DNA from: an uncultured virus (IMG/VR IMGVR_UViG_3300027782_006468)
Taxonomy: Duplodnaviria; Heunggongvirae; Uroviricota; Caudoviricetes
Virus record (IMG/VR): IMGVR_UViG_3300027782_006468
Coordinates: 1 to 64,000 of that record
Reading direction: 5' to 3' (one strand)
Length of the DNA stretch: 64,000 nt
The translations under genes were made by a program, and so were the position numbers. Each line of letters begins with the position of its first letter. Within the stretch, counting starts at the first letter, position 1. Positions 1 through 64,000 of the stretch are shown piece after piece. The notes below the pieces were generated by a model, which was not told the DNA's origin, ran no database searches, and saw nothing but the letters and a program-made list of their open reading frames with translations.

Positions 1-373
1 TATCGTCTGGCGAGATCGCACTGCAAATTCCCCCATATCCAAACAAAGCGGAGTAAGTCAACAAGCCAGTTGAAATGTTTCTATCGTAAATCCTTGTCTG
101 ACCTGTTCCAATTACATAAACATTTTTTCCGTCTTGAGAAATCAAAAGTTTGGAATAGCTTGAAACTGGGTTTGCTGGATCTACTGGAGTCGTGCTGTTT
201 AAAGTTAAAGTTCCAGTCAAAGTGTCACGATTGTAGATTAAAATCACAGAAGAATTGGAACTGTTGACATAGACATTTTTGCCGTCAGAAGAGATGCATC
301 CAGATGTGGGCGCATCTCCAGCCGATATCACTCCATTTTCAATCAGATACCCAAGACTCCATCTGTCTGCCAT
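1..373 (-). CDS. beta-propeller (lactonase-like repeat) protein, 5' part; runs off the window start
   Basis: Manual translation from ATG 373: MADRWSLG...ISSDGKNVYV...YNRDTLTGTLT...ISQDGKNVYV...YDRNISTGLLT...ISPDD, open to base 1; absent from the ORF track. Confidence 0.7.
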   Translation of the reverse strand, partial: MADRWSLGYLIENGVISAGDAPTSGCISSDGKNVYVNSSNSSVILIYNRDTLTGTLTLNSTTPVDPANPVSSYSKLLISQDGKNVYVIGTGQTRIYDRNISTGLLTYSALFGYGGICSAISPDD

Positions 374-398
374 AACAATTGTTTCCTCTATATGAAAA

Positions 399-1124
399 TC
401 ATACCTTCTTTTCTATTTCTGAAAACTTTTCTAATATATCAGCAATAAGTGGATGGCGAACTATATTGCATGGCTTGAATTTTATAACTCCAATTTTGCC
501 AATTTCGCTCATTTTATTTACAACATCTGTTAACATAAAATTTCCATTTCTAATGTCTGATTGATCTGGATCTCCTGTGATAATCATTTTGCTATTCTTA
601 CCAAACCTTGTCATAAATAATTTAATTTGTGTTGTAGTTGCATTTTGAGCTTCATCGAAAATACATATAGCATCATTGAATGTTCTTCCCCTACAATATG
701 CTATTGGTGCTATCTCTATAGCTTTATTTATAATTTCTTTTTCTGGACTTTCCTTTCCAATGCATCTGTCCATACAATCATACATTGGCATCATGTATGG
801 ATTTAGCTTTTCTTCAAACGAGCCGGGAAGAAAACCAAGTGACTCACCAGATTCAACCACAGGTCTTGTAAGAACTATTTTTTCTCTCTTTTTCGCAAGA
901 ACTTCGCTAATAGCAAAGGCACAAGCTAATTGACTTTTCCCTGTTCCAGCTGGACCGATAAGAAATAAAACATCATATTGATCGAATGCAGCCCACGCAT
1001 CTCTTTGAGCAGTATTTAAAAATTCAAATTTAAATCCAGACTCTACCTTACTTGCGTGTTTTGGTATATGTGGTTCATATTGTTTAGGTTTTCTATCTGT
1101 CTTCTTTTTTTTATATCTTGGCAT
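399..1124 (-). CDS. phoH: PhoH-like ATPase
   Basis: GPAGTGKS Walker A, LTRP, LGFLPG, RGRTF, DEAQN, ITGD, IVRHPL motifs; start placed at MPRYKK. Confidence 0.95.
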   Translation of the reverse strand: MPRYKKKKTDRKPKQYEPHIPKHASKVESGFKFEFLNTAQRDAWAAFDQYDVLFLIGPAGTGKSQLACAFAISEVLAKKREKIVLTRPVVESGESLGFLPGSFEEKLNPYMMPMYDCMDRCIGKESPEKEIINKAIEIAPIAYCRGRTFNDAICIFDEAQNATTTQIKLFMTRFGKNSKMIITGDPDQSDIRNGNFMLTDVVNKMSEIGKIGVIKFKPCNIVRHPLIADILEKFSEIEKKV

Positions 1125-1201
1125 TGATGGTGTCCATAAAAGGTAACTTGATAATCTATATATATCGATAGACAACACAAATAATGAAGCATAGGAAATT
1201 C

Positions 1202-1642
1202 ATGATCAATTTAAATTTCAAAATGTTTTTTGAATCAGAAAAAAATGGTGATTTAAAAAAATTACTTAAAAAGATTCCTTCGAGCCACAAAGAACTGGTT
1301 AAAGATTTTAAGTTCAAATATACAAAAAATAACACCATAAATAGTAAGAATAAACATATAGGCGTGATTCACAAAGATAAAATTGAAGTTGCAGCACCAT
1401 GGAATTACGGAAGGGAATTCACTACTCTTCACGAAATAGCACATATGGTTTGGGCATATAAGATGACAAATAAACTAAAAAAAGAATGGTCTAATATTGT
1501 AAAAAAAACCAAAAATAAACCACAAGATACAGATGAAGAGCTTTTCTGTCATTCTTATGCACAATATTATGCGAAGAATAAGTTGTTGAAATTTGATATT
1601 CCAGAATGGAATAAATTTATCTCTAAAAAAATACCCGCTTAA
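1202..1642 (+). CDS. putative zincin metallopeptidase
   Basis: HEIAH motif and downstream EELFC/SYAQYY helix; N-terminal FKMFFESE motif. Confidence 0.55.
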   Translation: MINLNFKMFFESEKNGDLKKLLKKIPSSHKELVKDFKFKYTKNNTINSKNKHIGVIHKDKIEVAAPWNYGREFTTLHEIAHMVWAYKMTNKLKKEWSNIVKKTKNKPQDTDEELFCHSYAQYYAKNKLLKFDIPEWNKFISKKIPA

Positions 1643-2364
1643 AGAGGTCTTGACTGCGTTTGACTTATCAATCTTGGTAATACAGAAACTGCCTCTTCTT
1701 GTAATTTTTCATATTCATTAATTCCAAGAGAGAAAATCTTATAGTGATGCAAGACTGGTGTACGCATAATTTGAGGTTTATGACCACGAGATTGTGCTTT
1801 CATAGTCATTACAAAACTTGTTCCAATTTGTGGCAATTCTTCTGGCCAAGGTCCAATATCGCTCCAACAATCCCTTGTCATCATGATGCAATGATCCATA
1901 ATGAATCCTACATCTTGACTTCCAACTGTATAGGTTTGCGTATCAAGACCTATAAATCCAGATGATGTAGATTCAGCTACATTCAACAAAAGATCTAACC
2001 AACTTGGATTTGTAATAACAATATCACAATGCATAAAGATAAGATATTTAGAATTTTTATCAGATGCATTGGCACCCTTATTACAAGCTGCCGACCAATA
2101 AAGATTCTTTTCATTACGAACTACCTTAACAGTTCCTTCGATTTCATCAAGAAACTGTTGAGATTCTTTTTCGCTTCCATTATCAACAACAATAATTTCA
2201 TAATTAGAATTAAAACTAGTCACACAAATGCTTTGCAAAAGCAAATTGAGATATTCTGGTCTGTCTTTATGAACAACAATAATAGAAATTTGTTCATCGC
2301 TATAATTTTTCAATGAAACTGTCAGATCTGATCTTGATGTGTCTAAAATGCTTCCAGAACTCAT
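1639..2364 (-). CDS. family 2 glycosyltransferase
   Basis: ISIIVV..., YEIIVVDNGS, ACNKGA, YLIFMHCD GT-A signature. Confidence 0.85.
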   Translation of the reverse strand: MSSGSILDTSRSDLTVSLKNYSDEQISIIVVHKDRPEYLNLLLQSICVTSFNSNYEIIVVDNGSEKESQQFLDEIEGTVKVVRNEKNLYWSAACNKGANASDKNSKYLIFMHCDIVITNPSWLDLLLNVAESTSSGFIGLDTQTYTVGSQDVGFIMDHCIMMTRDCWSDIGPWPEELPQIGTSFVMTMKAQSRGHKPQIMRTPVLHHYKIFSLGINEYEKLQEEAVSVLPRLISQTQSRPL

Positions 2365-2366
2365 AA

Positions 2367-2579
2367 TTAATTCTCCACTTCAATTTCAAACACCGCACGG
2401 ATACAGACACACTGAACTGGTCCTGTTGGAGTTTGAATTGTTTCTGCGTATTGTTTTGCTAATTTATTTACAGCCTCTTCTGCCTTATTTCTGGCACTAA
2501 AGGCTCTTTCTGGCTTTACAACAATGTATTCGCCTTCTACTTGTCTTGCGACACTGATAATTGCATAAAATTTTTCCAT
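2367..2579 (-). CDS. hypothetical protein
   Basis: 70-aa ORF tightly packed in the minus-strand run. Confidence 0.7.
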   Translation of the reverse strand: MEKFYAIISVARQVEGEYIVVKPERAFSARNKAEEAVNKLAKQYAETIQTPTGPVQCVCIRAVFEIEVEN

Positions 2580-2599
2580 AAAATAATTGAGTATGTTAT

Positions 2600-3178
2600 T
2601 TAAAATTCATCATTTGAAATTTCTTTTAATCCATAAGGAATTTTAATTTCTTCTTTTTTTTGCACAATTTCTTCTTGTTTTTGATCTTTTAAAATTTCTT
2701 CTTGTTTCGGAAAAATTTCAATTTCTTCTTGTTTTGAAACAATTTCTTCTTGTTTTTGAGTTTTATTTATTTCTGGCATGTCCATTTCATCAAAATCATT
2801 TTTTATGCTTTTGATTGATGGCAAAGACATATTTTTTGGCTCTGGTTTTTTAAAATCGTCATTTAACGAATCTAATTTTTTGTAATTACTATCACCTAAT
2901 TCGCCAATAAATAAAGGACGACTTTTATGAGCAGCCTTCTGAGCAATTGCAAGATTATTTTGAAAGTTCTTCCCAAAATTAGAATAAGCACTGTGTGGAT
3001 ATTTGCTTACCATTTTTTTAAGTTCTTCTTTTACTGTTTCATCGTAACCTCTCTTATCAATCCAAGCAAATATTTTATCTAATGTTAAAATCCTAAAGTC
3101 ACGATTTGGCTGTGTATCTTGATCATTTTTTAATTGCGTTACCTTAAATTTCATTGATTCTGCTGAGTGATCTGGCAT
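2600..3178 (-). CDS. hypothetical protein with C-terminal KQEEI repeats
   Basis: 192-aa ORF with about five K(Q/K)EEI repeats. Confidence 0.7.
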   Translation of the reverse strand: MPDHSAESMKFKVTQLKNDQDTQPNRDFRILTLDKIFAWIDKRGYDETVKEELKKMVSKYPHSAYSNFGKNFQNNLAIAQKAAHKSRPLFIGELGDSNYKKLDSLNDDFKKPEPKNMSLPSIKSIKNDFDEMDMPEINKTQKQEEIVSKQEEIEIFPKQEEILKDQKQEEIVQKKEEIKIPYGLKEISNDEF

Positions 3179-3184
3179 AATTTC

Positions 3185-3505
3185 CTACTTTTTTGTTTTT
3201 TCATTTTGAACTGAAATATTTTCCATATCAGGAGTAAGACCAAAAAACGATTTGTCTCCCTGTCTTGCATGACTCATATTTTCAAAAATATGTGCTGGAA
3301 TTGCAAAATCTAAACTTTCTATCGAATTAGAACAATGTTTTACAAGTTCATTTTCTATAAATTCTTTTTTTTGCTGATCCATGCTTCCGACAAAGAATAC
3401 TTTTTTAGAAGTGTGTTCAAAAAAAACCAACACAGATTCCGAAGAATCTTCTTCTTTTAATGTTATTTGGAATGGAGTCAACATATTTATTTCTGATATT
3501 TGCAT
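3185..3505 (-). CDS. hypothetical protein
   Basis: Start moved to MQISE to avoid overlap with the divergent gene. Confidence 0.6.
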   Translation of the reverse strand: MQISEINMLTPFQITLKEEDSSESVLVFFEHTSKKVFFVGSMDQQKKEFIENELVKHCSNSIESLDFAIPAHIFENMSHARQGDKSFFGLTPDMENISVQNEKTKK

Positions 3506-3525
3506 TGTAACTCGTAAATATAAAC

Positions 3526-3870
3526 ATGAAAAGTAATTTTTCCATGTACTGTAGATTACAAGAGTTATGTGAATCTCACTCTTTGTATATTCCAGAAAAT
3601 TTTGATTGGGTAAAACCATATTTGAGCTTACTGCCCAATTATGATTTGCAATTGCCCATTATAACCAGAAAGTCAAAGATTCACATGATTCAAAGAAATA
3701 AGAATCCAATAACAATACATTTCGAGAACGGAGGAAAAATGTATTGTAGTCACGATGAATTTCTTCGTTTGCCAAAAAATCTGGAGCTTGGGAAAACAAT
3801 TGAATACACTCTTTTTGATCGTGGTTTCGATAAGCCCATGATCATAAAATCTTTTAAAATTATTTCTTAA
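3526..3870 (+). CDS. hypothetical protein
   Basis: 114-aa ORF; GTAAATA lies 5 nt upstream of the ATG. Confidence 0.65.
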   Translation: MKSNFSMYCRLQELCESHSLYIPENFDWVKPYLSLLPNYDLQLPIITRKSKIHMIQRNKNPITIHFENGGKMYCSHDEFLRLPKNLELGKTIEYTLFDRGFDKPMIIKSFKIIS

Positions 3871-4063
3871 TCTTATTGATATCAATCTTATCTGGATCAA
3901 ATCCGGGAGAAAAAGGCGAAGGAGAGTATTCCCTTTGTAACTTTTGAATAACTCTATCCGCTACTTTATCTACAATGATTTTATTGCAAACCAATAAAAT
4001 AAAAATAAATGAAGCAATAATAACCACCGGAATAAACAATTTGTTTTCTGTAATGTCTTTCAT
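3860..4063 (-). CDS. small membrane protein
   Basis: N-terminal hydrophobic helix; AGGAG RBS. Confidence 0.7.
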   Translation of the reverse strand: MKDITENKLFIPVVIIASFIFILLVCNKIIVDKVADRVIQKLQREYSPSPFSPGFDPDKIDINKIKK

Positions 4064-4079
4064 AAGTCTCCTATATTAT

Positions 4080-5126
4080 CTATAAATATTTTTTTGTTTT
4101 TTCAATCCAATCTTGTCTTCTTTTGGAAACATGCTTTTCTTCAAATTCTGTAAGCTTTGCAACAATATCTTCATATTCTTGAGGCATATTTCTAGGAACA
4201 TCAAGCTTTGGTATTATAAACATATCGCCCAATACAGATTTGCCACCCGGCAACCCCTTTCCAGCAATTCTAATTTGAGAATTTGGATAAGTTCCAGATG
4301 GTATCTTTGCTACTATTTTTTCTTTATAAACAGTTGGAACCTCTACTTCAAATCCCTTATAAAGTTGAGGATATGTACATGGCATTTCAATAATTATATG
4401 ATTGTCATGTCTCTGAAAAATTTCATGCTTCAATACATTTACCAAAATGATAAGATCACCAGCAGAACCTCTCTTTTCTCGACAAGGCTCACCTTGTCCA
4501 GAAAATTTCATCATGCCATCAACAGCACCCGCTGCTATATTAATTTGTATTTCTGCAGATTCTTGTTCTTTTGAAAAACTAGATCCAGAACACACATCAC
4601 AAGATTCTGCACTTATTTTTCCAGAACCGGCACAAGTCGAACATTGAGTTTGCAAATTAAAATTTGGCTCTATTTTGACAAATTGCAGACCACTTCCATT
4701 ACATTTATTACATGTCTGAATAGATTTAGAACCACTACCAGAACATGTATTGCAAATCTTACTTTTTGTCACACTAATTGTTTTGGAACAACCAGATGCA
4801 ATTTCTTCTAAAGTTACATCAACTTTAGATTGTATATTTCTACCTTTAAATGTTGATCTTCCAAAAATATCATTCATGGTTTGTGAAAAACCATGCGACC
4901 ATTCATTATTTGATCCAGAAAAACCAAATTGATCAAAATGACCCTTTTTACGAGGATCATTTAAAATGTCATAGGCTTCTTGAACATCACGAAATTTTTT
5001 TTCGGCATCAAGAACGCCTATATTTCTATCTGGATGATATTGTTTTGCCAACTTTCTGTAGGCATTTTGAATATCATCAGAATTAGAATTTCTGGAGAGA
5101 CCCAGTATTTGATAAGGGTCATTCAT
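4080..5126 (-). CDS. dnaJ: chaperone DnaJ
   Basis: J-domain HPD motif, four CxxCxGxG-type zinc-finger repeats, C-terminal domain. Confidence 0.95.
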   Translation of the reverse strand: MNDPYQILGLSRNSNSDDIQNAYRKLAKQYHPDRNIGVLDAEKKFRDVQEAYDILNDPRKKGHFDQFGFSGSNNEWSHGFSQTMNDIFGRSTFKGRNIQSKVDVTLEEIASGCSKTISVTKSKICNTCSGSGSKSIQTCNKCNGSGLQFVKIEPNFNLQTQCSTCAGSGKISAESCDVCSGSSFSKEQESAEIQINIAAGAVDGMMKFSGQGEPCREKRGSAGDLIILVNVLKHEIFQRHDNHIIIEMPCTYPQLYKGFEVEVPTVYKEKIVAKIPSGTYPNSQIRIAGKGLPGGKSVLGDMFIIPKLDVPRNMPQEYEDIVAKLTEFEEKHVSKRRQDWIEKTKKYL

Positions 5127-5137
5127 ATAATAATTTC

Positions 5138-5476
5138 CTACTCAGACAAAACCGCCCTAATTGCCATAGGTTCCATCAAAAAAGTATCTCTATGTGTTCC
5201 GTTTACATTTGGAGATAAAACACCAGCACCACTAATAAGAACTCTATCACCAACCTTAAAGCCCCAAGATTCATCATAGGTTGGTCCTACAGCCTTTACA
5301 TAGCCTTGGAGTGGAACCTTAGGATCAGTTCCATCAGATAGCTTAAGAACAGTATTCATGAGTTCTTGTGCAGTTAAAACTTCAACAAGGATTTGAGATC
5401 CGCAAGGTTTAACTCCCTTGATAGAAGACGAACAAGATAAAGCCATTCCATCTGCTCCAACAATTTTCTTAGTCAT
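5138..5476 (-). CDS. groES: co-chaperonin GroES-like protein
   Basis: KPCGSQILVE...QGYVKAVGP...KVGDRVL pattern; adjacent to dnaJ. Confidence 0.8.
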   Translation of the reverse strand: MTKKIVGADGMALSCSSSIKGVKPCGSQILVEVLTAQELMNTVLKLSDGTDPKVPLQGYVKAVGPTYDESWGFKVGDRVLISGAGVLSPNVNGTHRDTFLMEPMAIRAVLSE

Positions 5477-5528
5477 ATAAATGCCCTTTGTAAAAATTCC
5501 TGATTATTATTTGTTATAGTAACTTTTA

Positions 5529-5765
5529 TTATATTTCTTCGCTACTAAAATAATGAAAATTTGGCAATATTGGTGCTGTAGTCAAAGTTATTTTTCCAAC
5601 TGAATCAACAATATCTCCTGATGGGAGTTTTTTATAAAAGTCTTCCACTAAATTATCACAAAAATTATCAATTAGGTCTAAATGACCAAAACATCCTTCT
5701 TGATATACTGATTTCACAAAAGATAAAAGTTCTTCTTTGTTTATAAGTTTGCAATCCTTATTCAT
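5529..5765 (-). CDS. hypothetical protein
   Basis: 78-aa ORF with GAGG RBS. Confidence 0.6.
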   Translation of the reverse strand: MNKDCKLINKEELLSFVKSVYQEGCFGHLDLIDNFCDNLVEDFYKKLPSGDIVDSVGKITLTTAPILPNFHYFSSEEI

Positions 5766-5772
5766 ATAATCC

Positions 5773-6981
5773 TCACAGCCAATAAGTAATAAAATAACAC
5801 TTGTGATCTTTTTCAGCCACTATGATTGGATAAAAAATATTATTTTGAATCATATAACGATCAAAATCAAGCTTGCAATCGTTATAATCTTTATGTCTTC
5901 TTTCACAACCATTCAAATCAACAAAACCATAATGAGACTCATATTCTGGAATCTTAACTGATGGAACAATTATTCCAAAAAAATCAAAAATAGGTTTATT
6001 TCCAACTTCTGGAAAATTATCTAATGTATTAAAAACGCCATTTACATTATCGGTTACAATAGATTTGAAATAAGATAAAGGATAAATAATTGGCTGATAT
6101 TCAAAGGCATCTAAATTTGAATCGCCAATAAATTTAACTCCCTGCAAATAATCATTTTTTATACTTATTTTTAAATTATCAGAAGAAAATTGATAATCTA
6201 TGTTTTCAACCTTCATTTCAAAGCCAATATTTCTTGCCAATATAATAGCAGATGAAGACATTGTTATTCTGTTGAATCCAAAGTATGTATTATATACATG
6301 ATCTTGAATATTTATAAGGTTTTTTCTAATCTCTTGAGCCAACATCAAACAACCCATTTGTTCGTATCTATCAGCCTTAATTTCCATGTCTTTTAATTCA
6401 GAAAACAAAGATTCATCGAAACGCAAGTGCTTATAAAAATCTTGCGAGTGACTTGTATAATAACTAATTCCTTTTTTATAAACTCCATGCAAATCAATAA
6501 ATTGCATCTTCTTTTGACATCTTATTTTTTCAATTTTATCTCTATCGTTGACAAAGCGAACATTACATCTATTTTTTTCTGGTTCATCTATTTTCATGAT
6601 AGAGTTATATTTTTTTTCAATATAATTTATTGAATGTTCCATCAAAATATTTTGAACATGTGCAAATTCTTTTTTTTTCAATAATTTATAAGATATAATT
6701 ATTTCATTTATAAAATGCGAAAGATCACTTTTATCTTTAAATGATCCATCATAGCAATTTGAAAGGTCTGGATGTTTTCTATCGATTGAAGAAAAAAAAG
6801 CATACATCTTCTTACCAATACTTCCAAACAATGATTCAATCAATTGCTCGTCACAAGACAAAATTTTATCTATAATCTTACAATCAGACTTTTTTAATTT
6901 TAAATTATTCTTTGTTCGATTGAGTCTTTTACAAAACTCTTCAAAAAAAGCTTTTGTATTATCTGACAAAATATTATTCAT
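5773..6981 (-). CDS. hypothetical protein
   Basis: 402-aa ORF with GAGG RBS; no motif recognised. Confidence 0.75.
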   Translation of the reverse strand: MNNILSDNTKAFFEEFCKRLNRTKNNLKLKKSDCKIIDKILSCDEQLIESLFGSIGKKMYAFFSSIDRKHPDLSNCYDGSFKDKSDLSHFINEIIISYKLLKKKEFAHVQNILMEHSINYIEKKYNSIMKIDEPEKNRCNVRFVNDRDKIEKIRCQKKMQFIDLHGVYKKGISYYTSHSQDFYKHLRFDESLFSELKDMEIKADRYEQMGCLMLAQEIRKNLINIQDHVYNTYFGFNRITMSSSAIILARNIGFEMKVENIDYQFSSDNLKISIKNDYLQGVKFIGDSNLDAFEYQPIIYPLSYFKSIVTDNVNGVFNTLDNFPEVGNKPIFDFFGIIVPSVKIPEYESHYGFVDLNGCERRHKDYNDCKLDFDRYMIQNNIFYPIIVAEKDHKCYFITYWL

Positions 6982-6988
6982 TTGTGCC

Positions 6989-7546
6989 TCATGATTTGGA
7001 AAATATACTACAAATCATTTTTGAGCCATCAAATTTTGGTGCAATTTCCACTTGACTTTCTTTAGCTAAACCATCGATCAACTTTTGCATCAAAATAATT
7101 CCACCTTCACGATGATTCATTTCCCTGCCTTTGAATTTTATTACAAACTGCACCTTATAACCATCTTCAAGAAACTTTCTTGCCTGACTAAGCTTTGTTT
7201 CAATATCTCCACACGCAATTGCTGGACGCAATCTAATTTCTTTATACTGAACAGTTGCTTCTCTTTGCTTTTTTGCCGCCTCTTTTTCCTTCAGCTTCTT
7301 TTCATATTTAAATTTTCCATAATCCATTATTTTACATATAGGTGGAGATGTATTTGCAACTACTTCGACTAAATCTAAACCAGCTTCATCGGCAATTTTT
7401 CTGGCATAGTCTGTATTTACGATTCCAAGCTGTTCATCTCCATTTGAAAGTCTAACTTGTGGTACTTTTATTTGAAAATTTATTCTTAACTCACCGGGCT
7501 TTAAAAAATTGTTATTGTCTGGTCTTCGATAATTCGAATGATACAT
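6989..7546 (-). CDS. infC: translation initiation factor IF-3
   Basis: RINFQI..VRL...GLDLVEV...PPICKIMDYGKFKYE, KEIRLRP, FKGRE. Confidence 0.95.
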   Translation of the reverse strand: MYHSNYRRPDNNNFLKPGELRINFQIKVPQVRLSNGDEQLGIVNTDYARKIADEAGLDLVEVVANTSPPICKIMDYGKFKYEKKLKEKEAAKKQREATVQYKEIRLRPAIACGDIETKLSQARKFLEDGYKVQFVIKFKGREMNHREGGIILMQKLIDGLAKESQVEIAPKFDGSKMICSIFSKS

Positions 7547-9057
7547 TAATTTTTTCCTTCATTGAAATTCAAATTTATAATACTAAGCTCTTTAGATTTT
7601 AGGCACTGATTGATTATACTTTCTAAATCAGTCTCGGAATTGGCTGCATAGCCATTTCCAGATCCATAAAAATCTCTAAACATTTTGAAATTAAATCCAG
7701 TGTTTCCCAAAACGATAATGATTGGGTTTAACTTAAATTTCAATATGGTCGGTAACTCTAACATAGATATTTTAAATGAATTCTCATCAATAATAACTAT
7801 TGGTCTCAATTCTTGCTTTGCTAATTGAACTCCCAAACATCCGGGAATGGCAAATCCACTAGAATATTTGAATGCTGGACTGAAAAATCTACTTTGTCTA
7901 ACTTTAATCTTTGATGCATATATGAGATAATCGCCAGCATCAGATATTACAGTAAGATTCTTATCATTTGCCATAAGTTGATCTATAAATGAAAATAATT
8001 TTGAATATTTTTTACAATCATTTTCATTTAAAGTTTTATAATCAACAACTTTTTTGGCGAATGATTTTGCAAATAAAGAATTACAAAAATCTATAAATGT
8101 AACATTGTTATAAACATGATTTTTTATATACAATCCATCGGTAGAACAAAAAACAACTTGCCTTTTAGCAAATCTTGGAGATTCAAATCCTAAAGTCATA
8201 TCAGCAATACATTCTCCAAAAACCAACAAACAATCACTACTATCAATCATTTCAATTACTTTTGCATCAGAAGATTTCCCGCAATAAACTCCACAAAATA
8301 AAGGATGATTTTCATCAATCGATGATTTTCCCAATAGCGTTGTCATAAATGGAATATTATACTTTTCAGCAAAACGAACCAATCTATCACTTAATCCATA
8401 ACGAACAACTTGAACTCCAACTAAAATAACTGGTTTATTTGATGATTCAAGCCAAATAGAAGTCTCTTCTATGGCATCACTTAAAGTTTCCGCATCACTT
8501 AATTTTGTGCTTGGTGTGCCTTGACGATAAACATCGTATTTTATTGGTGTGTTTGCAATATCGACTGGTAATTCCAAATAAATTGGTTGTTTTTTATTTT
8601 GTAGATCTTCAATAGCAGAATCTATCGCAAATCCAGCTTTTGTTGCATCATCTAATATTATTGAATTACATGTTATATTTTTAAATATTTTTTGCTGGTT
8701 ATCAAAGCTTTTTACCAAATGATGAAGAATAAAATCTTTATTTCTATTTTTTATAGATGGAGAAATAGAAACAACTAAAATAGGAGATTTTTCTGCGTAG
8801 GCTCCAGCAATAGAATTACATAATTTTAATGCACCAGCATTGTAATTTGCACAAACACAACCGACTCCATTTATTCTTGCATATGTATCTGCAGAAAATC
8901 CAGAGCCTGTTTCATCAACATTATTTATGAATTGAATTTTATTGCTTAATTTTATATTTTCAATAAATGGATTGCCGTCTTGTCTAGAAACTCCAAATAT
9001 GTGTTTTACACCTAGATTTTCTAGTCTTTCAATAAGAAATTCAGAGACAGAAGGCAT
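7546..9057 (-). CDS. ThDP-dependent alpha-keto-acid (pyruvate/indolepyruvate) decarboxylase-like protein with degenerate C-terminal domain
   Basis: RLENLGVKHIFGV, DE..GFSADTYAR, IAGAYAEKSP, PIYLELPVD, TLLGKS; GDG motif replaced by IDE. Confidence 0.8.
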   Translation of the reverse strand: MPSVSEFLIERLENLGVKHIFGVSRQDGNPFIENIKLSNKIQFINNVDETGSGFSADTYARINGVGCVCANYNAGALKLCNSIAGAYAEKSPILVVSISPSIKNRNKDFILHHLVKSFDNQQKIFKNITCNSIILDDATKAGFAIDSAIEDLQNKKQPIYLELPVDIANTPIKYDVYRQGTPSTKLSDAETLSDAIEETSIWLESSNKPVILVGVQVVRYGLSDRLVRFAEKYNIPFMTTLLGKSSIDENHPLFCGVYCGKSSDAKVIEMIDSSDCLLVFGECIADMTLGFESPRFAKRQVVFCSTDGLYIKNHVYNNVTFIDFCNSLFAKSFAKKVVDYKTLNENDCKKYSKLFSFIDQLMANDKNLTVISDAGDYLIYASKIKVRQSRFFSPAFKYSSGFAIPGCLGVQLAKQELRPIVIIDENSFKISMLELPTILKFKLNPIIIVLGNTGFNFKMFRDFYGSGNGYAANSETDLESIINQCLKSKELSIINLNFNEGKN

Positions 9058-9076
9058 AGGCTATTCTCCTACACTA

Positions 9077-9832
9077 CTATGACAACTCATTACTTGGACT
9101 ATCATATATCTTAATTTTATATCCCTCTGTATCGACAGGGAACCTTCTGATCCACTCAACATTTTGAGGAAGGCTGCAATTATAGTCAACCAAACTAGGA
9201 TCAGTAAAACTTGGTGTCGCCATTGCAGCTACAGCTACAGGAGTTACCATTTTCATAAGTTTAAATTCTAAAAAATAACAACCCGGCAAACATGTGTCTG
9301 CTGGTTGCCAATTATAAACCAAGAAACTTTCTGTAAATACATCTTTTTTAGTTGTTCCGTCAATATTGATAATGTCTTCCATTGCCATTTCTGTGACTGC
9401 CGAAACATTTGTGAATTTTATAATCTTTAAAGATTGTCCTTTTTTCCAAGATTGTACCAAAGTTCCATGATAGCCTCTTTCGACTTGAACATAATAATTT
9501 GATTCATCGAAAGCAGTTACCAACAAATGTTCGGATTGTCTTGGTCTATCGATTACTATTACATCTCCAATCATGATTTGATTAAAGCCAATATTATCAG
9601 CCAAAGAAATGTAAGTATCTGAATCTGAAATAGATGACTTAATCTTTCCATTTGCCCACATACTGGCTTCTAACACCAAATCTGTGAGGTCCAAAGGTCC
9701 ATCACAATCTTCGACTTTAATTCGCAAGTCAGGCTTTGTGTCATTCCTGCGAATTTTAAAGTCTGGACAATCATTAGTGCCACAATTATATTGATCAATG
9801 CATCCAGTATTTGTATTTGATGTACATCCCAT
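9077..9832 (-). CDS. putative virion structural protein (BppU-like N-terminal domain)
   Basis: FKIRRNDTKP..., PLDLT, VYNWQPADT..PG.YFLEF, VERGYHGT; ATAAATA late-promoter motif upstream. Confidence 0.55.
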   Translation of the reverse strand: MGCTSNTNTGCIDQYNCGTNDCPDFKIRRNDTKPDLRIKVEDCDGPLDLTDLVLEASMWANGKIKSSISDSDTYISLADNIGFNQIMIGDVIVIDRPRQSEHLLVTAFDESNYYVQVERGYHGTLVQSWKKGQSLKIIKFTNVSAVTEMAMEDIINIDGTTKKDVFTESFLVYNWQPADTCLPGCYFLEFKLMKMVTPVAVAAMATPSFTDPSLVDYNCSLPQNVEWIRRFPVDTEGYKIKIYDSPSNELS

Positions 9833-9836
9833 AAAT

Positions 9837-10259
9837 CTATTTATGCGTGTTTGACAATATATCTTTTGAGCGCATGAAAAAAATATAATCTCTCATCCAA
9901 TTAAGATTGCCAACATAGGCAAAAATCTCAATTTCTAATGTCGAACACAAAGAAATAACTTCATCGTTAATTTTGAGCGTTTGGAAAAAAATTATTTTTT
10001 TTACATAGGAATTAGCCAGCATTTGAATTGATTTGTAATCTGGCGTATATGTAAAAAATACCTCTTTGCATTCTGGAATTCCAGTTGTTGAAGCCATGAA
10101 TAGCTCCGGATCTAATGAATCTTTTTCAGATTCTCCAGTACAAATATTGAAGTTGTCAAAATAATCAACAAATAAAATACACTTTCCATGAATTGTTCTA
10201 GATGCACTTAAAAGTGCTATTCCCATATAATAATCATTATCACGAACTTTTATGCTCAT
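9837..10259 (-). CDS. degenerate dCMP-deaminase-like protein
   Basis: YYMGIALLSASR N-terminus and VKKIIF, but HAE and PCxxC zinc ligands are missing. Confidence 0.45.
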   Translation of the reverse strand: MSIKVRDNDYYMGIALLSASRTIHGKCILFVDYFDNFNICTGESEKDSLDPELFMASTTGIPECKEVFFTYTPDYKSIQMLANSYVKKIIFFQTLKINDEVISLCSTLEIEIFAYVGNLNWMRDYIFFMRSKDILSNTHK

Positions 10260-10666
10260 TAACTCGCCACCGTCTGTAAAAATTCGACTTCTAAATTTTT
10301 ATATCCCTTTTTCTTTACAAATGACTTAATGGCATTTCTCTGCTCTTCATTCATCAATTTGAAACAAAGTTGCTTGCAGATTGGAACTCTAATTACATAA
10401 TTTTCATGTAATTTCAAATAACAGCTATAACCAATATAACCAATACTGATAAAGTCAACACATTCACGCAAATAGGAATCTGATGTGCAATCATAAGGAT
10501 AACCACTTATAGCCGTTCCTTGATAACATGGAATATGCATAAGATTATTATTCTTTTGATTTTCATCTGTGAATACAGCAACCAAATATGTCTTCTTTGT
10601 GCAATCTAAACTTAGATTGATGGATTTTTTTTGACTCGACAACAATGTCTTTATGTTAAAACTCAT
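10259..10666 (-). CDS. hypothetical protein
   Basis: 135-aa ORF directly after a sigma70-like promoter. Confidence 0.65.
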   Translation of the reverse strand: MSFNIKTLLSSQKKSINLSLDCTKKTYLVAVFTDENQKNNNLMHIPCYQGTAISGYPYDCTSDSYLRECVDFISIGYIGYSCYLKLHENYVIRVPICKQLCFKLMNEEQRNAIKSFVKKKGYKNLEVEFLQTVAS

Positions 10667-10672
10667 AATATC

Positions 10673-10702
10673 ATTGTATAGCTAGAACCACATTTCAGTC
10701 AA
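10673..10702 (-). promoter_or_regulatory. sigma70-like promoter TTGACT-N18-TACAAT
   Basis: Consensus match; -10 ends 6 nt before ATG 10666. Confidence 0.55.
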
Positions 10703-10736
10703 TATGACACCATAAAAGTAAAGATTGTTGATCAAA

Positions 10737-11255
10737 TTAAGATGATCTTTTGTCTTTCTTGTCTACTTCTGTTTTTTTCTTTGTTTTATTTAATTCTATT
10801 TTTTTCTTAGGCTTATCTTGTTTCGATATTTTTGCCTTATTCTCTTTTTTGTCTTTTTTGTCTTCTTCTTTATCTTTGTCTTCTTCTTTATCTGTAACCT
10901 TAACGCCATGCTTCTTCATTATCTTTTTAATCTTTTCTTGAGATTCAGACTTTTTCTTGGCAAGTTGTAATTCCCAAAGATCTTTAGCCAAAGATTCTAC
11001 TGACTTTATAAATGCATCTATATTAGGATTAACTAACTTTGAAGCAGATGCCTCCCTAATATACCTTTTCTTTCTTTTCTTTTTTTTGTGGCTTCGCTTT
11101 AAAGCTTTGGTAAGCCTTTCGACTTGCCAAGGAGGTGGTGTTCCGTGGCTGAATATATCAGCAACAGGAGGAGCCAAACCTAATGAGGCTTGTGTTTTAA
11201 GCCTTGTTGCTGGACTTGATTCTCGTATTTTTACCCAATCAGAAAATTTAATCAT
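10737..11255 (-). CDS. lysine-rich protein with capsid-targeting-like N-terminus
   Basis: MIKFSDWVKIRE start; K/D/E-rich tail. Confidence 0.7.
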   Translation of the reverse strand: MIKFSDWVKIRESSPATRLKTQASLGLAPPVADIFSHGTPPPWQVERLTKALKRSHKKKKRKKRYIREASASKLVNPNIDAFIKSVESLAKDLWELQLAKKKSESQEKIKKIMKKHGVKVTDKEEDKDKEEDKKDKKENKAKISKQDKPKKKIELNKTKKKTEVDKKDKRSS

Positions 11256-11265
11256 AGTGAACTAG

Positions 11266-11583
11266 TTATACTTTTGGCAATGAAGTTATAGAAAATTTTC
11301 CATTTTCTATTTTTACCAAAAAGTCAAAATCTAATTCTTTTTTAGCTTTAGCATGAGCTTCCTGTAATTTAAGCAAAGCATTCCACATAATTTTCATATA
11401 TCGTTCTTGGCAATATATTCCAGTATGATCGACAAAGTTTCTATAATTCCCAAAGAGAAAAATGTATCTTAAAAAAGAAATCTGAATATTTGTTGTAAAA
11501 TATTTCAGCAGATACTTTTTTTCTCTTGGAAATTCATAGTTTTCAAAATCTCCAGCGATAAATATCGCATCTTCCTTAGACAT
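11266..11583 (-). CDS. hypothetical protein
   Basis: 105-aa ORF overlapping the upstream stop. Confidence 0.65.
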   Translation of the reverse strand: MSKEDAIFIAGDFENYEFPREKKYLLKYFTTNIQISFLRYIFLFGNYRNFVDHTGIYCQERYMKIMWNALLKLQEAHAKAKKELDFDFLVKIENGKFSITSLPKV

Positions 11584-11983
11584 TAATTTGAATGCCCTTT
11601 ACAAATTTCAAATACATTAGCATCATACCGCCAACAAATTGCTGTGGCACTCCTGCCTTACTTATAACAGATATTGATTCCGCAACCATTTTAATGTCAG
11701 GGGCGACATCTCCATTCATCTTGGTATCTTCTTCTGAAATATTACGCATACATTCGTAGGCTATATCGACACTATCGATCAACGATGTTGACAAAACCAT
11801 TGAAACTTTCTTTTCGTTTGTGACCATATACTTAGGAATCTTACCACCACAATGCATACTCTTATCTTCAAAGAATTTGTCTATACATTCTTTGACAAAT
11901 TTATGAATACTTTGAGTTATTGGGTCTGAAGATTGATCGCTATTGTCTTCGAAAAAATCGTCTTCAAAAAAATCGTCACGCAT
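11576..11983 (-). CDS. hypothetical protein
   Basis: 135-aa ORF with AAGGAG RBS. Confidence 0.7.
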   Translation of the reverse strand: MRDDFFEDDFFEDNSDQSSDPITQSIHKFVKECIDKFFEDKSMHCGGKIPKYMVTNEKKVSMVLSTSLIDSVDIAYECMRNISEEDTKMNGDVAPDIKMVAESISVISKAGVPQQFVGGMMLMYLKFVKGIQINV

Positions 11984-12069
11984 GTGTGCTTACTCCTTGC
12001 AGCTAGGGTGATATTTGTTTGGTATTTAATCCTATATTTCAACCAAACAAAATTTATAGACTTGGTAAG

Positions 12070-12077
12070 TATAAATA
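12070..12077 (+). promoter_or_regulatory. T4-type late promoter TATAAATA
   Basis: Exact T4 gp55 consensus, followed by GAGGTG RBS and ATG 12096. Confidence 0.55.
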
Positions 12078-12095
12078 ACAAAGAGGTGATGTCAA

Positions 12096-12584
12096 ATGAA
12101 AAATATTATTTTATCAATCATTTTATGTTTTAGCTTAGTTGGATGCTCCAATTTCAATCCACGCATGCAAAATAAAATTGATAATAAGAATGGTAAAATA
12201 GATGAAATAAAGAATAATCAAAATGGACTCATGCTTGAGCTTGGAAAACTTAGGCAAGATGCAGAAATTCAAAATAGTCAACTTAAAGAAGTTCAGCAAG
12301 GTATGCTAAATTTAAATGCCACAGGAATTCGCAATGAAAATAAAGGAGTTCAAATTTTACAAGGAGATGGAGCTTTGATACTAATATTTGCTTTAGGAAC
12401 TGTTGCTATGTTGCTCTTCTATAAGAGAAAGTCAGATAAAAATGAAAAAATTGCAAATATCATGGCTAAAGAAGTGATGTTGCTAAATGATCAAAAACTA
12501 AATGATAAAATTTTAAATTTATCCATAAAAACAAAACTAGAAAAAGATGTTTACAAGATGATGTTCAAACATATTAGGAAATAA
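12096..12584 (+). CDS. lipoprotein with coiled coil and C-terminal TM helix (spanin-like topology)
   Basis: Signal peptide with LVGC lipobox; ALILIFALGTVAMLLFY hydrophobic helix followed by KRK. Confidence 0.6.
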   Translation: MKNIILSIILCFSLVGCSNFNPRMQNKIDNKNGKIDEIKNNQNGLMLELGKLRQDAEIQNSQLKEVQQGMLNLNATGIRNENKGVQILQGDGALILIFALGTVAMLLFYKRKSDKNEKIANIMAKEVMLLNDQKLNDKILNLSIKTKLEKDVYKMMFKHIRK

Positions 12585-12902
12585 TTACTTAACATCAAAT
12601 CCCTGCAAAACTGTTTTTAGCTTTATAAATCCAGAACAATTATCTCCCAAAGGAACTCCATCAAGATAAGGATTATTTCCTTTTGATTTAGAATTTGCAA
12701 TAAAATCATCCACATCAGTATCAATCATATGCCTTTTCTGCTTTATCAATTTCAAACAATAGTATTTCGAATGATCCGAATCATCTTGTTCTAAGTATCT
12801 GCATTGATCTGATGGGTTAGAAAAATCTCCATAACAAACATGCTTTATTTGCTTTAGGCTCAACATATAATCAACTCCTATGAATAGAAATTTGTTTTCC
12901 AA
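12585..12902 (-). CDS. hypothetical Cys-containing protein
   Basis: ORF; probable true start at MLSLKQ after GGAG. Confidence 0.6.
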   Translation of the reverse strand: MENKFLFIGVDYMLSLKQIKHVCYGDFSNPSDQCRYLEQDDSDHSKYYCLKLIKQKRHMIDTDVDDFIANSKSKGNNPYLDGVPLGDNCSGFIKLKTVLQGFDVK

Positions 12903-13371
12903 TTTGTGAAATTAGAATTCCATTAGCATGATCTATTTCGTGCTGACATATAATGCATTTGAATCCAGAAACCTCTTCATCAACATCAATAAGATTCAAT
13001 GTCGGATCTGTGGGAGAAACCACTAGCTTCTTGCCTTTTAATTTTATCTTTGGAAACCTTAATACTTCATATTGCTTTAATGTTCCATCATCATTTCGAA
13101 GTGACAAACAACCTTCTAAATAATTTATTTTTTCGCCTATCCCATCATAACTGCAATTTACAAGATATTCAAAACCAATATCTTTGATGGCGATAAAAAA
13201 ATTATACGGCACATTGACTTGTGTTGCAGATAAGCCAACACCTCTATTTTTTACGCAAAGTTCCTCCATATGAATTGCCAATTTATAAATATCCATCAAA
13301 TCATCTAATGGAATATCTTTGCCAATTGGTATTTCTTCTGGAGGAATTAATTTAAGATTTTTAAAATCCAT
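12871..13371 (-). CDS. def: peptide deformylase
   Basis: GVGLSATQ, EGCLS and QHEIDH motifs all intact. Confidence 0.93.
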   Translation of the reverse strand: MDFKNLKLIPPEEIPIGKDIPLDDLMDIYKLAIHMEELCVKNRGVGLSATQVNVPYNFFIAIKDIGFEYLVNCSYDGIGEKINYLEGCLSLRNDDGTLKQYEVLRFPKIKLKGKKLVVSPTDPTLNLIDVDEEVSGFKCIICQHEIDHANGILISQIGKQISIHRS

Positions 13372-13373
13372 TA

Positions 13374-13637
13374 TTATTCTTTAATAGATGTTAATGTTCC
13401 TACAACAGCTTCCACTCTTTGAGATAGCCAATCCTTAAGTGCTACATCATTTTTGCGAAGATCCTTAGGAACTTTCAATATTACCATGTCAACATTATCT
13501 TCTTCATTTAAAAATTTGTCTGCCAAATCTCTTACCAATTTAGAAACAGATACATTTCTTTTCTTGGCAACCGATTTAAGCTTTTCTTGAATGTCCGTAT
13601 CCATGGACAAACTAAGAATATTTCCTTTTTTACTCAT
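13374..13637 (-). CDS. ribbon-helix-helix (CopG-like) DNA-binding protein
   Basis: LSLSMD...KLKSVAKKRNVSVSKLVRD pattern. Confidence 0.75.
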   Translation of the reverse strand: MSKKGNILSLSMDTDIQEKLKSVAKKRNVSVSKLVRDLADKFLNEEDNVDMVILKVPKDLRKNDVALKDWLSQRVEAVVGTLTSIKE

Positions 13638-13642
13638 GTTAC

Positions 13643-13927
13643 CTACTTCTTTTTCTTGTTTGTGCGATTGTCTTTCTTTTCCGTTTTTCGATTCGGGAAA
13701 TTCTCACGCAATTTTACTTTCAAACGCTGAAGTTCTGCATCTCTCTTTTTCTTACGCTTCTTGCGTCTCTCGCTTTCATAGAACTCATGTTCTTTATAAT
13801 CATGTAAAATTCCAGCATCGGTAACAGCTTTTTTAAATGTAGCGAACATTCTTCTAAACGCTGTTTCTCTTTCATCTCTAGAACAATTAGGATGCAAGTC
13901 ACGCATCTCAACTCTAACAAGCCTCAT
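13643..13927 (-). CDS. rpsU: 30S ribosomal protein bS21
   Basis: FRRMFATFKKAVTDAGILHDYKEHEFYES..RKKRKKK; GAGGTG RBS. Confidence 0.85.
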   Translation of the reverse strand: MRLVRVEMRDLHPNCSRDERETAFRRMFATFKKAVTDAGILHDYKEHEFYESERRKKRKKKRDAELQRLKVKLRENFPNRKTEKKDNRTNKKKK

Positions 13928-13935
13928 AAAACACC

Positions 13936-15072
13936 TCAATCTCTGTTAATTTTCAACAATTTAATGCCTAATTTCAAAGGCTCTATCTCACGAACCACTT
14001 CCTCGTATGAAACCTTTTCATATATTTCGGATGTCATCGGCCAGTTATCACGATCCAACTCTGGTAAAAATAGATTTAATCTACTAACGATGCATTGCAG
14101 AATGTCCTGATTCCACATTTCTATAGTTCCATCAGTTATAATAGTGCTAAATGTAAAAATATGCTGCTTTGGAAGTTCCAAAGAAGATAAATCTTCCACT
14201 TCATAATCTTTAAGATTGTTATATCTAGATCTTTCATCTATACAAAGAAATGGAGTTCTAGCCATCATAGCGAAACGAGAAATCCCATTAAATACATCAA
14301 GTACACAACCAGATGTACGCATGGCGGATAAAACCTTAGTGATATCCTTATCATTAAAAAACAAACAATCATCTATAAATTCTGGCGATATATCATATGA
14401 AAAATTGCTTTGCCATATGACTGGCACAAATCCATTAGCGATGAGCTTTTTGGTAAGTGCTATCCAGAAATCTTTTTTAGACCTAACATTTGTAGACTTT
14501 CCATTGTGCCATAATTTGCAAAATATAGTTGGAGAAAACAAAACCTTAAATCCAGCCCTATTGTTGATTTGCCTTACAAATTCTTTTCCAAGAATTGAAC
14601 TTGAAGGAACAAAAGGAAGAAAAACTTCTATATCTTTTTCTGTAAACTCTTTTTTCAATCCATTAAAATAATTGACAGAAATCTCTTTTATATCAATGAC
14701 ATTTCTGAAAAACTCATTCAAATTTCTTTTATATACAGTTATAATATCGCATGTATTTTCGAAGCCAATGGCTTTTTCATATATGCGACTTATTTGACCT
14801 TCATCTGAAAATCCCCAATACTCATCAACATATGGGAACAAACCAGCCATTCCCGGATAAGAACAAAGAATAAAATATTTTGATGTTTTGTTCTTTTTTC
14901 TAAATACATGCAGAAACAAAGAAGATAAAATAAACAAAGTGCAAAAATCGCCAAAAAATGGAATAATGCAAACATCACCAAAATCAGTTGGAATGTTTTT
15001 CTCTTCATATCTTTCACGAACAAATCCATTTCGTTGCGATGCTCTTTTAAGAAAATCTGATACATTATTCAA
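13936..15072 (-). CDS. glycosyltransferase-like protein (GT9/heptosyltransferase-like, divergent)
   Basis: FGDFCTL, LFPYVDEYW, FWIALTKKL, VLDVFNGISRFA..ARTP resemble GT9 motifs. Confidence 0.5.
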   Translation of the reverse strand: MNNVSDFLKRASQRNGFVRERYEEKNIPTDFGDVCIIPFFGDFCTLFILSSLFLHVFRKKNKTSKYFILCSYPGMAGLFPYVDEYWGFSDEGQISRIYEKAIGFENTCDIITVYKRNLNEFFRNVIDIKEISVNYFNGLKKEFTEKDIEVFLPFVPSSSILGKEFVRQINNRAGFKVLFSPTIFCKLWHNGKSTNVRSKKDFWIALTKKLIANGFVPVIWQSNFSYDISPEFIDDCLFFNDKDITKVLSAMRTSGCVLDVFNGISRFAMMARTPFLCIDERSRYNNLKDYEVEDLSSLELPKQHIFTFSTIITDGTIEMWNQDILQCIVSRLNLFLPELDRDNWPMTSEIYEKVSYEEVVREIEPLKLGIKLLKINRD

Positions 15073-15073
15073 T

Positions 15074-16288
15074 TTATACTTTCCTCCACCAATAATCTAG
15101 TTTTTCTGTGTTCATTCTCACCATGTCGGGATTGTCTATCATTGCTATTTTTGTTTCAAAATTTCCAGATGTAATTTCTTGAATTGCTTCTTTGGCAACT
15201 TTAATTCCTTGATCTTCGTCATTTGTCAATTTGAAAAAATTTGCAATAACTATCTTCTTTTTGTCATAGTCAGTAGTCAAAATAACACGCATTCCTTCCT
15301 GACCATGACCAACTAATTGATCTGCACTCTCGAAAAGTATCCATGGTGTTTTTACCATTGATGCAAGGCGAGTTGATGCTGTGTAAAACTGTATAGTAAA
15401 TTTACATTGAGATAATATTGCCAAAGTAAACTCTAAATCTCTTGCCTCTTGCCTATTTGTAAAATCAACTATTGAATCATCTGGACATGGATATACACTT
15501 TGTTTTTCACCCATCCAAATTGGGTTATATCCCATCGATTTAAGCAAATTGATAAGGCTCTTATAAAATTCAATACTTAAATTTCTTCCATATCGCTTTC
15601 TGTTTCTAGCAAAAATAGCAACAGAATTTTCTCGCATGATAAGTTTCGCTTGTTCCTTCTTGCCTTCGCTTGGTTTTGGCGTTGAAACAAATCTTTTTTT
15701 ACTTACACCCAAATCACCAAACAAAGGCTTCACCAAATTGGTGCTTGAACATTTATCACACTTTGTATCAATGTGATTGTGCGATACAAAATAATTCTTA
15801 CATTCAGTGCAAAAATATTGCACACACAATTGAGCCATAGAACTGCCAGTAACCACACGACCAAATTGACTTAACTTAATTTCAAACTTACTTATATTTC
15901 TTGAATCATTACGAAAAGCATCAGAATATTCACGCAACCATTGGTGGTCTTCATCTAACTCCCAATACTCATCAGCTATCTTACTATAAAGAAATTGTCT
16001 TCCATACCAACCGACCACTATCACATAACAATCTGGATTTGCATGAATTATTTGAGGCAAACAAAAGCATATTCCTATAGTCTCGACTCCAAATTCGTAA
16101 AAAGATGGAACCAACAATATCTTCCTGTTGTCGGTTGGTTTAACTCTATTGGTAAATTTATGAATGTGAAAGTTAAGAGATTCTAACTTTCTTTCTGGTA
16201 TCATTTTAATTCTACTACCAGAAGCATAATCATAAGCTGGTAGTAATTTTAATTTTTTATTGGGAGTTGTTTTGCTATTTGACCACAT
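15074..16288 (-). CDS. glycosyltransferase-like protein (GT9-like) with zinc ribbon insertion
   Basis: EFGVE, IADEYW, IVDFT, TASTRLASMVKTPWI; CTEC...CDKC; start may be at MIPERK. Confidence 0.5.
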   Translation of the reverse strand: MWSNSKTTPNKKLKLLPAYDYASGSRIKMIPERKLESLNFHIHKFTNRVKPTDNRKILLVPSFYEFGVETIGICFCLPQIIHANPDCYVIVVGWYGRQFLYSKIADEYWELDEDHQWLREYSDAFRNDSRNISKFEIKLSQFGRVVTGSSMAQLCVQYFCTECKNYFVSHNHIDTKCDKCSSTNLVKPLFGDLGVSKKRFVSTPKPSEGKKEQAKLIMRENSVAIFARNRKRYGRNLSIEFYKSLINLLKSMGYNPIWMGEKQSVYPCPDDSIVDFTNRQEARDLEFTLAILSQCKFTIQFYTASTRLASMVKTPWILFESADQLVGHGQEGMRVILTTDYDKKKIVIANFFKLTNDEDQGIKVAKEAIQEITSGNFETKIAMIDNPDMVRMNTEKLDYWWRKV

Positions 16289-16428
16289 TTAGGACACCTA
16301 AATCTTCTGAATTGCTTGCATTTAGTACAAGACTTATATTCAAACAAATCCTTAACTTGTTCTGGCTCATTGTCTACGACTCTTGACCAGCTACATTTGA
16401 CGCATTTTATAATATGTCTGTTAGCCAT
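16249..16428 (-). CDS. small zinc-finger protein (59 aa, three CxxC)
   Basis: Manual translation MANRHIIKCVKCSW...CTKCKQFRRFRCPKCGQIAKQLPIKN; fills the gap; below the ORF-track cutoff. Confidence 0.7.
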   Translation of the reverse strand: MANRHIIKCVKCSWSRVVDNEPEQVKDLFEYKSCTKCKQFRRFRCPKCGQIAKQLPIKN

Positions 16429-16822
16429 ATGTAAACCTATTAGACTTAAGCCAATCTGAAAATTTTATATCTTCTCCATTTTGAGCGAAAATAAAATCAA
16501 TAATGTAAAAGTCAGATGACTTCGAAATGATTATCATCCGAGGTTTTTCTACTTTATTTAAGAAATTAATGATTTTATTTTTCGCAGAAGATTTTATCTT
16601 TAGCGGTGTTTTTCCATAAATACATGATAATTCTCCATTTGAAGTGAAAGAAACTTCAAATGCATCATCGACAATTCTAATGCTTTTAACTTTGTATGAT
16701 TTTCCAAAATTTTCAATAATAGAAGATTTTTTATAATAACCAATACCATTTACAGCACAATAAAGATGAGCAGATATGAGAACAAATAGAATTATCAATA
16801 AAAAATTTCTTTTACTCATCAT
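16421..16822 (-). CDS. secreted/membrane protein, weak thermonuclease (SNase)-like fold
   Basis: N-terminal hydrophobic segment; VKSIRIVDD..F, AKNKIINFL, FSDWLKSN loosely follow the SNase layout without catalytic residues. Confidence 0.4.
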   Translation of the reverse strand: MMSKRNFLLIILFVLISAHLYCAVNGIGYYKKSSIIENFGKSYKVKSIRIVDDAFEVSFTSNGELSCIYGKTPLKIKSSAKNKIINFLNKVEKPRMIIISKSSDFYIIDFIFAQNGEDIKFSDWLKSNRFTYG

Positions 16823-16836
16823 ATCCGCATAAGTTT

Positions 16837-17439
16837 TTACTTTTTGGTGTCTATAGTGCTGCCGTTGAGAGAATCGCTCAACTTATCAATTTCTTTAAAC
16901 ATCTTGTCAATTGCAGATTGTGCGCTCTTAGAATCTTTTCCAAGAGTTTCATTTTTCTGCATTTCTGACAACATGGAATGAAGTTTTGATTTGAGTTCAA
17001 TCAAATCATCTAAAAGCTTTCCATTTGTGAAATTGTTTTCTGGCTTAATCTTGTTGTCTTTTCCAATAGTATTTGGATAAACAGGATTGTTTGTATTAGC
17101 CATTTTTTTGCTATAACTCTTGATCTTTTTTTTGCTTGGAGTTTTCTCCTCAGTCAAAAAAACATCAGATTCATCAGATTGATCGGAATAAGAATTATCA
17201 GAATAAGATTCCTTATTAGAAAAAGATGAATCGCCAAGCGTTACCATAACATCTTTCCAATTAGAAATATCTGAATCTGTAATTTCAGTATCTTTTCCTG
17301 TCATCTGACCAAAAAAGTCAACTTCTTTATTGTTGTTATTTGTTTGTTGTTTTGGCTTTACATCATCAAAGATGCCAGCAGCCAAAGCTTTATCCCATTG
17401 TGCGCTTAATTTATCAATATCATCTTTAAAACTAGACAT
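16837..17439 (-). CDS. hypothetical protein
   Basis: Start at MSSFKDD, coupled to the upstream small ORF; C-terminal coiled coil. Confidence 0.7.
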   Translation of the reverse strand: MSSFKDDIDKLSAQWDKALAAGIFDDVKPKQQTNNNNKEVDFFGQMTGKDTEITDSDISNWKDVMVTLGDSSFSNKESYSDNSYSDQSDESDVFLTEEKTPSKKKIKSYSKKMANTNNPVYPNTIGKDNKIKPENNFTNGKLLDDLIELKSKLHSMLSEMQKNETLGKDSKSAQSAIDKMFKEIDKLSDSLNGSTIDTKK

Positions 17440-17560
17440 TCTTTTCACCATTCTTTCTTCCAAGCAGTTTGTCAACCAATTGTTTAACCCAGTCTGGTTG
17501 AGGTAAAAAATTCCATCCTATTATCAATCCAGCCACAAAACACAATATGTAAGTAACCAT
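17432..17560 (-). CDS. small membrane protein (42 aa)
   Basis: Manual translation MVTYILCFVAGLIIGWNFLPQPDWVK...; AAGGAG RBS; not in the ORF track. Confidence 0.7.
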   Translation of the reverse strand: MVTYILCFVAGLIIGWNFLPQPDWVKQLVDKLLGRKNGEKNV

Positions 17561-17587
17561 ATGACTCCTTCATGTTTAATTTATATA

Positions 17588-17616
17588 TTGTTTGTTTTTT
17601 GATATTCCCTTACAAT
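17588..17616 (+). promoter_or_regulatory. sigma70-like promoter TTGTTT-N17-TACAAT
   Basis: Consensus match upstream of AAGGAG and ATG 17638. Confidence 0.45.
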
Positions 17617-17637
17617 TAAATAATAAAGGAGAAAAAA

Positions 17638-18588
17638 ATGCCTCACGATCATATGATTTTTTCTGTAGAAGAATGCGAAAACGCAACACTAATTCCCGAA
17701 AAAAATACAGCAATAATAGCCACATATCAAGGTCCGATAAAACTTCTCATGCTGACACTATTCAGCCTCCTTCTTAGGAGTAATCAAAAATATCTTGAAC
17801 ACATCATAGTTTGCATCAATGGTCCAGACACAAGATGTGGAGACCCATCACTTCAAGACAAAAAACAGAAATTCCTTGAAGAACTAAGAAATATGAAGTG
17901 GGAAAACAAAGACATGCCATTGACCGTCATAAGGGCATGGAGCAGAGTTGGACATAGCCAAGCACTAGAAATGGCAATTCCTTGGGTTCATACAGAATAC
18001 TACACAATCATGCATGATGACATCGTTGTGTTGGAAAATGATTGGTGCGAAGAAGCTAATGAAATATTTAAAGATCCCAAGGTTGCCATTGTACAAAATG
18101 GAGTTCCATATTTTGGAGCATGTGCTGAAATAGTCATGGATAAAACCATGAATTGGATTGAAACGGCACATATGAACTCCACATTCATCATGTGTAAAAA
18201 ATCAATTCTCACAGAATTAGGATGCAGATGGTATGGATATTATATTAAAAAAGATTACAGTATGAAGAATATAAATTATAAAGAATATAAAAACAAAAAT
18301 ATACAGTACAAATCAAATATTGAATTTCCGAAAGAAAATAGCGACTACAATGGTATAAGTTTTGACATAGGATCTTGGGTAATGTACAAAATAAAAAACA
18401 ATAATTACAAAATTGAAATTTTTTCAAATAAAAAAATAGAACATTTTTGGAGTGCCAGTTGGACTCCAGATAAAAATTATCTTGAGAACACGGAAATCCA
18501 ATACAAAAATGTGTTCGAAAGTATTGAAAAAGAAATAAACAACCATCCTCAGTTCGCAGAACTTTACAAAAAATACAATAATTCTTAA
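17638..18588 (+). CDS. family 2 glycosyltransferase
   Basis: TAIIATY, HIIVCING, GHSQAL, YYTIMHDDIVVL, FDIGSW. Confidence 0.8.
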   Translation: MPHDHMIFSVEECENATLIPEKNTAIIATYQGPIKLLMLTLFSLLLRSNQKYLEHIIVCINGPDTRCGDPSLQDKKQKFLEELRNMKWENKDMPLTVIRAWSRVGHSQALEMAIPWVHTEYYTIMHDDIVVLENDWCEEANEIFKDPKVAIVQNGVPYFGACAEIVMDKTMNWIETAHMNSTFIMCKKSILTELGCRWYGYYIKKDYSMKNINYKEYKNKNIQYKSNIEFPKENSDYNGISFDIGSWVMYKIKNNNYKIEIFSNKKIEHFWSASWTPDKNYLENTEIQYKNVFESIEKEINNHPQFAELYKKYNNS

Positions 18589-18598
18589 GGAGTTAAAT

Positions 18599-20254
18599 AT
18601 GCTTACATACATCAAAGAACTTGCCATAATACCACAAGATACATGTGAAAAACTTGCTGTTGTTGTCACATACAACCGTAAAGAATTTGTATCTAAATGG
18701 TTGAAAGCTTGGAACAATGCAGAGCATTATGGCGTTAAACTAGCTGTAATTCATACATTTGAAGGCGATAAACCAAAACAAGATGAAATGGAAAATATAC
18801 TTCAATATAAACCAACCTATTATATTCCAGTACATAATAGCATATTAAGAGATTTTGGACCACTTATGATGGTTCTGAAAAATCTCACAGAACTTCCAAA
18901 TTGGGAATATCTCTTCTGGTTCACAGACGATATGCTTCCGATGAGAAGAACATTCCTTCGTCCTTTTGTTGAAAAAATAATCTCACCAGATGTTGGACTT
19001 GTAGCTCAATGTTATGAACCAAAAACTACATCTGGTGGCGGTGGACACATAAGAACCATAGCCTATGCGACAAAAAGAGAAGTAACCGACAAGCTTAAAC
19101 TTCCAGATCCAAAAATACAAGGTGGAAATTGCGGATTTGCATTTGAATACCACGCAGGAAGCCACATACTAGAACAAGTGACTAATCTAGGATATAGATT
19201 CGAATTAGCACATGGTGGTCTTCCCGATTCTTTAGGCTATCAGCATTGGACTTCATTCCTTGATTGGATGTGGGATTGTCATCTTCTTGGTTCTTGGACA
19301 GAATATTTGGATGTTTATGAAGAACAATTCAAATCAATTCAAAGGATTGAACATGCCTCTGGTAAAATTGAAACTTTACTTTCTATTGGCGAATGCGAAA
19401 AAAGAACTTTAAGTCAAAAAAAATTATCATTTTTGATCGAATCCTCTTATTTTTCATCTTCGTGTGATTTTGTCACTTGTATTGCTTCTATTTTAAACAA
19501 TTTCCCAAACAAATATCTAGAAGAAATAATCATCGGAATTCATGGAAATGATGAAGATGTATTAGATCAAAAACAAATAATTTTACAAGAAATTAAAAAA
19601 AATTGTTCAACCATACCAATCTCTTTTATTCGAACATCTAATGGAACTAAATCATCAATAATAAAAGATCAACTTGTATTGATGTGTAAAAGTGAATCTT
19701 ATGCACTTCTAGATGACACGGTAAAAATTGAAAAAGGAGATTGGGAAAAGCATATGGATAATTTTTTCTCAAATGATAATTTAGCAATTATTTGTTGGCA
19801 AAGAAATAATGCCACGAAACTTAAATGCGAAAATGAAAAAATGCAAATGCCAAGTATATCCGATAAATTCATTATATGTAAAAAACATATAATGAAAGAA
19901 ATTAATGCAAGTTGGGAAGATTATGAAATTGAATTTAAATTTGGAATAAGCAATTTTGTCAGTTATAATAAATTTATACAATGGCATGAAAAAAATAAAA
20001 GTATAATTAGCAGACGACCAGAAGAAGACAAGTATTTTGAAAAAATTGTATTAAAAAGCGGTTCATTTGTAATTGATAAAATTATAAATAACAATTACAC
20101 AATTGATAAAATTGATGCAGAAATGATTGTTGAAATAAAAGAATCAGATTGTGGAATTTTTAGAAACACAGAAATAAACAATAATTTTTTTGTTAATATT
20201 AAAAACATCATTGAGATAGAAAAGTTAAATTCTCAGGAACAAGTAATTTCTTAA
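18599..20254 (+). CDS. two-domain glycosyltransferase-like protein
   Basis: N-domain LAVVVTYNR...LFWFTDD; C-domain is a degenerate paralog of 17638..18588. Confidence 0.7.
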   Translation: MLTYIKELAIIPQDTCEKLAVVVTYNRKEFVSKWLKAWNNAEHYGVKLAVIHTFEGDKPKQDEMENILQYKPTYYIPVHNSILRDFGPLMMVLKNLTELPNWEYLFWFTDDMLPMRRTFLRPFVEKIISPDVGLVAQCYEPKTTSGGGGHIRTIAYATKREVTDKLKLPDPKIQGGNCGFAFEYHAGSHILEQVTNLGYRFELAHGGLPDSLGYQHWTSFLDWMWDCHLLGSWTEYLDVYEEQFKSIQRIEHASGKIETLLSIGECEKRTLSQKKLSFLIESSYFSSSCDFVTCIASILNNFPNKYLEEIIIGIHGNDEDVLDQKQIILQEIKKNCSTIPISFIRTSNGTKSSIIKDQLVLMCKSESYALLDDTVKIEKGDWEKHMDNFFSNDNLAIICWQRNNATKLKCENEKMQMPSISDKFIICKKHIMKEINASWEDYEIEFKFGISNFVSYNKFIQWHEKNKSIISRRPEEDKYFEKIVLKSGSFVIDKIINNNYTIDKIDAEMIVEIKESDCGIFRNTEINNNFFVNIKNIIEIEKLNSQEQVIS

Positions 20255-20801
20255 GGCTTTCTTCAGTTACAATTACTTCTCCAAATTGTCTGTGCCATCC
20301 TCGTCTCTTGCCCTTATATACAGTATTTCCTTCAAGGAAATACTGTATAGCCTTACGAGTTCTTTCAGCATAAAAGTTGCTATAAAGAGCCTCTTCAAAA
20401 TTATCTAAAGAAATATCATAGGAACTAGAAGATCTCAATAAAATTGTAAATAAGGATCTTCTCATCGTGTATTTCAGCCACCACTTACTTGGCTTTACAT
20501 ACATAATATGTTTTTTTTGAGTAGGACCAAAAATACTTTTTTCTTGAACATTTAAAATCGTTTCTATTTTTTCAAAAAAAGCATTTAGTGATTTATTTCT
20601 TGAGACTGGATGAGCATAAAAAAATAGTTTGGCATTATACATTTGATTGTGCCAAATCTCTCTGCAATGATACCAATTCTTGACAACATATCTTTCGTTT
20701 TTTATTCCATTCGGTTTCCCGAAAGAACCAATAGAAGGACGATATACAGTATCGATTAAAATCATATCACCAATATTATTCGCTTTTTTCTTTGTCATCA
20801 A
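20208..20801 (-). CDS. hypothetical protein
   Basis: 197-aa ORF in the operon downstream of dnaE-C. Confidence 0.65.
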   Translation of the reverse strand: MMTKKKANNIGDMILIDTVYRPSIGSFGKPNGIKNERYVVKNWYHCREIWHNQMYNAKLFFYAHPVSRNKSLNAFFEKIETILNVQEKSIFGPTQKKHIMYVKPSKWWLKYTMRRSLFTILLRSSSSYDISLDNFEEALYSNFYAERTRKAIQYFLEGNTVYKGKRRGWHRQFGEVIVTEESLKKLLVPENLTFLSQ

Positions 20802-21255
20802 TGCTATCTACGATTTTTGCTGTTATTTTACACTTTTTATTCGATGCGTCTAAAAACTCATCCATGTTTTTTACATTTATCAATACCCAATGAGGATCAT
20901 TTGAAGGAAAATTTTCTTTTTGTGTATAATAAAAAGATTCCAAAGTATATTTGTAAACCTTTTTTTCAACATCTTCTTTAGTCATTCCATAAACAAGATC
21001 ATCACAAACTTCTCTTACTATACGAATAGATTCCTTTTCTGTGGCACAACCAAGATTCCTCATTACAGAAACAGCTGCTTCTGCTTTGTCTTTATGCAAC
21101 AAATCAATTATATTTTTCTTCATAAGACCATCAATAAATTCAGCAATTGCGGTATACTTTACCATAATCTGACCTTTTTGTGGCTTATGTCTTCTGACAT
21201 CAAAAAAATACTGCTCAAAGTTATTCTCATCAATAATCAATTCTGAATCGCTCAT
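20776..21255 (-). CDS. hypothetical protein
   Basis: 159-aa ORF coupled to dnaE-C. Confidence 0.7.
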   Translation of the reverse strand: MSDSELIIDENNFEQYFFDVRRHKPQKGQIMVKYTAIAEFIDGLMKKNIIDLLHKDKAEAAVSVMRNLGCATEKESIRIVREVCDDLVYGMTKEDVEKKVYKYTLESFYYTQKENFPSNDPHWVLINVKNMDEFLDASNKKCKITAKIVDSIDDKEKSE

Positions 21256-21256
21256 A

Positions 21257-23974
21257 TTATTCCTCTAAACACTTTTCAAATTGTTTCAAAACTTCATCAT
21301 CCGTTTGATATTTTTCATCATCAGAGGCAGGGTTTTTCAACACAATAACCCTAAAATCTAACTCCTTAGTTGGATATTTCTGTTGCCATCTTTTGTTTGG
21401 ATCTCTCAGATTCCTTTCTAATGAATACCCATTAAATCCTCCAGATGGCGGAGAAAGCCTCACTCTAAGTAAGTTATCTTTCTTTAATTCTTCTTCCCAT
21501 CTAAAAACATCTTCTTCCCAAAAGAATATTCTGTTTTTTTCTCCCATAGCATCTTCGGCTTCTATAGAGATATAATCTTTTCCATTTTTGGTTTTGTTTT
21601 TTTTTGTAGACAAAACTTTAATCTCGACAGGAACAATGCAATTTTCATGTTCCCGCAAAATTTGAAATGTATACCCCTTAAAATCAGAGCTTTTCTCCAA
21701 GTCATGTTCCCATGCAAATCCATAATATTTCAACTCACAAGATGAAACGCTTCTCAATTCTTTGGCAAATGTTTTATCTATCTGATGATCATCGGAATTG
21801 AAATCAACAAGTTTTGGCAAATCAAAAACCTTAGATTCATCAAACTTTTTAATCGCCCTTTGTCTTCTTGCCCATATTTTTTTCAATTCTTTTAACTTAT
21901 TGTAAGTTTTCTTGACCAACATTTTTTTATAAAATCTTTCAGTCTGAACTTCTACAAAGTCATCAGTGCCTTTGACCTTAATATATTCAACCTCAATTCT
22001 TCTTTCTCCAGTAGTACTTTCGACAATTTTTTCAGTTTCTATGATTTCATCAATATCATATTTTTTCCATTCTGGATCATCGAAAACATTATCGCCAACC
22101 AAATCAGTTAACTTTCTAGATTCTCCAACACAAATTTTAGAAAAATCTTCTTCGTAATTTTCCATGCCGTCTATAAATCTTTTTCTCTTGTCCTCTATTT
22201 TTTTAACAGCAGATTTATAATGTTCGTAAAATTTCCAAAGCGTAATTGGATCAGCATCTTTGAAGCAACGCAATCCAACAAGTGCTTTTAATATGCTAGC
22301 ATCTGTTCCAAACTTAAAAAGAAAATCTTCAAAATTTGCATATGGCTGATTATCAACAATTTTTTTCGCTGGTATTTCTCCTACGCCTTTAATGTTTGAC
22401 AATCCATAATAGATAACATCATCAACAAGAGAAAAGGTTTCTTTAGACTTATTTATATCGACCTTTTCCATCTCAACATCATGCCGTCTTGCCTCTATCT
22501 TGTAGTCCTTTATTTTATCGCTCAATGTTTCGCAGCTAAGAACAGCAGCGTAAAATTCTTGAGGATGATGAGCCTTTAGATATAATAATCGAGAAGAAAC
22601 ATAGGTATAAGCAACGGAATGACTCATATTGAAGCCATATTCTGCGAAAGATTTTATCTGTTCCCACAAGCTCTGAACTTCTTCCTGAGTAGCATCTAGA
22701 TTTTTTTGTCCATTTTCAATAAACATAATTTCATATTTCTTAAAAGCTTCTGCCTTCTTTTTAGAAATAGCTTTTCTTACAACTTCACAATCTCTTAAAG
22801 GAATTTCACCAACAATATTTAAAATTTTCATAATCTGTTCTTGAAAAACCATAACTCCATATGTGTTTCCAAGAATAGGCTCAATCAATGGATGTAAGGT
22901 GTATTCTTCTTCTTCTTTTTTTCTTTTCGTATATCTTTCATGCATTAACATGCCAAGAGGACCGGGGCGATACAAAGCCGTATATGCAACTAAATCTTCA
23001 AATCTATCAACACCACCAGCTTTTACCAATCTTCTTATGCCTTCTGAATCAAATTGAAATATGCATTTCAAATCACCTTCATTTGCCATAGCCAAAGATT
23101 TTTGATCATTTCTCCAAGAAGAAACATCTGTCCAATCAGAGTCATCATTGTTAGCACATATGCTTTTTATATTTTTTCTTTTTTTGACCAATTCGCAACA
23201 TGTAGATATTTGTTTTAAATTAGAAATTACAAGCAAATCAAATTTAACCAAACCTACTGGTTGTAAGTCTTGACCATTAAGACCTTCCACCCAAGCAGAT
23301 GCTTGCGGATTATCTTTTCTTTTTACTAATGGAACCATATCGGACAAAGGAACTGAACTTATAATCAAACCTCCAGCATGTTGACCCATACCTCTATTTC
23401 TATTGATTAACTTGTGTGCTGCCGCAGTTGCTTCGGGATGATCTTCACAATATTTTTTCAATTTTGGATACAATTCCATGGCAGATTCCCATGTCATAAC
23501 ATTCCCATCTTCATCTTTTGAATCAAGATTCTTGGTAAGTTCAAGTATTTCTTCTCTAGGATTGTCATGAACCCGTGCCATATCAATCAAGGCACTCTTC
23601 ATTCCAAAAGTTGTATAGTTGCTAATATTACAAACATATTCTTCACCAAAAGTTTCTAAAGCCCACTTGTTTTTTAAATAATCACGAACTTCAGACAAAT
23701 AATCCACATCAATATCTGGCATATCGCCTTGGACAAATTTTGGATCAACATCGACATTAAAATCATCACATATACCAAGAAGCCAAGGAACAATGATATT
23801 GTTTGTATTTTTAAATTTATTTTTCTCGCTAAATAATTTCAAAAAATATTCAGCTTTTCCTTGAACATCTATTTCTCGAAGCTCCCACTCAAGCCTTTTG
23901 CGATATTTTTCTCCAAGATTTCTTTTGTCGAAAACATGCCACAAACCTTTTTCTAATTTTTGAAAAGCATTCAT
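21257..23974 (-). CDS. dnaE: DNA polymerase III alpha, C-terminal part (catalytic palm, fingers, HhH, OB)
   Basis: MPDIDVD, GQHAGG, GLVKFDLL, IFQFDS, ALYRPGP, VFQEQIM, YGFNMSHS, GLSNIKGVG; no PHP domain; GGAG RBS. Confidence 0.93.
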   Translation of the reverse strand: MNAFQKLEKGLWHVFDKRNLGEKYRKRLEWELREIDVQGKAEYFLKLFSEKNKFKNTNNIIVPWLLGICDDFNVDVDPKFVQGDMPDIDVDYLSEVRDYLKNKWALETFGEEYVCNISNYTTFGMKSALIDMARVHDNPREEILELTKNLDSKDEDGNVMTWESAMELYPKLKKYCEDHPEATAAAHKLINRNRGMGQHAGGLIISSVPLSDMVPLVKRKDNPQASAWVEGLNGQDLQPVGLVKFDLLVISNLKQISTCCELVKKRKNIKSICANNDDSDWTDVSSWRNDQKSLAMANEGDLKCIFQFDSEGIRRLVKAGGVDRFEDLVAYTALYRPGPLGMLMHERYTKRKKEEEEYTLHPLIEPILGNTYGVMVFQEQIMKILNIVGEIPLRDCEVVRKAISKKKAEAFKKYEIMFIENGQKNLDATQEEVQSLWEQIKSFAEYGFNMSHSVAYTYVSSRLLYLKAHHPQEFYAAVLSCETLSDKIKDYKIEARRHDVEMEKVDINKSKETFSLVDDVIYYGLSNIKGVGEIPAKKIVDNQPYANFEDFLFKFGTDASILKALVGLRCFKDADPITLWKFYEHYKSAVKKIEDKRKRFIDGMENYEEDFSKICVGESRKLTDLVGDNVFDDPEWKKYDIDEIIETEKIVESTTGERRIEVEYIKVKGTDDFVEVQTERFYKKMLVKKTYNKLKELKKIWARRQRAIKKFDESKVFDLPKLVDFNSDDHQIDKTFAKELRSVSSCELKYYGFAWEHDLEKSSDFKGYTFQILREHENCIVPVEIKVLSTKKNKTKNGKDYISIEAEDAMGEKNRIFFWEEDVFRWEEELKKDNLLRVRLSPPSGGFNGYSLERNLRDPNKRWQQKYPTKELDFRVIVLKNPASDDEKYQTDDEVLKQFEKCLEE

Positions 23975-24048
23975 AAGTAACTCCAAATAAAATGAATTAA
24001 TATTGTATCACGAAATCTAAATAAATCTAGTCAACAAAAGGAGCATAT

Positions 24049-24420
24049 ATGAATTCATCAAAAGAACAGATATTAAAACTTTCTGGTTTGATAAACGAAC
24101 AACAAGCAGAATTGTCAATTGAAGAATTTGCAGAAAAAAGACATGCTGGTGCAGAAAAAATTGCAAATGCCGCAAAAGAAAAAGGTGGCGTTGCATTACT
24201 TACCTATGATCATTTTCATGTCAAATTACCTTATTACAAAAAAACATCAGAAGGAAAATTCAATCGTAAAAAACTTCAAGAAGAATATAAAGAGTTATGC
24301 TCTGAGCTTCATTCCTATATGGATGATATCGCAAGTATAGACCAATCTAAATTTCAAAAATTAGTTGGCAAAATAGAAGTTGTAGGAGAATTGCTTATAA
24401 AAAACAAAAAGAGCCTCTAG
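24049..24420 (+). CDS. hypothetical protein
   Basis: 123-aa ORF with AAGGAG RBS and CTAAATA upstream. Confidence 0.7.
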   Translation: MNSSKEQILKLSGLINEQQAELSIEEFAEKRHAGAEKIANAAKEKGGVALLTYDHFHVKLPYYKKTSEGKFNRKKLQEEYKELCSELHSYMDDIASIDQSKFQKLVGKIEVVGELLIKNKKSL

Positions 24421-24444
24421 AAAACTAGAGACTCTTTTTTTTTT
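24406..24444. terminator. bidirectional intrinsic terminator (stem fully paired on minus strand)
   Basis: GAGCCTCTAG-AAAA-CTAGAGACTC flanked by A and T tracts; the plus-strand C.A mismatch is a U.G pair on minus. Confidence 0.85.
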
Positions 24445-24650
24445 GACTTCGATTTAAAGTTGCTCAAGATCCGATCCCGATCTCGATTAATTTTGGCGAG
24501 TTACTAAGGAATGTGTGGAAAACTAAAACCCACACTTGAAAGTCAACACAACTTTATTCTTTCAGTCTATCTCTGTGCCAGAGTCTCAAATTTGCCAAAT
24601 TTAAGAATAAGAGTTTTGCACTTTAGTTTATTTAAAGAACACGAAGTCGT
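24445..24650 (-). ncRNA. candidate structured ncRNA (~205 nt), 6S-like topology
   Basis: Non-coding gap whose ends pair (GACUUCG/CGAAGUC), with nested stems AAAGUGC/GCAACUUU and AAUUUGGC/GCCAAAAUU and several internal hairpins; ends at a minus-strand terminator. Confidence 0.5.
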
Positions 24651-24662
24651 GGCTAAGATTGA

Positions 24663-25169
24663 TTACTTATTTTCTGGTAATGGTTTAAATTCAATAATAG
24701 GCTTTGAATCTTTTATAGGATCAACTTGTGGCTTCGAAGAGTCTGTAGCCTTGCTTGGCATCGTCTTTTTTGGATTTTGACTAGCTCCGCTAACAGCAGG
24801 ACAATTCATATCATCACAAGCTTTGTGATAACCTTCTTCATAGGAAATGGTTCGAACATAGTCAACTTGATCCATTCCACGATAATATCCACTATGCCAA
24901 ATTGAAGAAATTTCATTTTCTTCTGGTTTTACATTATTGACAATAGATAATATTCCTTCAATCTTTCCTTGTCCTTTTGCATTTTCCATCATGCCATCAC
25001 GATGACTATTTATTTGACTGTATAATAACTCTGTGTAACCGCTTTGTTGCAAACGATCTTTTTGATCCATCAAGTTAGTAATATCCTTATATGTGTCAAT
25101 TCGATAAATTTGATACGCATTGACAATCAAAGAAAATCCCAAAACAGTACACAAAACATAATTGCTCAT
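24663..25169 (-). CDS. membrane-anchored hypothetical protein
   Basis: N-terminal TM segment; GYYRG/YEEGY repeats; GAGGAG RBS. Confidence 0.7.
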   Translation of the reverse strand: MSNYVLCTVLGFSLIVNAYQIYRIDTYKDITNLMDQKDRLQQSGYTELLYSQINSHRDGMMENAKGQGKIEGILSIVNNVKPEENEISSIWHSGYYRGMDQVDYVRTISYEEGYHKACDDMNCPAVSGASQNPKKTMPSKATDSSKPQVDPIKDSKPIIEFKPLPENK

Positions 25170-25316
25170 CCCACTCTCCTCAAATTAAATAGTCCTTAAA
25201 TTCAGTAACGAAAAGTAAAATATCACATTTTTTTTTTAAAATCAAGTCATTGAGACAATTATTTTCATATTTCTTCCTTATATATAAGGAAAGACATTCC
25301 GTAAGAGGAGATTACC

Positions 25317-26285
25317 ATGGCGTTTAAGAAATTTAGAGAATATTTAAAAGACGAAAAAAATATCGTTGAAAAACCAGAAGTGCAAAAAGTTCCCGACTAT
25401 AAAGGACCTTCTAGCTCTGCTCCACCACAAGCAAAAATGGATAAAAATGCTGGTGGTCATGGTTACAAGGGTTCTGCAAAGCCTTACAGTGCAGGGAAAA
25501 ATGCTGCCAATCCAAACAAATCAGAAAAAGGATTTGCACACGAAGGCGACAAAGATCTGAAATATGAACCTAAAGTCGATGTCGATACTAAAGATCCAGC
25601 AAAAGGCGAAGAACTTAAATCTTGGCATAAATCCAAAAGTGTATCTGAATGGCTCCAAAAAACACGCAAATTAAGCAATGCTGGCTTTATAAAAGGAATG
25701 CAAAATGAAGGTATTGCCTATGGAGTTATAAAAGAAACTATAACCGAATGTGCAAAATCAAATAGAAATGTCGCTCAACTTGTCATGGAAATGAAACGAA
25801 ATAAATTGCTTAAATCTTTGATTTCTGAGATTTGCAGTCACGAATCTGCAATTCCTGCGATTCTTTCAGAAATCAAAAAAAATAGTTTGTTCTTAAAGTA
25901 CTTAAATGAATTTCATGATATGGACCATGATGAAAATAATAGTGATGATGAAGAACCTATGGAAATGGATGATGAAGAACCTATGGAAATGGATGATGAT
26001 GAATCCATGGGTGATGACGATGAATCCATGGGTGATGACGATGAATCCATGGGTGATGATGATGAATCCATGGGCGATGACGATGAATCCATGGATGATG
26101 ACGATGAATCCATGGGTGATGATGATGAATCCATGGGTGATGATGATGAATCCATGGGTGATGACGATGAATCCATGGGCGATGATGATGACGAATCTGC
26201 TCTTTCCAACCCAATTGGAAAACACCATGCAAGAAAAGCATTGAAAAAAATGGGACCACCACCCGGTCCTTCTAGTGAATTCTAA
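25317..26285 (+). CDS. hypothetical protein with capsid-targeting-like N-terminus and acidic repeat tail
   Basis: MAFKKFREYLKDE start; GAGGAG RBS; DDDESMG repeats. Confidence 0.8.
   Translation: MAFKKFREYLKDEKNIVEKPEVQKVPDYKGPSSSAPPQAKMDKNAGGHGYKGSAKPYSAGKNAANPNKSEKGFAHEGDKDLKYEPKVDVDTKDPAKGEELKSWHKSKSVSEWLQKTRKLSNAGFIKGMQNEGIAYGVIKETITECAKSNRNVAQLVMEMKRNKLLKSLISEICSHESAIPAILSEIKKNSLFLKYLNEFHDMDHDENNSDDEEPMEMDDEEPMEMDDDESMGDDDESMGDDDESMGDDDESMGDDDESMDDDDESMGDDDESMGDDDESMGDDDESMGDDDDESALSNPIGKHHARKALKKMGPPPGPSSEF
25944..26197 (+). repeat. coding tandem repeat: 2 x 24 nt (DDEEPMEM) then 9 x 21 nt (DDDESMG)
   Basis: GATGA(T/C)GATGAATCCATGG(GT/GC/AT) units seen directly. Confidence 0.95.
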
Positions 26286-26319
26286 AAAAAGCAAGCTCCG
26301 AAAGGGGCTTACTTTTTTA
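26284..26319 (+). terminator. intrinsic terminator
   Basis: AAGCTCC-GAAA-GGGGCTT stem with GNRA loop followed by a T tract. Confidence 0.85.
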
Positions 26320-26350
26320 TAGCAGGAGGCTTTATCATAGCAGGAGGCTA

Positions 26351-27043
26351 ATGATTTTACATGGAAGTAAAGAAAAAATCTTAATTTGTATGCCCACCTA
26401 TCACTCTAAAATGGAGTGGCTTGTTCGATCTGTAGATTCATTGCACTTTCAAACATATAAGAATTTTGATTGCTATGTTGTAAAAGATGGATGCTCAGAA
26501 TCATGCACATTTACCAATTTTGAAAAAACATGTATTGAATGTGCAGATTGCAAAAAAACAAGAATATTTTTTGAAAAAGTTTGCAAGGCAGATTCTAGAT
26601 TTAAATTTTTTACATTGCCAATACATCATAGCGGTGCAGGTTGGGGTCCAAGAAATTTTGCCATCATGAATACACATCACAATTACATTGGATATCTTGA
26701 TGATGATAATTGGTATGAAAAAGATCATATAGAATTACTTTATAAAACAATAACTGAAACCAAAAGCGACATGTGCTACACAGGAACCAGACTTTACGAT
26801 CACAACAAAAAAGTTGTCGGAGAAAGAATTCATAATGATATTCCAAAAGCTGGTTATATAGATACTTCTGAGATTATGCACACTAGATACCTTATAGAAA
26901 AACACGGAGGTTGGCGCTATGTAAAAAAGTGCAATGATTGGGATATAGTTTCAAGATGGGTTCCCGATGTGAAATGGAGTCACACCAACAAGGTAACACT
27001 TAATTTCTTTCTGAGGGATGGATGCGGAATACACAGGAAATAA
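26351..27043 (+). CDS. family 2 glycosyltransferase
   Basis: ICMPTY, YVVKDG, PRNFAI, IGYLDDDN, IDTSEIMH, DWD. Confidence 0.9.
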   Translation: MILHGSKEKILICMPTYHSKMEWLVRSVDSLHFQTYKNFDCYVVKDGCSESCTFTNFEKTCIECADCKKTRIFFEKVCKADSRFKFFTLPIHHSGAGWGPRNFAIMNTHHNYIGYLDDDNWYEKDHIELLYKTITETKSDMCYTGTRLYDHNKKVVGERIHNDIPKAGYIDTSEIMHTRYLIEKHGGWRYVKKCNDWDIVSRWVPDVKWSHTNKVTLNFFLRDGCGIHRK

Positions 27044-28302
27044 AACAGTTCATCCAGAAGTGGAAAAACTTCACCGATCCTTCCACGCAAATTCCTTACG
27101 ACTACAAACCAATATGCAAAGATTTACTTCTACACGATGAAGAACTTGTTGTCGAAACAATAGACATACTGAAAAGAAACATATCGTCTTGGGCAGAAAA
27201 AAATTCCGAAATTTATGAAAGTAAAAAAGCCTTTACTTTTTTGGAAAAAAAAGATCTCAACGATAAAAGCAAATGGTATGTAAAATCCTTGGAAAAGGAA
27301 TCCATGCCAATGAAAAGTAGCGGAAGCACCACTGGCGAGGGATTTGAATACTTGCGATGGGAACCTTTCCTTTATTTCATCGAAGGAGAAAACCACTACG
27401 ACCTTATTCTGGATGAGTACGAAATACCACAGAACCCACACATCATGTACTTTTTTAATTCCTCGTTCGGAAGTGGTCCAAGACACATAAACAACACATC
27501 GAAAAGCAAGAACTTCATGGAACACCACGGAACGAAAAGAACCGCAATGGTTCATTATGCAAACACAAAACTCCAAAAAGAAAAAGAAGAAGTATTCCAA
27601 AAATATCTACTCAAGTATTTAAATGCAAAAAAAATGGATGTAATATTCGCTCCCGGTCCACAAATAAAAAAAATATGCTCTTATATAAAAAAGGAAAACT
27701 ATAAGGGTAAACTGTGCAACTTGTTAAGTAATAGCAATGAGAAACTTCTAGATGAGGATGCTAAGTTCCTTCTGGAAAACAAATATGTATCACATATATG
27801 CGACCACATGCGGTGTTGGGATGGTGGTGCTTCATTCTTCACATGCAAAGACAAGAACTATCACTTGATGGACAACCTTTCTTGGTGTGTCGAAAACGAA
27901 GAAAGACTTATATCAACCGATTACTTCTCCTTGGCTTGTCCTTTCGTAAAATTCTGGAATGGCGATAGGTGCAAGATAGGCGAGAAATACCAGAGATGTT
28001 CTTGCGGAAGGTTGTACAGAGATTTTAAATTCTTAGAGAATCGACCCTTCGCCATAAAAGGGCATTCGATCAACGAGTATAAGAAAAAGCTCATGGAAAC
28101 TGGTCTTACAGAGATAAAACAGGTGAATTGCGGAAATGATTTCATAGAGATCGTATCTAATAAGGAAATAGATCCATCCAAGAAAGATGAAGTTGCCAAA
28201 ATATTTAAGTCTCACAAGTTGAGATTCAAGGTTATTCCAGACCAAATATTGGCATCGCAAAAAGTACAGAACAGAAATCCATCTGGAAAGGATGGAGACT
28301 AA
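27022..28302 (+). CDS. phenylacetate-CoA ligase/CapK-like adenylate-forming enzyme (divergent)
   Basis: KEDL-like EKKDL, SSGSTTG P-loop, LISTD, PFVKFWNGD, CSCGR. Confidence 0.7.
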   Translation: MRNTQEIKQFIQKWKNFTDPSTQIPYDYKPICKDLLLHDEELVVETIDILKRNISSWAEKNSEIYESKKAFTFLEKKDLNDKSKWYVKSLEKESMPMKSSGSTTGEGFEYLRWEPFLYFIEGENHYDLILDEYEIPQNPHIMYFFNSSFGSGPRHINNTSKSKNFMEHHGTKRTAMVHYANTKLQKEKEEVFQKYLLKYLNAKKMDVIFAPGPQIKKICSYIKKENYKGKLCNLLSNSNEKLLDEDAKFLLENKYVSHICDHMRCWDGGASFFTCKDKNYHLMDNLSWCVENEERLISTDYFSLACPFVKFWNGDRCKIGEKYQRCSCGRLYRDFKFLENRPFAIKGHSINEYKKKLMETGLTEIKQVNCGNDFIEIVSNKEIDPSKKDEVAKIFKSHKLRFKVIPDQILASQKVQNRNPSGKDGD

Positions 28303-31300
28303 ATGATAGATCCAAAACTGGTAGAAAATTGGAATATAATTTTCGCACTTGCCGACAAAGCTTGTGGGCATTTCGCAACATATGAAGCAATAGTCCTTGT
28401 GCCACGACCTTGTACCGGAGGGTCAAGTGCTTATTGGACTCTTGGTACTTCTTGTCCAGATGGTTGCACATCTTCTCCTCCTTCTGAATTGCCAACAAAT
28501 CCTCCATGCGATCCTAATTACCCTGATAATGGAACGGAAAATGACATAATCGGGTGCTGCGGAGGGATAGTTGAAGTCGAATGCACTGGAACCTGCTGTA
28601 ACTGTGGTGGAGTTCAATGCGAACCATCAGAGACATGCTGCGACAATGTTTGCGTGGACTTGCAAACGGATCATGACCATTGTGGCGGTTGCCCTATAGT
28701 TTGCGAACCTTCAGAAAGCTGCAAGAATGGTGTTTGCAAAGGCGCTTGTGCTTCGAGCAACTGCTCATGGACTTGGAGCGAAGGCTGTCAGGCTGATTGT
28801 GCTTATGTCCTCCTTGATGGTGTGTATGTGCAGAATCAATTTTGCACAGAAGGATCAAATTGCATTTGTCCTGCCGCTCCTGCCGTAACCGAATCATCAC
28901 CACTTTATGTATACATTTCTTGTGTTGGAAATCCAAGACCATCGGGTGTTTGGTCACAGACTTCGACATGCCCACAGGGATGCACCTGTCCAGAAGAAGC
29001 ACCAACGACAAATGGAACGACAAATGGTCAAGTTATAACCCATGAATGCGTCAGTTGCTCCCCTCCATGCGGAGAAGGACAAGACTGCTGCGGTGGCGAA
29101 TGCAAAAACATATATGAAGACAGCAATAATTGTGATGGTTGCGGAAATGTTTGCCCTGAAGCAACACCAACTTGCTGCAATGGCGAGTGCTGTGTGTCAA
29201 ACAATTGTTGTTCGGTTGATGGAACAAATACTTGTATTGATGTTATGAATGATCCAAATCATTGTGGTGATTGCATAACATTTTGCAGCGGTCCAGAAAC
29301 TACAACGCCACAAAAGTGTTGCCATGGCGAATGCAAATTCACAGAAACAGATAATGAAAATTGCGGATCTTGTGACTTTCCTTGTCCTGTCGGATACACA
29401 TGCTGTTTTGGTGTATGCAAAGAACTATATGGTGATGATCGCTTGAACTGTGGCGATTGTGGTAAAACTTGCCCTGTCGGAGAGTTTTGTAAAGATGGCA
29501 ATTGCGTAGACCCTTGTACGCTGGAGGAATGCTCATACACATGGGATGCACAAACATGCACATTCATGTACAATAACCCAAATGGGTATAAAATATGTTC
29601 TGGAACTGCGGTCATGAAATGGGTTCCAACTGGACCTCCTAGCGACCCTGATTCAATAACTGGTACATGTCCGGGTCGTTGGGATACAGTAGTTCCATGC
29701 GAATATTCAGATAACTGCGGTTGTATAAATGGGTATGGGTTTGAACAAACTATTGGACCATGCTGGGAATATACACAAGAATGCTATTGTGGTCAGAGAA
29801 ATGATGTAATCACTCCATGTGGCGCAATTTTCCCTGTTCTAGATCCAGTTATAGGTTGGGCAGGAGGAACATGGGAACAGTTAACCGACTGCGATGGTTG
29901 TCCAAAACCAGTAGATCCTCCTGCAATACCAGCCTGTATGGGACAAACTTACAGTTTCAACTGTGCAGGATCTTGGATCTACAGACCATGCCCAAGCTGC
30001 GTATGCCCAATAAACGAGCCACTTCGAGAAGGAACACCAAATGAAAAAGTTTCTTCTCCCTGTAAAAACTGTGATCCAGCTTGTGGTGCCAATCAAAAGT
30101 GTTGCAATCATGTTTGTAAAAACATACTTACAGATGTTCGTAATTGCGGAGATTGCGGAAGAGATTGCGGATCTGCTGCGGGAACCGCTTGCTGTAGGGG
30201 AACATGCGTAAACACACTTACAGAAGAACTTTACTGCGGAGGTTGCAATACCGTTTGTGCATGGTCAGAAACTTGTTGCAATGGTTTTTGCAAAGATACT
30301 CACACAGACCCTGCTAACTGTGGTAGTTGCGGACATCCTTGTGCTGCTGGCGAAGTTTGCTGTAATAGTTTTTGCGTAAACACAAATACCGACAGAAATA
30401 ACTGTGGAAGTTGCCCATTTGTATGTCCCAACGCAGATAAGTGCATTGACGGAAGATGCGTTCCATGCGACCCCCCATGTCTAGAAGCTGGAACCGCTTG
30501 CTGCAACAATTCATGCATCGACATATTGTCTGACGAGAACAACTGCGGTGGTTGCAACATACCCTGTGCTGGCAAATGCTGCAATGGGTCTTGCGTATTA
30601 GATTTGAACACCATGTACAACTGTGGTGATTGCGGAATAGCGTGTCCGCAAATGATCAACCAGATCAATCTGTGGCAGTGCTGCAATGGTCAGTGCAAGA
30701 ATCTAAAAACTGATCCAGAAAACTGCGGTTTTTGCGGAAGAGTATGTCAAGAGCCTCCGGGTGACACATTTAAAGTTCCAAAATGTTTCTTGGGAAACTG
30801 TGCAGAACCAGAATGTGTATGTTTGGGAGGGGAAACCCCCGGACCTGACGATGTTGTTTTCGTATCCACATGCCTTGGGAACACGATAAGCTGTGAGGGG
30901 TCTTGTTATTTTGAGAATGTGGGCGGAAGTTGGGTTCTTCATGAAGAGCCGGGCGGAACTGGATTTTCTGGATCTTGCGGAAAAGAACCAGACTACACAT
31001 ATTGTGTTGATGACAAATATGCCTGTGTTGGAGATATATATTATTGCGTAAAACCCATAGAAGGACAAGATATGCCAACTTATTGTATACCAAAACCATC
31101 ATTTGACCCATTAGCACAAGCACTAATCGGATCGTATATCGGAGCAGAAAACTGTGCTGCTGGTTGCAGCGGGGATGGAAGCTGTCCAGACGGTTGTGCA
31201 AACGGATTGACCTGTTGTAATACGGAATGCGTGGACACGCAAACGGACAGTGCCAATTGCGGTGGTTGTGGTGGCGGTCCTTGTGCCTCTGATGAGACTT

Positions 31301-34300
31301 GCAAAGACGGAGCTTGCACGGGTTGCCCTTCTCCATGTGCCGAAGACGAATCGTGCTGCGAAGGAGGAACGACATGCTGCAAGGTCTGCTGTAATGATGG
31401 GTGTTGTGCGGATACCGATCATTGCGGAGAAGGTGGTGCATGCACTCCATGCGAATGTACCGCTGGACAAACCTGCTGCGGTCCTAATTGTTGCGATCCG
31501 GGAAAAGAATGCTGTGGTTCTGGAAGTAGTGCAACATGTTGCACCGGAGATCAATACTGCGATGGAACTGGACACTGCGCATCATGCAACCCAGTATGCT
31601 ACCCGAACGAAACATGCTGCGGTGCGTCTGGATGTATAGCAAACAAGTGTGGCGACTGTCCTAATTCGTGTCCAGAAGGAATAGTTTGCTGCGGTCTTCC
31701 TCACCACGAGGTGTGTTGCGGCGAAGGTCAAACTTGTGTCGATAATAAATGTTACGGATGTACGCCTCCTTGTTCGGAAAGTCAAGATTGCTGCGATGAG
31801 GTGTGTACCGAACTTGGAACCGACACAGATTGTACTGGTTGCGGTGCAGCTTGCGGAGAAGGAACAAAATGTTGCGGTGGCTCATGCATAGATGTGATGG
31901 ATGATGTGAACAATTGTGGTGGTTGCGGTGTCGTGTGCGAGGAAGATGGTGCAACTCCTCTTTGCTGCGATGGAACTCCGACAGCAAATGGAACGAATGA
32001 AAATTGCTTGAGTTGCGGAGACACAGCCGATCCAGACAATGCGACAAACCCTACATCATGCTGTCCTAAAGCAGTTGTTGTTGCTGGCGCTCCAGACACC
32101 TCGACTTTCTTTGTTACCGCTACAAACAGTGACGACAAGAATTGCGGTGGTTGCGGAAATGTTGCTGACACATCGCCACAAGTGCAAGAAAAATGCTGTG
32201 CGGGTGAAATCGTTAGCCTTTTGACTGATCCAGACAACTGTGGAGGGTGTGGCGTTAGGGTTGTTGATCCTATGAGTTGCTGTCCAAGTTGGGGTCCGCC
32301 AAATCAGTTTGGCGATCTACCAACACCAACCTCTGGTCCAGTAAACACACAAACAGACAACGACCATTGCGGCGGTTGCAACATCCCATGCAATCCAATA
32401 GAAACTGGTGATGACTGCCCACCTCCCGGCGCTCCACCAACGACAAAATGCAAGGATGGCACATGTGTGCCATGCGGAACATGCAAGCTTCCGACAGAAC
32501 AACAACAAGCACAATTGTTGGGATCTCAACCAACTGTATGGGGGTCACACACGACCATACCATGCACCTATGACGGATGTCCTATGCCGGTAACCGATCC
32601 GCCAACTCCTGCCCCTCCGGGGAAAACATGCTTCGGTGGCTGTGACTACAAAGCGGTAGGAAATGTTGGAAACCTGTCATGGGAACTGGTTGGTTGCGAA
32701 TGCTACGACTCTTGCACACTTCCAGAATGCAACGCCTCAAATCCACATGCCACTCCATGTCCAAGTGTTGGAACCTGTTCTGGAGAAGGACCTTGCGGCG
32801 GATGCCTTTATGACGACTATGACCATCCTTCTGCATACAAATGCTTCGCGCCATGGGGTCATGATACTGTTAGCTGCGGGAGTCTCTATAACTATAGTAG
32901 TACATTTGGCTATTGCTGTACGAAAGACGCAAATCATCCAAATGGCGGAGTTCTATGTCTTAGTGGCAGTTGTTCAGGTGCTGCGGGAGACTGCGAACCT
33001 TGCGGCGGATCATGTGCCGCAGGACTTACATGTTGCGGGGTTTTTCCGAATGATGTGTGTTTGAACCTGAAAACGGATGAAAGTCATTGCGGATCATGTA
33101 CGAATGTTTGTGCCGCAGGAGAGACATGCTGTAATAGCTCATGTAAAAATACCAACACAGACAATAACAATTGTGGCGGTTGCGGTATAAAATGCAGTGG
33201 AGTTTCGGAATGTTGCAATGGCAGCTGCAAAGTTCTAAACACTCCAACTAATTGTGGTGCTTGCGGAATAGTATGTACTGTCCTTGAACCACTCTGTTGC
33301 AACAATAACTGCACACCGTCTGATGAATTCAACTGCGGAGGGTGCGGAAGAACATGTGATGCTGGTGAAAAATGTTGTGATGGTGAATGCACAGAGGTGA
33401 TGGGCGATGACGAATCTAACTGCGGTGATTGTGGCTTTACTTGTGCTTCTAGTGGAACTTGCTGCTCTGGCGAATGTATCGAAAACCAATGCGGAACATG
33501 TCCTACTGCATGTACCGAAGGTCAGGGATGTTGTGGTACGCCTCCAAATCTAACTTGCACCGATCTTGGAACAGACGAAAACTGTATCAGTTGTGGCAAT
33601 GCTTGCGCTGCAGGAACGAAATGTTGCTTTGATGGAGTTGAAAACTTATGCATATCAGTAATGGGTGCTGATAAAAATAACTGTGGCGATTGTAACATAA
33701 TTTGTGAAAATAATGAACGATGTGAAGACGGTGTATGCATAAATTTAAGTGAAGGGTGTGATCCGGAATGTGTTGAGGGAGAAGAATGTTGCGAAGGAAC
33801 TGCCTGTTGTAGTCTGCCAGAATTTCAATGTTGCTCTGGCTCATGTACTGCCGTTTTCTCTTTCCAAACAGATAGTTCCAACTGCGGAAGTTGTGGAAAC
33901 GCTTGTGCTGCTGGCGAGCAATGTTGCAATGGCGATTGTATTGCCACTAGCTCTTTCCAAACAGATGAATCTAATTGCGGAACTTGTGGTAACGCTTGTT
34001 CCGGAAGCCAAACTTGTTGCTCTGGCTCATGTATCGCCACTAGCTCTCTCCAAACAGATGAAGCAAACTGCGGAACTTGCGGAAACGCTTGTGGTGCTGG
34101 TGAAACATGTTGCTCTGGTGTTTGTAAAGCACTTCAAACAGATGAAGCTAATTGCGGAACTTGCGGAAACGCTTGTGGTGCTGGTCAAGAATGTTGTAGT
34201 GGTGTTTGCAAAGCCGTACAAACTGATAGTTCCAACTGCGGAACTTGCGGAAACGCTTGTTCCGGAAGCCAAACATGTTGCTCTGGATCATGTATCGCCA

Positions 34301-36267
34301 CTAGCTCTCTCCAAACAGATGAAGCAAACTGCGGAACTTGCGGAAACACTTGTTCCGGAAGCCAAACATGTTGCTCTGGATCATGTATCGCCACTAGCTC
34401 TCTCCAAACAGATGAAGCAAACTGCGGAACTTGCGGAAACGCTTGTGCTGCTGGTGAACTATGTTGTTCTGGTGTTTGCAAAGCCGTACAAACAGATGAA
34501 GCTAATTGCGGAACTTGCGGAAACGCTTGTGCTGCTGGCGAACTATGTTGTTCTGGTGTTTGCAAAGCCGTACAAACAGATGAAGCTAATTGCGGAACTT
34601 GCGGAAACGCTTGTTCCGGAAGCCAAACTTGCTGCTCTGGATCATGTATCGCCACTATCTCTCTCCAAACAGATGAAGCAAACTGCGGAACTTGCGGAAA
34701 CACTTGTTCCGGAAGCCAAACATGTTGCTCTGGCTCATGTATCGCCACTAGCTCTCTCCAAACAGATGAAGCAAACTGCGGAACTTGTGGTAACGCCTGT
34801 AGTGCTGGCGAACTATGTTGTGGTGGTGTTTGTAAAATCGTACAAATAGATGAAGCTAACTGCGGAACTTGTGGTAACACTTGTGGTCTTGGTCAAGAAT
34901 GTTGTAGTGGTGTTTGTAAATCATTACAAACAGATGAATTTAATTGCGGAACTTGCGGAAACACTTGTGGTGCTGGCGAACTATGTTGTTCTGGTGTTTG
35001 CAAAACCGTACAAACAGATGTAATAAACTGCGGAACTTGTGGTAACACTTGTGGTCTTGGTCAAGAATGTTGTAGTGGTGTTTGCACAGTATTTCAAATA
35101 GATGAAGACAATTGCGGAAGTTGTGGAAACGCTTGTGCTGCTGGAGAAACTTGTTGTAATAGCGTTTGCACAGTATTACAAACAGATGAAGGTAATTGCG
35201 GAATTTGCGGAAACATGTGTGGTGCTGGTCAAGAATGTTGCTCTGGTGTTTGTAAATCAGTACAAACAGATGAAGCTAATTGCGGAACTTGTGGAACTGT
35301 ATGTGGTGCTGGTCAAGAATGTTGCTCTGGTGTTTGCAAATCAATACAAACAGATGAAGAAAATTGTGGAACATGTGGAACTGCATGTGCTTCTGGCTAC
35401 ACATGTTGCTCTGGTGTTTGTAGAAACACAGCAACCGATCTCAGCAATTGTGGAACATGCGGAAGCTCTTGTAGCGGAACATGTTGCAACGGCTTTTGCA
35501 AAGCGACATATGAGGATGAATTAAATTGTGGTGATTGCGGAATAGAATGTGCTGTTGGCGAAACATGTTGCTATAGCATCCTTTTGAACACTGGAGTTTG
35601 CAAAGCCGTACTAACAGATGAAGCTAATTGTGGAACTTGTGGAAACACTTGTGCTGCTGGTTACACATGTTGCTCTGGTGTCTGCAAAGCACTTCAAACA
35701 GATGAAGCTAATTGCGGAACTTGCGGAAGTGTATGTTCTGCTGGCTACACATGTTGTGATGGTGTCTGCAAAGCACTTCAAACAGATGAAGCAAACTGTG
35801 GAACTTGCGGAAACGCTTGTGCTGCTGGAGAAACTTGTTGCTCTGGTGTTTGTGCAAATACAGAAACAAGTTCATCTAATTGTGGATCTTGCGGACACGC
35901 TTGTGCTGCTGGAGAAACTTGCGAAGAAGGAATTTGCTCTCTGCCTCCACTAACAATAAAATTAGTTTTCCGTGCTTTCGCATGTGCAAGTAATTTTTCA
36001 AATCTTTCAAGTGAGCTTTCTGCTGGATCTAGAAGTGTTAGCTTCACAATCACTGTCAGTGGAACTACTTTTGCCAGTGGTTCTGTTTCAAACATTGGAC
36101 CCGGAGGAGTTGCAGCAACCTTAGCATCAATTACGATTCCAACAGGAACATCATTTAATATAAATATAAGTGGATATGCTGGATCTGCAATTATTGGTAG
36201 TACTAGAGCATCTGGTCAACTGACTTATACTGGTGCTGTTAAAACTGCAGATAATAATGCATGTTAA
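28303..36267 (+). CDS. giant cysteine-rich protein (2654 aa) with STIG1-like CCxGxC..TDxxNCGxCGxxC repeats
   Basis: Single uninterrupted ORF; dozens of repeats; GGAG RBS; Cys-poor beta-rich C-terminal domain. Confidence 0.9.
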   Translation: MIDPKLVENWNIIFALADKACGHFATYEAIVLVPRPCTGGSSAYWTLGTSCPDGCTSSPPSELPTNPPCDPNYPDNGTENDIIGCCGGIVEVECTGTCCNCGGVQCEPSETCCDNVCVDLQTDHDHCGGCPIVCEPSESCKNGVCKGACASSNCSWTWSEGCQADCAYVLLDGVYVQNQFCTEGSNCICPAAPAVTESSPLYVYISCVGNPRPSGVWSQTSTCPQGCTCPEEAPTTNGTTNGQVITHECVSCSPPCGEGQDCCGGECKNIYEDSNNCDGCGNVCPEATPTCCNGECCVSNNCCSVDGTNTCIDVMNDPNHCGDCITFCSGPETTTPQKCCHGECKFTETDNENCGSCDFPCPVGYTCCFGVCKELYGDDRLNCGDCGKTCPVGEFCKDGNCVDPCTLEECSYTWDAQTCTFMYNNPNGYKICSGTAVMKWVPTGPPSDPDSITGTCPGRWDTVVPCEYSDNCGCINGYGFEQTIGPCWEYTQECYCGQRNDVITPCGAIFPVLDPVIGWAGGTWEQLTDCDGCPKPVDPPAIPACMGQTYSFNCAGSWIYRPCPSCVCPINEPLREGTPNEKVSSPCKNCDPACGANQKCCNHVCKNILTDVRNCGDCGRDCGSAAGTACCRGTCVNTLTEELYCGGCNTVCAWSETCCNGFCKDTHTDPANCGSCGHPCAAGEVCCNSFCVNTNTDRNNCGSCPFVCPNADKCIDGRCVPCDPPCLEAGTACCNNSCIDILSDENNCGGCNIPCAGKCCNGSCVLDLNTMYNCGDCGIACPQMINQINLWQCCNGQCKNLKTDPENCGFCGRVCQEPPGDTFKVPKCFLGNCAEPECVCLGGETPGPDDVVFVSTCLGNTISCEGSCYFENVGGSWVLHEEPGGTGFSGSCGKEPDYTYCVDDKYACVGDIYYCVKPIEGQDMPTYCIPKPSFDPLAQALIGSYIGAENCAAGCSGDGSCPDGCANGLTCCNTECVDTQTDSANCGGCGGGPCASDETCKDGACTGCPSPCAEDESCCEGGTTCCKVCCNDGCCADTDHCGEGGACTPCECTAGQTCCGPNCCDPGKECCGSGSSATCCTGDQYCDGTGHCASCNPVCYPNETCCGASGCIANKCGDCPNSCPEGIVCCGLPHHEVCCGEGQTCVDNKCYGCTPPCSESQDCCDEVCTELGTDTDCTGCGAACGEGTKCCGGSCIDVMDDVNNCGGCGVVCEEDGATPLCCDGTPTANGTNENCLSCGDTADPDNATNPTSCCPKAVVVAGAPDTSTFFVTATNSDDKNCGGCGNVADTSPQVQEKCCAGEIVSLLTDPDNCGGCGVRVVDPMSCCPSWGPPNQFGDLPTPTSGPVNTQTDNDHCGGCNIPCNPIETGDDCPPPGAPPTTKCKDGTCVPCGTCKLPTEQQQAQLLGSQPTVWGSHTTIPCTYDGCPMPVTDPPTPAPPGKTCFGGCDYKAVGNVGNLSWELVGCECYDSCTLPECNASNPHATPCPSVGTCSGEGPCGGCLYDDYDHPSAYKCFAPWGHDTVSCGSLYNYSSTFGYCCTKDANHPNGGVLCLSGSCSGAAGDCEPCGGSCAAGLTCCGVFPNDVCLNLKTDESHCGSCTNVCAAGETCCNSSCKNTNTDNNNCGGCGIKCSGVSECCNGSCKVLNTPTNCGACGIVCTVLEPLCCNNNCTPSDEFNCGGCGRTCDAGEKCCDGECTEVMGDDESNCGDCGFTCASSGTCCSGECIENQCGTCPTACTEGQGCCGTPPNLTCTDLGTDENCISCGNACAAGTKCCFDGVENLCISVMGADKNNCGDCNIICENNERCEDGVCINLSEGCDPECVEGEECCEGTACCSLPEFQCCSGSCTAVFSFQTDSSNCGSCGNACAAGEQCCNGDCIATSSFQTDESNCGTCGNACSGSQTCCSGSCIATSSLQTDEANCGTCGNACGAGETCCSGVCKALQTDEANCGTCGNACGAGQECCSGVCKAVQTDSSNCGTCGNACSGSQTCCSGSCIATSSLQTDEANCGTCGNTCSGSQTCCSGSCIATSSLQTDEANCGTCGNACAAGELCCSGVCKAVQTDEANCGTCGNACAAGELCCSGVCKAVQTDEANCGTCGNACSGSQTCCSGSCIATISLQTDEANCGTCGNTCSGSQTCCSGSCIATSSLQTDEANCGTCGNACSAGELCCGGVCKIVQIDEANCGTCGNTCGLGQECCSGVCKSLQTDEFNCGTCGNTCGAGELCCSGVCKTVQTDVINCGTCGNTCGLGQECCSGVCTVFQIDEDNCGSCGNACAAGETCCNSVCTVLQTDEGNCGICGNMCGAGQECCSGVCKSVQTDEANCGTCGTVCGAGQECCSGVCKSIQTDEENCGTCGTACASGYTCCSGVCRNTATDLSNCGTCGSSCSGTCCNGFCKATYEDELNCGDCGIECAVGETCCYSILLNTGVCKAVLTDEANCGTCGNTCAAGYTCCSGVCKALQTDEANCGTCGSVCSAGYTCCDGVCKALQTDEANCGTCGNACAAGETCCSGVCANTETSSSNCGSCGHACAAGETCEEGICSLPPLTIKLVFRAFACASNFSNLSSELSAGSRSVSFTITVSGTTFASGSVSNIGPGGVAATLASITIPTGTSFNINISGYAGSAIIGSTRASGQLTYTGAVKTADNNAC
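33865..35930 (+). repeat. tandem array of 84-nt (28 aa) and 93-nt (31 aa) coding repeats
   Basis: Near-identical CAAACAGATGAAGC(A/T)AA(C/T)TGCGGAACTTG(C/T)GGAAAC units. Confidence 0.95.
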
Positions 36268-36301
36268 AAAAACAGGCTTGAAAATCAAGCCTGTTTTTTT
36301 T
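36266..36301. terminator. bidirectional intrinsic terminator
   Basis: AAAAAAACAGGCTTGA-AAA-TCAAGCCTGTTTTTTTT between convergent genes. Confidence 0.9.
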
Positions 36302-36320
36302 CTTTAATTTATAATTTTTT

Positions 36321-36623
36321 CTATTCTTTGTAGGCTACCCATCGGTTACGAACAAATAAAAGATTTGCAAAAAACCCGCAAAAGGCAGAAATGAGATTTC
36401 CCGCAAACGGAACATATAGTTCGCCTACTGGATTAAGCACGAATGAAATTCCCAATGAAAACCAAAAACTGCTGCATTCATGGCAGAGCATTGGAACATT
36501 AACATACGGTATCTTGGCTACCAAGTTTCTAAAAGGTCGTGCAACATCGGTATCAGACCAAGCGTAAGCGACACCAAGACATGTGACCAAATAAATCAAA
36601 AACATCATAGGAAATATACCCAC
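36321..36623 (-). CDS. small membrane protein with CxxC (DUF1360-like)
   Basis: Three hydrophobic segments; PFRNLV...LCHECSSFW. Confidence 0.55.
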   Translation of the reverse strand: MGIFPMMFLIYLVTCLGVAYAWSDTDVARPFRNLVAKIPYVNVPMLCHECSSFWFSLGISFVLNPVGELYVPFAGNLISAFCGFFANLLFVRNRWVAYKE

Positions 36624-37024
36624 ATATAGTCAAATTCTCGAACAACAGAGAAACTTCTGAATGTTTTTCCAACAATAGTCTTGTTGAAATTAGCCCAAGC
36701 TTCATCACCAAGCTGAACCTTGAATACTTTGCCACCAATAGCATTGTTTACTCTTTTTAGCCTAATAGCTTCGAGTTCTTTGACTATCGCAGCCTTGTCC
36801 TTGTAATACTTTTCCAAGATATTCGGATCAGTAGTCACTTTATCTGAAAAGAACTTGCCAACCTTACCTCTGCATGAGCAGTTTGGGTTGGTCTTTAATG
36901 TTGTTAGGTCGGCAAGAATATCTGGAAATTCCGCCTTTAGTTCAGCGAATGAACTTTCGTCCTTGATGATCATATAGATGAGATCTGGCATCGTGCCAAG
37001 ATCTACAGTGATTGTAGTTTCCAT
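36605..37024 (-). CDS. hypothetical protein with NPNCSCR motif
   Basis: 139-aa ORF overlapping the membrane-protein gene. Confidence 0.7.
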   Translation of the reverse strand: METTITVDLGTMPDLIYMIIKDESSFAELKAEFPDILADLTTLKTNPNCSCRGKVGKFFSDKVTTDPNILEKYYKDKAAIVKELEAIRLKRVNNAIGGKVFKVQLGDEAWANFNKTIVGKTFRSFSVVREFDYMWVYFL

Positions 37025-37075
37025 AAAATTAATATAGTTTTATTGTTTTATTTTTTTGATTTTTAAAAATATTTT

Positions 37076-38438
37076 TTACAAATCAAAACAAATAGATCTA
37101 CCGCCTCTAGCCTCAGACATGAATCGACTAAACAAAAGACCTTCATATACTGGATCTACATCAGTAATTCCAAGACAATAGCAAATTAAAGAACCACAAG
37201 CACTTCCCCTTCCGGGTCCAACAGCTTGAGTTCCATCGCCACCTATATTTTCTCTGCACCACCTTCTTGCTTCATCAGTCATCATCTTTTGAATAAGAAA
37301 ATATGTACTAAAACCTTTACGAGTTATAAGGCTCAACTCTTCAATTATTCTATTTTTATACTCTGTAGTCATTGGCAAATTACGATGTTTAAATCCTCTC
37401 AAGACTTCATCCTTAAGCCTTTGGTCACAATCTGGAAATATAGGTAGTTTCAGACTTCTATCTAATTCGACACCTTTTGCTTTACGACAAATCTCTACTG
37501 TATTTTTTTTAGCTTCGCAAAAAATTTCATAAGGAATAATATCTTTATAATCACTCAGCCACTTTTCATTAAGTTCTTCCTCAGATTTCATCCATAAATT
37601 AGCATCCTGCAATTCGAAGAAATCCTGCATTGAATCTTCTTTCATTGCCCTTTGAATTTCTTTTAATGTTCTGTTGGTCTGAACCATCAACATAAGTCTT
37701 TGCAAGTGACTATCTTCTTTACGGCAATAATGACAATCTTGCGTAAGAATAATCTTCAATCCAAATTTCTGCTTTGCTTTAACAATAAAAGCGTCATAAG
37801 GTTTTTGTTTAACAAAATCTAAAAGCATAATTTCAAGCAGATAATTTTCTTTACCAAACATCTGAATGTATCGTTCTATCATTTGAAATCCAGCTTCTTC
37901 TCCGCCAGCATCAAATGCTCTGCCAACTTCGCTGTTATAGCAACAACTTGTAAAAAATAAGCCTTCTTTATGCTTCTCAAGTTGTTCGTAATTTACTCTT
38001 GGCTTTCTATAAAATCCTTTCGTCCAACCCCAAGATGTCAAACGAACAAGATTTTTATATCCAGTTTCATTGTATGCTATGGCTAATAAGTGTGGACTTG
38101 CTCTCAGTTCCAATAATTCACTTGGAGAGAGAGATTCAGAAAATTTTTGCATGTCTGACAAAGAAGAGGATTGCGGTTGCAATCTATTTACATAAAGTTC
38201 CGCAGCGAATATGGGAGAAAGTTTATTTTTCCCATATTTATCACATATCTTTTCGCATGCTTTAATTTGTCTGGGAACTGCTCCCAACATGCCATGATCA
38301 CTAATTGTAAGAAAATTTTGATTTATTTCTGTAGCACGAACCGAATATTCTTCGCATGTTCCAAGCCCATCGAGGACGGAAAAATCGGAGTAACTAATGA
38401 AGGTGGAGATGTTCAAAACCAACAATCTCCACCTTCAT
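37076..38438 (-). CDS. dnaE: DNA polymerase III alpha, N-terminal part (PHP domain and start of palm); frame interrupted by 7 nt after codon 14
   Basis: AAGGAG RBS, ATG 38438 MKVEIVGFEHLHLH then TAGTTAC, then in another frame SDFSVLDG, ISDHG, HLLAIA, GFYRKPR, TQDCHY, VGPGRGSACGS, LLFSRF. Confidence 0.88.
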
Positions 38439-38447
38439 TGTTACTCC
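38387..38447 (-). promoter_or_regulatory. 23-bp hairpin sequestering the dnaE-N RBS, start codon and in-frame TAG
   Basis: GGAGTAAC(T)AATGAAGGTGGAGAT 38387-38410 is the reverse complement of ATCTCCACCTTCATTGTTACTCC 38425-38447, with one bulge. Confidence 0.85.
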
Positions 38448-38458
38448 TTTCGTAAATG

Positions 38459-39253
38459 TCATTGTTCAATCTCTTGTTTAGTTTGAAGCCAAATTAAAAA
38501 TTCTTGCTTATCGTACTTTGCATTTTTACGACAATTCTCAGAAGCTGAAATTGGTCGTAAATTCTCCAGACAATTAATCAAAGACAAATCGTAAATCTTA
38601 TGATCTGAAAACGCCTTTATTGGGAAAATATGGTCAATATGCCACTTTCCATTTTTTACCTTTTCATAATTCTCATGATTGATTATATGATTTTGCAATT
38701 CTTTATAATCATAGCCAAGTAAAGCTGAAGTTTTAGACTTTTTTACTCTGCCAGTAACAGCCAAACTCATACTCAACAACTTATACGATCTCTGTCGAAA
38801 TATCAAGTCCATTTTAAATTTCTCTCGATCATCAACCCATTCATAATGATTTTCTCCAGATCGTTTGGCAATTCCGCAATCCCAACATCTTTTACCTGTT
38901 CTGAAATTATTCCAAGAGATCTTTGCTTCTTTGCCACAAGAACAAATATATCGCATATTCTTGGAAGACTTTTCGTATTGATCCAAAAGCATACAACCAA
39001 CGGCTGCGAATTCAGATTTTATTTTTTCATGAGAATAAGAGAATCGTTCGCTTATTTTGCGAGAACCGCAATTTTTACATCTATTGCCAGATTTGAAACT
39101 ATAAAAAACAATTTTAGATTCGTTTCCACAAGAACAACGATACCTCATTGGTGTGCGAGCATTGATATAAGTATCTTCTAATAATTTGCAACCATTTTTT
39201 AAGAAGAAACTTTGAACGAATTGATAGGTAAGTCTTTGACTTGAATATTTCAT
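38459..39253 (-). CDS. free-standing HNH homing-endonuclease-like protein with N-terminal zinc-ribbon repeats
   Basis: Two CSCG...RCxxCG repeats; WHIDHIFP...LENLRPISASENCRK. Confidence 0.85.
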   Translation of the reverse strand: MKYSSQRLTYQFVQSFFLKNGCKLLEDTYINARTPMRYRCSCGNESKIVFYSFKSGNRCKNCGSRKISERFSYSHEKIKSEFAAVGCMLLDQYEKSSKNMRYICSCGKEAKISWNNFRTGKRCWDCGIAKRSGENHYEWVDDREKFKMDLIFRQRSYKLLSMSLAVTGRVKKSKTSALLGYDYKELQNHIINHENYEKVKNGKWHIDHIFPIKAFSDHKIYDLSLINCLENLRPISASENCRKNAKYDKQEFLIWLQTKQEIEQ

Positions 39254-39255
39254 AA

Positions 39256-39282
39256 AACCTCCAATATATTTAGTTGGAGGCT
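39256..39282 (-). promoter_or_regulatory. RBS-sequestering hairpin with late-promoter-like CTAAATA in the loop
   Basis: Minus strand AGCCTCCAA-CTAAATATA-TTGGAGGTT immediately before ATG 39253. Confidence 0.65.
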
Positions 39283-39326
39283 TCACAATTATTTCAATCT
39301 TTTAGACGGTTCTGCAGAATTAAAAG

Positions 39327-39548
39327 TTATTTCTTAATTGATGCCTTTGTAGGTTCTTCAGACTGTATTTTTTTCCATTTTTCAAATTCATCAGATAAAG
39401 CTTGAGCTTGAGCTTCAAGTTCTTTTAATTTTACCTGTGTTTTTTCATAATACTCTTTTAATTGTTGTTTAATCTGTTTTTTCTCATTGTGAATTTCAGA
39501 AACTCGCTGAGAAAAAGTGACAAATTCATCTGATAATAGCCAATCCAT
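39327..39548 (-). CDS. coiled-coil hypothetical protein
   Basis: 73-aa ORF with AAGGA RBS. Confidence 0.7.
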   Translation of the reverse strand: MDWLLSDEFVTFSQRVSEIHNEKKQIKQQLKEYYEKTQVKLKELEAQAQALSDEFEKWKKIQSEEPTKASIKK

Positions 39549-39559
39549 AATTTTTTCCT

Positions 39560-41137
39560 TTATTTCTTTTCTCGAATTCTTACATTAGCAGGATCATTAT
39601 CGAAACATTCGAATACGACATCAGTACCATCATGACCTTTGGTGGAAAGAAAAACATCATTTCCCCAAATGAATCTTAGACCAACCAATACATCTCGGAC
39701 ATAAGGCTCATGAAGCGGTCTGCCTTCAAATGTATGCTCAAGCATCAGATAGCCCTTACCACGATAATTAGGCTCTGTTAAACGAATATCTGGCAGTCCT
39801 CCATTTACATGGCGAGCCATCAACAATTTTTTTATCTTATTGTAATCATGACTTTCAAGAATCGTCTCTCCGCTTGGATAACGCTTATGTTCAAAGTATT
39901 CTTGTTCTCGACAGAAATCCTCAGTAAAAAATTCATGTATTAAAGTTAGATCATCGTAATACTTTCTAACTTCAAAAATCTTTTCCTTACCAAGCATTGC
40001 CTTGGTATCCCATTTTTCTTTCTTACTAGAATTTGTGCAATCATCCCATTCATTGCCGAATTGACCTTTATCCCAACGATTGCGAATATCGGACAAAAGA
40101 TTATATCCTAGCTTATAAGGATTGGTGCTATATTTTCCACCAAGAACACCCATCTTGTGTGCAGCGTATTCAATGATTCCAGAATCATGAGTCTTTTGAC
40201 CCAAGCCGACATAACCCTGTTCTGCCATGATAACATGGTCAGTCATAGAAGCCCAGCCCTCGTTTAATACTTTGGTTTGTCTCTGTGGGAAAAAATAAAT
40301 TGATTCTTCATAGATCATAGACATGATATCTTGTTGCCAAGGCTTAAGTGGAGCATTATCACGCAAAAATCCAAATATATCTTTAACTGGTTCTATAAAA
40401 AATCCAAGTTCCTCTGCAAGATCTTTATCTTTTACCTTTTCATTTTCTCTTTCTTTGAACTCTTTTGTGTTGATGTAATTATCCATATAGAAGCGATCAC
40501 TATCAACTTTAAGTCTTTTTGGAAATCTATAATTTCTTTTATCAATAATATTTCTATCTTTGATAACTTTTTGATGCCAAGCCGATGCTCCATCAACCAA
40601 AGTATCGATGCGAAGTAAATAATCAAGAAATTCAGTAACCTTTTCCTTGCCCCATCTAGCCATATATTTTTTAATACGGCTACTATGATTTGCCATGTTG
40701 TTCAACATGTTTGTATCAGTAGCAGAAAAGTGAATATTATTTTTAAAGAAATCATTATGACCAGTGGCGTGAGCGATAACAGTCAGATGATCCAATAATG
40801 TGTTGCTATCTAAGCAATAGATGTAACATGGCGATGTATTGATTACCATCTCATATATTTTATGCATTTGATTTTCATATCCACGCTGCAATTCTTCATA
40901 TTGCATGCCAAATGACCAATGTGGATATCGTACTGGAAAACCACCATACGCTGCTACTTCGGATATTTCATCGTAGGTAAGAAGCTGCACTACGGTTGGA
41001 TAAAAGTCCAAACCCCAATCTTTACAAACATTCAAAATTATTTGAGCATATTCTTTTAATTGTTTTGGAAGCTGAACTCCGGGAATTGTGTTATCGCCAA
41101 TAAGAAGTGAAGAACCATGCATGAACTTATTAGACAT
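39560..41137 (-). CDS. spoVR: SpoVR/YcgB family protein
   Basis: GFPVRYPHWSFG, IYEMVIN, AHATGHNDFFKNN, TKVLNEGWAS, NPYKLG. Confidence 0.93.
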   Translation of the reverse strand: MSNKFMHGSSLLIGDNTIPGVQLPKQLKEYAQIILNVCKDWGLDFYPTVVQLLTYDEISEVAAYGGFPVRYPHWSFGMQYEELQRGYENQMHKIYEMVINTSPCYIYCLDSNTLLDHLTVIAHATGHNDFFKNNIHFSATDTNMLNNMANHSSRIKKYMARWGKEKVTEFLDYLLRIDTLVDGASAWHQKVIKDRNIIDKRNYRFPKRLKVDSDRFYMDNYINTKEFKERENEKVKDKDLAEELGFFIEPVKDIFGFLRDNAPLKPWQQDIMSMIYEESIYFFPQRQTKVLNEGWASMTDHVIMAEQGYVGLGQKTHDSGIIEYAAHKMGVLGGKYSTNPYKLGYNLLSDIRNRWDKGQFGNEWDDCTNSSKKEKWDTKAMLGKEKIFEVRKYYDDLTLIHEFFTEDFCREQEYFEHKRYPSGETILESHDYNKIKKLLMARHVNGGLPDIRLTEPNYRGKGYLMLEHTFEGRPLHEPYVRDVLVGLRFIWGNDVFLSTKGHDGTDVVFECFDNDPANVRIREKK

Positions 41138-41155
41138 CTTATAAATCCTTAAATT

Positions 41156-42352
41156 TTACTTTGATTTTTGATTACCCATCAAACTTTTAATTGCATCTAA
41201 AATTTGATTATTTCTAATTTCATCATCACGCATATTCGGATCATTAGGATTTCCATTTCCAAAGTTAATTTCGGTGGTACGAATATTATTCTTATCAAGC
41301 TCTCCACTTTCCAACGCCTTATCGACATGATACTTAACACTATTGGTATAGTTGTAAGGCAAAATTTGTGTGATCCCGACTAAATTAATATCCTTTTCTG
41401 GAAATGATTCTTTTAATGTGTTGATAAATACTTGATTATCATCGCCCCAATTATCTCCATCCGTAAAGTAAAAAACATAAATGTTCCACTTTTGCGGAGG
41501 GTATCTATTCTCAAATTGCTTTTGAATAAATTTCAAAGCAGAAGAACAAGTTGTTCCTCCACCATATCGGTAGTTATAAAACTTTTCTTCATCTACTTCC
41601 ATGGCAAGAGAATCGTGCCACACAAAAAGTCGATCAACTCTTTTGTAAAATTGTCTAATCCAAACATCAATCCACCAAGCCATATCTGAGACGATCTCGC
41701 ATTTAGCTTGATCCATCGATCCAGATCCATCACGGGCATAAATGATCAAAGCATTGCTAGAAGGAACTTTAACTTCTTTATATTGCCTATAACGCTTGTC
41801 ACGCTTAATTGGCTTGATTGTCTTCATGGGCATGCTAAGACCCGGAACTATTTCAAAATTATTAGCAGTTCCATCTGCACATTGCCTTTTTAAAGCTTCG
41901 ATAAAAGTTCTTCTATTATGACGCAAAGATTCGGGACCAACCAAAGATATATTATTATATTTGATTTTTACTTCATCGAATGTATCATTTACTTTTGGCT
42001 TTAAATTTGGCAATTCCAGTTCATCTTGCATGAACTTCAATACAGTTTCCAAATCAAGACTTACGGTGATTCCTTCACCTTCATCCTGAGTTGCTCCATT
42101 GCCCTTTCCTTTTTTACCCTTATCAATGACATCGCCATCCTTGCCTTTACCTCTGCCGATGCCATTGCCGTTATCACCATAAAGAATTTGAGGAATATCA
42201 ATTTTTGGAATTGTGATAGAAATTTTACCTCGTTTGCCACGAGATTTTACTATCTGTCCAGATTTGATAAACTTTTTAAGTGCTTTACGAAGTTTGCCTG
42301 AGACAACATCTATAAAGTCTTTATGATCTTCTTCAATTCTGCGTGGACACAT
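41156..42352 (-). CDS. yeaH: YeaH/YhbH (DUF444) vWA-like protein
   Basis: LELPNL, RDGSGSM, GGTTCSSA, YPPQKWNIY, TDGDNW. Confidence 0.93.
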   Translation of the reverse strand: MCPRRIEEDHKDFIDVVSGKLRKALKKFIKSGQIVKSRGKRGKISITIPKIDIPQILYGDNGNGIGRGKGKDGDVIDKGKKGKGNGATQDEGEGITVSLDLETVLKFMQDELELPNLKPKVNDTFDEVKIKYNNISLVGPESLRHNRRTFIEALKRQCADGTANNFEIVPGLSMPMKTIKPIKRDKRYRQYKEVKVPSSNALIIYARDGSGSMDQAKCEIVSDMAWWIDVWIRQFYKRVDRLFVWHDSLAMEVDEEKFYNYRYGGGTTCSSALKFIQKQFENRYPPQKWNIYVFYFTDGDNWGDDNQVFINTLKESFPEKDINLVGITQILPYNYTNSVKYHVDKALESGELDKNNIRTTEINFGNGNPNDPNMRDDEIRNNQILDAIKSLMGNQKSK

Positions 42353-42358
42353 GTTCTA

Positions 42359-44431
42359 TTATTCCTCGGCTAGATCGCCTCTTGCAAATATAGATCCAAC
42401 AAAATCCAGAACATCAGTTGCAGATCTTTCGTTATAACCATACTGTTTGATAAGGCGAGTTTTAATCGCATCTATTTTTTCTTGAATATCCTTATCAACC
42501 ACAGTTGCTCCGCTAACATTAAGTGCGGACAACTTAATGGTATCTTTTACATCTTCAAAAAGCTTTGCTTCTAAAGCTTTTCTCAATTTTGGATTAGAAT
42601 CCCAACTAAATTGCTTGTGCTTGATTGCAAGGTCGCCAATAAAAGCAGCTATCTGCCTACGGAAATCATCAGCACCCGGTTCTGGTATATCGATCTTAGA
42701 TTCAATGGCTCGCATCAATCTTTCGTCAGGCTTTCTATCTTGCCCTGTGATTGGGTCTTTAATCTTACTTTTGTTGATATACGCCATGATATTATCAATG
42801 TAATTGGCACAAAGTCGAATGATCGCATCTTCGTCACCAACAAGAGCCTTCTGAACTTCGGCTTTTAAAATTTCAGTCAACTTCTTAACCACCAAATCAA
42901 TGCATGTGATATATCGACCAACATCATCCTTATTGTTCAACAAAGAACTTCCTTCTAAACCTTCACGAAGCTCATTCAGAACCATGAACATATTTACATA
43001 GTCATGATTATTGGCTAAACAATTTGAAAGCTTATCTTGAACATAACGAACTGAAACACCACGGGTCATACCCTCATCAGGATACCTATCCTTCAATTCC
43101 TTGACTTGCTCTTCTGTCCATCCAGAAAGAAGCTTGCCGTCATAAAGCTCTGCTTTTTCGACTAAGGAAATTTTACCATCCTTATCATCATGAAGTCTGG
43201 TTAGAACTGCCCATAGAGCAGCAACTTCAAGTGTGTGTGGTGCGATATGTTGTTTGACCCTATCTACACCATAATCTTTTTCCAAGATTTTAAGTTCTTC
43301 GCCCCATCGAAGAGTATAAGGAACATCGATCTTTACAGTCCTATCACGCAACGCTTCCATATATTGGTTGCTTCGAAGCCTTTCGTATTCAGGACTATTG
43401 GTATGACAAAATATTGCCTCATCAATAGAAACTTGTGCAAACTTCTTTGGCTTAATACTTTGTTCTTGGCTTGCACCCAATAGATCATATAAAAATGCTT
43501 GATCTAACTTCAAAGCTTCTATAAACTCTATCATTCCCCTGTTTCCGACACAAAATTCTCCGTCAAAATTAAAGCTTCTTGGGTCAGAGTCAGAACCAAA
43601 AGTGCTGATGCGACTAAAATTAATATCGCCTGTGAGTTCTGTAGAGTCTTGATTTTTTTCATCTTTAGGTTGGAATGTGGCGATACCAACACGATCTGCT
43701 TCGCTATATGTTTTTCGAATTACTCGAATATGTTTTTCAAGAACTTTTTCGAGATCTCCATCATACCTAATCAAAAGTTCTTTCATGAAGAACTTGCATC
43801 TTGGATCAAGCTCTCCCTCACACTTCAATACATATAGTTCATTTCTTTCTTCTGCAGATACAGACTCAGAAAGAACTCGATTCAAATCATCCATAATGGG
43901 TTTACGAATTTCTGGCGGGAGCAACTTAAGTGGCTGCTCATGCATTGGGCATTCATCTTCTTCTTTGACATAAATTCCATCTTGTCCAGTCGGAAGATTT
44001 ATCCATTTGAAAGTATACCAAGCACCGGCATCGGTTGTAGAATAGTTTTCCAATTCTCGCTTGAACAATCTACAGATTGTAGATTTAGAGCTACCTACAG
44101 GTCCGTGCAAAAGAAGAATTCTTTTTTCAGTACCAAAATATCCAGCTGCACCTTTGATGAACTTAACCAAAGAATCCTTAGTTGGTGTCAGACCAATGAT
44201 TGGACATTCCTGATTATCAAAGAAATTATAATGTTTGTATGTCTTTCTATATTCTTCAACGGCATGACAGCCCTTTTCCATAATCATGTCGTAAATCATT
44301 TGCCAAGAATTACGGACAAGTCTTGGCTGCTGATAGCACAGATCAATGTATTCGGAAAATGACATTTCTCCGTTAAGAATTTTAAATTTGCTTTGATTGA
44401 ATCTACCTATAAATCTTTTAAGTTCGTCCAT
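42359..44431 (-). CDS. prkA: PrkA/YeaG AAA+ serine protein kinase
   Basis: RILLLHGPVGSSKST, CPMHEQPL, QPKDEKNQDSTELTG, DPRSFNFDGE, EALRDR, HIAPHTL. Confidence 0.95.
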   Translation of the reverse strand: MDELKRFIGRFNQSKFKILNGEMSFSEYIDLCYQQPRLVRNSWQMIYDMIMEKGCHAVEEYRKTYKHYNFFDNQECPIIGLTPTKDSLVKFIKGAAGYFGTEKRILLLHGPVGSSKSTICRLFKRELENYSTTDAGAWYTFKWINLPTGQDGIYVKEEDECPMHEQPLKLLPPEIRKPIMDDLNRVLSESVSAEERNELYVLKCEGELDPRCKFFMKELLIRYDGDLEKVLEKHIRVIRKTYSEADRVGIATFQPKDEKNQDSTELTGDINFSRISTFGSDSDPRSFNFDGEFCVGNRGMIEFIEALKLDQAFLYDLLGASQEQSIKPKKFAQVSIDEAIFCHTNSPEYERLRSNQYMEALRDRTVKIDVPYTLRWGEELKILEKDYGVDRVKQHIAPHTLEVAALWAVLTRLHDDKDGKISLVEKAELYDGKLLSGWTEEQVKELKDRYPDEGMTRGVSVRYVQDKLSNCLANNHDYVNMFMVLNELREGLEGSSLLNNKDDVGRYITCIDLVVKKLTEILKAEVQKALVGDEDAIIRLCANYIDNIMAYINKSKIKDPITGQDRKPDERLMRAIESKIDIPEPGADDFRRQIAAFIGDLAIKHKQFSWDSNPKLRKALEAKLFEDVKDTIKLSALNVSGATVVDKDIQEKIDAIKTRLIKQYGYNERSATDVLDFVGSIFARGDLAEE

Positions 44432-44514
44432 TTAAGTCTCCAATAAAAATCTAGTTAATTAGATCTGCATTATTATAAGGTGAGTTTACAAAATTAAAAA
44501 AGACATATAAATGA

Positions 44515-44862
44515 TTATTTTACTTCGCCCCATGAAGAATCACTATCAATATCATTTATTGGACTATATGGTTCTGATCCCATATGACTATTTTCTTTTG
44601 CATTTTTTCTTTGATCTCGGACACCGCCCGGACGATCAACATTGAAATTATGTCGATAATCATGCCCTTTTGAATCACTATTCCAGACATCTGTTCCTAC
44701 TGGATTTGTGAAACTAAAGCGACAAGTCGTCAATAATTTATTCTTCAATTTTGATTTACATTTAGGGCAGGAAACTTTTGAATATTTTCCAGTTTTATCG
44801 TATTCCGCTACTTCTTCCCATACTTTTGTACATTTCTTGCATTCGAACGCATATGTTGGCAT
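44515..44862 (-). CDS. FmdB-family zinc-ribbon protein
   Basis: MPTYAFECKKC...CPKC. Confidence 0.85.
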   Translation of the reverse strand: MPTYAFECKKCTKVWEEVAEYDKTGKYSKVSCPKCKSKLKNKLLTTCRFSFTNPVGTDVWNSDSKGHDYRHNFNVDRPGGVRDQRKNAKENSHMGSEPYSPINDIDSDSSWGEVK

Positions 44863-44872
44863 AAATATATTC

Positions 44873-45148
44873 CTAAATTTCTTGTAGATCTCGCAACTGA
44901 AAATATACCTTCGAGATCATGCTTAATTGAGTTTGCAAACTATAAAACTTCCAAAAGAAAGATTTTTCGCAGACTTTTATAGATTTGGCAATTAACTTTT
45001 GATTTAAAGCCAAATATGTAAGCTCAACACCTTCTTGCTGTAAGGCTTGGTCTTCTGCTATCAGTTCTTTATATTCTTGTGGTGAGATTGGAGGTTCATT
45101 TGGTTCATCTTCATTCTCTTCATCATCATAATAATCAAATCGTTTCAT
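44873..45148 (-). CDS. hypothetical protein
   Basis: 91-aa ORF with GAGGAG RBS. Confidence 0.7.
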   Translation of the reverse strand: MKRFDYYDDEENEDEPNEPPISPQEYKELIAEDQALQQEGVELTYLALNQKLIAKSIKVCEKSFFWKFYSLQTQLSMISKVYFQLRDLQEI

Positions 45149-45157
45149 TTTTTCTCC

Positions 45158-45775
45158 TCAACAAACACTATGGAAAACATTACATGCATCTTTCCATATA
45201 TTTGAAAATCGTCTTTCATTAATAGTAAGCATCACATTGTCATGTTTGGAATAGACACTCAATGGATTCCCAAGTTTATTTATCCATGAATCTGTATTAA
45301 AGTTCCCCCACCCAGAAGAATATGAAACAAATCTAGAAAATTTATTTTCTTTGACATTAGCAAATAAATTTTCATTTTTTACAACATCATCAACTTCGTT
45401 ATACAAAATATAACAATTTTCTTTTTTATAATTTTGCTTCGAACTGATGATGTTTTCTTCGGCATCTAATTCTTTCAAGCAAATTATGTCTGGTGATATA
45501 ACAAGCACGGGATATTTAACATAAGATTTTTTAAGAGCATAGTTCAAGCAAGAAATTGGATTATCATTTTTTGTTATTTCGAATGTAACGCCAAGACGCT
45601 TAGTCCAATTAAATAAATTGAATTTCATATCTTTTCGATTACACAATATTGAAATTTTTGCATCTGGAAGATTTTGCTGGAAAGAATACCAACTAAGAAA
45701 TGTCATCCAATCATGATGCAAAAGATGCGAACAACAAATCAAAACGCTTAGATTTTCACCTGTATAACTTATCAT
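45158..45775 (-). CDS. hypothetical protein, weak glycosyltransferase-like
   Basis: LSVLICC..., WYSFQQNLPD, VLVISPDII resemble a GT-A fold. Confidence 0.45.
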   Translation of the reverse strand: MISYTGENLSVLICCSHLLHHDWMTFLSWYSFQQNLPDAKISILCNRKDMKFNLFNWTKRLGVTFEITKNDNPISCLNYALKKSYVKYPVLVISPDIICLKELDAEENIISSKQNYKKENCYILYNEVDDVVKNENLFANVKENKFSRFVSYSSGWGNFNTDSWINKLGNPLSVYSKHDNVMLTINERRFSNIWKDACNVFHSVC

Positions 45776-45787
45776 GATCTAATGGAG

Positions 45788-45943
45788 TTATTTTTTCTTT
45801 TTATTCAAGTGCAAAGGAGAAAAGAGGCTGAAAATTGGCTTTGCTGGCTTTACACTTTTAGACATTAATTGTGTAGGAGAATTTGAACCTCTAGAATTGA
45901 AGCCATACATCTTCTCATTTAAAAACTGCTGAAAAGTTTTCAT
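45788..45943 (-). CDS. small basic protein (51 aa) with T4 capsid-targeting-like sequence
   Basis: Manual translation MKTFQQFLNEKMYGFNSRG...HLNKKKK; not in the ORF track. Confidence 0.7.
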   Translation of the reverse strand: MKTFQQFLNEKMYGFNSRGSNSPTQLMSKSVKPAKPIFSLFSPLHLNKKKK

Positions 45944-45946
45944 TTA

Positions 45947-46237
45947 TTACTTTGGAACTCCAGTCGTAGCTTTAGCCTGATCTTTTTGAGCAGCATCCAA
46001 TTGATTTTTAATTGTTTTTTGTAATGCTGCTGGATTAAGTGCGACTGGACTTTTAGATTTCAACATCAGATTTTTAACTTCTGTATCTTTTGTGATCTTG
46101 TCGGCAATTGCACTTGGATTTTTTCCAATCTTTGGGTCTGCAGATAGCATCGCTGATTTTCCTTGAATGGCTCCAGAAAGTTGTGCATCAAAATCACCAT
46201 CTTCTGTAATTTTCAACCAATTTTTGAATGAATTCAT
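45947..46237 (-). CDS. hypothetical protein with capsid-targeting-like N-terminus
   Basis: MNSFKNWLKITE; AAGGAG RBS. Confidence 0.75.
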   Translation of the reverse strand: MNSFKNWLKITEDGDFDAQLSGAIQGKSAMLSADPKIGKNPSAIADKITKDTEVKNLMLKSKSPVALNPAALQKTIKNQLDAAQKDQAKATTGVPK

Positions 46238-46278
46238 ATTTACTCCTTATAAACATATATATAGAAGAAAGGAATAAA

Positions 46279-46482
46279 ATGAAAAAATGTTGTTTAACTA
46301 GAGTTTTGTTTGGTATGATTTTTGGTTTTTTTCTAAGTATTTTCGTAATGTATTCACAACTTTCTGGTGTCAAAAATCAACTTAAACATGATCATAAAAC
46401 ATGTAGCATGTGTGTATGTGAAAAAAAATGCAATTGTCCTCACGAAAATGACAAATGTAAAAACAAATGCTTGTGTGATTAA
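46279..46482 (+). CDS. small membrane protein with Cys-rich (metallothionein-like) tail
   Basis: AAGGA RBS; TM helix then CSMCVCEKKCNC...CKNKCLC. Confidence 0.6.
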   Translation: MKKCCLTRVLFGMIFGFFLSIFVMYSQLSGVKNQLKHDHKTCSMCVCEKKCNCPHENDKCKNKCLCD

Positions 46483-47867
46483 ATTATTTTATTGATAATT
46501 GAATCGATTATATTTGTTGTTGACAATCCATCAACAAATGGAGCAAAAACAACCTTTCCAGCATGATCTCTGCCAACTACTTCCTTGTCAATATAATCAT
46601 GACCTTTTACCAAAACCTCTGGATTTAAATGCTTGATGATTTCAATTGGTGTGTCTTCTTCAAAACAAGCAACATAATCAACACATTCCAATGCAGCGAG
46701 CATTTGCATTCGATGTTGAATTTTATTCACAGGGCGACCCGGCTTTAACTTTCCAACCGACTCATCACTATTGACAGCAACAAGAAGTTTATCACCTTGC
46801 TTTTTAGCAAATTCTAAACTCTCTATATGCCCTGCATGTAAAATATCAAAACATCCATTTGTAACGACCAGCTTAAAATCTCTTTTTTTAAATATCTTGT
46901 AATCAACAATTTTGGAAGAACTTCCAATAACTGTTTTTTTAATTGTGTCGATATCTAATGGCTTGTTGTGTTTTTCTGTAACATAAATTAAACCCATAGA
47001 AAATGCGAATTCAGCAGCTTCTTTGAGTGGTATGTTGTTGCCCAAGCATAATCCCAAAAATGCAATAAAACAGTCTCCTGCACCAATAACACTATTGGCT
47101 TGTTTGTCTGATTTTGGATTCTTATATTCAAAGTAATTTTCATTAAATCCAAAAAAACCACTTCCTTCTGAAGTTATAATTACAGACTTGCAATTAGTTT
47201 GTTTTATTATTGAATCAATTTGCTTAGGCTTTTCTTTTTCATTGGTAATCGCACAAGCTTCTTGTGTGTTTGGTTTTATTAGTGTGCATCCTTTCCACTT
47301 TGTAATATCTTTTTTTGGATCAACAATCCTTATGGAGCATGGATGTTTTTCTGCCAAAGAAGAAACAATTGAATTAGCAAATAATCCTTTGTCATAATCA
47401 GAAAATATCAAAACATCAAAATCTTTTGACATAATTTTTTTGCAAAGATTTTCAGAAACTTCCTGCAATTCATCTTTGTTCATGCCATAATTATTTTTCT
47501 CGACATCCCAACGATATGTCGGAAAATCCGAACTATAAAATCTCTTTTTTCTTGGAACCAAATAAGGGCTTATACTCACCGATAATGATGTATCAATTTT
47601 ATTTTTTTGTAAAATTTCATTCGCAGAATCATCTAAGAAAGAACATAGAAATGTATTTTTATTTATATTTTTAAGCTGATATGCAACATTAGCGGCTCCG
47701 CCCGGAAGAATTGCACTTGGCATGCATTCCTCTGAATGCATTACTGGAATTGGAAATTCTGGAGATATTTTTCGAACATTTACATTGAAATATTCGTCTA
47801 GCATAGAATCTCCAACGATTCCAATTTTTAAATTGCTAGAATTAATTGATTCTATAATATTCTTCAT
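46479..47867 (-). CDS. hldE: bifunctional heptose kinase/adenylyltransferase HldE (RfaE)
   Basis: VGDSMLD, GGAANVA, SDYDKG, GAGDCF kinase domain; TNGCFDILHAGH, NSDESV, LVKG, STT transferase domain. Confidence 0.92.
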   Translation of the reverse strand: MKNIIESINSSNLKIGIVGDSMLDEYFNVNVRKISPEFPIPVMHSEECMPSAILPGGAANVAYQLKNINKNTFLCSFLDDSANEILQKNKIDTSLSVSISPYLVPRKKRFYSSDFPTYRWDVEKNNYGMNKDELQEVSENLCKKIMSKDFDVLIFSDYDKGLFANSIVSSLAEKHPCSIRIVDPKKDITKWKGCTLIKPNTQEACAITNEKEKPKQIDSIIKQTNCKSVIITSEGSGFFGFNENYFEYKNPKSDKQANSVIGAGDCFIAFLGLCLGNNIPLKEAAEFAFSMGLIYVTEKHNKPLDIDTIKKTVIGSSSKIVDYKIFKKRDFKLVVTNGCFDILHAGHIESLEFAKKQGDKLLVAVNSDESVGKLKPGRPVNKIQHRMQMLAALECVDYVACFEEDTPIEIIKHLNPEVLVKGHDYIDKEVVGRDHAGKVVFAPFVDGLSTTNIIDSIINKII

Positions 47868-47913
47868 ATGTGCAGCCCAATAATAGATGTTGCTATTATT
47901 TGAGTTACACAAT

Positions 47914-48798
47914 TTATTTTTCTATATTTTTAACAGACAAGCCAAGCATTGCAGCTTTAGTTTTCCATTCTTCCTGTTCTCTTTTATTGTCTGTTTTTAA
48001 AGAATTTACAGATATTCCTCCCAAGGATGAGACCATTGCATCTACTTCCAATTTGGTCAATCTAATCGCTCCACGATGCTCATGATAATCTTCCCAAGCT
48101 TCAACAGCCCAAGGAACAATAGGCTTGATAAGTTCTAGCATAGCATTTGCAAACACTCTAATCTCCCATTGAGCATGAGCATCGCAACGCAAGGCTAAAA
48201 AATGCAAAAGATTATGCAGATCCACTTTCCAATACCACTCTGTATACAAATTGACTGGTAGGAGCATTCTGGCTTGTTCTCTAGCAACACCATTTTGAAT
48301 TGCTTTTTCGTATTCCTCATATGATTGATTGCAGATAAAATCTATTTTTTCAATAAATCCATAGGCATCAGTTTCATTTATTGATCCACTACCTCCTTGT
48401 TTGTTTACTGACGATTGTTGTCTCACATTTTCAATTTCTGGTTTATAGAATTCATCCTTCATCATTGAATATCTTCCACTGTATTCATTCAAATTTGCAG
48501 TTCTGTGGCGCACCATTTGTCTGGCGATGAATATCGGTAATTTAACAGAAAATTTGAATTCAATCATCTCGAATGGAGTTGTGTGCTTGTGACGAAGTAA
48601 ATAACGAATTAATCCTCTATCTTCATTAACAGTTTTAGTTCCATCTCCATAAGAAACTCTAGCAGCTTGGACTATTGCGTAATCTGCGGTCTTCCTATCA
48701 TCTGGAACAAGTCTTGGCATAACATCAAGAATCGTCACATGACCCTTGTCCAAGCATTTAATTGTTTTTTCAGAAACATTTGTCAAAACATCATGCAT
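47914..48798 (-). CDS. thyX: FAD-dependent thymidylate synthase
   Basis: AARVSY, HTTPFE, RQMVRHR...NEYSGRY, AREQAR, AQWEIR. Confidence 0.97.
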   Translation of the reverse strand: MHDVLTNVSEKTIKCLDKGHVTILDVMPRLVPDDRKTADYAIVQAARVSYGDGTKTVNEDRGLIRYLLRHKHTTPFEMIEFKFSVKLPIFIARQMVRHRTANLNEYSGRYSMMKDEFYKPEIENVRQQSSVNKQGGSGSINETDAYGFIEKIDFICNQSYEEYEKAIQNGVAREQARMLLPVNLYTEWYWKVDLHNLLHFLALRCDAHAQWEIRVFANAMLELIKPIVPWAVEAWEDYHEHRGAIRLTKLEVDAMVSSLGGISVNSLKTDNKREQEEWKTKAAMLGLSVKNIEK

Positions 48799-48928
48799 GA
48801 GATAACTCCAAAATAGTTAAATCTTATTCTATGAATTTATATTATAAAAAAAATAAAGGGAAATGAGAATAGCAATTAGAACCAACCTATGTCTCCCATG
48901 ACAACATCTGGCAGATTAGGAAACATTT

Positions 48929-49132
48929 TTAAAATTTTACTTTTTTTCTTTTTTTTTTCTCAAGATCATCAACAGTTATCAAACTTGGCGATTGTCTAGT
49001 CACTGTTCCAATGCCAATAGGTCTAGCAAATTTCGCAACATCACCAGTCGATGTCATTCCGCCACCACCCGCAGCTGGTGCTGCTGCTGTTGCGACTTCA
49101 TTTTGTTTCAACCATTCTTTGAACGATATCAT
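48929..49132 (-). CDS. small protein with capsid-targeting-like N-terminus
   Basis: MISFKEWLKQNE; ATGA overlap with the upstream gene. Confidence 0.7.
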   Translation of the reverse strand: MISFKEWLKQNEVATAAAPAAGGGGMTSTGDVAKFARPIGIGTVTRQSPSLITVDDLEKKKRKKVKF

Positions 49133-49605
49133 GTCATTCCTCCCATACCTGCATCTGGAGGCATACCACCTGCATCTGCCGGTGGTGGTGCAGGAACCCA
49201 TGCAGTTGTCAAAAATTTTACAAGTTCATCACGACTTAAATAATATTTATCTTTATCTGGTGTAGCCCTATTAAGGCTTCCATTTTTGAGAAAGCTTCTC
49301 ATTCCCTTGTTTGGCTTTAAACGAATATATGCTCCATTTTTAGAAATCGAGTCTGGATCGATTTCCCAAGAAGATGCTTTATATGACATTTCGTGATTTG
49401 GCTTGCCCATCATGAAATGAGTTGAAACCCAAGGCTCTGAAGCCAAAAGTGAAGATAAATCTTTCCATTTAATTCCAAACTCATCTTCGAGTGTATCAAT
49501 ATAATCATTTCCAACTGGCGTAGATTCGCTGCCTTCATCTTCTGATTTTTTCTCAGATGAGGGGTCCATTTCTTCAATATATTTTTTGAATCCTGCGAAG
49601 CTCAT
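49129..49605 (-). CDS. hypothetical protein with capsid-targeting-like N-terminus
   Basis: MSFAGFKKYIEE; P/G/M-rich tail. Confidence 0.7.
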   Translation of the reverse strand: MSFAGFKKYIEEMDPSSEKKSEDEGSESTPVGNDYIDTLEDEFGIKWKDLSSLLASEPWVSTHFMMGKPNHEMSYKASSWEIDPDSISKNGAYIRLKPNKGMRSFLKNGSLNRATPDKDKYYLSRDELVKFLTTAWVPAPPPADAGGMPPDAGMGGMT

Positions 49606-49694
49606 ATTTCTATATATAATATTACCTGCCAACTTATGAAGAACAATTAATTAAAATAAACTCTTGTACTGTTCCATAGGAATTTTGTTTTAGG

Positions 49695-50066
49695 ATGGCG
49701 TGGATATATAAATATATGATGAACGATATAGAAAATTTCAAAAACACCATGGCAACTTGGAATACATATCTTCTTAAGGAAGATAAGATTCAAAATTTTT
49801 TTGATGAAAATGAATTAATTTTCTTTTTTCAAAAAGGTGACAATATCTATGGAGCAAACGAAGATGGCAGATTGACATTTGCCACAATGAATGACAAAAA
49901 AGAAGATAAAAGAGTTCGAGACGAAATTAGAGTCCTTGCAATAAATCTCGTCAAAAGTATCAATGACGAAAAATCAGAATCAATGTTCAATATGAAAGAA
50001 ATGAAAAAAATTAAAATTTTAGACAGAGATGAAGCAGAAAAAATTCTGCACAAAAAAATTAAATGA
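49695..50066 (+). CDS. hypothetical protein
   Basis: ORF; probable start at MMNDIE just after TATAAATA. Confidence 0.65.
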   Translation: MAWIYKYMMNDIENFKNTMATWNTYLLKEDKIQNFFDENELIFFFQKGDNIYGANEDGRLTFATMNDKKEDKRVRDEIRVLAINLVKSINDEKSESMFNMKEMKKIKILDRDEAEKILHKKIK

Positions 50067-50734
50067 CATTGCCATTTCAAAAAAATAATCATGTTCGCAA
50101 ATATCAATGTTTCGTATGTGGCAGAGCCTATTACGAATATGACGAGTATAGCAAACACATAAAGGATACTCACGAACTTGGTCGTGATTATGTTGTATGC
50201 CCACTACAAAGATGTGGTTGTCCAGTCAGAGATTTAAGGCTACATTTCAAATCAAAGCATCCACATGAAAAAGATATTCCAAAGATAGGACAAATGCGAG
50301 CAACAATCTGGAAAGATATTGATAAAAAAAGTGGAAAATTAAAGCAGCAAAAGCCAAAATTTCGTGAAGGTTATTTCATGTCAGGAAAAAATAGAAAAGA
50401 AATGCATTATCGAAGTGGCTACGAAGTAGAAGTATATGAACAATTAGAATATTTGCCAGAAGTTATAAAATACGATGTTGAACCATTCAAAGTTGATTAT
50501 ATTTTTGAAGGAGAAAAGCATGAATACAATCCCGATCTTAGTATTTACTTTATGGATGGACATGTAGAAATATGGGAAATAAAGCCAGCTAATCAAACGC
50601 AATTGCCAAAAAATCACGCTAAGTGGGCTGCGTGTCAACATCACTGCCAAGCAAGAGGTTGGCAGTTTGTAGTTATGACGGAAGTTGGTATAGGAAAACT
50701 CAAAAGAAGAGTTGACGAAATAACAAGATCTTAA
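50063..50734 (+). CDS. T4 gp4/TnsA-like head-completion nuclease with N-terminal C2H2 zinc fingers
   Basis: YRSGYE, EPFKVDY, YNPD, EIKP, KWAA, GWQFVVMTE; CxxC-12-HxxxxH fingers. Confidence 0.8.
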   Translation: MTLPFQKNNHVRKYQCFVCGRAYYEYDEYSKHIKDTHELGRDYVVCPLQRCGCPVRDLRLHFKSKHPHEKDIPKIGQMRATIWKDIDKKSGKLKQQKPKFREGYFMSGKNRKEMHYRSGYEVEVYEQLEYLPEVIKYDVEPFKVDYIFEGEKHEYNPDLSIYFMDGHVEIWEIKPANQTQLPKNHAKWAACQHHCQARGWQFVVMTEVGIGKLKRRVDEITRS

Positions 50735-50737
50735 AGA

Positions 50738-51121
50738 CTAATCTCCTTTTTCCAATCTAATCGAATCGCTATCTTCATGATGCGTAGAAAATTCTATAAT
50801 TTTAGCTCCATTTTCTCCAGCTATCATTTGATGTCTTAATCCAGTAGGAATATGAAAAGACATTCCTTCTTTTAAAATAATTGATTTTAATTCTTCTCCA
50901 CCCCATCCATATAACATCTCTATATCATTTTCCAAAATAAATAAAACCTCATCCTTTATAGCATGATAATGGATAGAACATTTCTTTTTTGGATTAAAAA
51001 AAAGAATCTTACCACAATATTTTTCATTATTACATATCCATTGTTCATGTCCCCAACCCTTTTCGACAATAATATTTGGATGTAATGTATAGTTATTTAG
51101 TGACATTGTACGCCCTCTCAA
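50738..51121 (-). CDS. cupin-domain protein (sugar isomerase-like)
   Basis: VEKGWGHE, CSIHYH..KDE, HIPTGLRHQM, IIEFST. Confidence 0.85.
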   Translation of the reverse strand: MRGRTMSLNNYTLHPNIIVEKGWGHEQWICNNEKYCGKILFFNPKKKCSIHYHAIKDEVLFILENDIEMLYGWGGEELKSIILKEGMSFHIPTGLRHQMIAGENGAKIIEFSTHHEDSDSIRLEKGD

Positions 51122-51725
51122 TAAAAGGAATTAATGAATCTCTTATTTTATAATGCAAATCAACTATTTCTTTGTCATTTATAAGAAAATAATCATAAAG
51201 TTCGCTTCCCTCTGGTGCGTTTGGATCATTATGCATGATTTCGCCTTCTTTTTGAGTTTTTAAACACCATTCAATGATTGGTTTTATTTGAGACTCTGAA
51301 GGATTGGTGTCATTGTTGAAATAATTAGTGCGATACATGATAACATTGATACCTTCTCGCCCACGAATGTTTTTTGCCTCATTGATATATCGACAATCAG
51401 AAACAATGAGTTGCTTGCCATCATCTCTTAAGGCTATATCAATCCATATATCGCTTACAATTTGGCGAAATCCATCGCCAACGAATTGTAACGCCTTGCG
51501 GATATTCATTTTCATTCCGGGCGGTGCTTCATCAATTCTTTTCCATTTTTCTAGAAAATCTCTATCGACATTGAATGCCCTACAAAATGTGTCTTTTACA
51601 GCGTTTGCAAATGCTCCTCTTTCCCATGTTCCGGTAGTTTGAACACGATTAAGTTCGATAGCCAAATAATCGGCTGCGGTATCTTTTCCCATAGCCAATT
51701 GCGATGCAAAACCAATAATTTTCAT
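51093..51725 (-). CDS. deoxynucleoside monophosphate kinase
   Basis: IIGFA...GKDTAA, FANAVK, RKALQFVG, VSDCRYINE, SE motif. Confidence 0.85.
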   Translation of the reverse strand: MKIIGFASQLAMGKDTAADYLAIELNRVQTTGTWERGAFANAVKDTFCRAFNVDRDFLEKWKRIDEAPPGMKMNIRKALQFVGDGFRQIVSDIWIDIALRDDGKQLIVSDCRYINEAKNIRGREGINVIMYRTNYFNNDTNPSESQIKPIIEWCLKTQKEGEIMHNDPNAPEGSELYDYFLINDKEIVDLHYKIRDSLIPFIERAYNVTK

Positions 51726-51823
51726 AATAAAATCCTCGTTGTTTTAGTAATCATAAATGATTTATAAATTTTTATCAACAGCCAAGTCTGTTTTTTATAA
51801 CCAATTGTCACTTATAATTTCTT

Positions 51824-52096
51824 ATGATACCTATGAAAAAAATAGAACCAATATGTAAAAATTGTTTGCTTTACAATCATGAAAAAAAAGAATGTAAAGT
51901 TGCAGTTCTAATTAATGGCACTGAACACCATCTGCCAGTAGATAAAAATGATAGATGTCATATGGATGAACTTGGAATTGAAGTTCAGCAAGTCAGATGG
52001 TGGACAGAAGACAAGGATGGCAATCCAACAAAAGAAAACGGCATTGTTAAGATTGAATATCCACAGAATTTCTTCGGAAAACAAGAGAATCAATAA
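51824..52096 (+). CDS. hypothetical Cys-containing protein
   Basis: CKNC...C...C; TATAAT 5 nt upstream. Confidence 0.65.
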   Translation: MIPMKKIEPICKNCLLYNHEKKECKVAVLINGTEHHLPVDKNDRCHMDELGIEVQQVRWWTEDKDGNPTKENGIVKIEYPQNFFGKQENQ

Positions 52097-52099
52097 GTA

Positions 52100-52870
52100 A
52101 TGGCTTGTGAAGGTCCTTTTAAAAATGGCGTTGCAGGAGATCCAGTCTGTGGTTGCTCATGCTCAGATTCTAAATGTTGTCCACCACCATGCTGCAGTAG
52201 TGTTAGTCTTTTTTTTGAATTAGGACCAGCTTATGACGAAATAGATTATCCCGAAGGATGTAAATGCGAAGATCCAACTCCGCCAGAAGAACCCGCACCA
52301 TTACTAAGAGAATTATCTGAAAAAGAAAATTGGGAAACTATAAACATTGGATCTCATCTCATACCTTTTCCAAAATTTAAAAAAAAATCAAATAAAAATT
52401 CAGATAATTATGTTTTTGCTCTTGGGGGAAGCTGTTCAGTGCCATGCGAAGTGGTAGAAATTCAATTAACTGTTGATAGCTGTTGCATAGAAATAGTAGA
52501 TGGAACAGAAGGGCAAACAAACTTTGATCCAGATGTGTCGTTAAGAATGGTTGGTGATGGCTTTGTATTTGCCACATATGATGCTGGTGATTGCGAATTT
52601 GATTTAAAAATAAATGGCACAACAATAACCGCAGAAGAAGATAGTGTATTTGTTGCTGATGGAGATCCAATTGATGTTTCGCTTGAACCAAAAGGAATAA
52701 ATGCAGATTGTTGTACACCCTGCTGGATTGACACCCAATGCACACCATCGAGCATTCTTGCTACAAAGGTCTTCTTTAGAGCTAGATCTGTGAAAAAGGG
52801 TGCAAAGGGCTATTTGAACATAGCAAAGCTAATTGAAAGAGTAAACAGGCTAAAGCGCAGAAAGTCTTGA
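52100..52870 (+). CDS. cysteine-rich hypothetical protein
   Basis: CGCSCSDSKCCPPPCC N-terminus, beta-rich middle, basic C-terminus. Confidence 0.75.
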   Translation: MACEGPFKNGVAGDPVCGCSCSDSKCCPPPCCSSVSLFFELGPAYDEIDYPEGCKCEDPTPPEEPAPLLRELSEKENWETINIGSHLIPFPKFKKKSNKNSDNYVFALGGSCSVPCEVVEIQLTVDSCCIEIVDGTEGQTNFDPDVSLRMVGDGFVFATYDAGDCEFDLKINGTTITAEEDSVFVADGDPIDVSLEPKGINADCCTPCWIDTQCTPSSILATKVFFRARSVKKGAKGYLNIAKLIERVNRLKRRKS

Positions 52871-54904
52871 TGCAACGCTTTTAATTTCTTTGACCAAATC
52901 TTCTTTAAGATTCAATATTTTTTTCAATTTAGCATCATCTAATTCGGCAACAGAATCAACATCTTTATATCCCAAATCGTATAACTTTGTTGCTCTAACT
53001 TTACCTACATTTGGCAACTGGCACAAATTTATAAGATGTGCTGGTACTCCATGTCTAATGCGACTTCCCAAATCCTTTAAAAATGACTCTTGACCCCATT
53101 TCCCACTCATAGAATCAAGTGCGACCAATATCTGCTGTATTCTTTCAAATTCGCTTTGCAAACTTCTTTGATATCCAGCCAAAGCTGTTACATACGATCC
53201 ATTCAACAAATTAAAATAACAAAAGGCAGATTTCTTGATTCCTTCTGTGAAAAATTTATATTCTGAGTAAAAATCTTTTTGTAGCCTCTTGTCGAACAAG
53301 CTCATTTCTTGTTTTTCTGCGTTGTTGACTATATTTGCTCTATTGGTATCAATTTTTGCCAAAGCCAAAGCAACATGCAAATCAGAGTTTTGTTTTTTTT
53401 CCTTAAATAAAAAATAAAAATTTCTACTGTAGTCAGCGATGTCAAACGGAGAGTAATAAAAAATGCTTGCTATTTTTCCAACACTAGAAACTTCCAAATT
53501 ACCATTATCATTATGAACAATTTTTCTATCGATCATTTCGACAAGCAATTCGCTGATATAGGTCTGATTAAGATTCCTTGCTTGAAAACTAGCCAATGAT
53601 CTTTCATACCACTTCTTAATGTCTGCAACATTTTCAATTGATCTGTGATGAATTTCACTAACCAAATGAAATGCGAGATTTCTTGGCTTCTCTAAGAGTT
53701 TAGAAGTAATGTTTTGTGGAGTATTCAATCTGTCACGATGTCTTTTTGCATTAGAGTTTGGCAATAAGATATAAGCATCGCCACGAGGATCGATTCCTAA
53801 TCGTCCTGATCTACCGACCATTTGAGTCACATTATAAGTTTCTACTTCATCCTTGCCACGATGAACTCCAAGTATAATCACACGCCTAGCAGGTGTATTA
53901 ACTCCCCAAGCCAAAGTTGGAGTTGCAACAATAATTCTCAAGCCATCTTTTTTCTTAAATCTTCTTTCTAAATCAATTCTTTTCTCTTTGTCCAAATCTG
54001 CATTATGGAACTCTGAATCAATTGAATTGGCTTTCAATGTCCGAGTTATCAAATCACCAGTTCTTTTTGTGTGTGCAAAAACCAAAAATTTATCATCGGG
54101 ATAATCGTTTATAATATCCAAAGCTTTGTCGATCTTTGCCTTTTCTTCAATGTCATAAGAATAACAATGCTCATCATCGTAGTTTTCATAGTGAATTCCC
54201 AAAGGCACTGGTCTATACTCAGAATTCAAAATATAAGTTTTCTTTTTATTGAGTTCACATAACCATTCTGCGATTTGACTCACATTTGGCATAGTTGCAG
54301 ACAAAAGAACAATCCGACAATTTGGATTAATTTGAGTAAATTTCATTAATCCAACCTCAAGATGTTCGCCTCTTCCGGGAACTGTCAAAAGATGAGATTC
54401 GTCAATTACTAAAGTTCCTATTTCTTTCAGATAGGCACTTTTTTCAGAATTGATATTTCTTGCTCTATGGTTGAGCATTTCCGAAGTCATGATGATTAGA
54501 TTTGATTTCAACAATTCTTCTTGTCTTTTTTCGGTGATCCTATAATCACCTGTGCATATTGAAATATTCAAATCATGAAAATGATATGACGAGTCTGTCC
54601 ATTGGTCTATTTTTTCTTGAGCCAAAGCTTTTAATGGGGCAAGAAACATTCCTTTGCCACCACGCTTACGAATTTCTTGAGCCAAAAACATTTCAGCAAT
54701 AACAGTTTTTCCAGCACTAGTTCTTGCGGAAACCAAAAAGTTAGCATCATTTTCAAAAACTTCAAAAATTCTACTTTGAACTGGATTGAAATTTTCATAT
54801 TCCCATTTTGCGTATGGATATTTCGAACAAGGAACAAGATCCGTCTGATCTATTATTTGGATCAATTCGCTCATAACATTATTTCTCTTAAGGTTGAATT
54901 GCAC
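52850..54904 (-). CDS. Ski2/Hel308-like DExH helicase
   Basis: FNPVQ, TSAGKT, APLKALAQEK, DESH, LSATMPN, TPTLAWGVNTPA, QMVGRSGR, C-terminal HhH. Confidence 0.92.
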   Translation of the reverse strand: MQFNLKRNNVMSELIQIIDQTDLVPCSKYPYAKWEYENFNPVQSRIFEVFENDANFLVSARTSAGKTVIAEMFLAQEIRKRGGKGMFLAPLKALAQEKIDQWTDSSYHFHDLNISICTGDYRITEKRQEELLKSNLIIMTSEMLNHRARNINSEKSAYLKEIGTLVIDESHLLTVPGRGEHLEVGLMKFTQINPNCRIVLLSATMPNVSQIAEWLCELNKKKTYILNSEYRPVPLGIHYENYDDEHCYSYDIEEKAKIDKALDIINDYPDDKFLVFAHTKRTGDLITRTLKANSIDSEFHNADLDKEKRIDLERRFKKKDGLRIIVATPTLAWGVNTPARRVIILGVHRGKDEVETYNVTQMVGRSGRLGIDPRGDAYILLPNSNAKRHRDRLNTPQNITSKLLEKPRNLAFHLVSEIHHRSIENVADIKKWYERSLASFQARNLNQTYISELLVEMIDRKIVHNDNGNLEVSSVGKIASIFYYSPFDIADYSRNFYFLFKEKKQNSDLHVALALAKIDTNRANIVNNAEKQEMSLFDKRLQKDFYSEYKFFTEGIKKSAFCYFNLLNGSYVTALAGYQRSLQSEFERIQQILVALDSMSGKWGQESFLKDLGSRIRHGVPAHLINLCQLPNVGKVRATKLYDLGYKDVDSVAELDDAKLKKILNLKEDLVKEIKSVASRLSAL

Positions 54905-54941
54905 ATGATAGCAAAAGCAGCTTTGTTGGGAAAGATAACAT

Positions 54942-55400
54942 TTAAAAATTGGTTTTATTTTCTTTTCTAATTTGCCAGATTTGCGAAATGGTTTTGCCCA
55001 AAGATCCCATTTCCTCTTGGCTAAAGCTATTGCTCTTTACTTTATTACATGCCAAACAACAAAGAACAATATTATCAAGTGTGTAATCCTTATCACTATC
55101 AATGCGATCTACACCTAATGATTCAACCAACAATCCAATTTGTGAATATATTGATAAATTTAAAATTTCTGCTTCTGTGACACCACAATAAAAACATTTT
55201 CTCACATGAGATTTTATCCATGTAAGAAATTCTTCTTGGGTGATAGCGACTTGAGGAGTTTTTTTTCTTTTTCTTTTGACGGAACAATTTGCTTGAATAT
55301 TTTTATATTTCTGACAATCTTTGCATGTACGCATTTTTCCAGAACTATATCTCAATGTCAAATCATCGGTTTTACAAATAGGACAAGTCCAAATAATCAT
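54942..55400 (-). CDS. HNH endonuclease-like protein
   Basis: CFYCG...GVDRIDSDKDYTLDNIVLCCLACNKVK. Confidence 0.8.
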   Translation of the reverse strand: MIIWTCPICKTDDLTLRYSSGKMRTCKDCQKYKNIQANCSVKRKRKKTPQVAITQEEFLTWIKSHVRKCFYCGVTEAEILNLSIYSQIGLLVESLGVDRIDSDKDYTLDNIVLCCLACNKVKSNSFSQEEMGSLGKTISQIWQIRKENKTNF

Positions 55401-55452
55401 TTATCTCCATCGTCTGGATATGATTATTTAGACTTGTCTGCTATTAAATTTA

Positions 55453-55707
55453 TTAGCGGTGAATATCAAATCTTTTTTGATATTCACGATTTACAGCTTC
55501 ATGCATAGTGTCAACCATGCCATAAAAATCAAAGCATCCAGATGCTCCACCAAGCCATCTGTCGAGATCTTTGTTGTTTCCAACAAAATTCAAGACTTCT
55601 GGAATGTCGCCTTGATACCTAAAATGAAGTCTACTATGAAGCACTTTTAGATTCTCATCAGAAAGCCTATAAAAGTATTCTTTTAAAAAATGATCGATAT
55701 TTTTCAT
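55453..55707 (-). CDS. hypothetical protein
   Basis: 84-aa ORF with GAGGT RBS. Confidence 0.7.
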   Translation of the reverse strand: MKNIDHFLKEYFYRLSDENLKVLHSRLHFRYQGDIPEVLNFVGNNKDLDRWLGGASGCFDFYGMVDTMHEAVNREYQKRFDIHR

Positions 55708-55721
55708 ACTATACCTCAGAT

Positions 55722-56060
55722 ATGGAAAAGATTTTTAACCAAAAAAAGTTTGAAGAACTACTAGTCTCCAAATGGGCTGAGTTCTTAGATGCTCCAAAAT
55801 TATTGAAAACAATCAATGATTTAGTCCAAGAACATAAAAATAATTTCGACATTGTTCCCAATACATCATATAAACAAAAAGGAACACAAATAATGATATC
55901 CAGATTCCAACTTACAAATAATGGATTCATTATATGGGTAGACTTTTTGGTTCCACTCGCAGAAAACAAAGTTGCCGTAGGAACTACCGAGTTGTTCCTA
56001 CTATCTACAGGAATTCTAAGTCATTCCAAAACTTTAGGCAATATATACGATTGTATTTAA
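55722..56060 (+). CDS. hypothetical protein
   Basis: 112-aa ORF filling the gap. Confidence 0.6.
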   Translation: MEKIFNQKKFEELLVSKWAEFLDAPKLLKTINDLVQEHKNNFDIVPNTSYKQKGTQIMISRFQLTNNGFIIWVDFLVPLAENKVAVGTTELFLLSTGILSHSKTLGNIYDCI

Positions 56061-56356
56061 ACTACATCCAATCTTCTTACATGGTCTCCATCTTGATTGA
56101 TAAAGCTGTCTTCTAGTATTAAAGATTTTTTATCATCTGCAAAACGAAGCCCTAAATTGAATGCATCAATACATGCTGTTCGATCATTTTGTGATGCCAT
56201 AACCCAACAATAGTCATTTTTCTTTATAAATTTTCCTCTTTGGTTTTCTTGTGTTATTCCTATTTCTAATGTAACATTGTCCGGCAAAAGTAATTCAATT
56301 TTCCCATGCCTCATAAGATGCTCTACAATCATAGATTGTATTTTATTTTGGCTCAT
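56057..56356 (-). CDS. hypothetical protein
   Basis: 99-aa ORF with GAGGTG RBS. Confidence 0.7.
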   Translation of the reverse strand: MSQNKIQSMIVEHLMRHGKIELLLPDNVTLEIGITQENQRGKFIKKNDYCWVMASQNDRTACIDAFNLGLRFADDKKSLILEDSFINQDGDHVRRLDVV

Positions 56357-56376
56357 GATTACACCTCGTAAAATTT

Positions 56377-56847
56377 TTAAATGAAAAAAACTTTGCTAGG
56401 AGGAATATAAAAGTATTTGAACCCATCATAGAAACGATGTGTATAGTCACCATCTTTACGAATTGGAGATTCAATCACCCTCTCCTCCTTGTTCAAACAA
56501 ACTGTCCAACAATATATCTTTTTTTGTTGTTTATAGGTTTCTATGAGAAACAATTCATCATTTCCTAAAAACAACTTTGCAATCTTACAATTAACAGAAA
56601 TCGGCAAAAAGGTGCTATAGTCACCATAAAGCTGTAAAACATCCATATAATAATGTTCATAATCACATCTTTGGTAGTGAGCTACTACAGAATATCCATC
56701 AACGACATATTTTCTACTTTTAAAAATAAGTAGATCTTCTTCGTAAGCTTCTGAATTTTTAATGGGATAATTGTATGGAATCAAAATCTTTGAGAGATTT
56801 TTTAATTCTTGAATCGAACTTTTTATCTTTGTGATGTTGTCCGACAT
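56377..56847 (-). CDS. hypothetical protein
   Basis: 156-aa ORF with AAGGTG RBS. Confidence 0.7.
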   Translation of the reverse strand: MSDNITKIKSSIQELKNLSKILIPYNYPIKNSEAYEEDLLIFKSRKYVVDGYSVVAHYQRCDYEHYYMDVLQLYGDYSTFLPISVNCKIAKLFLGNDELFLIETYKQQKKIYCWTVCLNKEERVIESPIRKDGDYTHRFYDGFKYFYIPPSKVFFI

Positions 56848-56875
56848 ATATTCACCTTCTATGAAGGTATATATC

Positions 56876-57877
56876 CTAATCCAAGAACTTATCTTCTATA
56901 AATTTATTATTCAATAATGAATTTGAATCTTTTTCGAATTGAAAAACATCATGCTGTTGATGAAATTTGAAATCATTGCCAAACACTCCATCAATCTCAC
57001 ATAATATATTCTGCTTCATACGCATAAAAAGCCATTCTTTTACCTCTTTTAGACCAGACGATAAGTTAGAATCATCATCAAATCTAAGCAATTCCATGAC
57101 TTTATTGAAATCTAACCAAGCATAGCCAGTCATTTGGTTATTTTTTTCATAATTTTTCAATAATGGTAATTTGGAAGTAATATTTACAAAATGAAGAAGA
57201 AATAAAATGTAATTTTTTGCATCAAAATAATTTAAACAAGCAGATGCATCCATTATTCTAAATTCAATAGTCTGTCTTTTATTGTTTACGAAATGATATG
57301 TATTAATCGAATAATATTTATGCATCCCAATTGAATTTATAAGTTTATTAGAACTAATAAGTGGGTGTTCAACTTCATCAACAATGTCGGAAAAAGACAA
57401 TAACTGGCAATATCTATTTCTTTTTCTTTTAATTGGAACCATGTTTGCGAACACATATTCGCATTTAATCCACCAACTAATTACAGAAGCAACTTGATCA
57501 ACAGAAAGATCGTGAACATCAACATGAACATGAAACGAACATCTTTCATCTGCTTTTATATTGCTGTCATTGCTAAAAGCATTGACAACAGTAGATACTT
57601 TTCTCACTCCATCAATTCCCTTTAAAACTGGTGTGCATACTTCGATACCACAACTACTATCTGGCTTTAAAATCCAAGAATCATTATTGTGATTATTTCC
57701 CCACTTTTGAATAAACACCTTATCTTTGGCAACTTTTTGAACCAGCCAAGAAACATAAAAAATTCCTTTTGGCAAATTTCCCAATTCATAATCAAATGGA
57801 CGACTTCTGCCATCGAAGGCATTAATTTCTAACTCAACTCCAAAACGCCTTTTATTATTACAATTATTCATGTTCAC
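56876..57877 (-). CDS. putative amidoligase (COOH-NH2 ligase family)
   Basis: RFGVELE, W..KPDSS, GIEVCTPVL, CSFHVHV, TIEFR. Confidence 0.8.
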   Translation of the reverse strand: MNMNNCNNKRRFGVELEINAFDGRSRPFDYELGNLPKGIFYVSWLVQKVAKDKVFIQKWGNNHNNDSWILKPDSSCGIEVCTPVLKGIDGVRKVSTVVNAFSNDSNIKADERCSFHVHVDVHDLSVDQVASVISWWIKCEYVFANMVPIKRKRNRYCQLLSFSDIVDEVEHPLISSNKLINSIGMHKYYSINTYHFVNNKRQTIEFRIMDASACLNYFDAKNYILFLLHFVNITSKLPLLKNYEKNNQMTGYAWLDFNKVMELLRFDDDSNLSSGLKEVKEWLFMRMKQNILCEIDGVFGNDFKFHQQHDVFQFEKDSNSLLNNKFIEDKFLD

Positions 57878-57881
57878 CTCA

Positions 57882-57911
57882 TTGCCAAGTCAACGACATC
57901 TCTTTTATAAT
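57882..57911 (+). promoter_or_regulatory. sigma70-like promoter TTGCCA-N18-TATAAT
   Basis: Consensus match upstream of AAGGAG and ATG 57939. Confidence 0.5.
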
Positions 57912-57938
57912 ACAGTAACACCAAATCAAGGAGTTTCT

Positions 57939-58421
57939 ATGAATTATTTGATGATTGAATTGAAGGACAAAAGAAAATTTATTACAAATAAAAAAAATTT
58001 GAGTAATTTAATCGAATTTTCCAAGACATTTAACGCAGATCTTTCAATAATAAGCACTGAGAGTAAAAATTCTCTATCACTAGAACAATTGGCAAATGAA
58101 ATTTGCGACACAAATCGCAAACAAGAAGAATTTGAATATAAAACAATTGAAACTTTGAACAAAAAAGAAACAAACCAAAGTAATTTAATATTTTCACATA
58201 TAATAAAAACACTTCAAAGCAAAAAAGAAATAGATACAAATAAACTAATTGCAAAATTCAAAAAAAAAGGAATAGATGAAAAAAACATCTATTCCCAAAT
58301 AACAAAAGCAAAAAACTACATCAAAAATATAGGAAAAACTTTAAAGAGGCTTGGAAAAACCAAATATAAAATTGATTATTCTTCTATCTCTGAATCAATT
58401 TCATCATCTATTCCTTCTTGA
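57939..58421 (+). CDS. hypothetical protein, possible C-terminal winged helix
   Basis: AAGGAG RBS; basic helical C-terminus ending GKTKYKI. Confidence 0.6.
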   Translation: MNYLMIELKDKRKFITNKKNLSNLIEFSKTFNADLSIISTESKNSLSLEQLANEICDTNRKQEEFEYKTIETLNKKETNQSNLIFSHIIKTLQSKKEIDTNKLIAKFKKKGIDEKNIYSQITKAKNYIKNIGKTLKRLGKTKYKIDYSSISESISSSIPS

Positions 58422-59584
58422 TTGGTTATGTCTGTTTCTATGACATCACCACCAATCTGGAATTCCATAGCTGCTTTAAATGGCTCCAAATAATCAATTA
58501 TATCTTGTTCAGATGCTGCATCAATAATCGATGGGCATTTGAGCAAGATTTCAAGAGGAATTTCATTCTTGTCTAAGGAGGCTTTGAATTTAATTTCCTC
58601 ACCATTGCTATAAGGCTCTGCAACGATGAAATTTCCAGCACTCTTGGCAATAATCCTATTTGCATCAAGCAAACAAGATAATAAGCCACTAACAGGATTT
58701 ATTCCGTGTTCAAAAAGCAATTGAATGTTTTCTGTTGAAATAAATGGTGTATGAGTCTTATTTTTAACATTTTTAACACGAATGTTAATGCCAAGAATCT
58801 TGGTTTTTTTTGCACTAATTTTATATTCTATCTTCTTCATTGTCGATGTTTCTAATCGACACGAAGCATAAAACGGTAAAGCATTACCACCACCAGCAGT
58901 TGTGGTTGGATTTCCATAAAGAACACCAATTTTTGAACGAGTCTGATTCAAAATGACAACAGTAGCATCATTCTTTTCCATAACTGTGTTCAATTTTCGG
59001 AATTCTCTAGAACAAATCTTAGCTCTTTCTCCGGGTTGCTCATGCCCACCAACAATGCGTTTGAAATCAGCTTTCGAAGCGTTCTCTGGAAGATTAACCT
59101 CTCTAAGCTCTCTAGCCGATGGACTTACGCCAATGGAGTCATAAACAATAGCAATCGGACATTCTTTTCTTTTTGATCGAACAAATTCAATAGATTTATA
59201 CATCTTCAAAAAGACATCTTCCAATGCTTGTGGAGTATGTCTGACGATTTTATTCAAATCGCAATGTGATGCTCGTTGAATAAATTCTTTATTAGCAGAA
59301 TTCTCACAATCTTCCAAAATAGCAATTCCACCAGAACGCTGGCAACCGAACAAAACATTTGTTCCAATCAAAGATTTTGAACTAGATGAAGGACCATAAA
59401 TTTCCGTAAGCTTACCGCCCGGAACTCCACCGCCCATAAACTTTCCACTACAAATATAATTGATTGCCAAATTTCCACTATCTACAAAATATTTAACGCT
59501 ATCAATTTCAGCCACAATATCGCCACCAGTTTCATTTGCTAAATCTTGGAAGAAATTATCTTCATCGACTTTTTTACGAGCCAT
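58376..59584 (-). CDS. recA: RecA/UvsX-like recombinase
   Basis: GGVPGGKLTEIYGPSSSSKS, IVYDS, ILNQTRSKIGV.YGNP.TT.GG.ALPFYASCR, KNK; AAGGAG RBS. Confidence 0.92.
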   Translation of the reverse strand: MARKKVDEDNFFQDLANETGGDIVAEIDSVKYFVDSGNLAINYICSGKFMGGGVPGGKLTEIYGPSSSSKSLIGTNVLFGCQRSGGIAILEDCENSANKEFIQRASHCDLNKIVRHTPQALEDVFLKMYKSIEFVRSKRKECPIAIVYDSIGVSPSARELREVNLPENASKADFKRIVGGHEQPGERAKICSREFRKLNTVMEKNDATVVILNQTRSKIGVLYGNPTTTAGGGNALPFYASCRLETSTMKKIEYKISAKKTKILGINIRVKNVKNKTHTPFISTENIQLLFEHGINPVSGLLSCLLDANRIIAKSAGNFIVAEPYSNGEEIKFKASLDKNEIPLEILLKCPSIIDAASEQDIIDYLEPFKAAMEFQIGGDVIETDITNQEGIDDEIDSEIEE

Positions 59585-59618
59585 AGTATCTCCTTTGTAT
59601 ATTATTTGAATATGATAA

Positions 59619-59650
59619 AGCGTGAACACACCCATAGATGCGTTCACGCT
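59619..59650 (-). promoter_or_regulatory. 14-bp intergenic hairpin between ssb and recA
   Basis: Minus strand AGCGUGAACGCAUC-UAUG-GGUGUGUUCACGCU, fully paired using G.U. Confidence 0.7.
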
Positions 59651-59662
59651 AAAAGTGATTGT

Positions 59663-60667
59663 TTAGATTCCGTCAAGTTGCTTCAAGAAATCATCATCAG
59701 CAAGAGATTCATCTTCGCTAATAACACTCTTTGAAACCTTCTTGGATACAAGAACTTCTTCTCTGATGACATCAGAGCCAGTTATTACAGATTCTGCAGA
59801 TTTTGCAGCAGCTTGAACTGGTGATTTGCTATAAAACTCATCGAGTTCTCCAGCCGAGTCACCTTCAACAACCATACCTGTATGAACACGAAGACCATGC
59901 TTGATTTCTTCGGAAGTCTTCAGTTTTCTCAACGCAGACAAATCGTTAAGATTACCGAACCAATTTTCCAATTCTTCTGGTGTTCCAGCAATAGACGCTT
60001 CCTCAAACTTTGAAAAATCATAGTTTGGATACTCTCTATTCCCACTTTTAACAACCTTCTTTACAAGCCTAAAATCACGACCAGTTGTTGGATGTGTGAT
60101 ATCGCCTAGTTCTTTTTCTCCAGCAGCCTCATCACCAGAAATTGCTCTCATAATCTTGCTATGAACTTGCTTGCCACAAGAATAAATCTTAGGTCCAACA
60201 TTAGCTGCTGTAGCTTTATTCTTCGGATCAACCTCTGAACGCACAATTACATTGTAATAATAGCGTTCTATAGGCTTGAGTTCTCGTGCTTTGTTCTGAA
60301 GATTTTCCTGTTCTTTTCCAGAAAGACCTTCGGACTTCTGCCACAAGTCAGAATAGTACTTGCAAATAATACATTCGCCACGCCAAGCTTCTGCACCTTT
60401 GTCGTTTGGTGAAAGCTCTCTAGGGCAATGATAGGTTTTCTTTTGATTGGTCGTAGGATTTGTCAGCGTGTGAATTCTGGTCGCACAGTAGAGTCGATGA
60501 CCTTTTTTCTTTGGAAGAAATCGCATCATTACGAATCCATCCCTATCTGGCATCTTAACAAACTTTTGAAGGTACTCGTTGTCAAGACCTCCACCGTTTT
60601 CTGAGCTAACTCGTTTAGCTTCTGCTTTAATTTCGTTAATGTCTAGTGGTTCGTAGTCAATTCCCAT
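59663..60667 (-). CDS. T4 gp32-like single-stranded DNA-binding protein
   Basis: MRFLP, H...C...CIIC zinc ligands, YYYNVIV, GPKIY, G.DFRL, YPNYD.S.F, acidic DDDFL C-terminus. Confidence 0.88.
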   Translation of the reverse strand: MGIDYEPLDINEIKAEAKRVSSENGGGLDNEYLQKFVKMPDRDGFVMMRFLPKKKGHRLYCATRIHTLTNPTTNQKKTYHCPRELSPNDKGAEAWRGECIICKYYSDLWQKSEGLSGKEQENLQNKARELKPIERYYYNVIVRSEVDPKNKATAANVGPKIYSCGKQVHSKIMRAISGDEAAGEKELGDITHPTTGRDFRLVKKVVKSGNREYPNYDFSKFEEASIAGTPEELENWFGNLNDLSALRKLKTSEEIKHGLRVHTGMVVEGDSAGELDEFYSKSPVQAAAKSAESVITGSDVIREEVLVSKKVSKSVISEDESLADDDFLKQLDGI

Positions 60668-60796
60668 AGTTCGCCTCGTAGTTAAAAGTTAAGTAGTTTA
60701 GACAACGAACAACTCGTTGTCTGACTTCGTTTATTAGTATCATTATCTAGAATTCATTGCAAGATTAATTTATAAAAAAAACTATTCTTTTAAAAA

Positions 60797-61216
60797 TTAA
60801 ATATTGATGGGTGAATCTGGATTCTGCAATTTCTCTTCCGACTCAACAACTTCCTTGTGCATTGCTGCGAGTTTATCTTGCAAGTTTCCATGTCCTTTGG
60901 ATTCCAAATCTCCATTGAGATCATCTCTGCTTTGTCGTTCTTTTGAAAATTCTTCCTCTAATGCTTTCAATATTTGTTGATTTTTCAAAAGCTGCTCTTT
61001 GATTTTTGCGTCTCTATCTTCCATGGATTCATCTTTCTTTTTCATGTTGATAATGGGATTTTGTTTTGGCTGAACTAATTTTTCGAGCATATATTTCTTG
61101 GATTCTTCTTTACGCTCTTTGCGTACAGCCTCACGCCTTAGTAAAACTTTTACTTTAGACTTCTTTTCTCGCTCTTTACGCTTTTTTGCAATCTTTTCTT
61201 CTTTCTTCATGATCAT
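60797..61216 (-). CDS. charged coiled-coil hypothetical protein
   Basis: 139-aa K/E/R-rich ORF. Confidence 0.7.
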   Translation of the reverse strand: MIMKKEEKIAKKRKEREKKSKVKVLLRREAVRKERKEESKKYMLEKLVQPKQNPIINMKKKDESMEDRDAKIKEQLLKNQQILKALEEEFSKERQSRDDLNGDLESKGHGNLQDKLAAMHKEVVESEEKLQNPDSPINI

Positions 61217-61217
61217 C

Positions 61218-61943
61218 CTACTTTCTTAGGTTAGGCACATTATCAGCAACTGCTCCGCCCCAATAAAGGTTGCCATGTTCCCTTTGTTTTTGGGTTTCAG
61301 AAAAATTCAACTCACTATCTGCCAAAAGATTCACATTGCCGGGAACAAAAAACTTATCGCTTATTTTTATTTCCCGATTAGTGTCATCAATAATTGTAAG
61401 TATCTCGCCATGTATAGAACCAGTCTTTCCATAAACTGCATACTTTTTATCCACCGTAAGTCTATATCCCTTGTTCCTTACTTCGGTAATCATTTGTGGT
61501 TCTGGAAAAAACACCACATTGTCTACAATTCTTTTTCCTGACTGCCCACTTGCAGTTAATTCTTTTTTTGAATTTGCCAATTGTTCGTGGGGATAAAGAG
61601 TATTCTGCCCCTGCAATGGAACTACTGCGGTGCTTTTCTCTGGCTCTACTTCTTGTGTTATAAAATTTCCAGAAGTCTGATCAAATAAGAATTTTTTGTT
61701 CTTTATGACCACACCATTATCAGCTTCTCTAAAAGTAATTTTCTTTTTAGCGAGTTCAAATATTTCAACGCCAATAACAAAAATATCTCTTCTTGCCAAT
61801 TGACCCATGACACTACTCGCCAATGTTTCTAGAGAAACATCTTCAAATGGATCTCCGACCTTTTTCTTTAAGGTTTTTGTTTCTTCTTTGTTGTAATTCC
61901 CATCCTGTTTTTCATGATAGGAATAAATAATTTCGTAGCCCAC
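61218..61943 (-). CDS. hypothetical protein
   Basis: Start placed at GTG (GYEIIY) after GGGGTG; the ORF track extends it to 62009. Confidence 0.65.
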   Translation of the reverse strand: MGYEIIYSYHEKQDGNYNKEETKTLKKKVGDPFEDVSLETLASSVMGQLARRDIFVIGVEIFELAKKKITFREADNGVVIKNKKFLFDQTSGNFITQEVEPEKSTAVVPLQGQNTLYPHEQLANSKKELTASGQSGKRIVDNVVFFPEPQMITEVRNKGYRLTVDKKYAVYGKTGSIHGEILTIIDDTNREIKISDKFFVPGNVNLLADSELNFSETQKQREHGNLYWGGAVADNVPNLRK

Positions 61944-61971
61944 ACGCACCCCCAGTGAACTAAATAAGTAA

Positions 61972-62598
61972 CTACTTAAACAAAATACCAGTTCCATATC
62001 TTGTTTCAAAAAAATTTGGCTTTACACCAACACTATCAGCAAAAGCCAAATACGCTTGTTTCACAGGTTTTAGATCCAAAGCATTGTCAATAATAATACA
62101 GCCATCATCTGATAAATATTCCCATGATACTTCAAGCATATAGAGAATATAATCATAATTTTTTTCTTCATTTATAAAAATTGCATCCCATTTTCTCTTC
62201 CCGATTCTATCGTGAAAATCATCATTTTTCATATCGCCTGTGAAAAAATCAAAATCTTTTTTGTAAGATTTTCTAATATTGTAAAAGCCCATACGATTAG
62301 AAAAGTAAACATTTTTATCAGTTTGATGGAAAGCAAGAAAATACTCTGTTTCTAAACAAGACATAAAAAAACACTTCTCTAATAATCCTAAATTGAAACT
62401 CAAAGATAATACACTCTTTGGCTTTATAAATTTACCTAAATGGTAATAAAAAGGAACATAAAGCGGGTCGCTATATGAAGGACTTCTTCTAGAATTTTCA
62501 TCAATTAATTTGCAATCTTGAAGGAGTATCTTGCCGTTTACAAGTTTCTTTCTCAATAACTCTTTAATTTCTTTTTGAATGATATCAAAATTAGGCAT
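61972..62598 (-). CDS. class I SAM-methyltransferase-like protein (degenerate)
   Basis: IKPKSVLSLSFNLG, KWDAIFIN, YLSDDGCIIIDN resemble Methyltransf_24; glycine motif eroded. Confidence 0.55.
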   Translation of the reverse strand: MPNFDIIQKEIKELLRKKLVNGKILLQDCKLIDENSRRSPSYSDPLYVPFYYHLGKFIKPKSVLSLSFNLGLLEKCFFMSCLETEYFLAFHQTDKNVYFSNRMGFYNIRKSYKKDFDFFTGDMKNDDFHDRIGKRKWDAIFINEEKNYDYILYMLEVSWEYLSDDGCIIIDNALDLKPVKQAYLAFADSVGVKPNFFETRYGTGILFK

Positions 62599-62629
62599 AT
62601 AATATTATAGCTTTAACTACGGATATATT

Positions 62630-63742
62630 ATGTACGACTTTATTATTGTTGGATCAGGATTTTTTGGATCAACATTTGCAAGGCGAGTTACCGACCTTGG
62701 AAAAAAATGTTTAGTTCTAGATAAAAAGCCACACATTGCAGGGGCAGCACACGATATGCCTCAAGATGATTACTATGTTTCATCTTATGGCGCACATGTA
62801 TTTCACACACACAGCGAAGAGGTTTGGGAATTTGCCAATAACTTTTCTGAATTTATTCCATTTATAAATAGACCAAAAGTTCTATCGAATGAAAAAATAT
62901 ATTCATTTCCAATAAATTTGATGACACTTCAACAACTTTGGGGAATAAAAACTCCAGCTGAAGCAAAAAAAATATTAGAAGAAAAAAAAATTCCATGCGA
63001 AAATCCAAGTAATTTTGAAGAATGGGCATTATCCATGGTTGGAGAAGAAATATATAAAAAATTCTTCTATGGATATACAAAAAAACAATATATGCGAGAA
63101 CCAAAAGAACTTCCAACATCAATAATTCAAAGACTTCCTATTCGACTTACATATGACGAAAATTATTTTACTACGAAATTTCAAGGGATTCCAAAAAATG
63201 GATATACAAATCTAATTTATAATATGCTTGATGGTATTGATGTTGAGGTTGGTGTAGATTTTATAAAACAAAAAGACAAACTAATGCGTCTCGCAAAACA
63301 GATTGTCTATACAGGTCGAATAGATGAATTTTTTGATTTTGAATTTGGGAAACTTGAATACAACACCATGAAATTTGAGAAAAAAGAATTTATTGGAGAT
63401 CAACAAGGAAATGCAGTTATAAATCATGTTGATGAATCGGTTCGATATCTTCGAAGCATAGAGCATCGTCATTTCTACAAACACGGAGAGTCTATCAAAC
63501 ATTATGCTGGTAAAAAAGAAGATTTCACTAGCGTAATAACCTACGACATTCCAGCAACATATGAAGAAAATCCAGACCCATTATACCCAATTAGAAATAA
63601 AATAAATTCTGAAATTTATCAAAAATATTCATCAATCAAACCAAGTAATGTAACATTTGGCGGAAGATTGGGAGAATATAAATATTTGGACATGGATCAA
63701 AGTATGGCTTCTGCTCTTCAAAAGGCTAAATCCTTTGAATGA
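62630..63742 (+). CDS. glf: UDP-galactopyranose mutase
   Basis: VGSGFFG, YGAHVFHT, FPIN, GYTKKQ, RLPIR, QGIP..GYT, YTGRIDEFF, GRLGEYKYLDMDQ. Confidence 0.97.
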   Translation: MYDFIIVGSGFFGSTFARRVTDLGKKCLVLDKKPHIAGAAHDMPQDDYYVSSYGAHVFHTHSEEVWEFANNFSEFIPFINRPKVLSNEKIYSFPINLMTLQQLWGIKTPAEAKKILEEKKIPCENPSNFEEWALSMVGEEIYKKFFYGYTKKQYMREPKELPTSIIQRLPIRLTYDENYFTTKFQGIPKNGYTNLIYNMLDGIDVEVGVDFIKQKDKLMRLAKQIVYTGRIDEFFDFEFGKLEYNTMKFEKKEFIGDQQGNAVINHVDESVRYLRSIEHRHFYKHGESIKHYAGKKEDFTSVITYDIPATYEENPDPLYPIRNKINSEIYQKYSSIKPSNVTFGGRLGEYKYLDMDQSMASALQKAKSFE

Positions 63743-63744
63743 AA

Positions 63745-64000
63745 TTATTCATGATCATATAGACACAACTCAACACCAGCCTCTTTGAACATTGTTCTGG
63801 AAATGTCACAGGAATCTTTCCATCTTTTTGCCAATTCTTCTGATAAGTTTGGTGCTATGCATCTTTTAATTCCACTTTGAATGATTAGAGAGGCACAACC
63901 AGAACATGGCATGAATGGATATGTAACTATAGAACATCCATTCAAATTCCTTTGGGCAAATAAAATAGCATTAGCCTCTGCGTGGACTACCATTTTATAC
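63745..64000 (-). CDS. dCMP deaminase, 3' part (start lies beyond the window)
   Basis: HAEANA and PCSGC zinc motifs, IIQSGIK. Confidence 0.9.
   Translation of the reverse strand, partial: YKMVVHAEANAILFAQRNLNGCSIVTYPFMPCSGCASLIIQSGIKRCIAPNLSEELAKRWKDSCDISRTMFKEAGVELCLYDHE

Follow-up and report, generated by a model that had tools for sequence, protein, structure and literature searches.

A phage DNA polymerase III alpha divided between two genes within its catalytic centre

How can a DNA polymerase be produced from a gene that has been cut through its catalytic centre, with the two pieces lying about 13 kb apart? This question is raised by the window, a 64,000-nt stretch of an uncultured caudoviricete record (IMG/VR IMGVR_UViG_3300027782_006468), in which DNA polymerase III alpha (DnaE) is encoded by two genes. 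As an earlier note on this DNA had proposed from the letters alone, profile scans and an alignment to the Taq enzyme place the PHP domain and GRGS motif on one gene (the N-half) and PDIDVD on the other (the C-half), on which the scans also find the fingers and HhH; the N-half stops just before PDID, with Taq residues 458 and 460 flanking the cut. The two genes comprise the following features.

37076..38389, minus strand: N-half main body, with PHP, the palm's N-terminal part including GRGS (37213-37202), and the LLFSRF helix
37078-37076 (stop), minus strand: end of the N-half, a short, strand-like tail, SICFDL, and its TAA stop codon
24002..24010, minus strand: extended -10 element TGATACAAT, 5' of the C-half
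23720..23974, minus strand: C-half leader of 85 aa, KRLEWE..YFL..NNIIVPWLLGI..VDP, a second palm-segment copy without GRGS
21257..23719, minus strand: C-half body, with PDIDVD (23719-23702), the remainder of the palm including the third Asp, thumb, fingers, HhH and C-terminal region

The N-half ORF (37076..38425, minus strand, 449 aa) matches positions 3-98 of the DNA_pol3_alpha profile, and the profile scan places PHP (PF02811, E 7.1e-30) at aa 13-200. It ends in ...GPGRGSACGSL...LLFSRFMSEARGGRSICFDL and a stop codon, where its alignment to Taq Pol III alpha reaches residue 458. Across 37 N-half sequences, D40, H41, E73, H109, C158, D227 and H229 are invariant, the R-G-S of GRGS shows no variation, and GPGRGS and LLFSRF are invariant in the N-half alignment; the conserved PHP positions are those we take to be metal ligands, following assignments from DnaE structures. 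N-halves carry a C-terminal extension, the tail RGGRS..LEF, with lengths of 5-40 aa and either GGRS or GGKQ. The C-half ORF (21257..23986, minus strand) starts at ATG 23974 and possesses the signals of its own that had been ascribed to it, GGAG at 23984-23981 and TGATACAAT at 24010-24002, beyond which a divergent gene starts at 24049 (plus strand); a generic promoter scan found the region without enrichment. From aa 88 onward it matches DNA_pol3_alpha positions 100-259, together with fingers (PF17657, E 2.8e-39) and HHH_6 (PF14579, E 7.3e-12), and its MPDIDVD aligns with Taq residue 460. P86, D87, D89, D91 and Asp246 of KFD are invariant in 39 C-halves, and all three catalytic Asp residues of the palm (D87, D89 and D246) reside on this half. 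The division of active-site motifs between two chains, suspected from the window by itself, is evident across these sets of N-halves and C-halves.

The leader had been described as an eroded second copy of the segment ending the N-half, and profile comparison indicates that it is a true second copy. Direct blastp of the leader against the N-half tail gives 31% over 51 aa (E 0.003), and hhalign yields 93.8% and E 1.8e-7 against N-tails and 95.5% and E 1.6e-8 over 67 columns against intact segments, with the GPGRGS loop deleted. The duplicated junction is equally apparent on the intact 1179-aa DnaE of LR756511.1, of which the N-half covers residues 19-433 and the C-half 326-1173, such that residues 326-433 (~100 aa) are covered by both. 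The leader does not appear eroded, however. The GRGS loop and the LLFSRF helix are missing from it, but the module's helices are kept, its Met start is conserved, R27, E31, Y43, N56, N58, N59 and G83 are invariant, and its dN/dS is 0.12-0.41 in pairs with unsaturated dS (0.03-0.17 for the next 200 codons). The N-half, the C-half and the leader are all under purifying selection.

When relatives are surveyed for the same breakpoint, as the note had suggested, it is evident that the split is widespread. N-half-sized homologues number 922 at E<=1e-3, the best 120 of them at 65-100% identity, and PHP is found in none of the best 120 C-half relatives. Matches that exceed 786 aa at >58% identity prove to be N-halves whose inteins lie at other sites, and intact DnaE forms are seen only at <=58% identity, the closest at 54% to the N-half and 41% to the C-half. 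The C-half starts 962-9321 nt downstream of the N-half on the same strand in 33 of 59 related loci and about 12-13 kb away in three more; the ~13 kb separation first noticed is a lineage-specific spacing, relatives having gaps of 1-9 kb. The halves are co-inherited (r 0.90, Mantel 0/2000, 16 phages). A far clade at 26-29% identity shares both the cut and a homologous leader. The cut is old and common to a large clade of huge aquatic phages as well as this second, far clade. All records are metagenomic fragments, that of the window being 16% complete and containing exactly two PF07733 pieces, as do all five large relatives; a family-B polymerase (PF00136) was found in none of these five, which are 34-79% complete. 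The phage itself is a huge one from lake water, and the window's sequence occurs in freshwater runs of 19 studies.

Genes for glycosyltransferases and for a giant repeat protein have come to occupy the 13-kb gap, arranged as follows.

36321..37024, minus strand: two small ORFs (139 and 100 aa) 3' of the N-half, with no family match and homologues in 12 loci
36266..36300, no strand assigned: hairpin resembling a two-way terminator, with a 16-bp stem, an A-run and a T-run, which separates the N-half unit from the opposite-strand island
28303..36267, plus strand: 2654-aa Cys-rich protein with 27 Stig1-like repeats (profile scan)
26351..28302, plus strand: family-2 glycosyltransferase (230 aa) and a 426-aa ORF without family match (profile scan)
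25317..26285, plus strand: conserved gene P0123, function unassigned, homologues in 39 of 61 loci

The higher GC of the island is due to the gene for the 2654-aa protein, which is strongly divergent between otherwise near-identical phages. P0123 lies between the halves on the opposite strand in most near relatives and had no family, solved-structure or atlas match. Among the window's gap ORFs, Pfam and PHROGs recognised glycosyltransferases and Stig1 repeats only, and no nuclease. The near and far clades are unlike each other in what fills the gap. The halves in the window are separate transcription units, and the space between them is a hot spot that gathers cargo genes.

The N-half had also been treated as one gene spanning 37076-38438, a description that fails at its 5' end, where the frame is broken after codon 14 by 7 nt (38396-38390).

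38459..39286, minus strand: HNH endonuclease gene (phrog_559, E 1.8e-17), directly upstream of the N-half start
38450-38444, minus strand: N-half ribosome-binding site AAAGGAG, 5' of ATG 38438
38387..38447, minus strand: RNA hairpin in which the SD, AUG and codons 2-5 pair with codons 10-14, the stop and the gap
38397..38438, minus strand: first 14 N-half codons (MKVEIVGFEHLHLH), holding the HxH metal ligands of the PHP domain
38390..38396, minus strand: 7-nt coding gap TAGTTAC, led by a stop, which parts CAT (His14) from TCC (Ser) and leaves the remainder in the +1 frame

Translation from ATG 38438 yields MKVEIVGFEHLHLH and then meets TAG, such that the N-half has no single open frame from this start and its HxH motif sits 5' of the gap. 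The 14-codon peptide is conserved, with synonymous changes, in gap-carrying relatives. This gap or a comparable one of 5-8 nt is carried by 18 distinct relatives, 19 others have none, and the length variants at this one site are 5, 6, 7, 8 and 40-54 nt. The hairpin (MFE -40.6 kcal/mol, z -6.9, 0/200 shuffles) is found only in relatives with a short gap and exhibits compensatory changes in its stem, while HNH homologues occupy the same place in 14 loci, 12 of which carry a coding gap. The break after codon 14 probably represents a ribosome hop; for a whole N-half to be made here, either recoding is needed or initiation at an internal start, which would leave out the HxH ligands.

Since the cut passes through the catalytic centre and a junction piece has been kept on each side, the product is most likely a two-protein complex. 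Given the split without an intein, the duplicated junction, the divided invariant motifs and the co-inheritance of the halves, an active site assembled in trans is the best reading, and we have good, though not full, confidence that the halves constitute a non-covalent two-chain Pol III alpha. A family-C (DnaE-type) polymerase would be made from two genes, with nothing to rejoin the products. Chain 1 contains PHP and its metal ligands, the initial part of the palm, in which the dNTP-binding GRGS lies, and the short strand-like tail. Chain 2 opens with the 85-aa leader, after which come the catalytic PDIDVD strand, third Asp, thumb, fingers and HhH. Presumably, the chains dock non-covalently, such that GRGS of chain 1 and the three Asp residues of chain 2 form one active site, and the docking surface would probably consist of the duplicated module and the tail. 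Several observations weigh against assembly in trans: both chains carry a copy of the module, although its canonical place holds only one; the C-half might need no partner for its structure; the whole N-half of this window depends on recoding or on an internal start; and a 464-aa family-A polymerase-domain protein is encoded just outside the window, as well as in four of the five large relatives, so the split DnaE is not the sole polymerase of the phage.

Were the halves to work apart, the C-half would be a self-sufficient polymerase using the leader as a stand-in and the N-half a free PHP exonuclease. Because the module's helices persist in the leader, the C-half may be able to fold by itself, and the PHP ligand positions of the N-half are conserved. 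However, a free exonuclease would have no need of the invariant GPGRGS and LLFSRF, the C-half has lost the GS loop, which is a defining motif of Pol-beta-like nucleotidyltransferases, and the co-inheritance of the halves is strict; we consider this arrangement improbable. It is much harder still to view both halves as decaying remnants in a phage replicated by its family-A polymerase. The presence of the PolA-domain gene and the broken N-half frame of the window would agree with decay, but dN/dS is well below 1 with catalytic residues invariant, hundreds of intact copies are known for each half, and the frame break is itself conserved along with a dedicated hairpin. The probability that the halves are rejoined, whether by protein trans-splicing through a split intein or by RNA splicing, seems close to negligible. 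Cyanobacterial and "fractured" DnaE loci do use split inteins (PMC2677866), and relatives of the window are rich in inteins. Nevertheless, as the earlier note had maintained, the split is intein-free: the intein family search matched neither half nor its end (E<=0.01), the 5-40 aa tails lack a conserved first nucleophile, and the leader ends in G(D/E)xPD, without HN or a +1 Cys/Ser/Thr, and is a homologue of the palm rather than of Hint. The inteins of relatives also sit elsewhere, and Rfam intron families had no match within the window.

As for the origin of the split, duplication followed by reciprocal loss had been put forward and is still one possibility, although the layout and the interleaved intact relatives fit a homing-type cassette equally well. 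The latter origin, to which we would assign somewhat less than an even chance, envisages a mobile cassette inserted between the GS and DxD motifs, the upstream part having gained the RGG..LEF tail and the downstream part the leader with its copy of the target segment; related cassettes would have entered the near and far clades separately, with the nuclease lost later, and the intact lineages would never have received one. It is favoured by the near and far leaders, which match each other better (hhalign 99.2%, E 1.2e-19) than either matches the parental segment (E 1.6e-8 near, 2.6e-4 far), by the C-region tree, in which 13 intact forms fall between the far-split and near-split clades, and by the AU test, in which the placement of every RGG-tailed N-half in one clade is rejected (p 1.2e-7). 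Furthermore, the same gene bears the HNH-linked gap cassette at its 5' end, and the MobA element (bioRxiv 10.1101/2022.08.31.505936) adds both extensions plus a homologous region and inserts repeatedly at one site. Conversely, no nuclease family is recognised in the window's gap, the two clades differ in gap contents, and leaders and gene bodies show much the same divergence (33% vs 27-35%), hence nothing points to recent transfer. The alternative, that dnaE was duplicated in tandem, partly or wholly, with reciprocal loss, once and anciently, strikes us as rather unlikely; its corollary would be that intact forms within the group are secondary re-fusions by one in-frame deletion. The overlap on residues 326-433 of the intact protein is the pattern left by duplication, RGG tails and N.N.L(V/L) leaders are common to both split clades, and a fusion of ...SEAR with GDMPDID would give back the canonical spacing between LLF and PD found in intact relatives; re-creation of a single ORF after splitting is also described for MobA. 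However, with the intact rows paraphyletic, the C-region tree calls for a split plus a re-fusion at least once, if not several times; tail and leader traces are absent from the intact proteins, and basal branching of the N-region tree is weak (support 43). The nearest intact DnaEs, those of 590-620 kb phages, are placed alongside the split forms or nested among them.

A joint reading, which we offer tentatively and would not expect to prevail at even odds, is that dnaE has been hit twice by selfish elements and is expressed via two-chain docking combined with hopping or shifting over the N-half gap. The catalytic centre would come from two chains docking through a duplicated, sub-functionalised palm module, while ribosomes would hop or shift over the 7-nt stop-led gap, with the hairpin coupling the start-codon region to the take-off region. 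The gap would then be a miniature, HNH-linked counterpart of T4 gene 60 with many length variants at one site, and the intact DnaE of the 590-620 kb phages may be the product of a re-fusion of the halves.

With the nucleotide-binding motif and the metal-binding Asp residues on different polypeptides, the locus would constitute a natural experiment on the assembly of Pol-beta-like active sites and a ready-made two-part polymerase for enzymology. Two deep clades, together comprising hundreds of huge aquatic phages, carry it, and with so wide a spread, gene callers and pipelines will routinely report "truncated" DnaE. Should ribosomes hop over the 5' coding gap, translational bypassing, of which very few cases are known, would gain a large natural series.

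Single-chain DnaE proteins (Taq 2HPI, E. coli 2HNH/5FKU, M. tuberculosis 7PU7 and LR756511.1) share their domains and motifs with the phage halves in the same order, namely PHP, GS motif, DxD, third Asp, fingers and HhH, and the gene neighbourhood is syntenic with that of the 595-kb phage LR756511.1; unlike these proteins, the window encodes two polypeptides, cut between Taq residues 458 and 460, from genes 13 kb apart. Cyanobacterial split-intein and "fractured" DnaE are likewise encoded by two genes, the fractured loci having a gene between the halves, and their split inteins retain all splicing residues and the products are spliced (Dassa et al. 2009, PMC2677866). Unlike these, the phage tails and leaders are without intein motifs or splicing residues, and no free-standing homing endonuclease gene is recognised between the halves. 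A closer parallel is the "minimal" split Pol III alpha of group 2.2 jumbo phages (Iyer et al. 2021, PMC7824862), which consists of an N-terminal NTP-binding and a C-terminal Mg/DNA-binding protein from distant genes, proposed to reconstitute one enzyme; it is described as lacking all other Pol III domains and accompanying a family-B polymerase. The window's enzyme is likewise divided between the NTP-binding and Mg-binding subdomains, its break lying between GRGS and PDIDVD, but it keeps PHP, fingers and HhH, has a duplicated junction, and belongs to phages whose five large relatives gave no PolB match. In T4, the MobA element splits the gene of an essential enzyme, topoisomerase (gene 39/mobA/gene 60), adding a C-terminal extension to the upstream part and an N-terminal one, with a copy of the target region, to the downstream part (bioRxiv 10.1101/2022.08.31.505936). 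Unlike MobA, no recognised nuclease lies between the dnaE halves, the HNH gene being upstream of the N-half, and the gap-and-hairpin cassette is located at the N-half 5' end rather than at the split and has a gap of 7 nt rather than 50. Like the T4 system, however, the phage dnaE combines a C-terminal extension (the tail) with an N-terminal copy of the palm segment (the leader), has intact relatives interleaved among the split forms, and carries on its N-half both an HNH gene and a stop-led coding gap behind a hairpin.

Our analysis indicates that the DnaE of this virus, its DNA polymerase III alpha (Pol III alpha), is encoded in two pieces. The window comes from a huge phage; its parent viral record, a genome fragment, measures 76.9 kb, has an estimated completeness of 16%, and includes genes for PhoH, DnaJ, IF3, peptide deformylase, PrkA/DUF444/SpoVR, ThyX, RecA and gp32. 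Across this record, DNA_pol3_alpha matches are confined to two minus-strand ORFs, here termed the N-half and the C-half, which bears out the earlier note's claim of two separate genes. The relevant features are as follows.

37076..38425, minus strand: N-half open frame, 449 aa, PHP domain and first part of the palm
37106-37417, minus strand: N-half match to DNA_pol3_alpha profile positions 3-98
36266-36300, both directions: two-way terminator-like hairpin, 16-bp, closing the N-half unit
24010-24002, minus strand: TGATACAAT ahead of the C-half
23984-23981, minus strand: GGAG ahead of the C-half
ATG 23974 to 21257, minus strand: C-half, 905 aa
23231-23725, minus strand: C-half match to DNA_pol3_alpha profile positions 100-259

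The N-half terminates with ...GPGRGSACGSL...LLFSRFMSEARGGRSICFDL and a stop codon, and its alignment to Taq Pol III alpha runs to residue 458, while C-half residue 88 (MPDIDVD) corresponds to Taq residue 460, from which the alignment extends across the fingers and HhH domains. The N-half does stop just before PDID as originally proposed, and the C-half likewise has the ribosome binding site and upstream element attributed to it (GGAG and TGATACAAT). A generic sigma-70 scan of the sequence found no enrichment (54 sites versus 52.2 +/- 7.3 expected). Two RNA runs were identified that share a fraction of 0.28 and 0.09, respectively, of the words sampled.

The catalytic motifs are split cleanly between the two chains. 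Among 37 N-halves, no variation occurs at the R-G-S of GRGS or at the PHP ligand positions, and P86, D87, D89, D91 and the KFD aspartate are likewise invariant among 39 C-halves. A search for a route by which the halves might be rejoined yielded no intein family match at either half (E<=0.01) and no Rfam match in the window. Among the best 120 N-half relatives, an intein-type Pfam family is listed in three and a fourth is annotated by name as an intein, but these lie inside GPGRGS before its final S or inside PHP, and none is located at the break, which agrees with the previous description of the halves as intein-free. Inteins in relatives (proteins P0039, P0080, P0100 and P0105; loci L018, L019, L022, L023, L026 and L030) occupy other conserved motifs of both halves, i.e. 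the GPGRGS site, PHP after SPIFA, and the C-half near aa 347/364 and 453/455. The best reading of the sequence is that the two chains would form a non-covalent heterodimer, in which the active site would be put together in trans, with GRGS contributed by the N-half and the aspartates by the C-half.

An intact Pol III alpha was sought elsewhere and none was found: the record and all five large relatives (165-381 kb, 34-79% complete) contain exactly two pieces, and a PolB match was present in none of these five relatives. The split DnaE is not the sole polymerase, because a family-A polymerase-domain-only protein of 464 aa is encoded on the minus strand of the record just outside the window (L082:1756-3150 = G000:C1:68255-69649), with similar ORFs of 441-456 aa in four of the five large relatives. 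The conservation of the split DnaE nevertheless argues that it is in use.

The junction between the halves is duplicated. In the public phage collection, the nearest phage is LR756511.1 (595 kb), whose 1179-aa DnaE is intact and lies in a neighborhood syntenic with that of the window. This protein is matched by the N-half over residues 19-433 (53.6% identity) and by the C-half over residues 326-1173 (40.6% identity). Since the two matches overlap, residues 326-433 are present twice in the window. The second copy forms the leader, which comprises the first 85 aa of the C-half (23720..23974) preceding PDIDVD. Three comparisons support this assignment.

Leader versus N-half tail, direct blastp: 31% over 51 aa, E 0.003
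Profile of 26 leaders versus profile of 34 N-tails: 93.8%, E 1.8e-7, 45 columns
Leader profile versus the same segment in 13 intact relatives: 95.5%, E 1.6e-8, 67 columns

In the third of these alignments, NIIVPWLLGI lies over GSLVCYCLGI with a gap at the GPGRGS position, and the LLFSRF..AR helix is missing from the leader as well. The proposal that the C-half begins with a second copy of the segment ending the N-half is therefore upheld by both profile comparisons, whereas its characterization as eroded is not. The leader is conserved: its length is 83-91 aa with the Met at a conserved place in 27 distinct relatives, seven residues (R27, E31, Y43, N56, N58, N59 and G83) are invariant among 26 sequences, and its dN/dS is 0.12-0.41 versus 0.03-0.17 for the next 200 codons, as calculated only from pairs with unsaturated dS. 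The N-tails are conserved even more than the leaders. Nearly all of them end ~5-40 residues past RGG(R/K) and include a strand-like (I/L)x(L)(E/R)F stretch, with the shortest form, SICFDL, found in the sub-group of the window.

The split is old and widespread. A survey of relatives for the break point, as had been suggested, recovered 922 N-half-sized proteins (246-786 aa) at E<=1e-3, and the best 120 of these share 65-100% identity and are nearly all 400-490 aa. Among longer proteins, all matches of >58% identity are N-halves plus inteins, while proteins containing fingers and HhH appear at <=58% identity, several of them from 587-623 kb contigs. PHP is present in none of the best 120 C-half relatives. 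Of 61 IMG/VR loci compared, 59 include the N-half 3' end, and in 33 of these the C-half starts on the same strand 962-9321 nt downstream (median 4983). Among the other 26 loci, 21 have <9 kb of sequence past the N-half, and a search of the whole record placed the C-part ~12-13 kb away in three of the remaining five. In one locus, L034, a C-half piece and the N-half are on different strands, pointing to a local inversion. Pairwise identities of the two halves are also correlated among 16 phages (r 0.90, a value reached by 0/2000 permutations).

Library-wide scoring identified further N-half-sized proteins with 33-38% identity and the same end point, e.g. ...RFLSPSRGGRQMDFSF followed by a stop. 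One such group, a far clade with 26-29% identity to the window N-half, shares the split design as well, with its C-half 0.85-2.3 kb downstream and a leader (RLKFE..KQGA..YW..N.N.LVLPWLLG..DPI) that matches that of the near clade, the close split relatives of the window (99.2%, E 1.2e-19). The far-clade gap (loci L073-L081) contains 2-4 conserved small same-strand ORFs that are unrelated to the near-clade gap gene; one carries the motif ELKHS..H..M.GPS.QL and another CG..LL..GLGGS. Locus searches with two far N-halves (P0372 and P0377) recovered only near-clade members or contiguous forms.

In the window, the space between the halves begins with two small same-strand ORFs followed by an opposite-strand island of a conserved ORF, a family-2 glycosyltransferase, a 426-aa ORF and a 2654-aa repeat protein. 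Two of its features can be described further.

25317-26285, plus strand: 322-aa ORF (P0123) with a conserved ~200-aa N-terminal part and a DDDESMG acidic repeat tail
28303-36267, plus strand: 2654-aa protein with 27 Stig1-like Cys-rich repeats

In 39 of 61 related loci, a homologue of P0123 is found between the two dnaE halves, usually on the opposite strand (same strand in L042), and searches of Pfam, PHROG, solved structures and the atlas with this family found nothing. The GC content of the island rises to 0.44-0.48, versus ~0.31 elsewhere, because of the Stig1-like repeat protein. Comparison of this protein gives 100% identity in one near-identical contig but only 58% in another, so that it looks fast-evolving or exchangeable. 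Elsewhere in the neighborhood, a PrkA/DUF444/SpoVR trio is located just upstream of dnaE (39560-44431, minus strand) in synteny with LR756511.1, and the phage also encodes IF3 (6989-7546), peptide deformylase (12871-13371) and a full DnaJ (4080-5126).

The N-half had been described as extending over 37076-38438, and its domains and end stand, but the frame is not continuous from 38438. The frame from ATG 38438 reads MKVEIVGFEHLHLH, then TAG, and seven extra bases after codon 14 separate it from the remainder of the gene.

38459-39286, minus strand: HNH gene directly upstream of the N-half
38387-38447, minus strand: 24-bp hairpin pairing SD + AUG with CAU-UAG + gap, -40.6 kcal/mol, z -6.9
38396-38390, minus strand: 7-nt coding gap TAGTTAC between His14 and SDFSVLDG (+1 frame)

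The same seven bases occur in near-identical contigs of other assemblies. Recoding of the stop codon is ruled out as a rescue, because the gap shifts the frame too. Among 55 distinct N-half 5' ends examined in relatives, 45 were classified, and the minimum free energy (MFE) of the upstream 48 nt is listed where available.

No extra bases: n=19, -2.8 to -10.1 kcal/mol
5-8 extra bases, stop-led, right after the His codon: n=18, -18.3 to -25.2 kcal/mol
In-frame CTC TAA CTT a few codons on: n=3, weak upstream folding
40-54-nt inserts carrying a separate GC hairpin, e.g. GAC TGA ... GAA TTT in locus L040: n=5, -12.0 to -22.6 kcal/mol

Compensating changes are found in the stem (AAGGTGGAGAT/ATCTCCACCTT, CAAGTGGAGAT/ATCTTCACTTG and CAGGTGAAGAT/ATCTTCACCTG), the upstream peptide is preserved through synonymous changes in gap-bearing lineages, and most short gaps end in a triplet NAY, like the His codon. 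Of the 14 loci with an HNH gene directly upstream, 12 have a gap, one has none and one is unclassified. This comparative pattern is consistent with a coding gap, linked to a homing endonuclease, across which ribosomes may hop or shift in the manner of T4 gene 60, and we regard the N-half 5' gap as a candidate for translational bypassing or frameshift. The alternative to recoding is an internal TTG start, which would drop the HxH ligands. For T4 gene 60, the proposed forward drive is the pairing of mRNA as it emerges from the ribosome, and a bench-supported 10-nt case has been described in a Streptomyces phage terminase. In L050, L056 and L061, CTC TAA CTT (Leu-stop-Leu) interrupts the PHP motif after SVL and before LDG; an upstream hairpin is absent there, and the arrangement resembles a matched-codon hop across the stop.

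Regarding the origin of the split, the C-region tree places the near split forms in one clade (support 99), adjoined by 13 intact forms that are paraphyletic, with the far-split forms sister to both (95/99) and more distant intact DnaEs outside. The N-region tree joins the split forms and the intact ones in one clade (100) whose nearest neighbors are mostly far-split forms, and a single clade of all RGG-tailed N-halves is rejected when forced (AU p 1.2e-7). A root inside the split forms, obtained with Streptomyces and Rhizobium phage DnaE outgroups, was set aside as unreliable because the outgroup branches are 1.2 and 4.5. Based upon these trees and the AU rejection, the alternatives are a single ancient split with later re-fusion in the lineage whose genes are intact, or more than one insertion of related cassettes. 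Both have a precedent in the T4 MobA element (bioRxiv 10.1101/2022.08.31.505936), an insertion at gene 39/mobA/gene 60: its ‘hit and run’ re-creation of a single ORF illustrates that re-fusion happens, and its repeated insertion at one site, with extensions that include a target-region copy, illustrates the same for repeated cassette entry.

Supplements aside, our literature search found no account of this full-length split or of any dnaE coding gap. Split-intein DnaE and fractured DnaE loci (PMC2677866) differ from the window form because those splice. Also on record is the ‘minimal’ Pol III alpha of group 2.2 jumbo phages, which Iyer et al. 2021 (PMC7824862) describe as two proteins from distant genes, one NTP-binding and the other Mg/DNA-binding, with a family-B polymerase beside them and other Pol III domains absent. 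Compared with this description, the window form retains PHP, fingers and HhH, lacks a PolB partner and has a duplicated junction.

Follow-up and report, generated by a model that had tools for sequence, protein, structure and literature searches.

Layout of the interrupted polymerase gene

The window (the whole stretch of 64,000 nucleotides of an uncultured virus that was analysed, a huge phage from a lake) contains a split polymerase gene, of which both halves, dnaE-N and dnaE-C, lie on the minus strand. The dnaE-N gene is interrupted after its first catalytic motif by 7 bases that start with a stop codon. The features of the locus are:

38459..39286, minus strand: gene for a free-standing HNH-type endonuclease of 275 aa, immediately upstream of dnaE-N
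38460..38462, minus strand: upstream in-frame ATG, overlapping the HNH stop codon as ATGA; candidate true start of dnaE-N
38444..38450, minus strand: AAAGGAG, either the Shine-Dalgarno (SD) sequence of ATG 38438 or an SD-like element within the coding sequence, translated as K-G-V
38427..38447, minus strand: 5' arm of a hairpin, comprising the SD-like element, ATG 38438 and the codons for K-V-E
38387..38408, minus strand: 3' arm of the hairpin, comprising the codons for L-H-L-H, the gap of 7 nt and TCC, the codon at which the frame resumes; bulged base A 38395
38397..38399, minus strand: proposed take-off codon CAT, the last His codon of HLHLH; CAY in every short-gap allele
38390..38396, minus strand: coding gap TAGTTAC; the stop codon occupies 38396-38394, and TAC (38392-38390) is the proposed landing triplet
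37076..38389, minus strand: remainder of dnaE-N from TCC (Ser), encoding the PHP domain and positions 1-98 of the Pol III alpha core
21257..23986, minus strand: dnaE-C, second half of the split polymerase, with the rest of the core, the fingers and HhH

On the minus strand, AAAGGAG (38450-38444) is followed by an ATG (38438-38436) that opens MKVEIVGFEHLHLH, after which TAG is reached at 38396-38394. This stop codon begins the 7 bases TAGTTAC (38396-38390). Beyond them, TCC GAT TTT TCC GTC CTC GAT GGG encodes SDFSVLDG in the +1 frame, which is open to 37076. All these elements had been named in a preliminary description of the sequence, and reading of the minus strand and its translations confirmed them. 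The same description held that removal of the 7 nucleotides restores the motif. Indeed, the motif is contiguous in uninterrupted relatives and in Taq Pol III alpha, the solved structure of which aligns to HLHxH[ST]xFSxLDG with zero insertion. The start chosen by the ORF caller, TTG 38425, lies in the downstream frame and, as had been stated, its translation omits the HxH motif. As a point of annotation, gene callers truncate such polymerase genes, which then lose this metal-binding motif.

The dnaE-N gene matches PF02811 (7.1e-30) and PF07733 (1e-23) and ends just before the catalytic PDxD motif; dnaE-C matches PF07733 positions 100-259, PF17657 and PF14579. With the DnaE-N of a relative (L008) as query, solved DnaE structures were matched at 2.8e-39. 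A split intein at the end of dnaE-N was considered and rejected: only about 9 residues extend beyond the last core position, and dnaE-C opens with its own degenerate copy of the junction module. An alternative genetic code was rejected as well. TAG terminates 8 of the 58 long ORFs and is therefore a real stop codon; recoding it would in any case leave the frame unrepaired. ARAGORN detected no tRNA or tmRNA in the window or in the 76.9-kb contig, so a suppressor or special tRNA cannot be invoked from this fragment. Because the contig represents about 16% of the genome, another polymerase gene may lie elsewhere.

The ORF upstream of dnaE-N matched PHROG 559 'HNH endonuclease' (E 1.8e-17) and phrog_1035 'endonuclease VII' (3.1e-08); a Pfam search of this ORF returned no family, and its name comes from PHROGs only. 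Its TGA stop codon overlaps the upstream ATG of dnaE-N. Translation from this ATG (38462) would add an 8-codon N-terminal extension, MTFTKGVT.

Gaps, hairpin and nuclease among related loci

Contigs from runs X2 and X5, which derive from other studies and independent DNA, span positions 38367-38468 with zero indel. Relatives at 60-88% protein identity have stop-initiated gaps at the identical codon. The best phage match in GenBank, an unannotated 595-kb uncultured phage, was uninterrupted and had 53.6% identity; none was close.

We classed 61 related viral loci by hand. Short gaps of 5-8 nt, stop-initiated and directly after HLHLH, were present in 25 of the 61 loci, and another 25 were uninterrupted; since the lineages share ancestry, these counts and those that follow are not independent. 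Long hairpin gaps of 40-47 nt occurred after H[ST]D, two codons later, in 4 loci; among these, only L039 (TGA) has a gap that starts with a stop codon. The two 46-nt gaps after SLL both do (L062, TAA; L175, TAG). Three loci had a 6-nt TAA gap between SVL and DG. In the remaining 4, a group I intron of one of two distinct sequences interrupts FSL|LDG (RF00028 scores of 90.7 bits on L046 and 102.4 bits on L061; L047 and L048 encode the same DnaE-N protein as L046). The preliminary description had proposed a comparison of orthologous 5' ends, and the stop codon, the gap class and the hairpin do recur in relatives. Uninterrupted relatives around a single degenerating copy had been named as the picture that would speak against a programmed event; instead, the 25 short-gap loci are all broken at the same His codon, and downstream ORFs are intact.

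Pattern scans added further gap variants. These scans demanded GFEHLHLH, so that conservation of this sequence in the loci concerned exists by construction; in the scan of metagenomes, the matches listed were mostly unrelated genes. In total at least 18 short-gap sequences were counted by hand, with lengths of 5 nt (1), 6 nt (1), 7 nt (6) and 8 nt (10). All are stop-initiated, by TAG (15), TGA (2) or TAA (1).

Conservation is found on both sides of the gap. Among short-gap alleles detected via downstream homology, 26 of 26 have an unchanged EHLHLH, and the variable sites upstream are distributed over the three codon positions as 3/2/7, i.e. mainly at the third. Immediately after the gap [ST]DFS.LDG is kept, and the downstream ORFs are intact (at least 446 aa), while in most variants the downstream frame has no ATG, GTG or TTG ahead of the S/T codon. 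HLHLH and SDFSVLDG are conserved in gapped and gapless relatives alike. Judged by these patterns, the upstream frame is evidently translated and the downstream frame evidently entered at the gap.

The hairpin (38447-38387, minus strand) consists of 23 outer and 3 inner pairs. It is bulged at one base only, A 38395 at the centre of the stop codon, as the preliminary description had noted. The minimum free energy is -40.6 kcal/mol, compared to -19.3 +/- 3.3 for 200 dinucleotide shuffles (z = -6.4), none of which was as stable. Across alleles with short gaps or hairpin gaps z ranges from -2.2 to -6.9, against -1.7 to +1.4 in uninterrupted alleles. Likewise, a median of 10 of 12 arm positions pair in short-gap alleles and 6 of 12 in uninterrupted ones (Mann-Whitney 1e-13). 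By both measures the hairpin is not present in uninterrupted alleles. In an alignment of 24 alleles, pairing holds in 96.6% of cells, and compensatory change is seen in 6 of the 16 pairs. When the partners were slid by 1-3 columns, pairing fell to 30-48% with compensatory change in 0-2 pairs, and 0 of 500 shuffles reached the observed values. The 3' arm in relatives always stops at or slightly beyond the take-off codon.

AAAGGAG forms the base of the 5' arm, and most short-gap alleles keep either AAAGGAG or AAGGAGG; in L248 the SD-like motif is not followed by a start codon. The start codon had been described as locked in the stem. This holds for ATG 38438, which lies in the 5' arm. However, ATG 38462 is in frame and just outside the hairpin, so the start codon in use may not be the stem-held one. 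An in-frame ATG lies 10-19 codons ahead of the Phe codon in each of the 27 distinct short-gap alleles, whereas in uninterrupted genes the distance is mostly 5-8 codons. Each gapped allele carries a covarying hairpin ending at the take-off codon, together with an N-terminal extension.

HNH homologues or remnants occupy the same position in relatives. They are found upstream in 9 of 24 interrupted lineages versus 1 of 19 uninterrupted lineages (Fisher one-sided 0.014). In a DnaE-N tree gapped and gapless alleles are interleaved, as for a patchy cassette. Among short-gap lineages the 5' 42 nt are 88-100% identical, compared to 62-82% for the gene bodies. In L061 an HNH gene immediately precedes dnaE-N and a group I intron interrupts this motif too, a combination that fits the idea, taken from analogous systems, that anything interrupting the target site may protect the carrier genome. 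Upstream of L006 lies an 83-aa ORF that could not be recognised as an HNH remnant, and the resemblance of this locus to the window is limited to about 35 nt ahead of the cassette. Taken together, the gap is real and conserved as a class, its flanks are under selection, the hairpin covaries, and the arrangement is nuclease-linked and patchy.

Translation across the gap

We consider it probable that TAGTTAC is a programmed coding gap that is hopped by ribosomes and lies within a mobile cassette of the HNH gene, the N-terminal extension, the hairpin and the gap. Translation would start at ATG 38462, coupled to the HNH stop codon, or at ATG 38438, and would read on to ...EHLHLH. With CAU (His) in the P site, entry of UAG into the A site would stall decoding. 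Peptidyl-tRNA-His would then release, the ribosome would slide over 7 nt and the tRNA would re-pair with UAC, with standard pairs at positions 2 and 3 and G.U at position 1. UCC would be decoded next, giving the contiguous PHP motif HLHLH plus SDFSVLDG, as in uninterrupted relatives. At this stage the 5' arm of the hairpin would lie behind the ribosome, with the 3' arm ending at the gap. Re-pairing of the arms as the mRNA exits would probably provide forward direction, or block back-slipping. Failed hops would release a peptide of 14-22 residues, so that the gap may also limit the output of DnaE-N.

The gap sequences are largely consistent with such a landing. In the window CAT and TAC match at 2 of 3 positions, with a possible G.U at the other. 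Among the matches listed, the final gap triplet is NAY (a Y, N, D or H codon) in 14 of 18 gap types. These triplets are never conserved as amino acids, which suggests that they are kept as nucleotides near-cognate to the CAY take-off codon. L075 has an exact His match (CAT to CAC). The CAU-to-UAC landing postulated in the preliminary description agrees with most gap types, but the remaining 4 of the 18 among the matches listed end in CTT or GTC. The 6-nt gaps would be Leu-to-Leu hops (CTC/CTT, CTT/CTA, CTT/CTT and CTA/CTT), and the long gaps would land on AAC, GAA or ATT. A mini-SD about 6 nt 5' of the landing codon was not found in the window, where CTCCACCTTCATTAG precedes the triplet without a G-rich element. 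The 40-47-nt gaps of relatives contain a take-off stem-loop; the window gap has none within its 7 nt and is too short for one. The nascent chain at take-off comprises just 14-22 residues.

Several other explanations were weighed. If the stop codon were dealt with by frameshifting, a slow UAG would allow an out-of-frame aminoacyl-tRNA to read AGU, giving HLHLH-SY-SDFS... with two extra residues in the PHP loop. Seven nucleotides do amount to a net shift of +1, and +1 shifts are classically stimulated when a stop codon occupies the A site. Moreover, some more distant relatives have one extra loop residue (HLHLH-TTTGSLLDG), so two might be structurally tolerable. However, gaps of 5 nt would call for -1/+2 shifts, those of 6 nt for plain readthrough and those of 8 nt for +2 shifts, and gaps of 40-47 nt are impossible to read through. 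As gaps of 5, 6, 7 and 8 nt all occur with conserved flanks, a single fixed frameshift, the form in which the +1 slip had been put forward, is ruled out. The in-frame codons of the gaps are not conserved as amino acids either (SY, SH, KY, VY, AN, VD, AV, VL), and no prfB-type site was found at CAU UAG, which lacks a slippery option for +1 re-pairing and, unlike prfB, an SD sequence 3 nt upstream or nearby. We regard +1 frameshifting as unlikely. It is very improbable that the upstream mini-ORF is only a leader peptide and that DnaE-N starts at TTG 38425 or 38422, which would leave a PHP domain without HxH ligands. The downstream frame is open from TTG 38425, AGGTGGAG lies immediately upstream of the two TTG codons, and E. 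coli-type DnaE functions with a degenerate PHP site. Against this stand the invariance of EHLHLH with its mostly third-position change, the lack of conservation of the out-of-frame peptide LLVLNISTFISY, and the absence of a usable downstream start from most gapped relatives, as in L015, L033, L050, L052, L058 and every allele with a 6-nt gap.

Removal of the gap from the RNA ahead of translation, by editing or endonuclease-ligase splicing, deserves still less credence, even though the gap lies within structured RNA and the group I introns in the same motif (L046-L048 and L061) indicate that repair of this site at the RNA level does occur in the family. To our knowledge 5-8 nt is far below the size of any self-splicing element. 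An Rfam search of positions 20000-40000 at a relaxed threshold detected nothing at the site, and both the stop codon that universally opens the gaps and the near-cognate triplet that closes them belong to translation rather than splicing. RNA-library contigs (X19, X20) on dnaE-N all lie outside 38214-38621. The least probable explanation is that the gap is an assembly artefact, a recent inactivating mutation or a DNA-level on/off switch produced by template switching in the quasi-palindrome. The gap does extend an inverted repeat, such insertions are plausible products of template switching, and one relative (L063) looks degraded. Yet the gap is present in independent DNA contigs, stop-initiated gaps recur in relatives, and gapped lineages have diverged by 12-40% in protein while their flanks and ORFs were kept. 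In addition, a simple template switch would be expected to insert TGTTAC in frame, not TAGTTAC. The idea of a quasi-palindrome, raised in the preliminary description, may still account for the origin of the gaps but not for their persistence. That description had put forward a hop and listed alternatives to it; the comparative data favour the hop in each case.

Relation to known forms of bypassing

Ribosomal hopping is a very rare way of reading genes. For decades, as far as we know, efficient programmed bypassing has had a single model, T4 gene 60 with its topoisomerase-gene homologues. A search of the full-text literature for bypassing or frameshifting in dnaE of phages returned no account of either. 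In 1987 Weiss and colleagues reportedly observed stop-hopping, with +5 and +6 hops, in E. coli reporter constructs. The peptidyl-tRNA is said to leave the codon before the stop and to re-pair with a similar codon a few bases downstream, reportedly at a low level and in artificial constructs. The 6-nt gaps (CTT TAA CTT) have exactly this form; in contrast to the constructs, the dnaE arrangement is natural and conserved, in a gene presumably needed by the phage. In the 'collaborative homing' of cyanophage psbA, a free-standing homing endonuclease acts together with an endonuclease-less group I intron. The interruption in the window differs in being a 7-nt gap that would be handled by the ribosome rather than spliced.

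The hop would be a miniature counterpart of the T4 gene 60/MobA system. According to the part of the account of that system available to us (Manning and Atkins, bioRxiv 10.1101/2022.08.31.505936), in both the enzyme is split and of replication type, the coding gap interrupts one of its invariant catalytic motifs, and the take-off codon is followed directly by a stop codon. Both also have an adjoining free-standing HNH endonuclease, progressively lost while the gap is retained, and insertions that are patchy and recent-looking. The 40-47-nt gaps of relatives resemble gene 60 further: a GC-rich stem-loop immediately follows the take-off codon, and the 3' part is rich in A/U. The differences, within the same part of that source, are that gene 60 encodes a topoisomerase and has a 50-nt gap with a take-off stem-loop, a mini-SD before the landing site and a matched landing triplet, whereas the micro-gap in dnaE is 5-8 nt long, has neither of these two elements and has a near-cognate triplet. 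The 5' stem-loop of gene 60 is described there as not conserved between clades; unlike it, the dnaE 5' hairpin is strongly conserved and covaries. The dnaE gap, unlike that of gene 60, lies 14-22 codons from the start. In contrast to gene 60 bypassing, the dnaE hop is a prediction from sequence comparison. By analogy with MobA and gene 60, the gap, which breaks the most conserved DNA stretch of the gene, would shield its carrier from its own nuclease, and gapless alleles of co-infecting phages would be cut by the nuclease and converted.

A short non-coding block within a phage gene is also found in the terminase gene of Streptomyces phage phiHau3, where ribosomes bypass 10-nt inserts that follow a UUA codon (Antonov et al. 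2023, PMC10732093). In the portion of that paper available to us, the bypass is supported by mass spectrometry in E. coli, and a 5' stem-loop and a flanking Shine-Dalgarno interaction are proposed as stimulators. In that gene the trigger is UUA, a rare sense codon linked to the host bldA tRNA, and the proposed role is regulatory. The dnaE gap has a stop codon as trigger, is shorter and nuclease-linked, and occurs in many lineages.

We see an even chance that the dnaE genes of huge freshwater phages harbour a whole family of natural bypass elements, independent of gene 60. These would have micro-gaps of 5-8 nt with near-cognate landing, driven by a start-proximal hairpin and an N-terminal extension and carried by an HNH homing endonuclease. 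Within the 13-codon motif they would be interchangeable with hairpin gaps of 40-47 nt, with Leu-to-Leu hops over 6 nt and with group I introns. The dnaE gap family would then be a second, independent natural bypassing system. Its short gaps, of at least 18 sequences, its several designs of long gap and the gapless alleles that serve as matched controls all fall within a single motif of 13 codons. Together they would offer a natural mutational series for the minimal needs of a hop, namely a stop codon, a landing triplet that is near-cognate, a hairpin upstream and a nascent chain that is short. If this is true, ribosomal hopping would be a recurrent, evolvable answer to homing-nuclease conflict and not a one-off curiosity, and homing endonucleases may more generally drive the evolution of recoding signals.

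The interrupted 5' end of dnaE-N

The window covers the initial 64 kb of a viral contig of 76.9 kb and has a G + C content of approximately 32%. Since the contig was estimated to represent approximately 16% of its genome, it is a fragment of a huge phage. The alpha subunit of DNA polymerase III is encoded by two genes, dnaE-N and dnaE-C, with the following elements.

Elements of the dnaE genes in the window
38459–39286, minus strand: ORF of 275 aa, directly upstream of the dnaE-N 5' elements
38462–38460, minus strand: upstream in-frame ATG, sharing ATGA with the stop codon of the preceding gene, just outside the hairpin
38450–38444, minus strand: AAAGGAG, between the 275-aa ORF and ATG 38438
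38438, minus strand: ATG, the proximal start, opening the frame that reads MKVEIVGFEHLHLH
38396–38394, minus strand: stop codon TAG, ending the MKVEIVGFEHLHLH frame; first triplet of TAGTTAC
38396–38390, minus strand: 7-nt block TAGTTAC (the gap), from sequence reading
21257–23986, minus strand: dnaE-C, separate gene for the remainder of the polymerase

One base out of frame after TAGTTAC follow the codons TCC GAT TTT TCC GTC CTC GAT GGG (SDFSVLDG), in a frame that is open until 37076 on translation of the minus strand. A domain search identified a PHP domain (7.1e-30) and positions 3–98 of the Pol III alpha core in this downstream frame. On folding, the RNA of 38447–38387 forms a hairpin of 23+3 pairs (MFE -40.6 kcal/mol, z = -6.4; 0 of 200 shuffles as stable), of which the sole bulge is A 38395, a base of the stop codon. 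All elements reported in the preliminary description (frames, stop, 7-nt block and hairpin) were thus reproduced by sequence reading, translation and folding. The start codon had been described as locked in the hairpin; ATG 38438 does lie inside the stem, but may be a second, internal start, given the ATG at 38462–38460. The insert is real DNA: contigs from two other public DNA runs (different studies, approximately 99% identical strains) span 38367–38468 with zero indels.

The two dnaE halves (21257–23986 and 37076–38425, minus strand) lie 13 kb apart, and the split, common to all relatives, is located just before the catalytic PDxD motif. No intein was found at the split, and at its start dnaE-C repeats, in degenerate form, the module that closes dnaE-N. 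Between the halves, on the opposite strand, lies a 2654-aa ORF (28303–36267, plus strand) with 27 STIG1-like cysteine-rich repeats (PF04885, 3.8e-156) and a G + C content of 44–48%, versus approximately 32% elsewhere. The phage genome also carries the gene trio PrkA, DUF444 (YeaH-like) and SpoVR (39560–44431, minus strand).

Interruptions in related loci

A search with the downstream protein, a query free of N-terminal bias, yielded 61 viral loci (L-numbers) with 54–100% identity. Their 5' ends were read, Rfam was run and classes were assigned by hand.

Classes of dnaE-N 5' ends among the 61 loci
Short gap, 25 loci: stop-initiated gap immediately following the final His of HLHLH
Hairpin gap, 4 loci: 40–47 nt with a GC-rich hairpin inside, two codons later (after H[ST]D)
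6-nt gap, 3 loci: TAACTT or TAACTA between SVL and DG
Group I intron, 4 loci: at FSL/LDG; RF00028, 90.7 bits in L046 and 102.4 bits in L061; L047 and L048 were assigned on a DnaE-N protein the same as that of L046
Uninterrupted, 25 loci: among them L063, which looks degraded

A conserved stop, insert and hairpin, to be looked for in related 5' ends, were indeed found: 25 of the 61 loci carry a stop-initiated gap at the same codon, and all short-gap alleles that were folded have the hairpin. L062 combines an 8-nt gap with a stop-initiated, hairpin-bearing gap of 46 nt. Two pattern scans added further variants, the matches listed in the second being mostly unrelated genes. Together, homology and scans gave at least 18 different short gaps; those listed measure 5 nt (1), 6 nt (1), 7 nt (6) or 8 nt (10) and begin with TAG (15), TGA (2) or TAA (1).

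dnaE-N constitutes a mobile-element hot spot. The group I introns (L046, 2767–2992; L061, 2769–2996) split the FSL/LDG codons and have no internal endonuclease gene. The gaps after H-T-D in L070, L120, L121, L014 and L019 are mutually homologous (TGCCCCCGG ... CCGGGGGCGCAA) and 40–42 nt long, differing by 1–2 nt, with AAC or GAA as last triplet; most have no stop after the take-off codon (the codon before the gap), some having ATA or TTA there. The dnaE-N ORFs of L033, L035, L044 and L053 (831–886 aa versus approximately 450 usually) suggest inteins or other in-frame insertions, and a TnpB/Cas12f-like gene lies upstream in L029.

Downstream homology gave 26 short-gap alleles (counting the window), and none of them departs from EHLHLH. 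The variable sites in the 36 nt ahead of the gap number 3, 2 and 7 at first, second and third codon positions, F/Y exchanges are the sole replacements within the final seven codons, and the two other frames give many differing peptides. [ST]DFS.LDG directly follows the gap in every case, with intact downstream ORFs of at least 446 aa. Taq Pol III alpha aligned to the uninterrupted L008 without insertion across HLHxH[ST]xFSxLDG. These conserved flanks and intact ORFs, together with the missing starts and mixed gap lengths described below, point to recoding rather than decay.

The best-supported reading, and a probable one from sequence comparison, is the ribosomal hop that had been proposed, spanning the entire gap and here set in a nuclease cassette; the mixed gap lengths, conserved flanks and covarying hairpin of the relatives favour it. 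A frameshift at the stop, adding two residues, is unlikely: gaps in otherwise similar cassettes differ in length by one base (TAGTTAC, TAGTTTAC, TAGTTAAC), and one type of shift (+1, +2 or readthrough) cannot serve all lengths, whereas skipping of the whole gap can. An independent downstream start is very improbable, since ATG, GTG and TTG are all absent from the downstream frame of most variants between the preceding stop and the S/T codon, so that the second part cannot start alone; the TTG codons of the window are not general among variants. Removal of the gap from the RNA is given even less credence. Contigs from two RNA-library runs lie on dnaE-N, all outside the gap site, and are neutral on this point. 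Least probable is an artefact or a DNA-level switch; against an artefact, the contigs of both other DNA runs carry the gap.

Hairpin, start region and proposed landing triplet

Fold z-scores were -2.2 to -6.9 for all short-gap and hairpin-gap alleles and -1.7 to +1.4 for uninterrupted ones. The 5' arm covers the proximal start codon region and the 3' arm the LHLH codons, its end coinciding with the take-off codon or lying a few bases beyond it. In 6-nt-gap alleles the arms are different (CACCGTGAAATC with GATTTCTCGGTG), one over the start codon and the other stopping 3 nt short of the take-off codon. In a set of 24 short-gap alleles 96.6% of cells paired, versus 30–48% with partners slid 1–3 columns, and 6 of 16 pairs had compensatory changes (for example C-G to A-U, A-U to G-C), versus 0–2 when slid; 0 of 500 shuffles matched these values, which are inflated by relatedness of the alleles. 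CAAGTG/CACTTG, CAGGTG/CACCTG and CAGATG/CATCTG form a clear compensatory series, and the 12-nt arms have a median of 10 pairs in short-gap versus 6 in uninterrupted alleles. The hairpin thus appears to be part of the gap device. At take-off the 3' arm would lie within the ribosome and the 5' arm behind it; the stem would therefore form only once the ribosome moves forward, and could give the hop its direction or stop back-slipping. In T4 gene 60, pairing of the mRNA to the rear of the ribosome has been suggested to have this role (10.1101/2024.12.09.627546).

Each of the 27 distinct short-gap alleles listed has an ATG in frame and 10–19 codons ahead of the Phe codon, with no stop intervening; in uninterrupted genes the start mostly lies 5–8 codons ahead of it. 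The resulting N-terminal extension carries AAAGGAG(G) as a conserved motif, translated K-G-G/V/D, which is coding at least in L248 because no start codon follows it there. It may act as peptide, as internal SD-like element, or both.

The last gap triplet (proposed landing triplet) is TAC, TAT, AAC, AAT, GAC or CAC in 14 of the 18 short-gap types listed. These NAY codons match the CAY take-off codon at positions 2 and 3; they would read Y, N, D or H, so the residue is not conserved, and in L075 the triplet is an exact His codon. The other four are CTT (3) and GTC (1). Take-off and landing in 6-nt gaps are Leu to Leu (CTC/CTT, CTT/CTA, CTT/CTT and, in L248, CTA/CTT), and long gaps pair GAY with AAC or GAA, and CTC with ATT, two of three positions being alike. 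This pattern fits re-pairing of peptidyl-tRNA in the P site, a step to which one study of gene 60 ascribes "considerable latitude" (10.1101/2022.08.31.505936). It differs from the strict matching of gene 60 itself.

The proposed HNH cassette and known bypassing systems

The 275-aa ORF matches PHROG 559 'HNH endonuclease' (1.8e-17); a Pfam search gave no match. It lies between SpoVR and dnaE-N in the window; SpoVR, conserved immediately upstream of dnaE-N in relatives (L008, L010 and L038), is the ancestral neighbour. By tblastn and PHROGs, 9 of 24 interrupted lineages had an HNH homologue or remnant immediately upstream (the window group, L033, L036, L039, L055, L057, L060, L061 and L062), as did only 1 of 19 uninterrupted ones (L035), giving a one-sided Fisher p = 0.014 for author-defined, non-independent lineages. 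In a DnaE-N tree of 43 rows (leaving out the partial L040, L051 and L063 and, by the trimming filter, L058, L059 and L061) gapless alleles are interspersed with gapped ones: L011 lies by L012, L062 by L028, and L008/L009 within the 7-nt clade. Short-gap lineages with gene bodies of 62–82% identity are 88–100% identical over the 42 nt from proximal start to take-off codon; for pairs of a gapped with a gapless allele the figure is 67–84%.

This distribution agrees with that described for the MobA/gene 60 cassette, in which insertions were recent and repeated, the nuclease was lost with the gap kept, and the gap protects the carrier's target site (10.1101/2022.08.31.505936). By analogy, the dnaE-N gap may shield its carrier from this HNH enzyme. 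T4 gene 60/MobA and the 10-nt bypass in the phiHau3 terminase (PMC10732093) are the nearest known counterparts, from which the dnaE system differs in its host gene, very short gap, near-cognate landing triplet, start-proximal site and conserved hairpin. A full-text literature search found no report of such bypassing in phage dnaE.

Full-length tmRNA genes (RF00023, 100–130 bits) are located 0.6–2.3 kb downstream of dnaE-N in L014 (5501–5853), L039 (6216–6579), L046 (6703–7061) and L025 (4959–5302); a search found none in the window or its 76.9-kb contig. A phage tmRNA adjoining a gene in which ribosomes would stall at a stop codon may merit a look.
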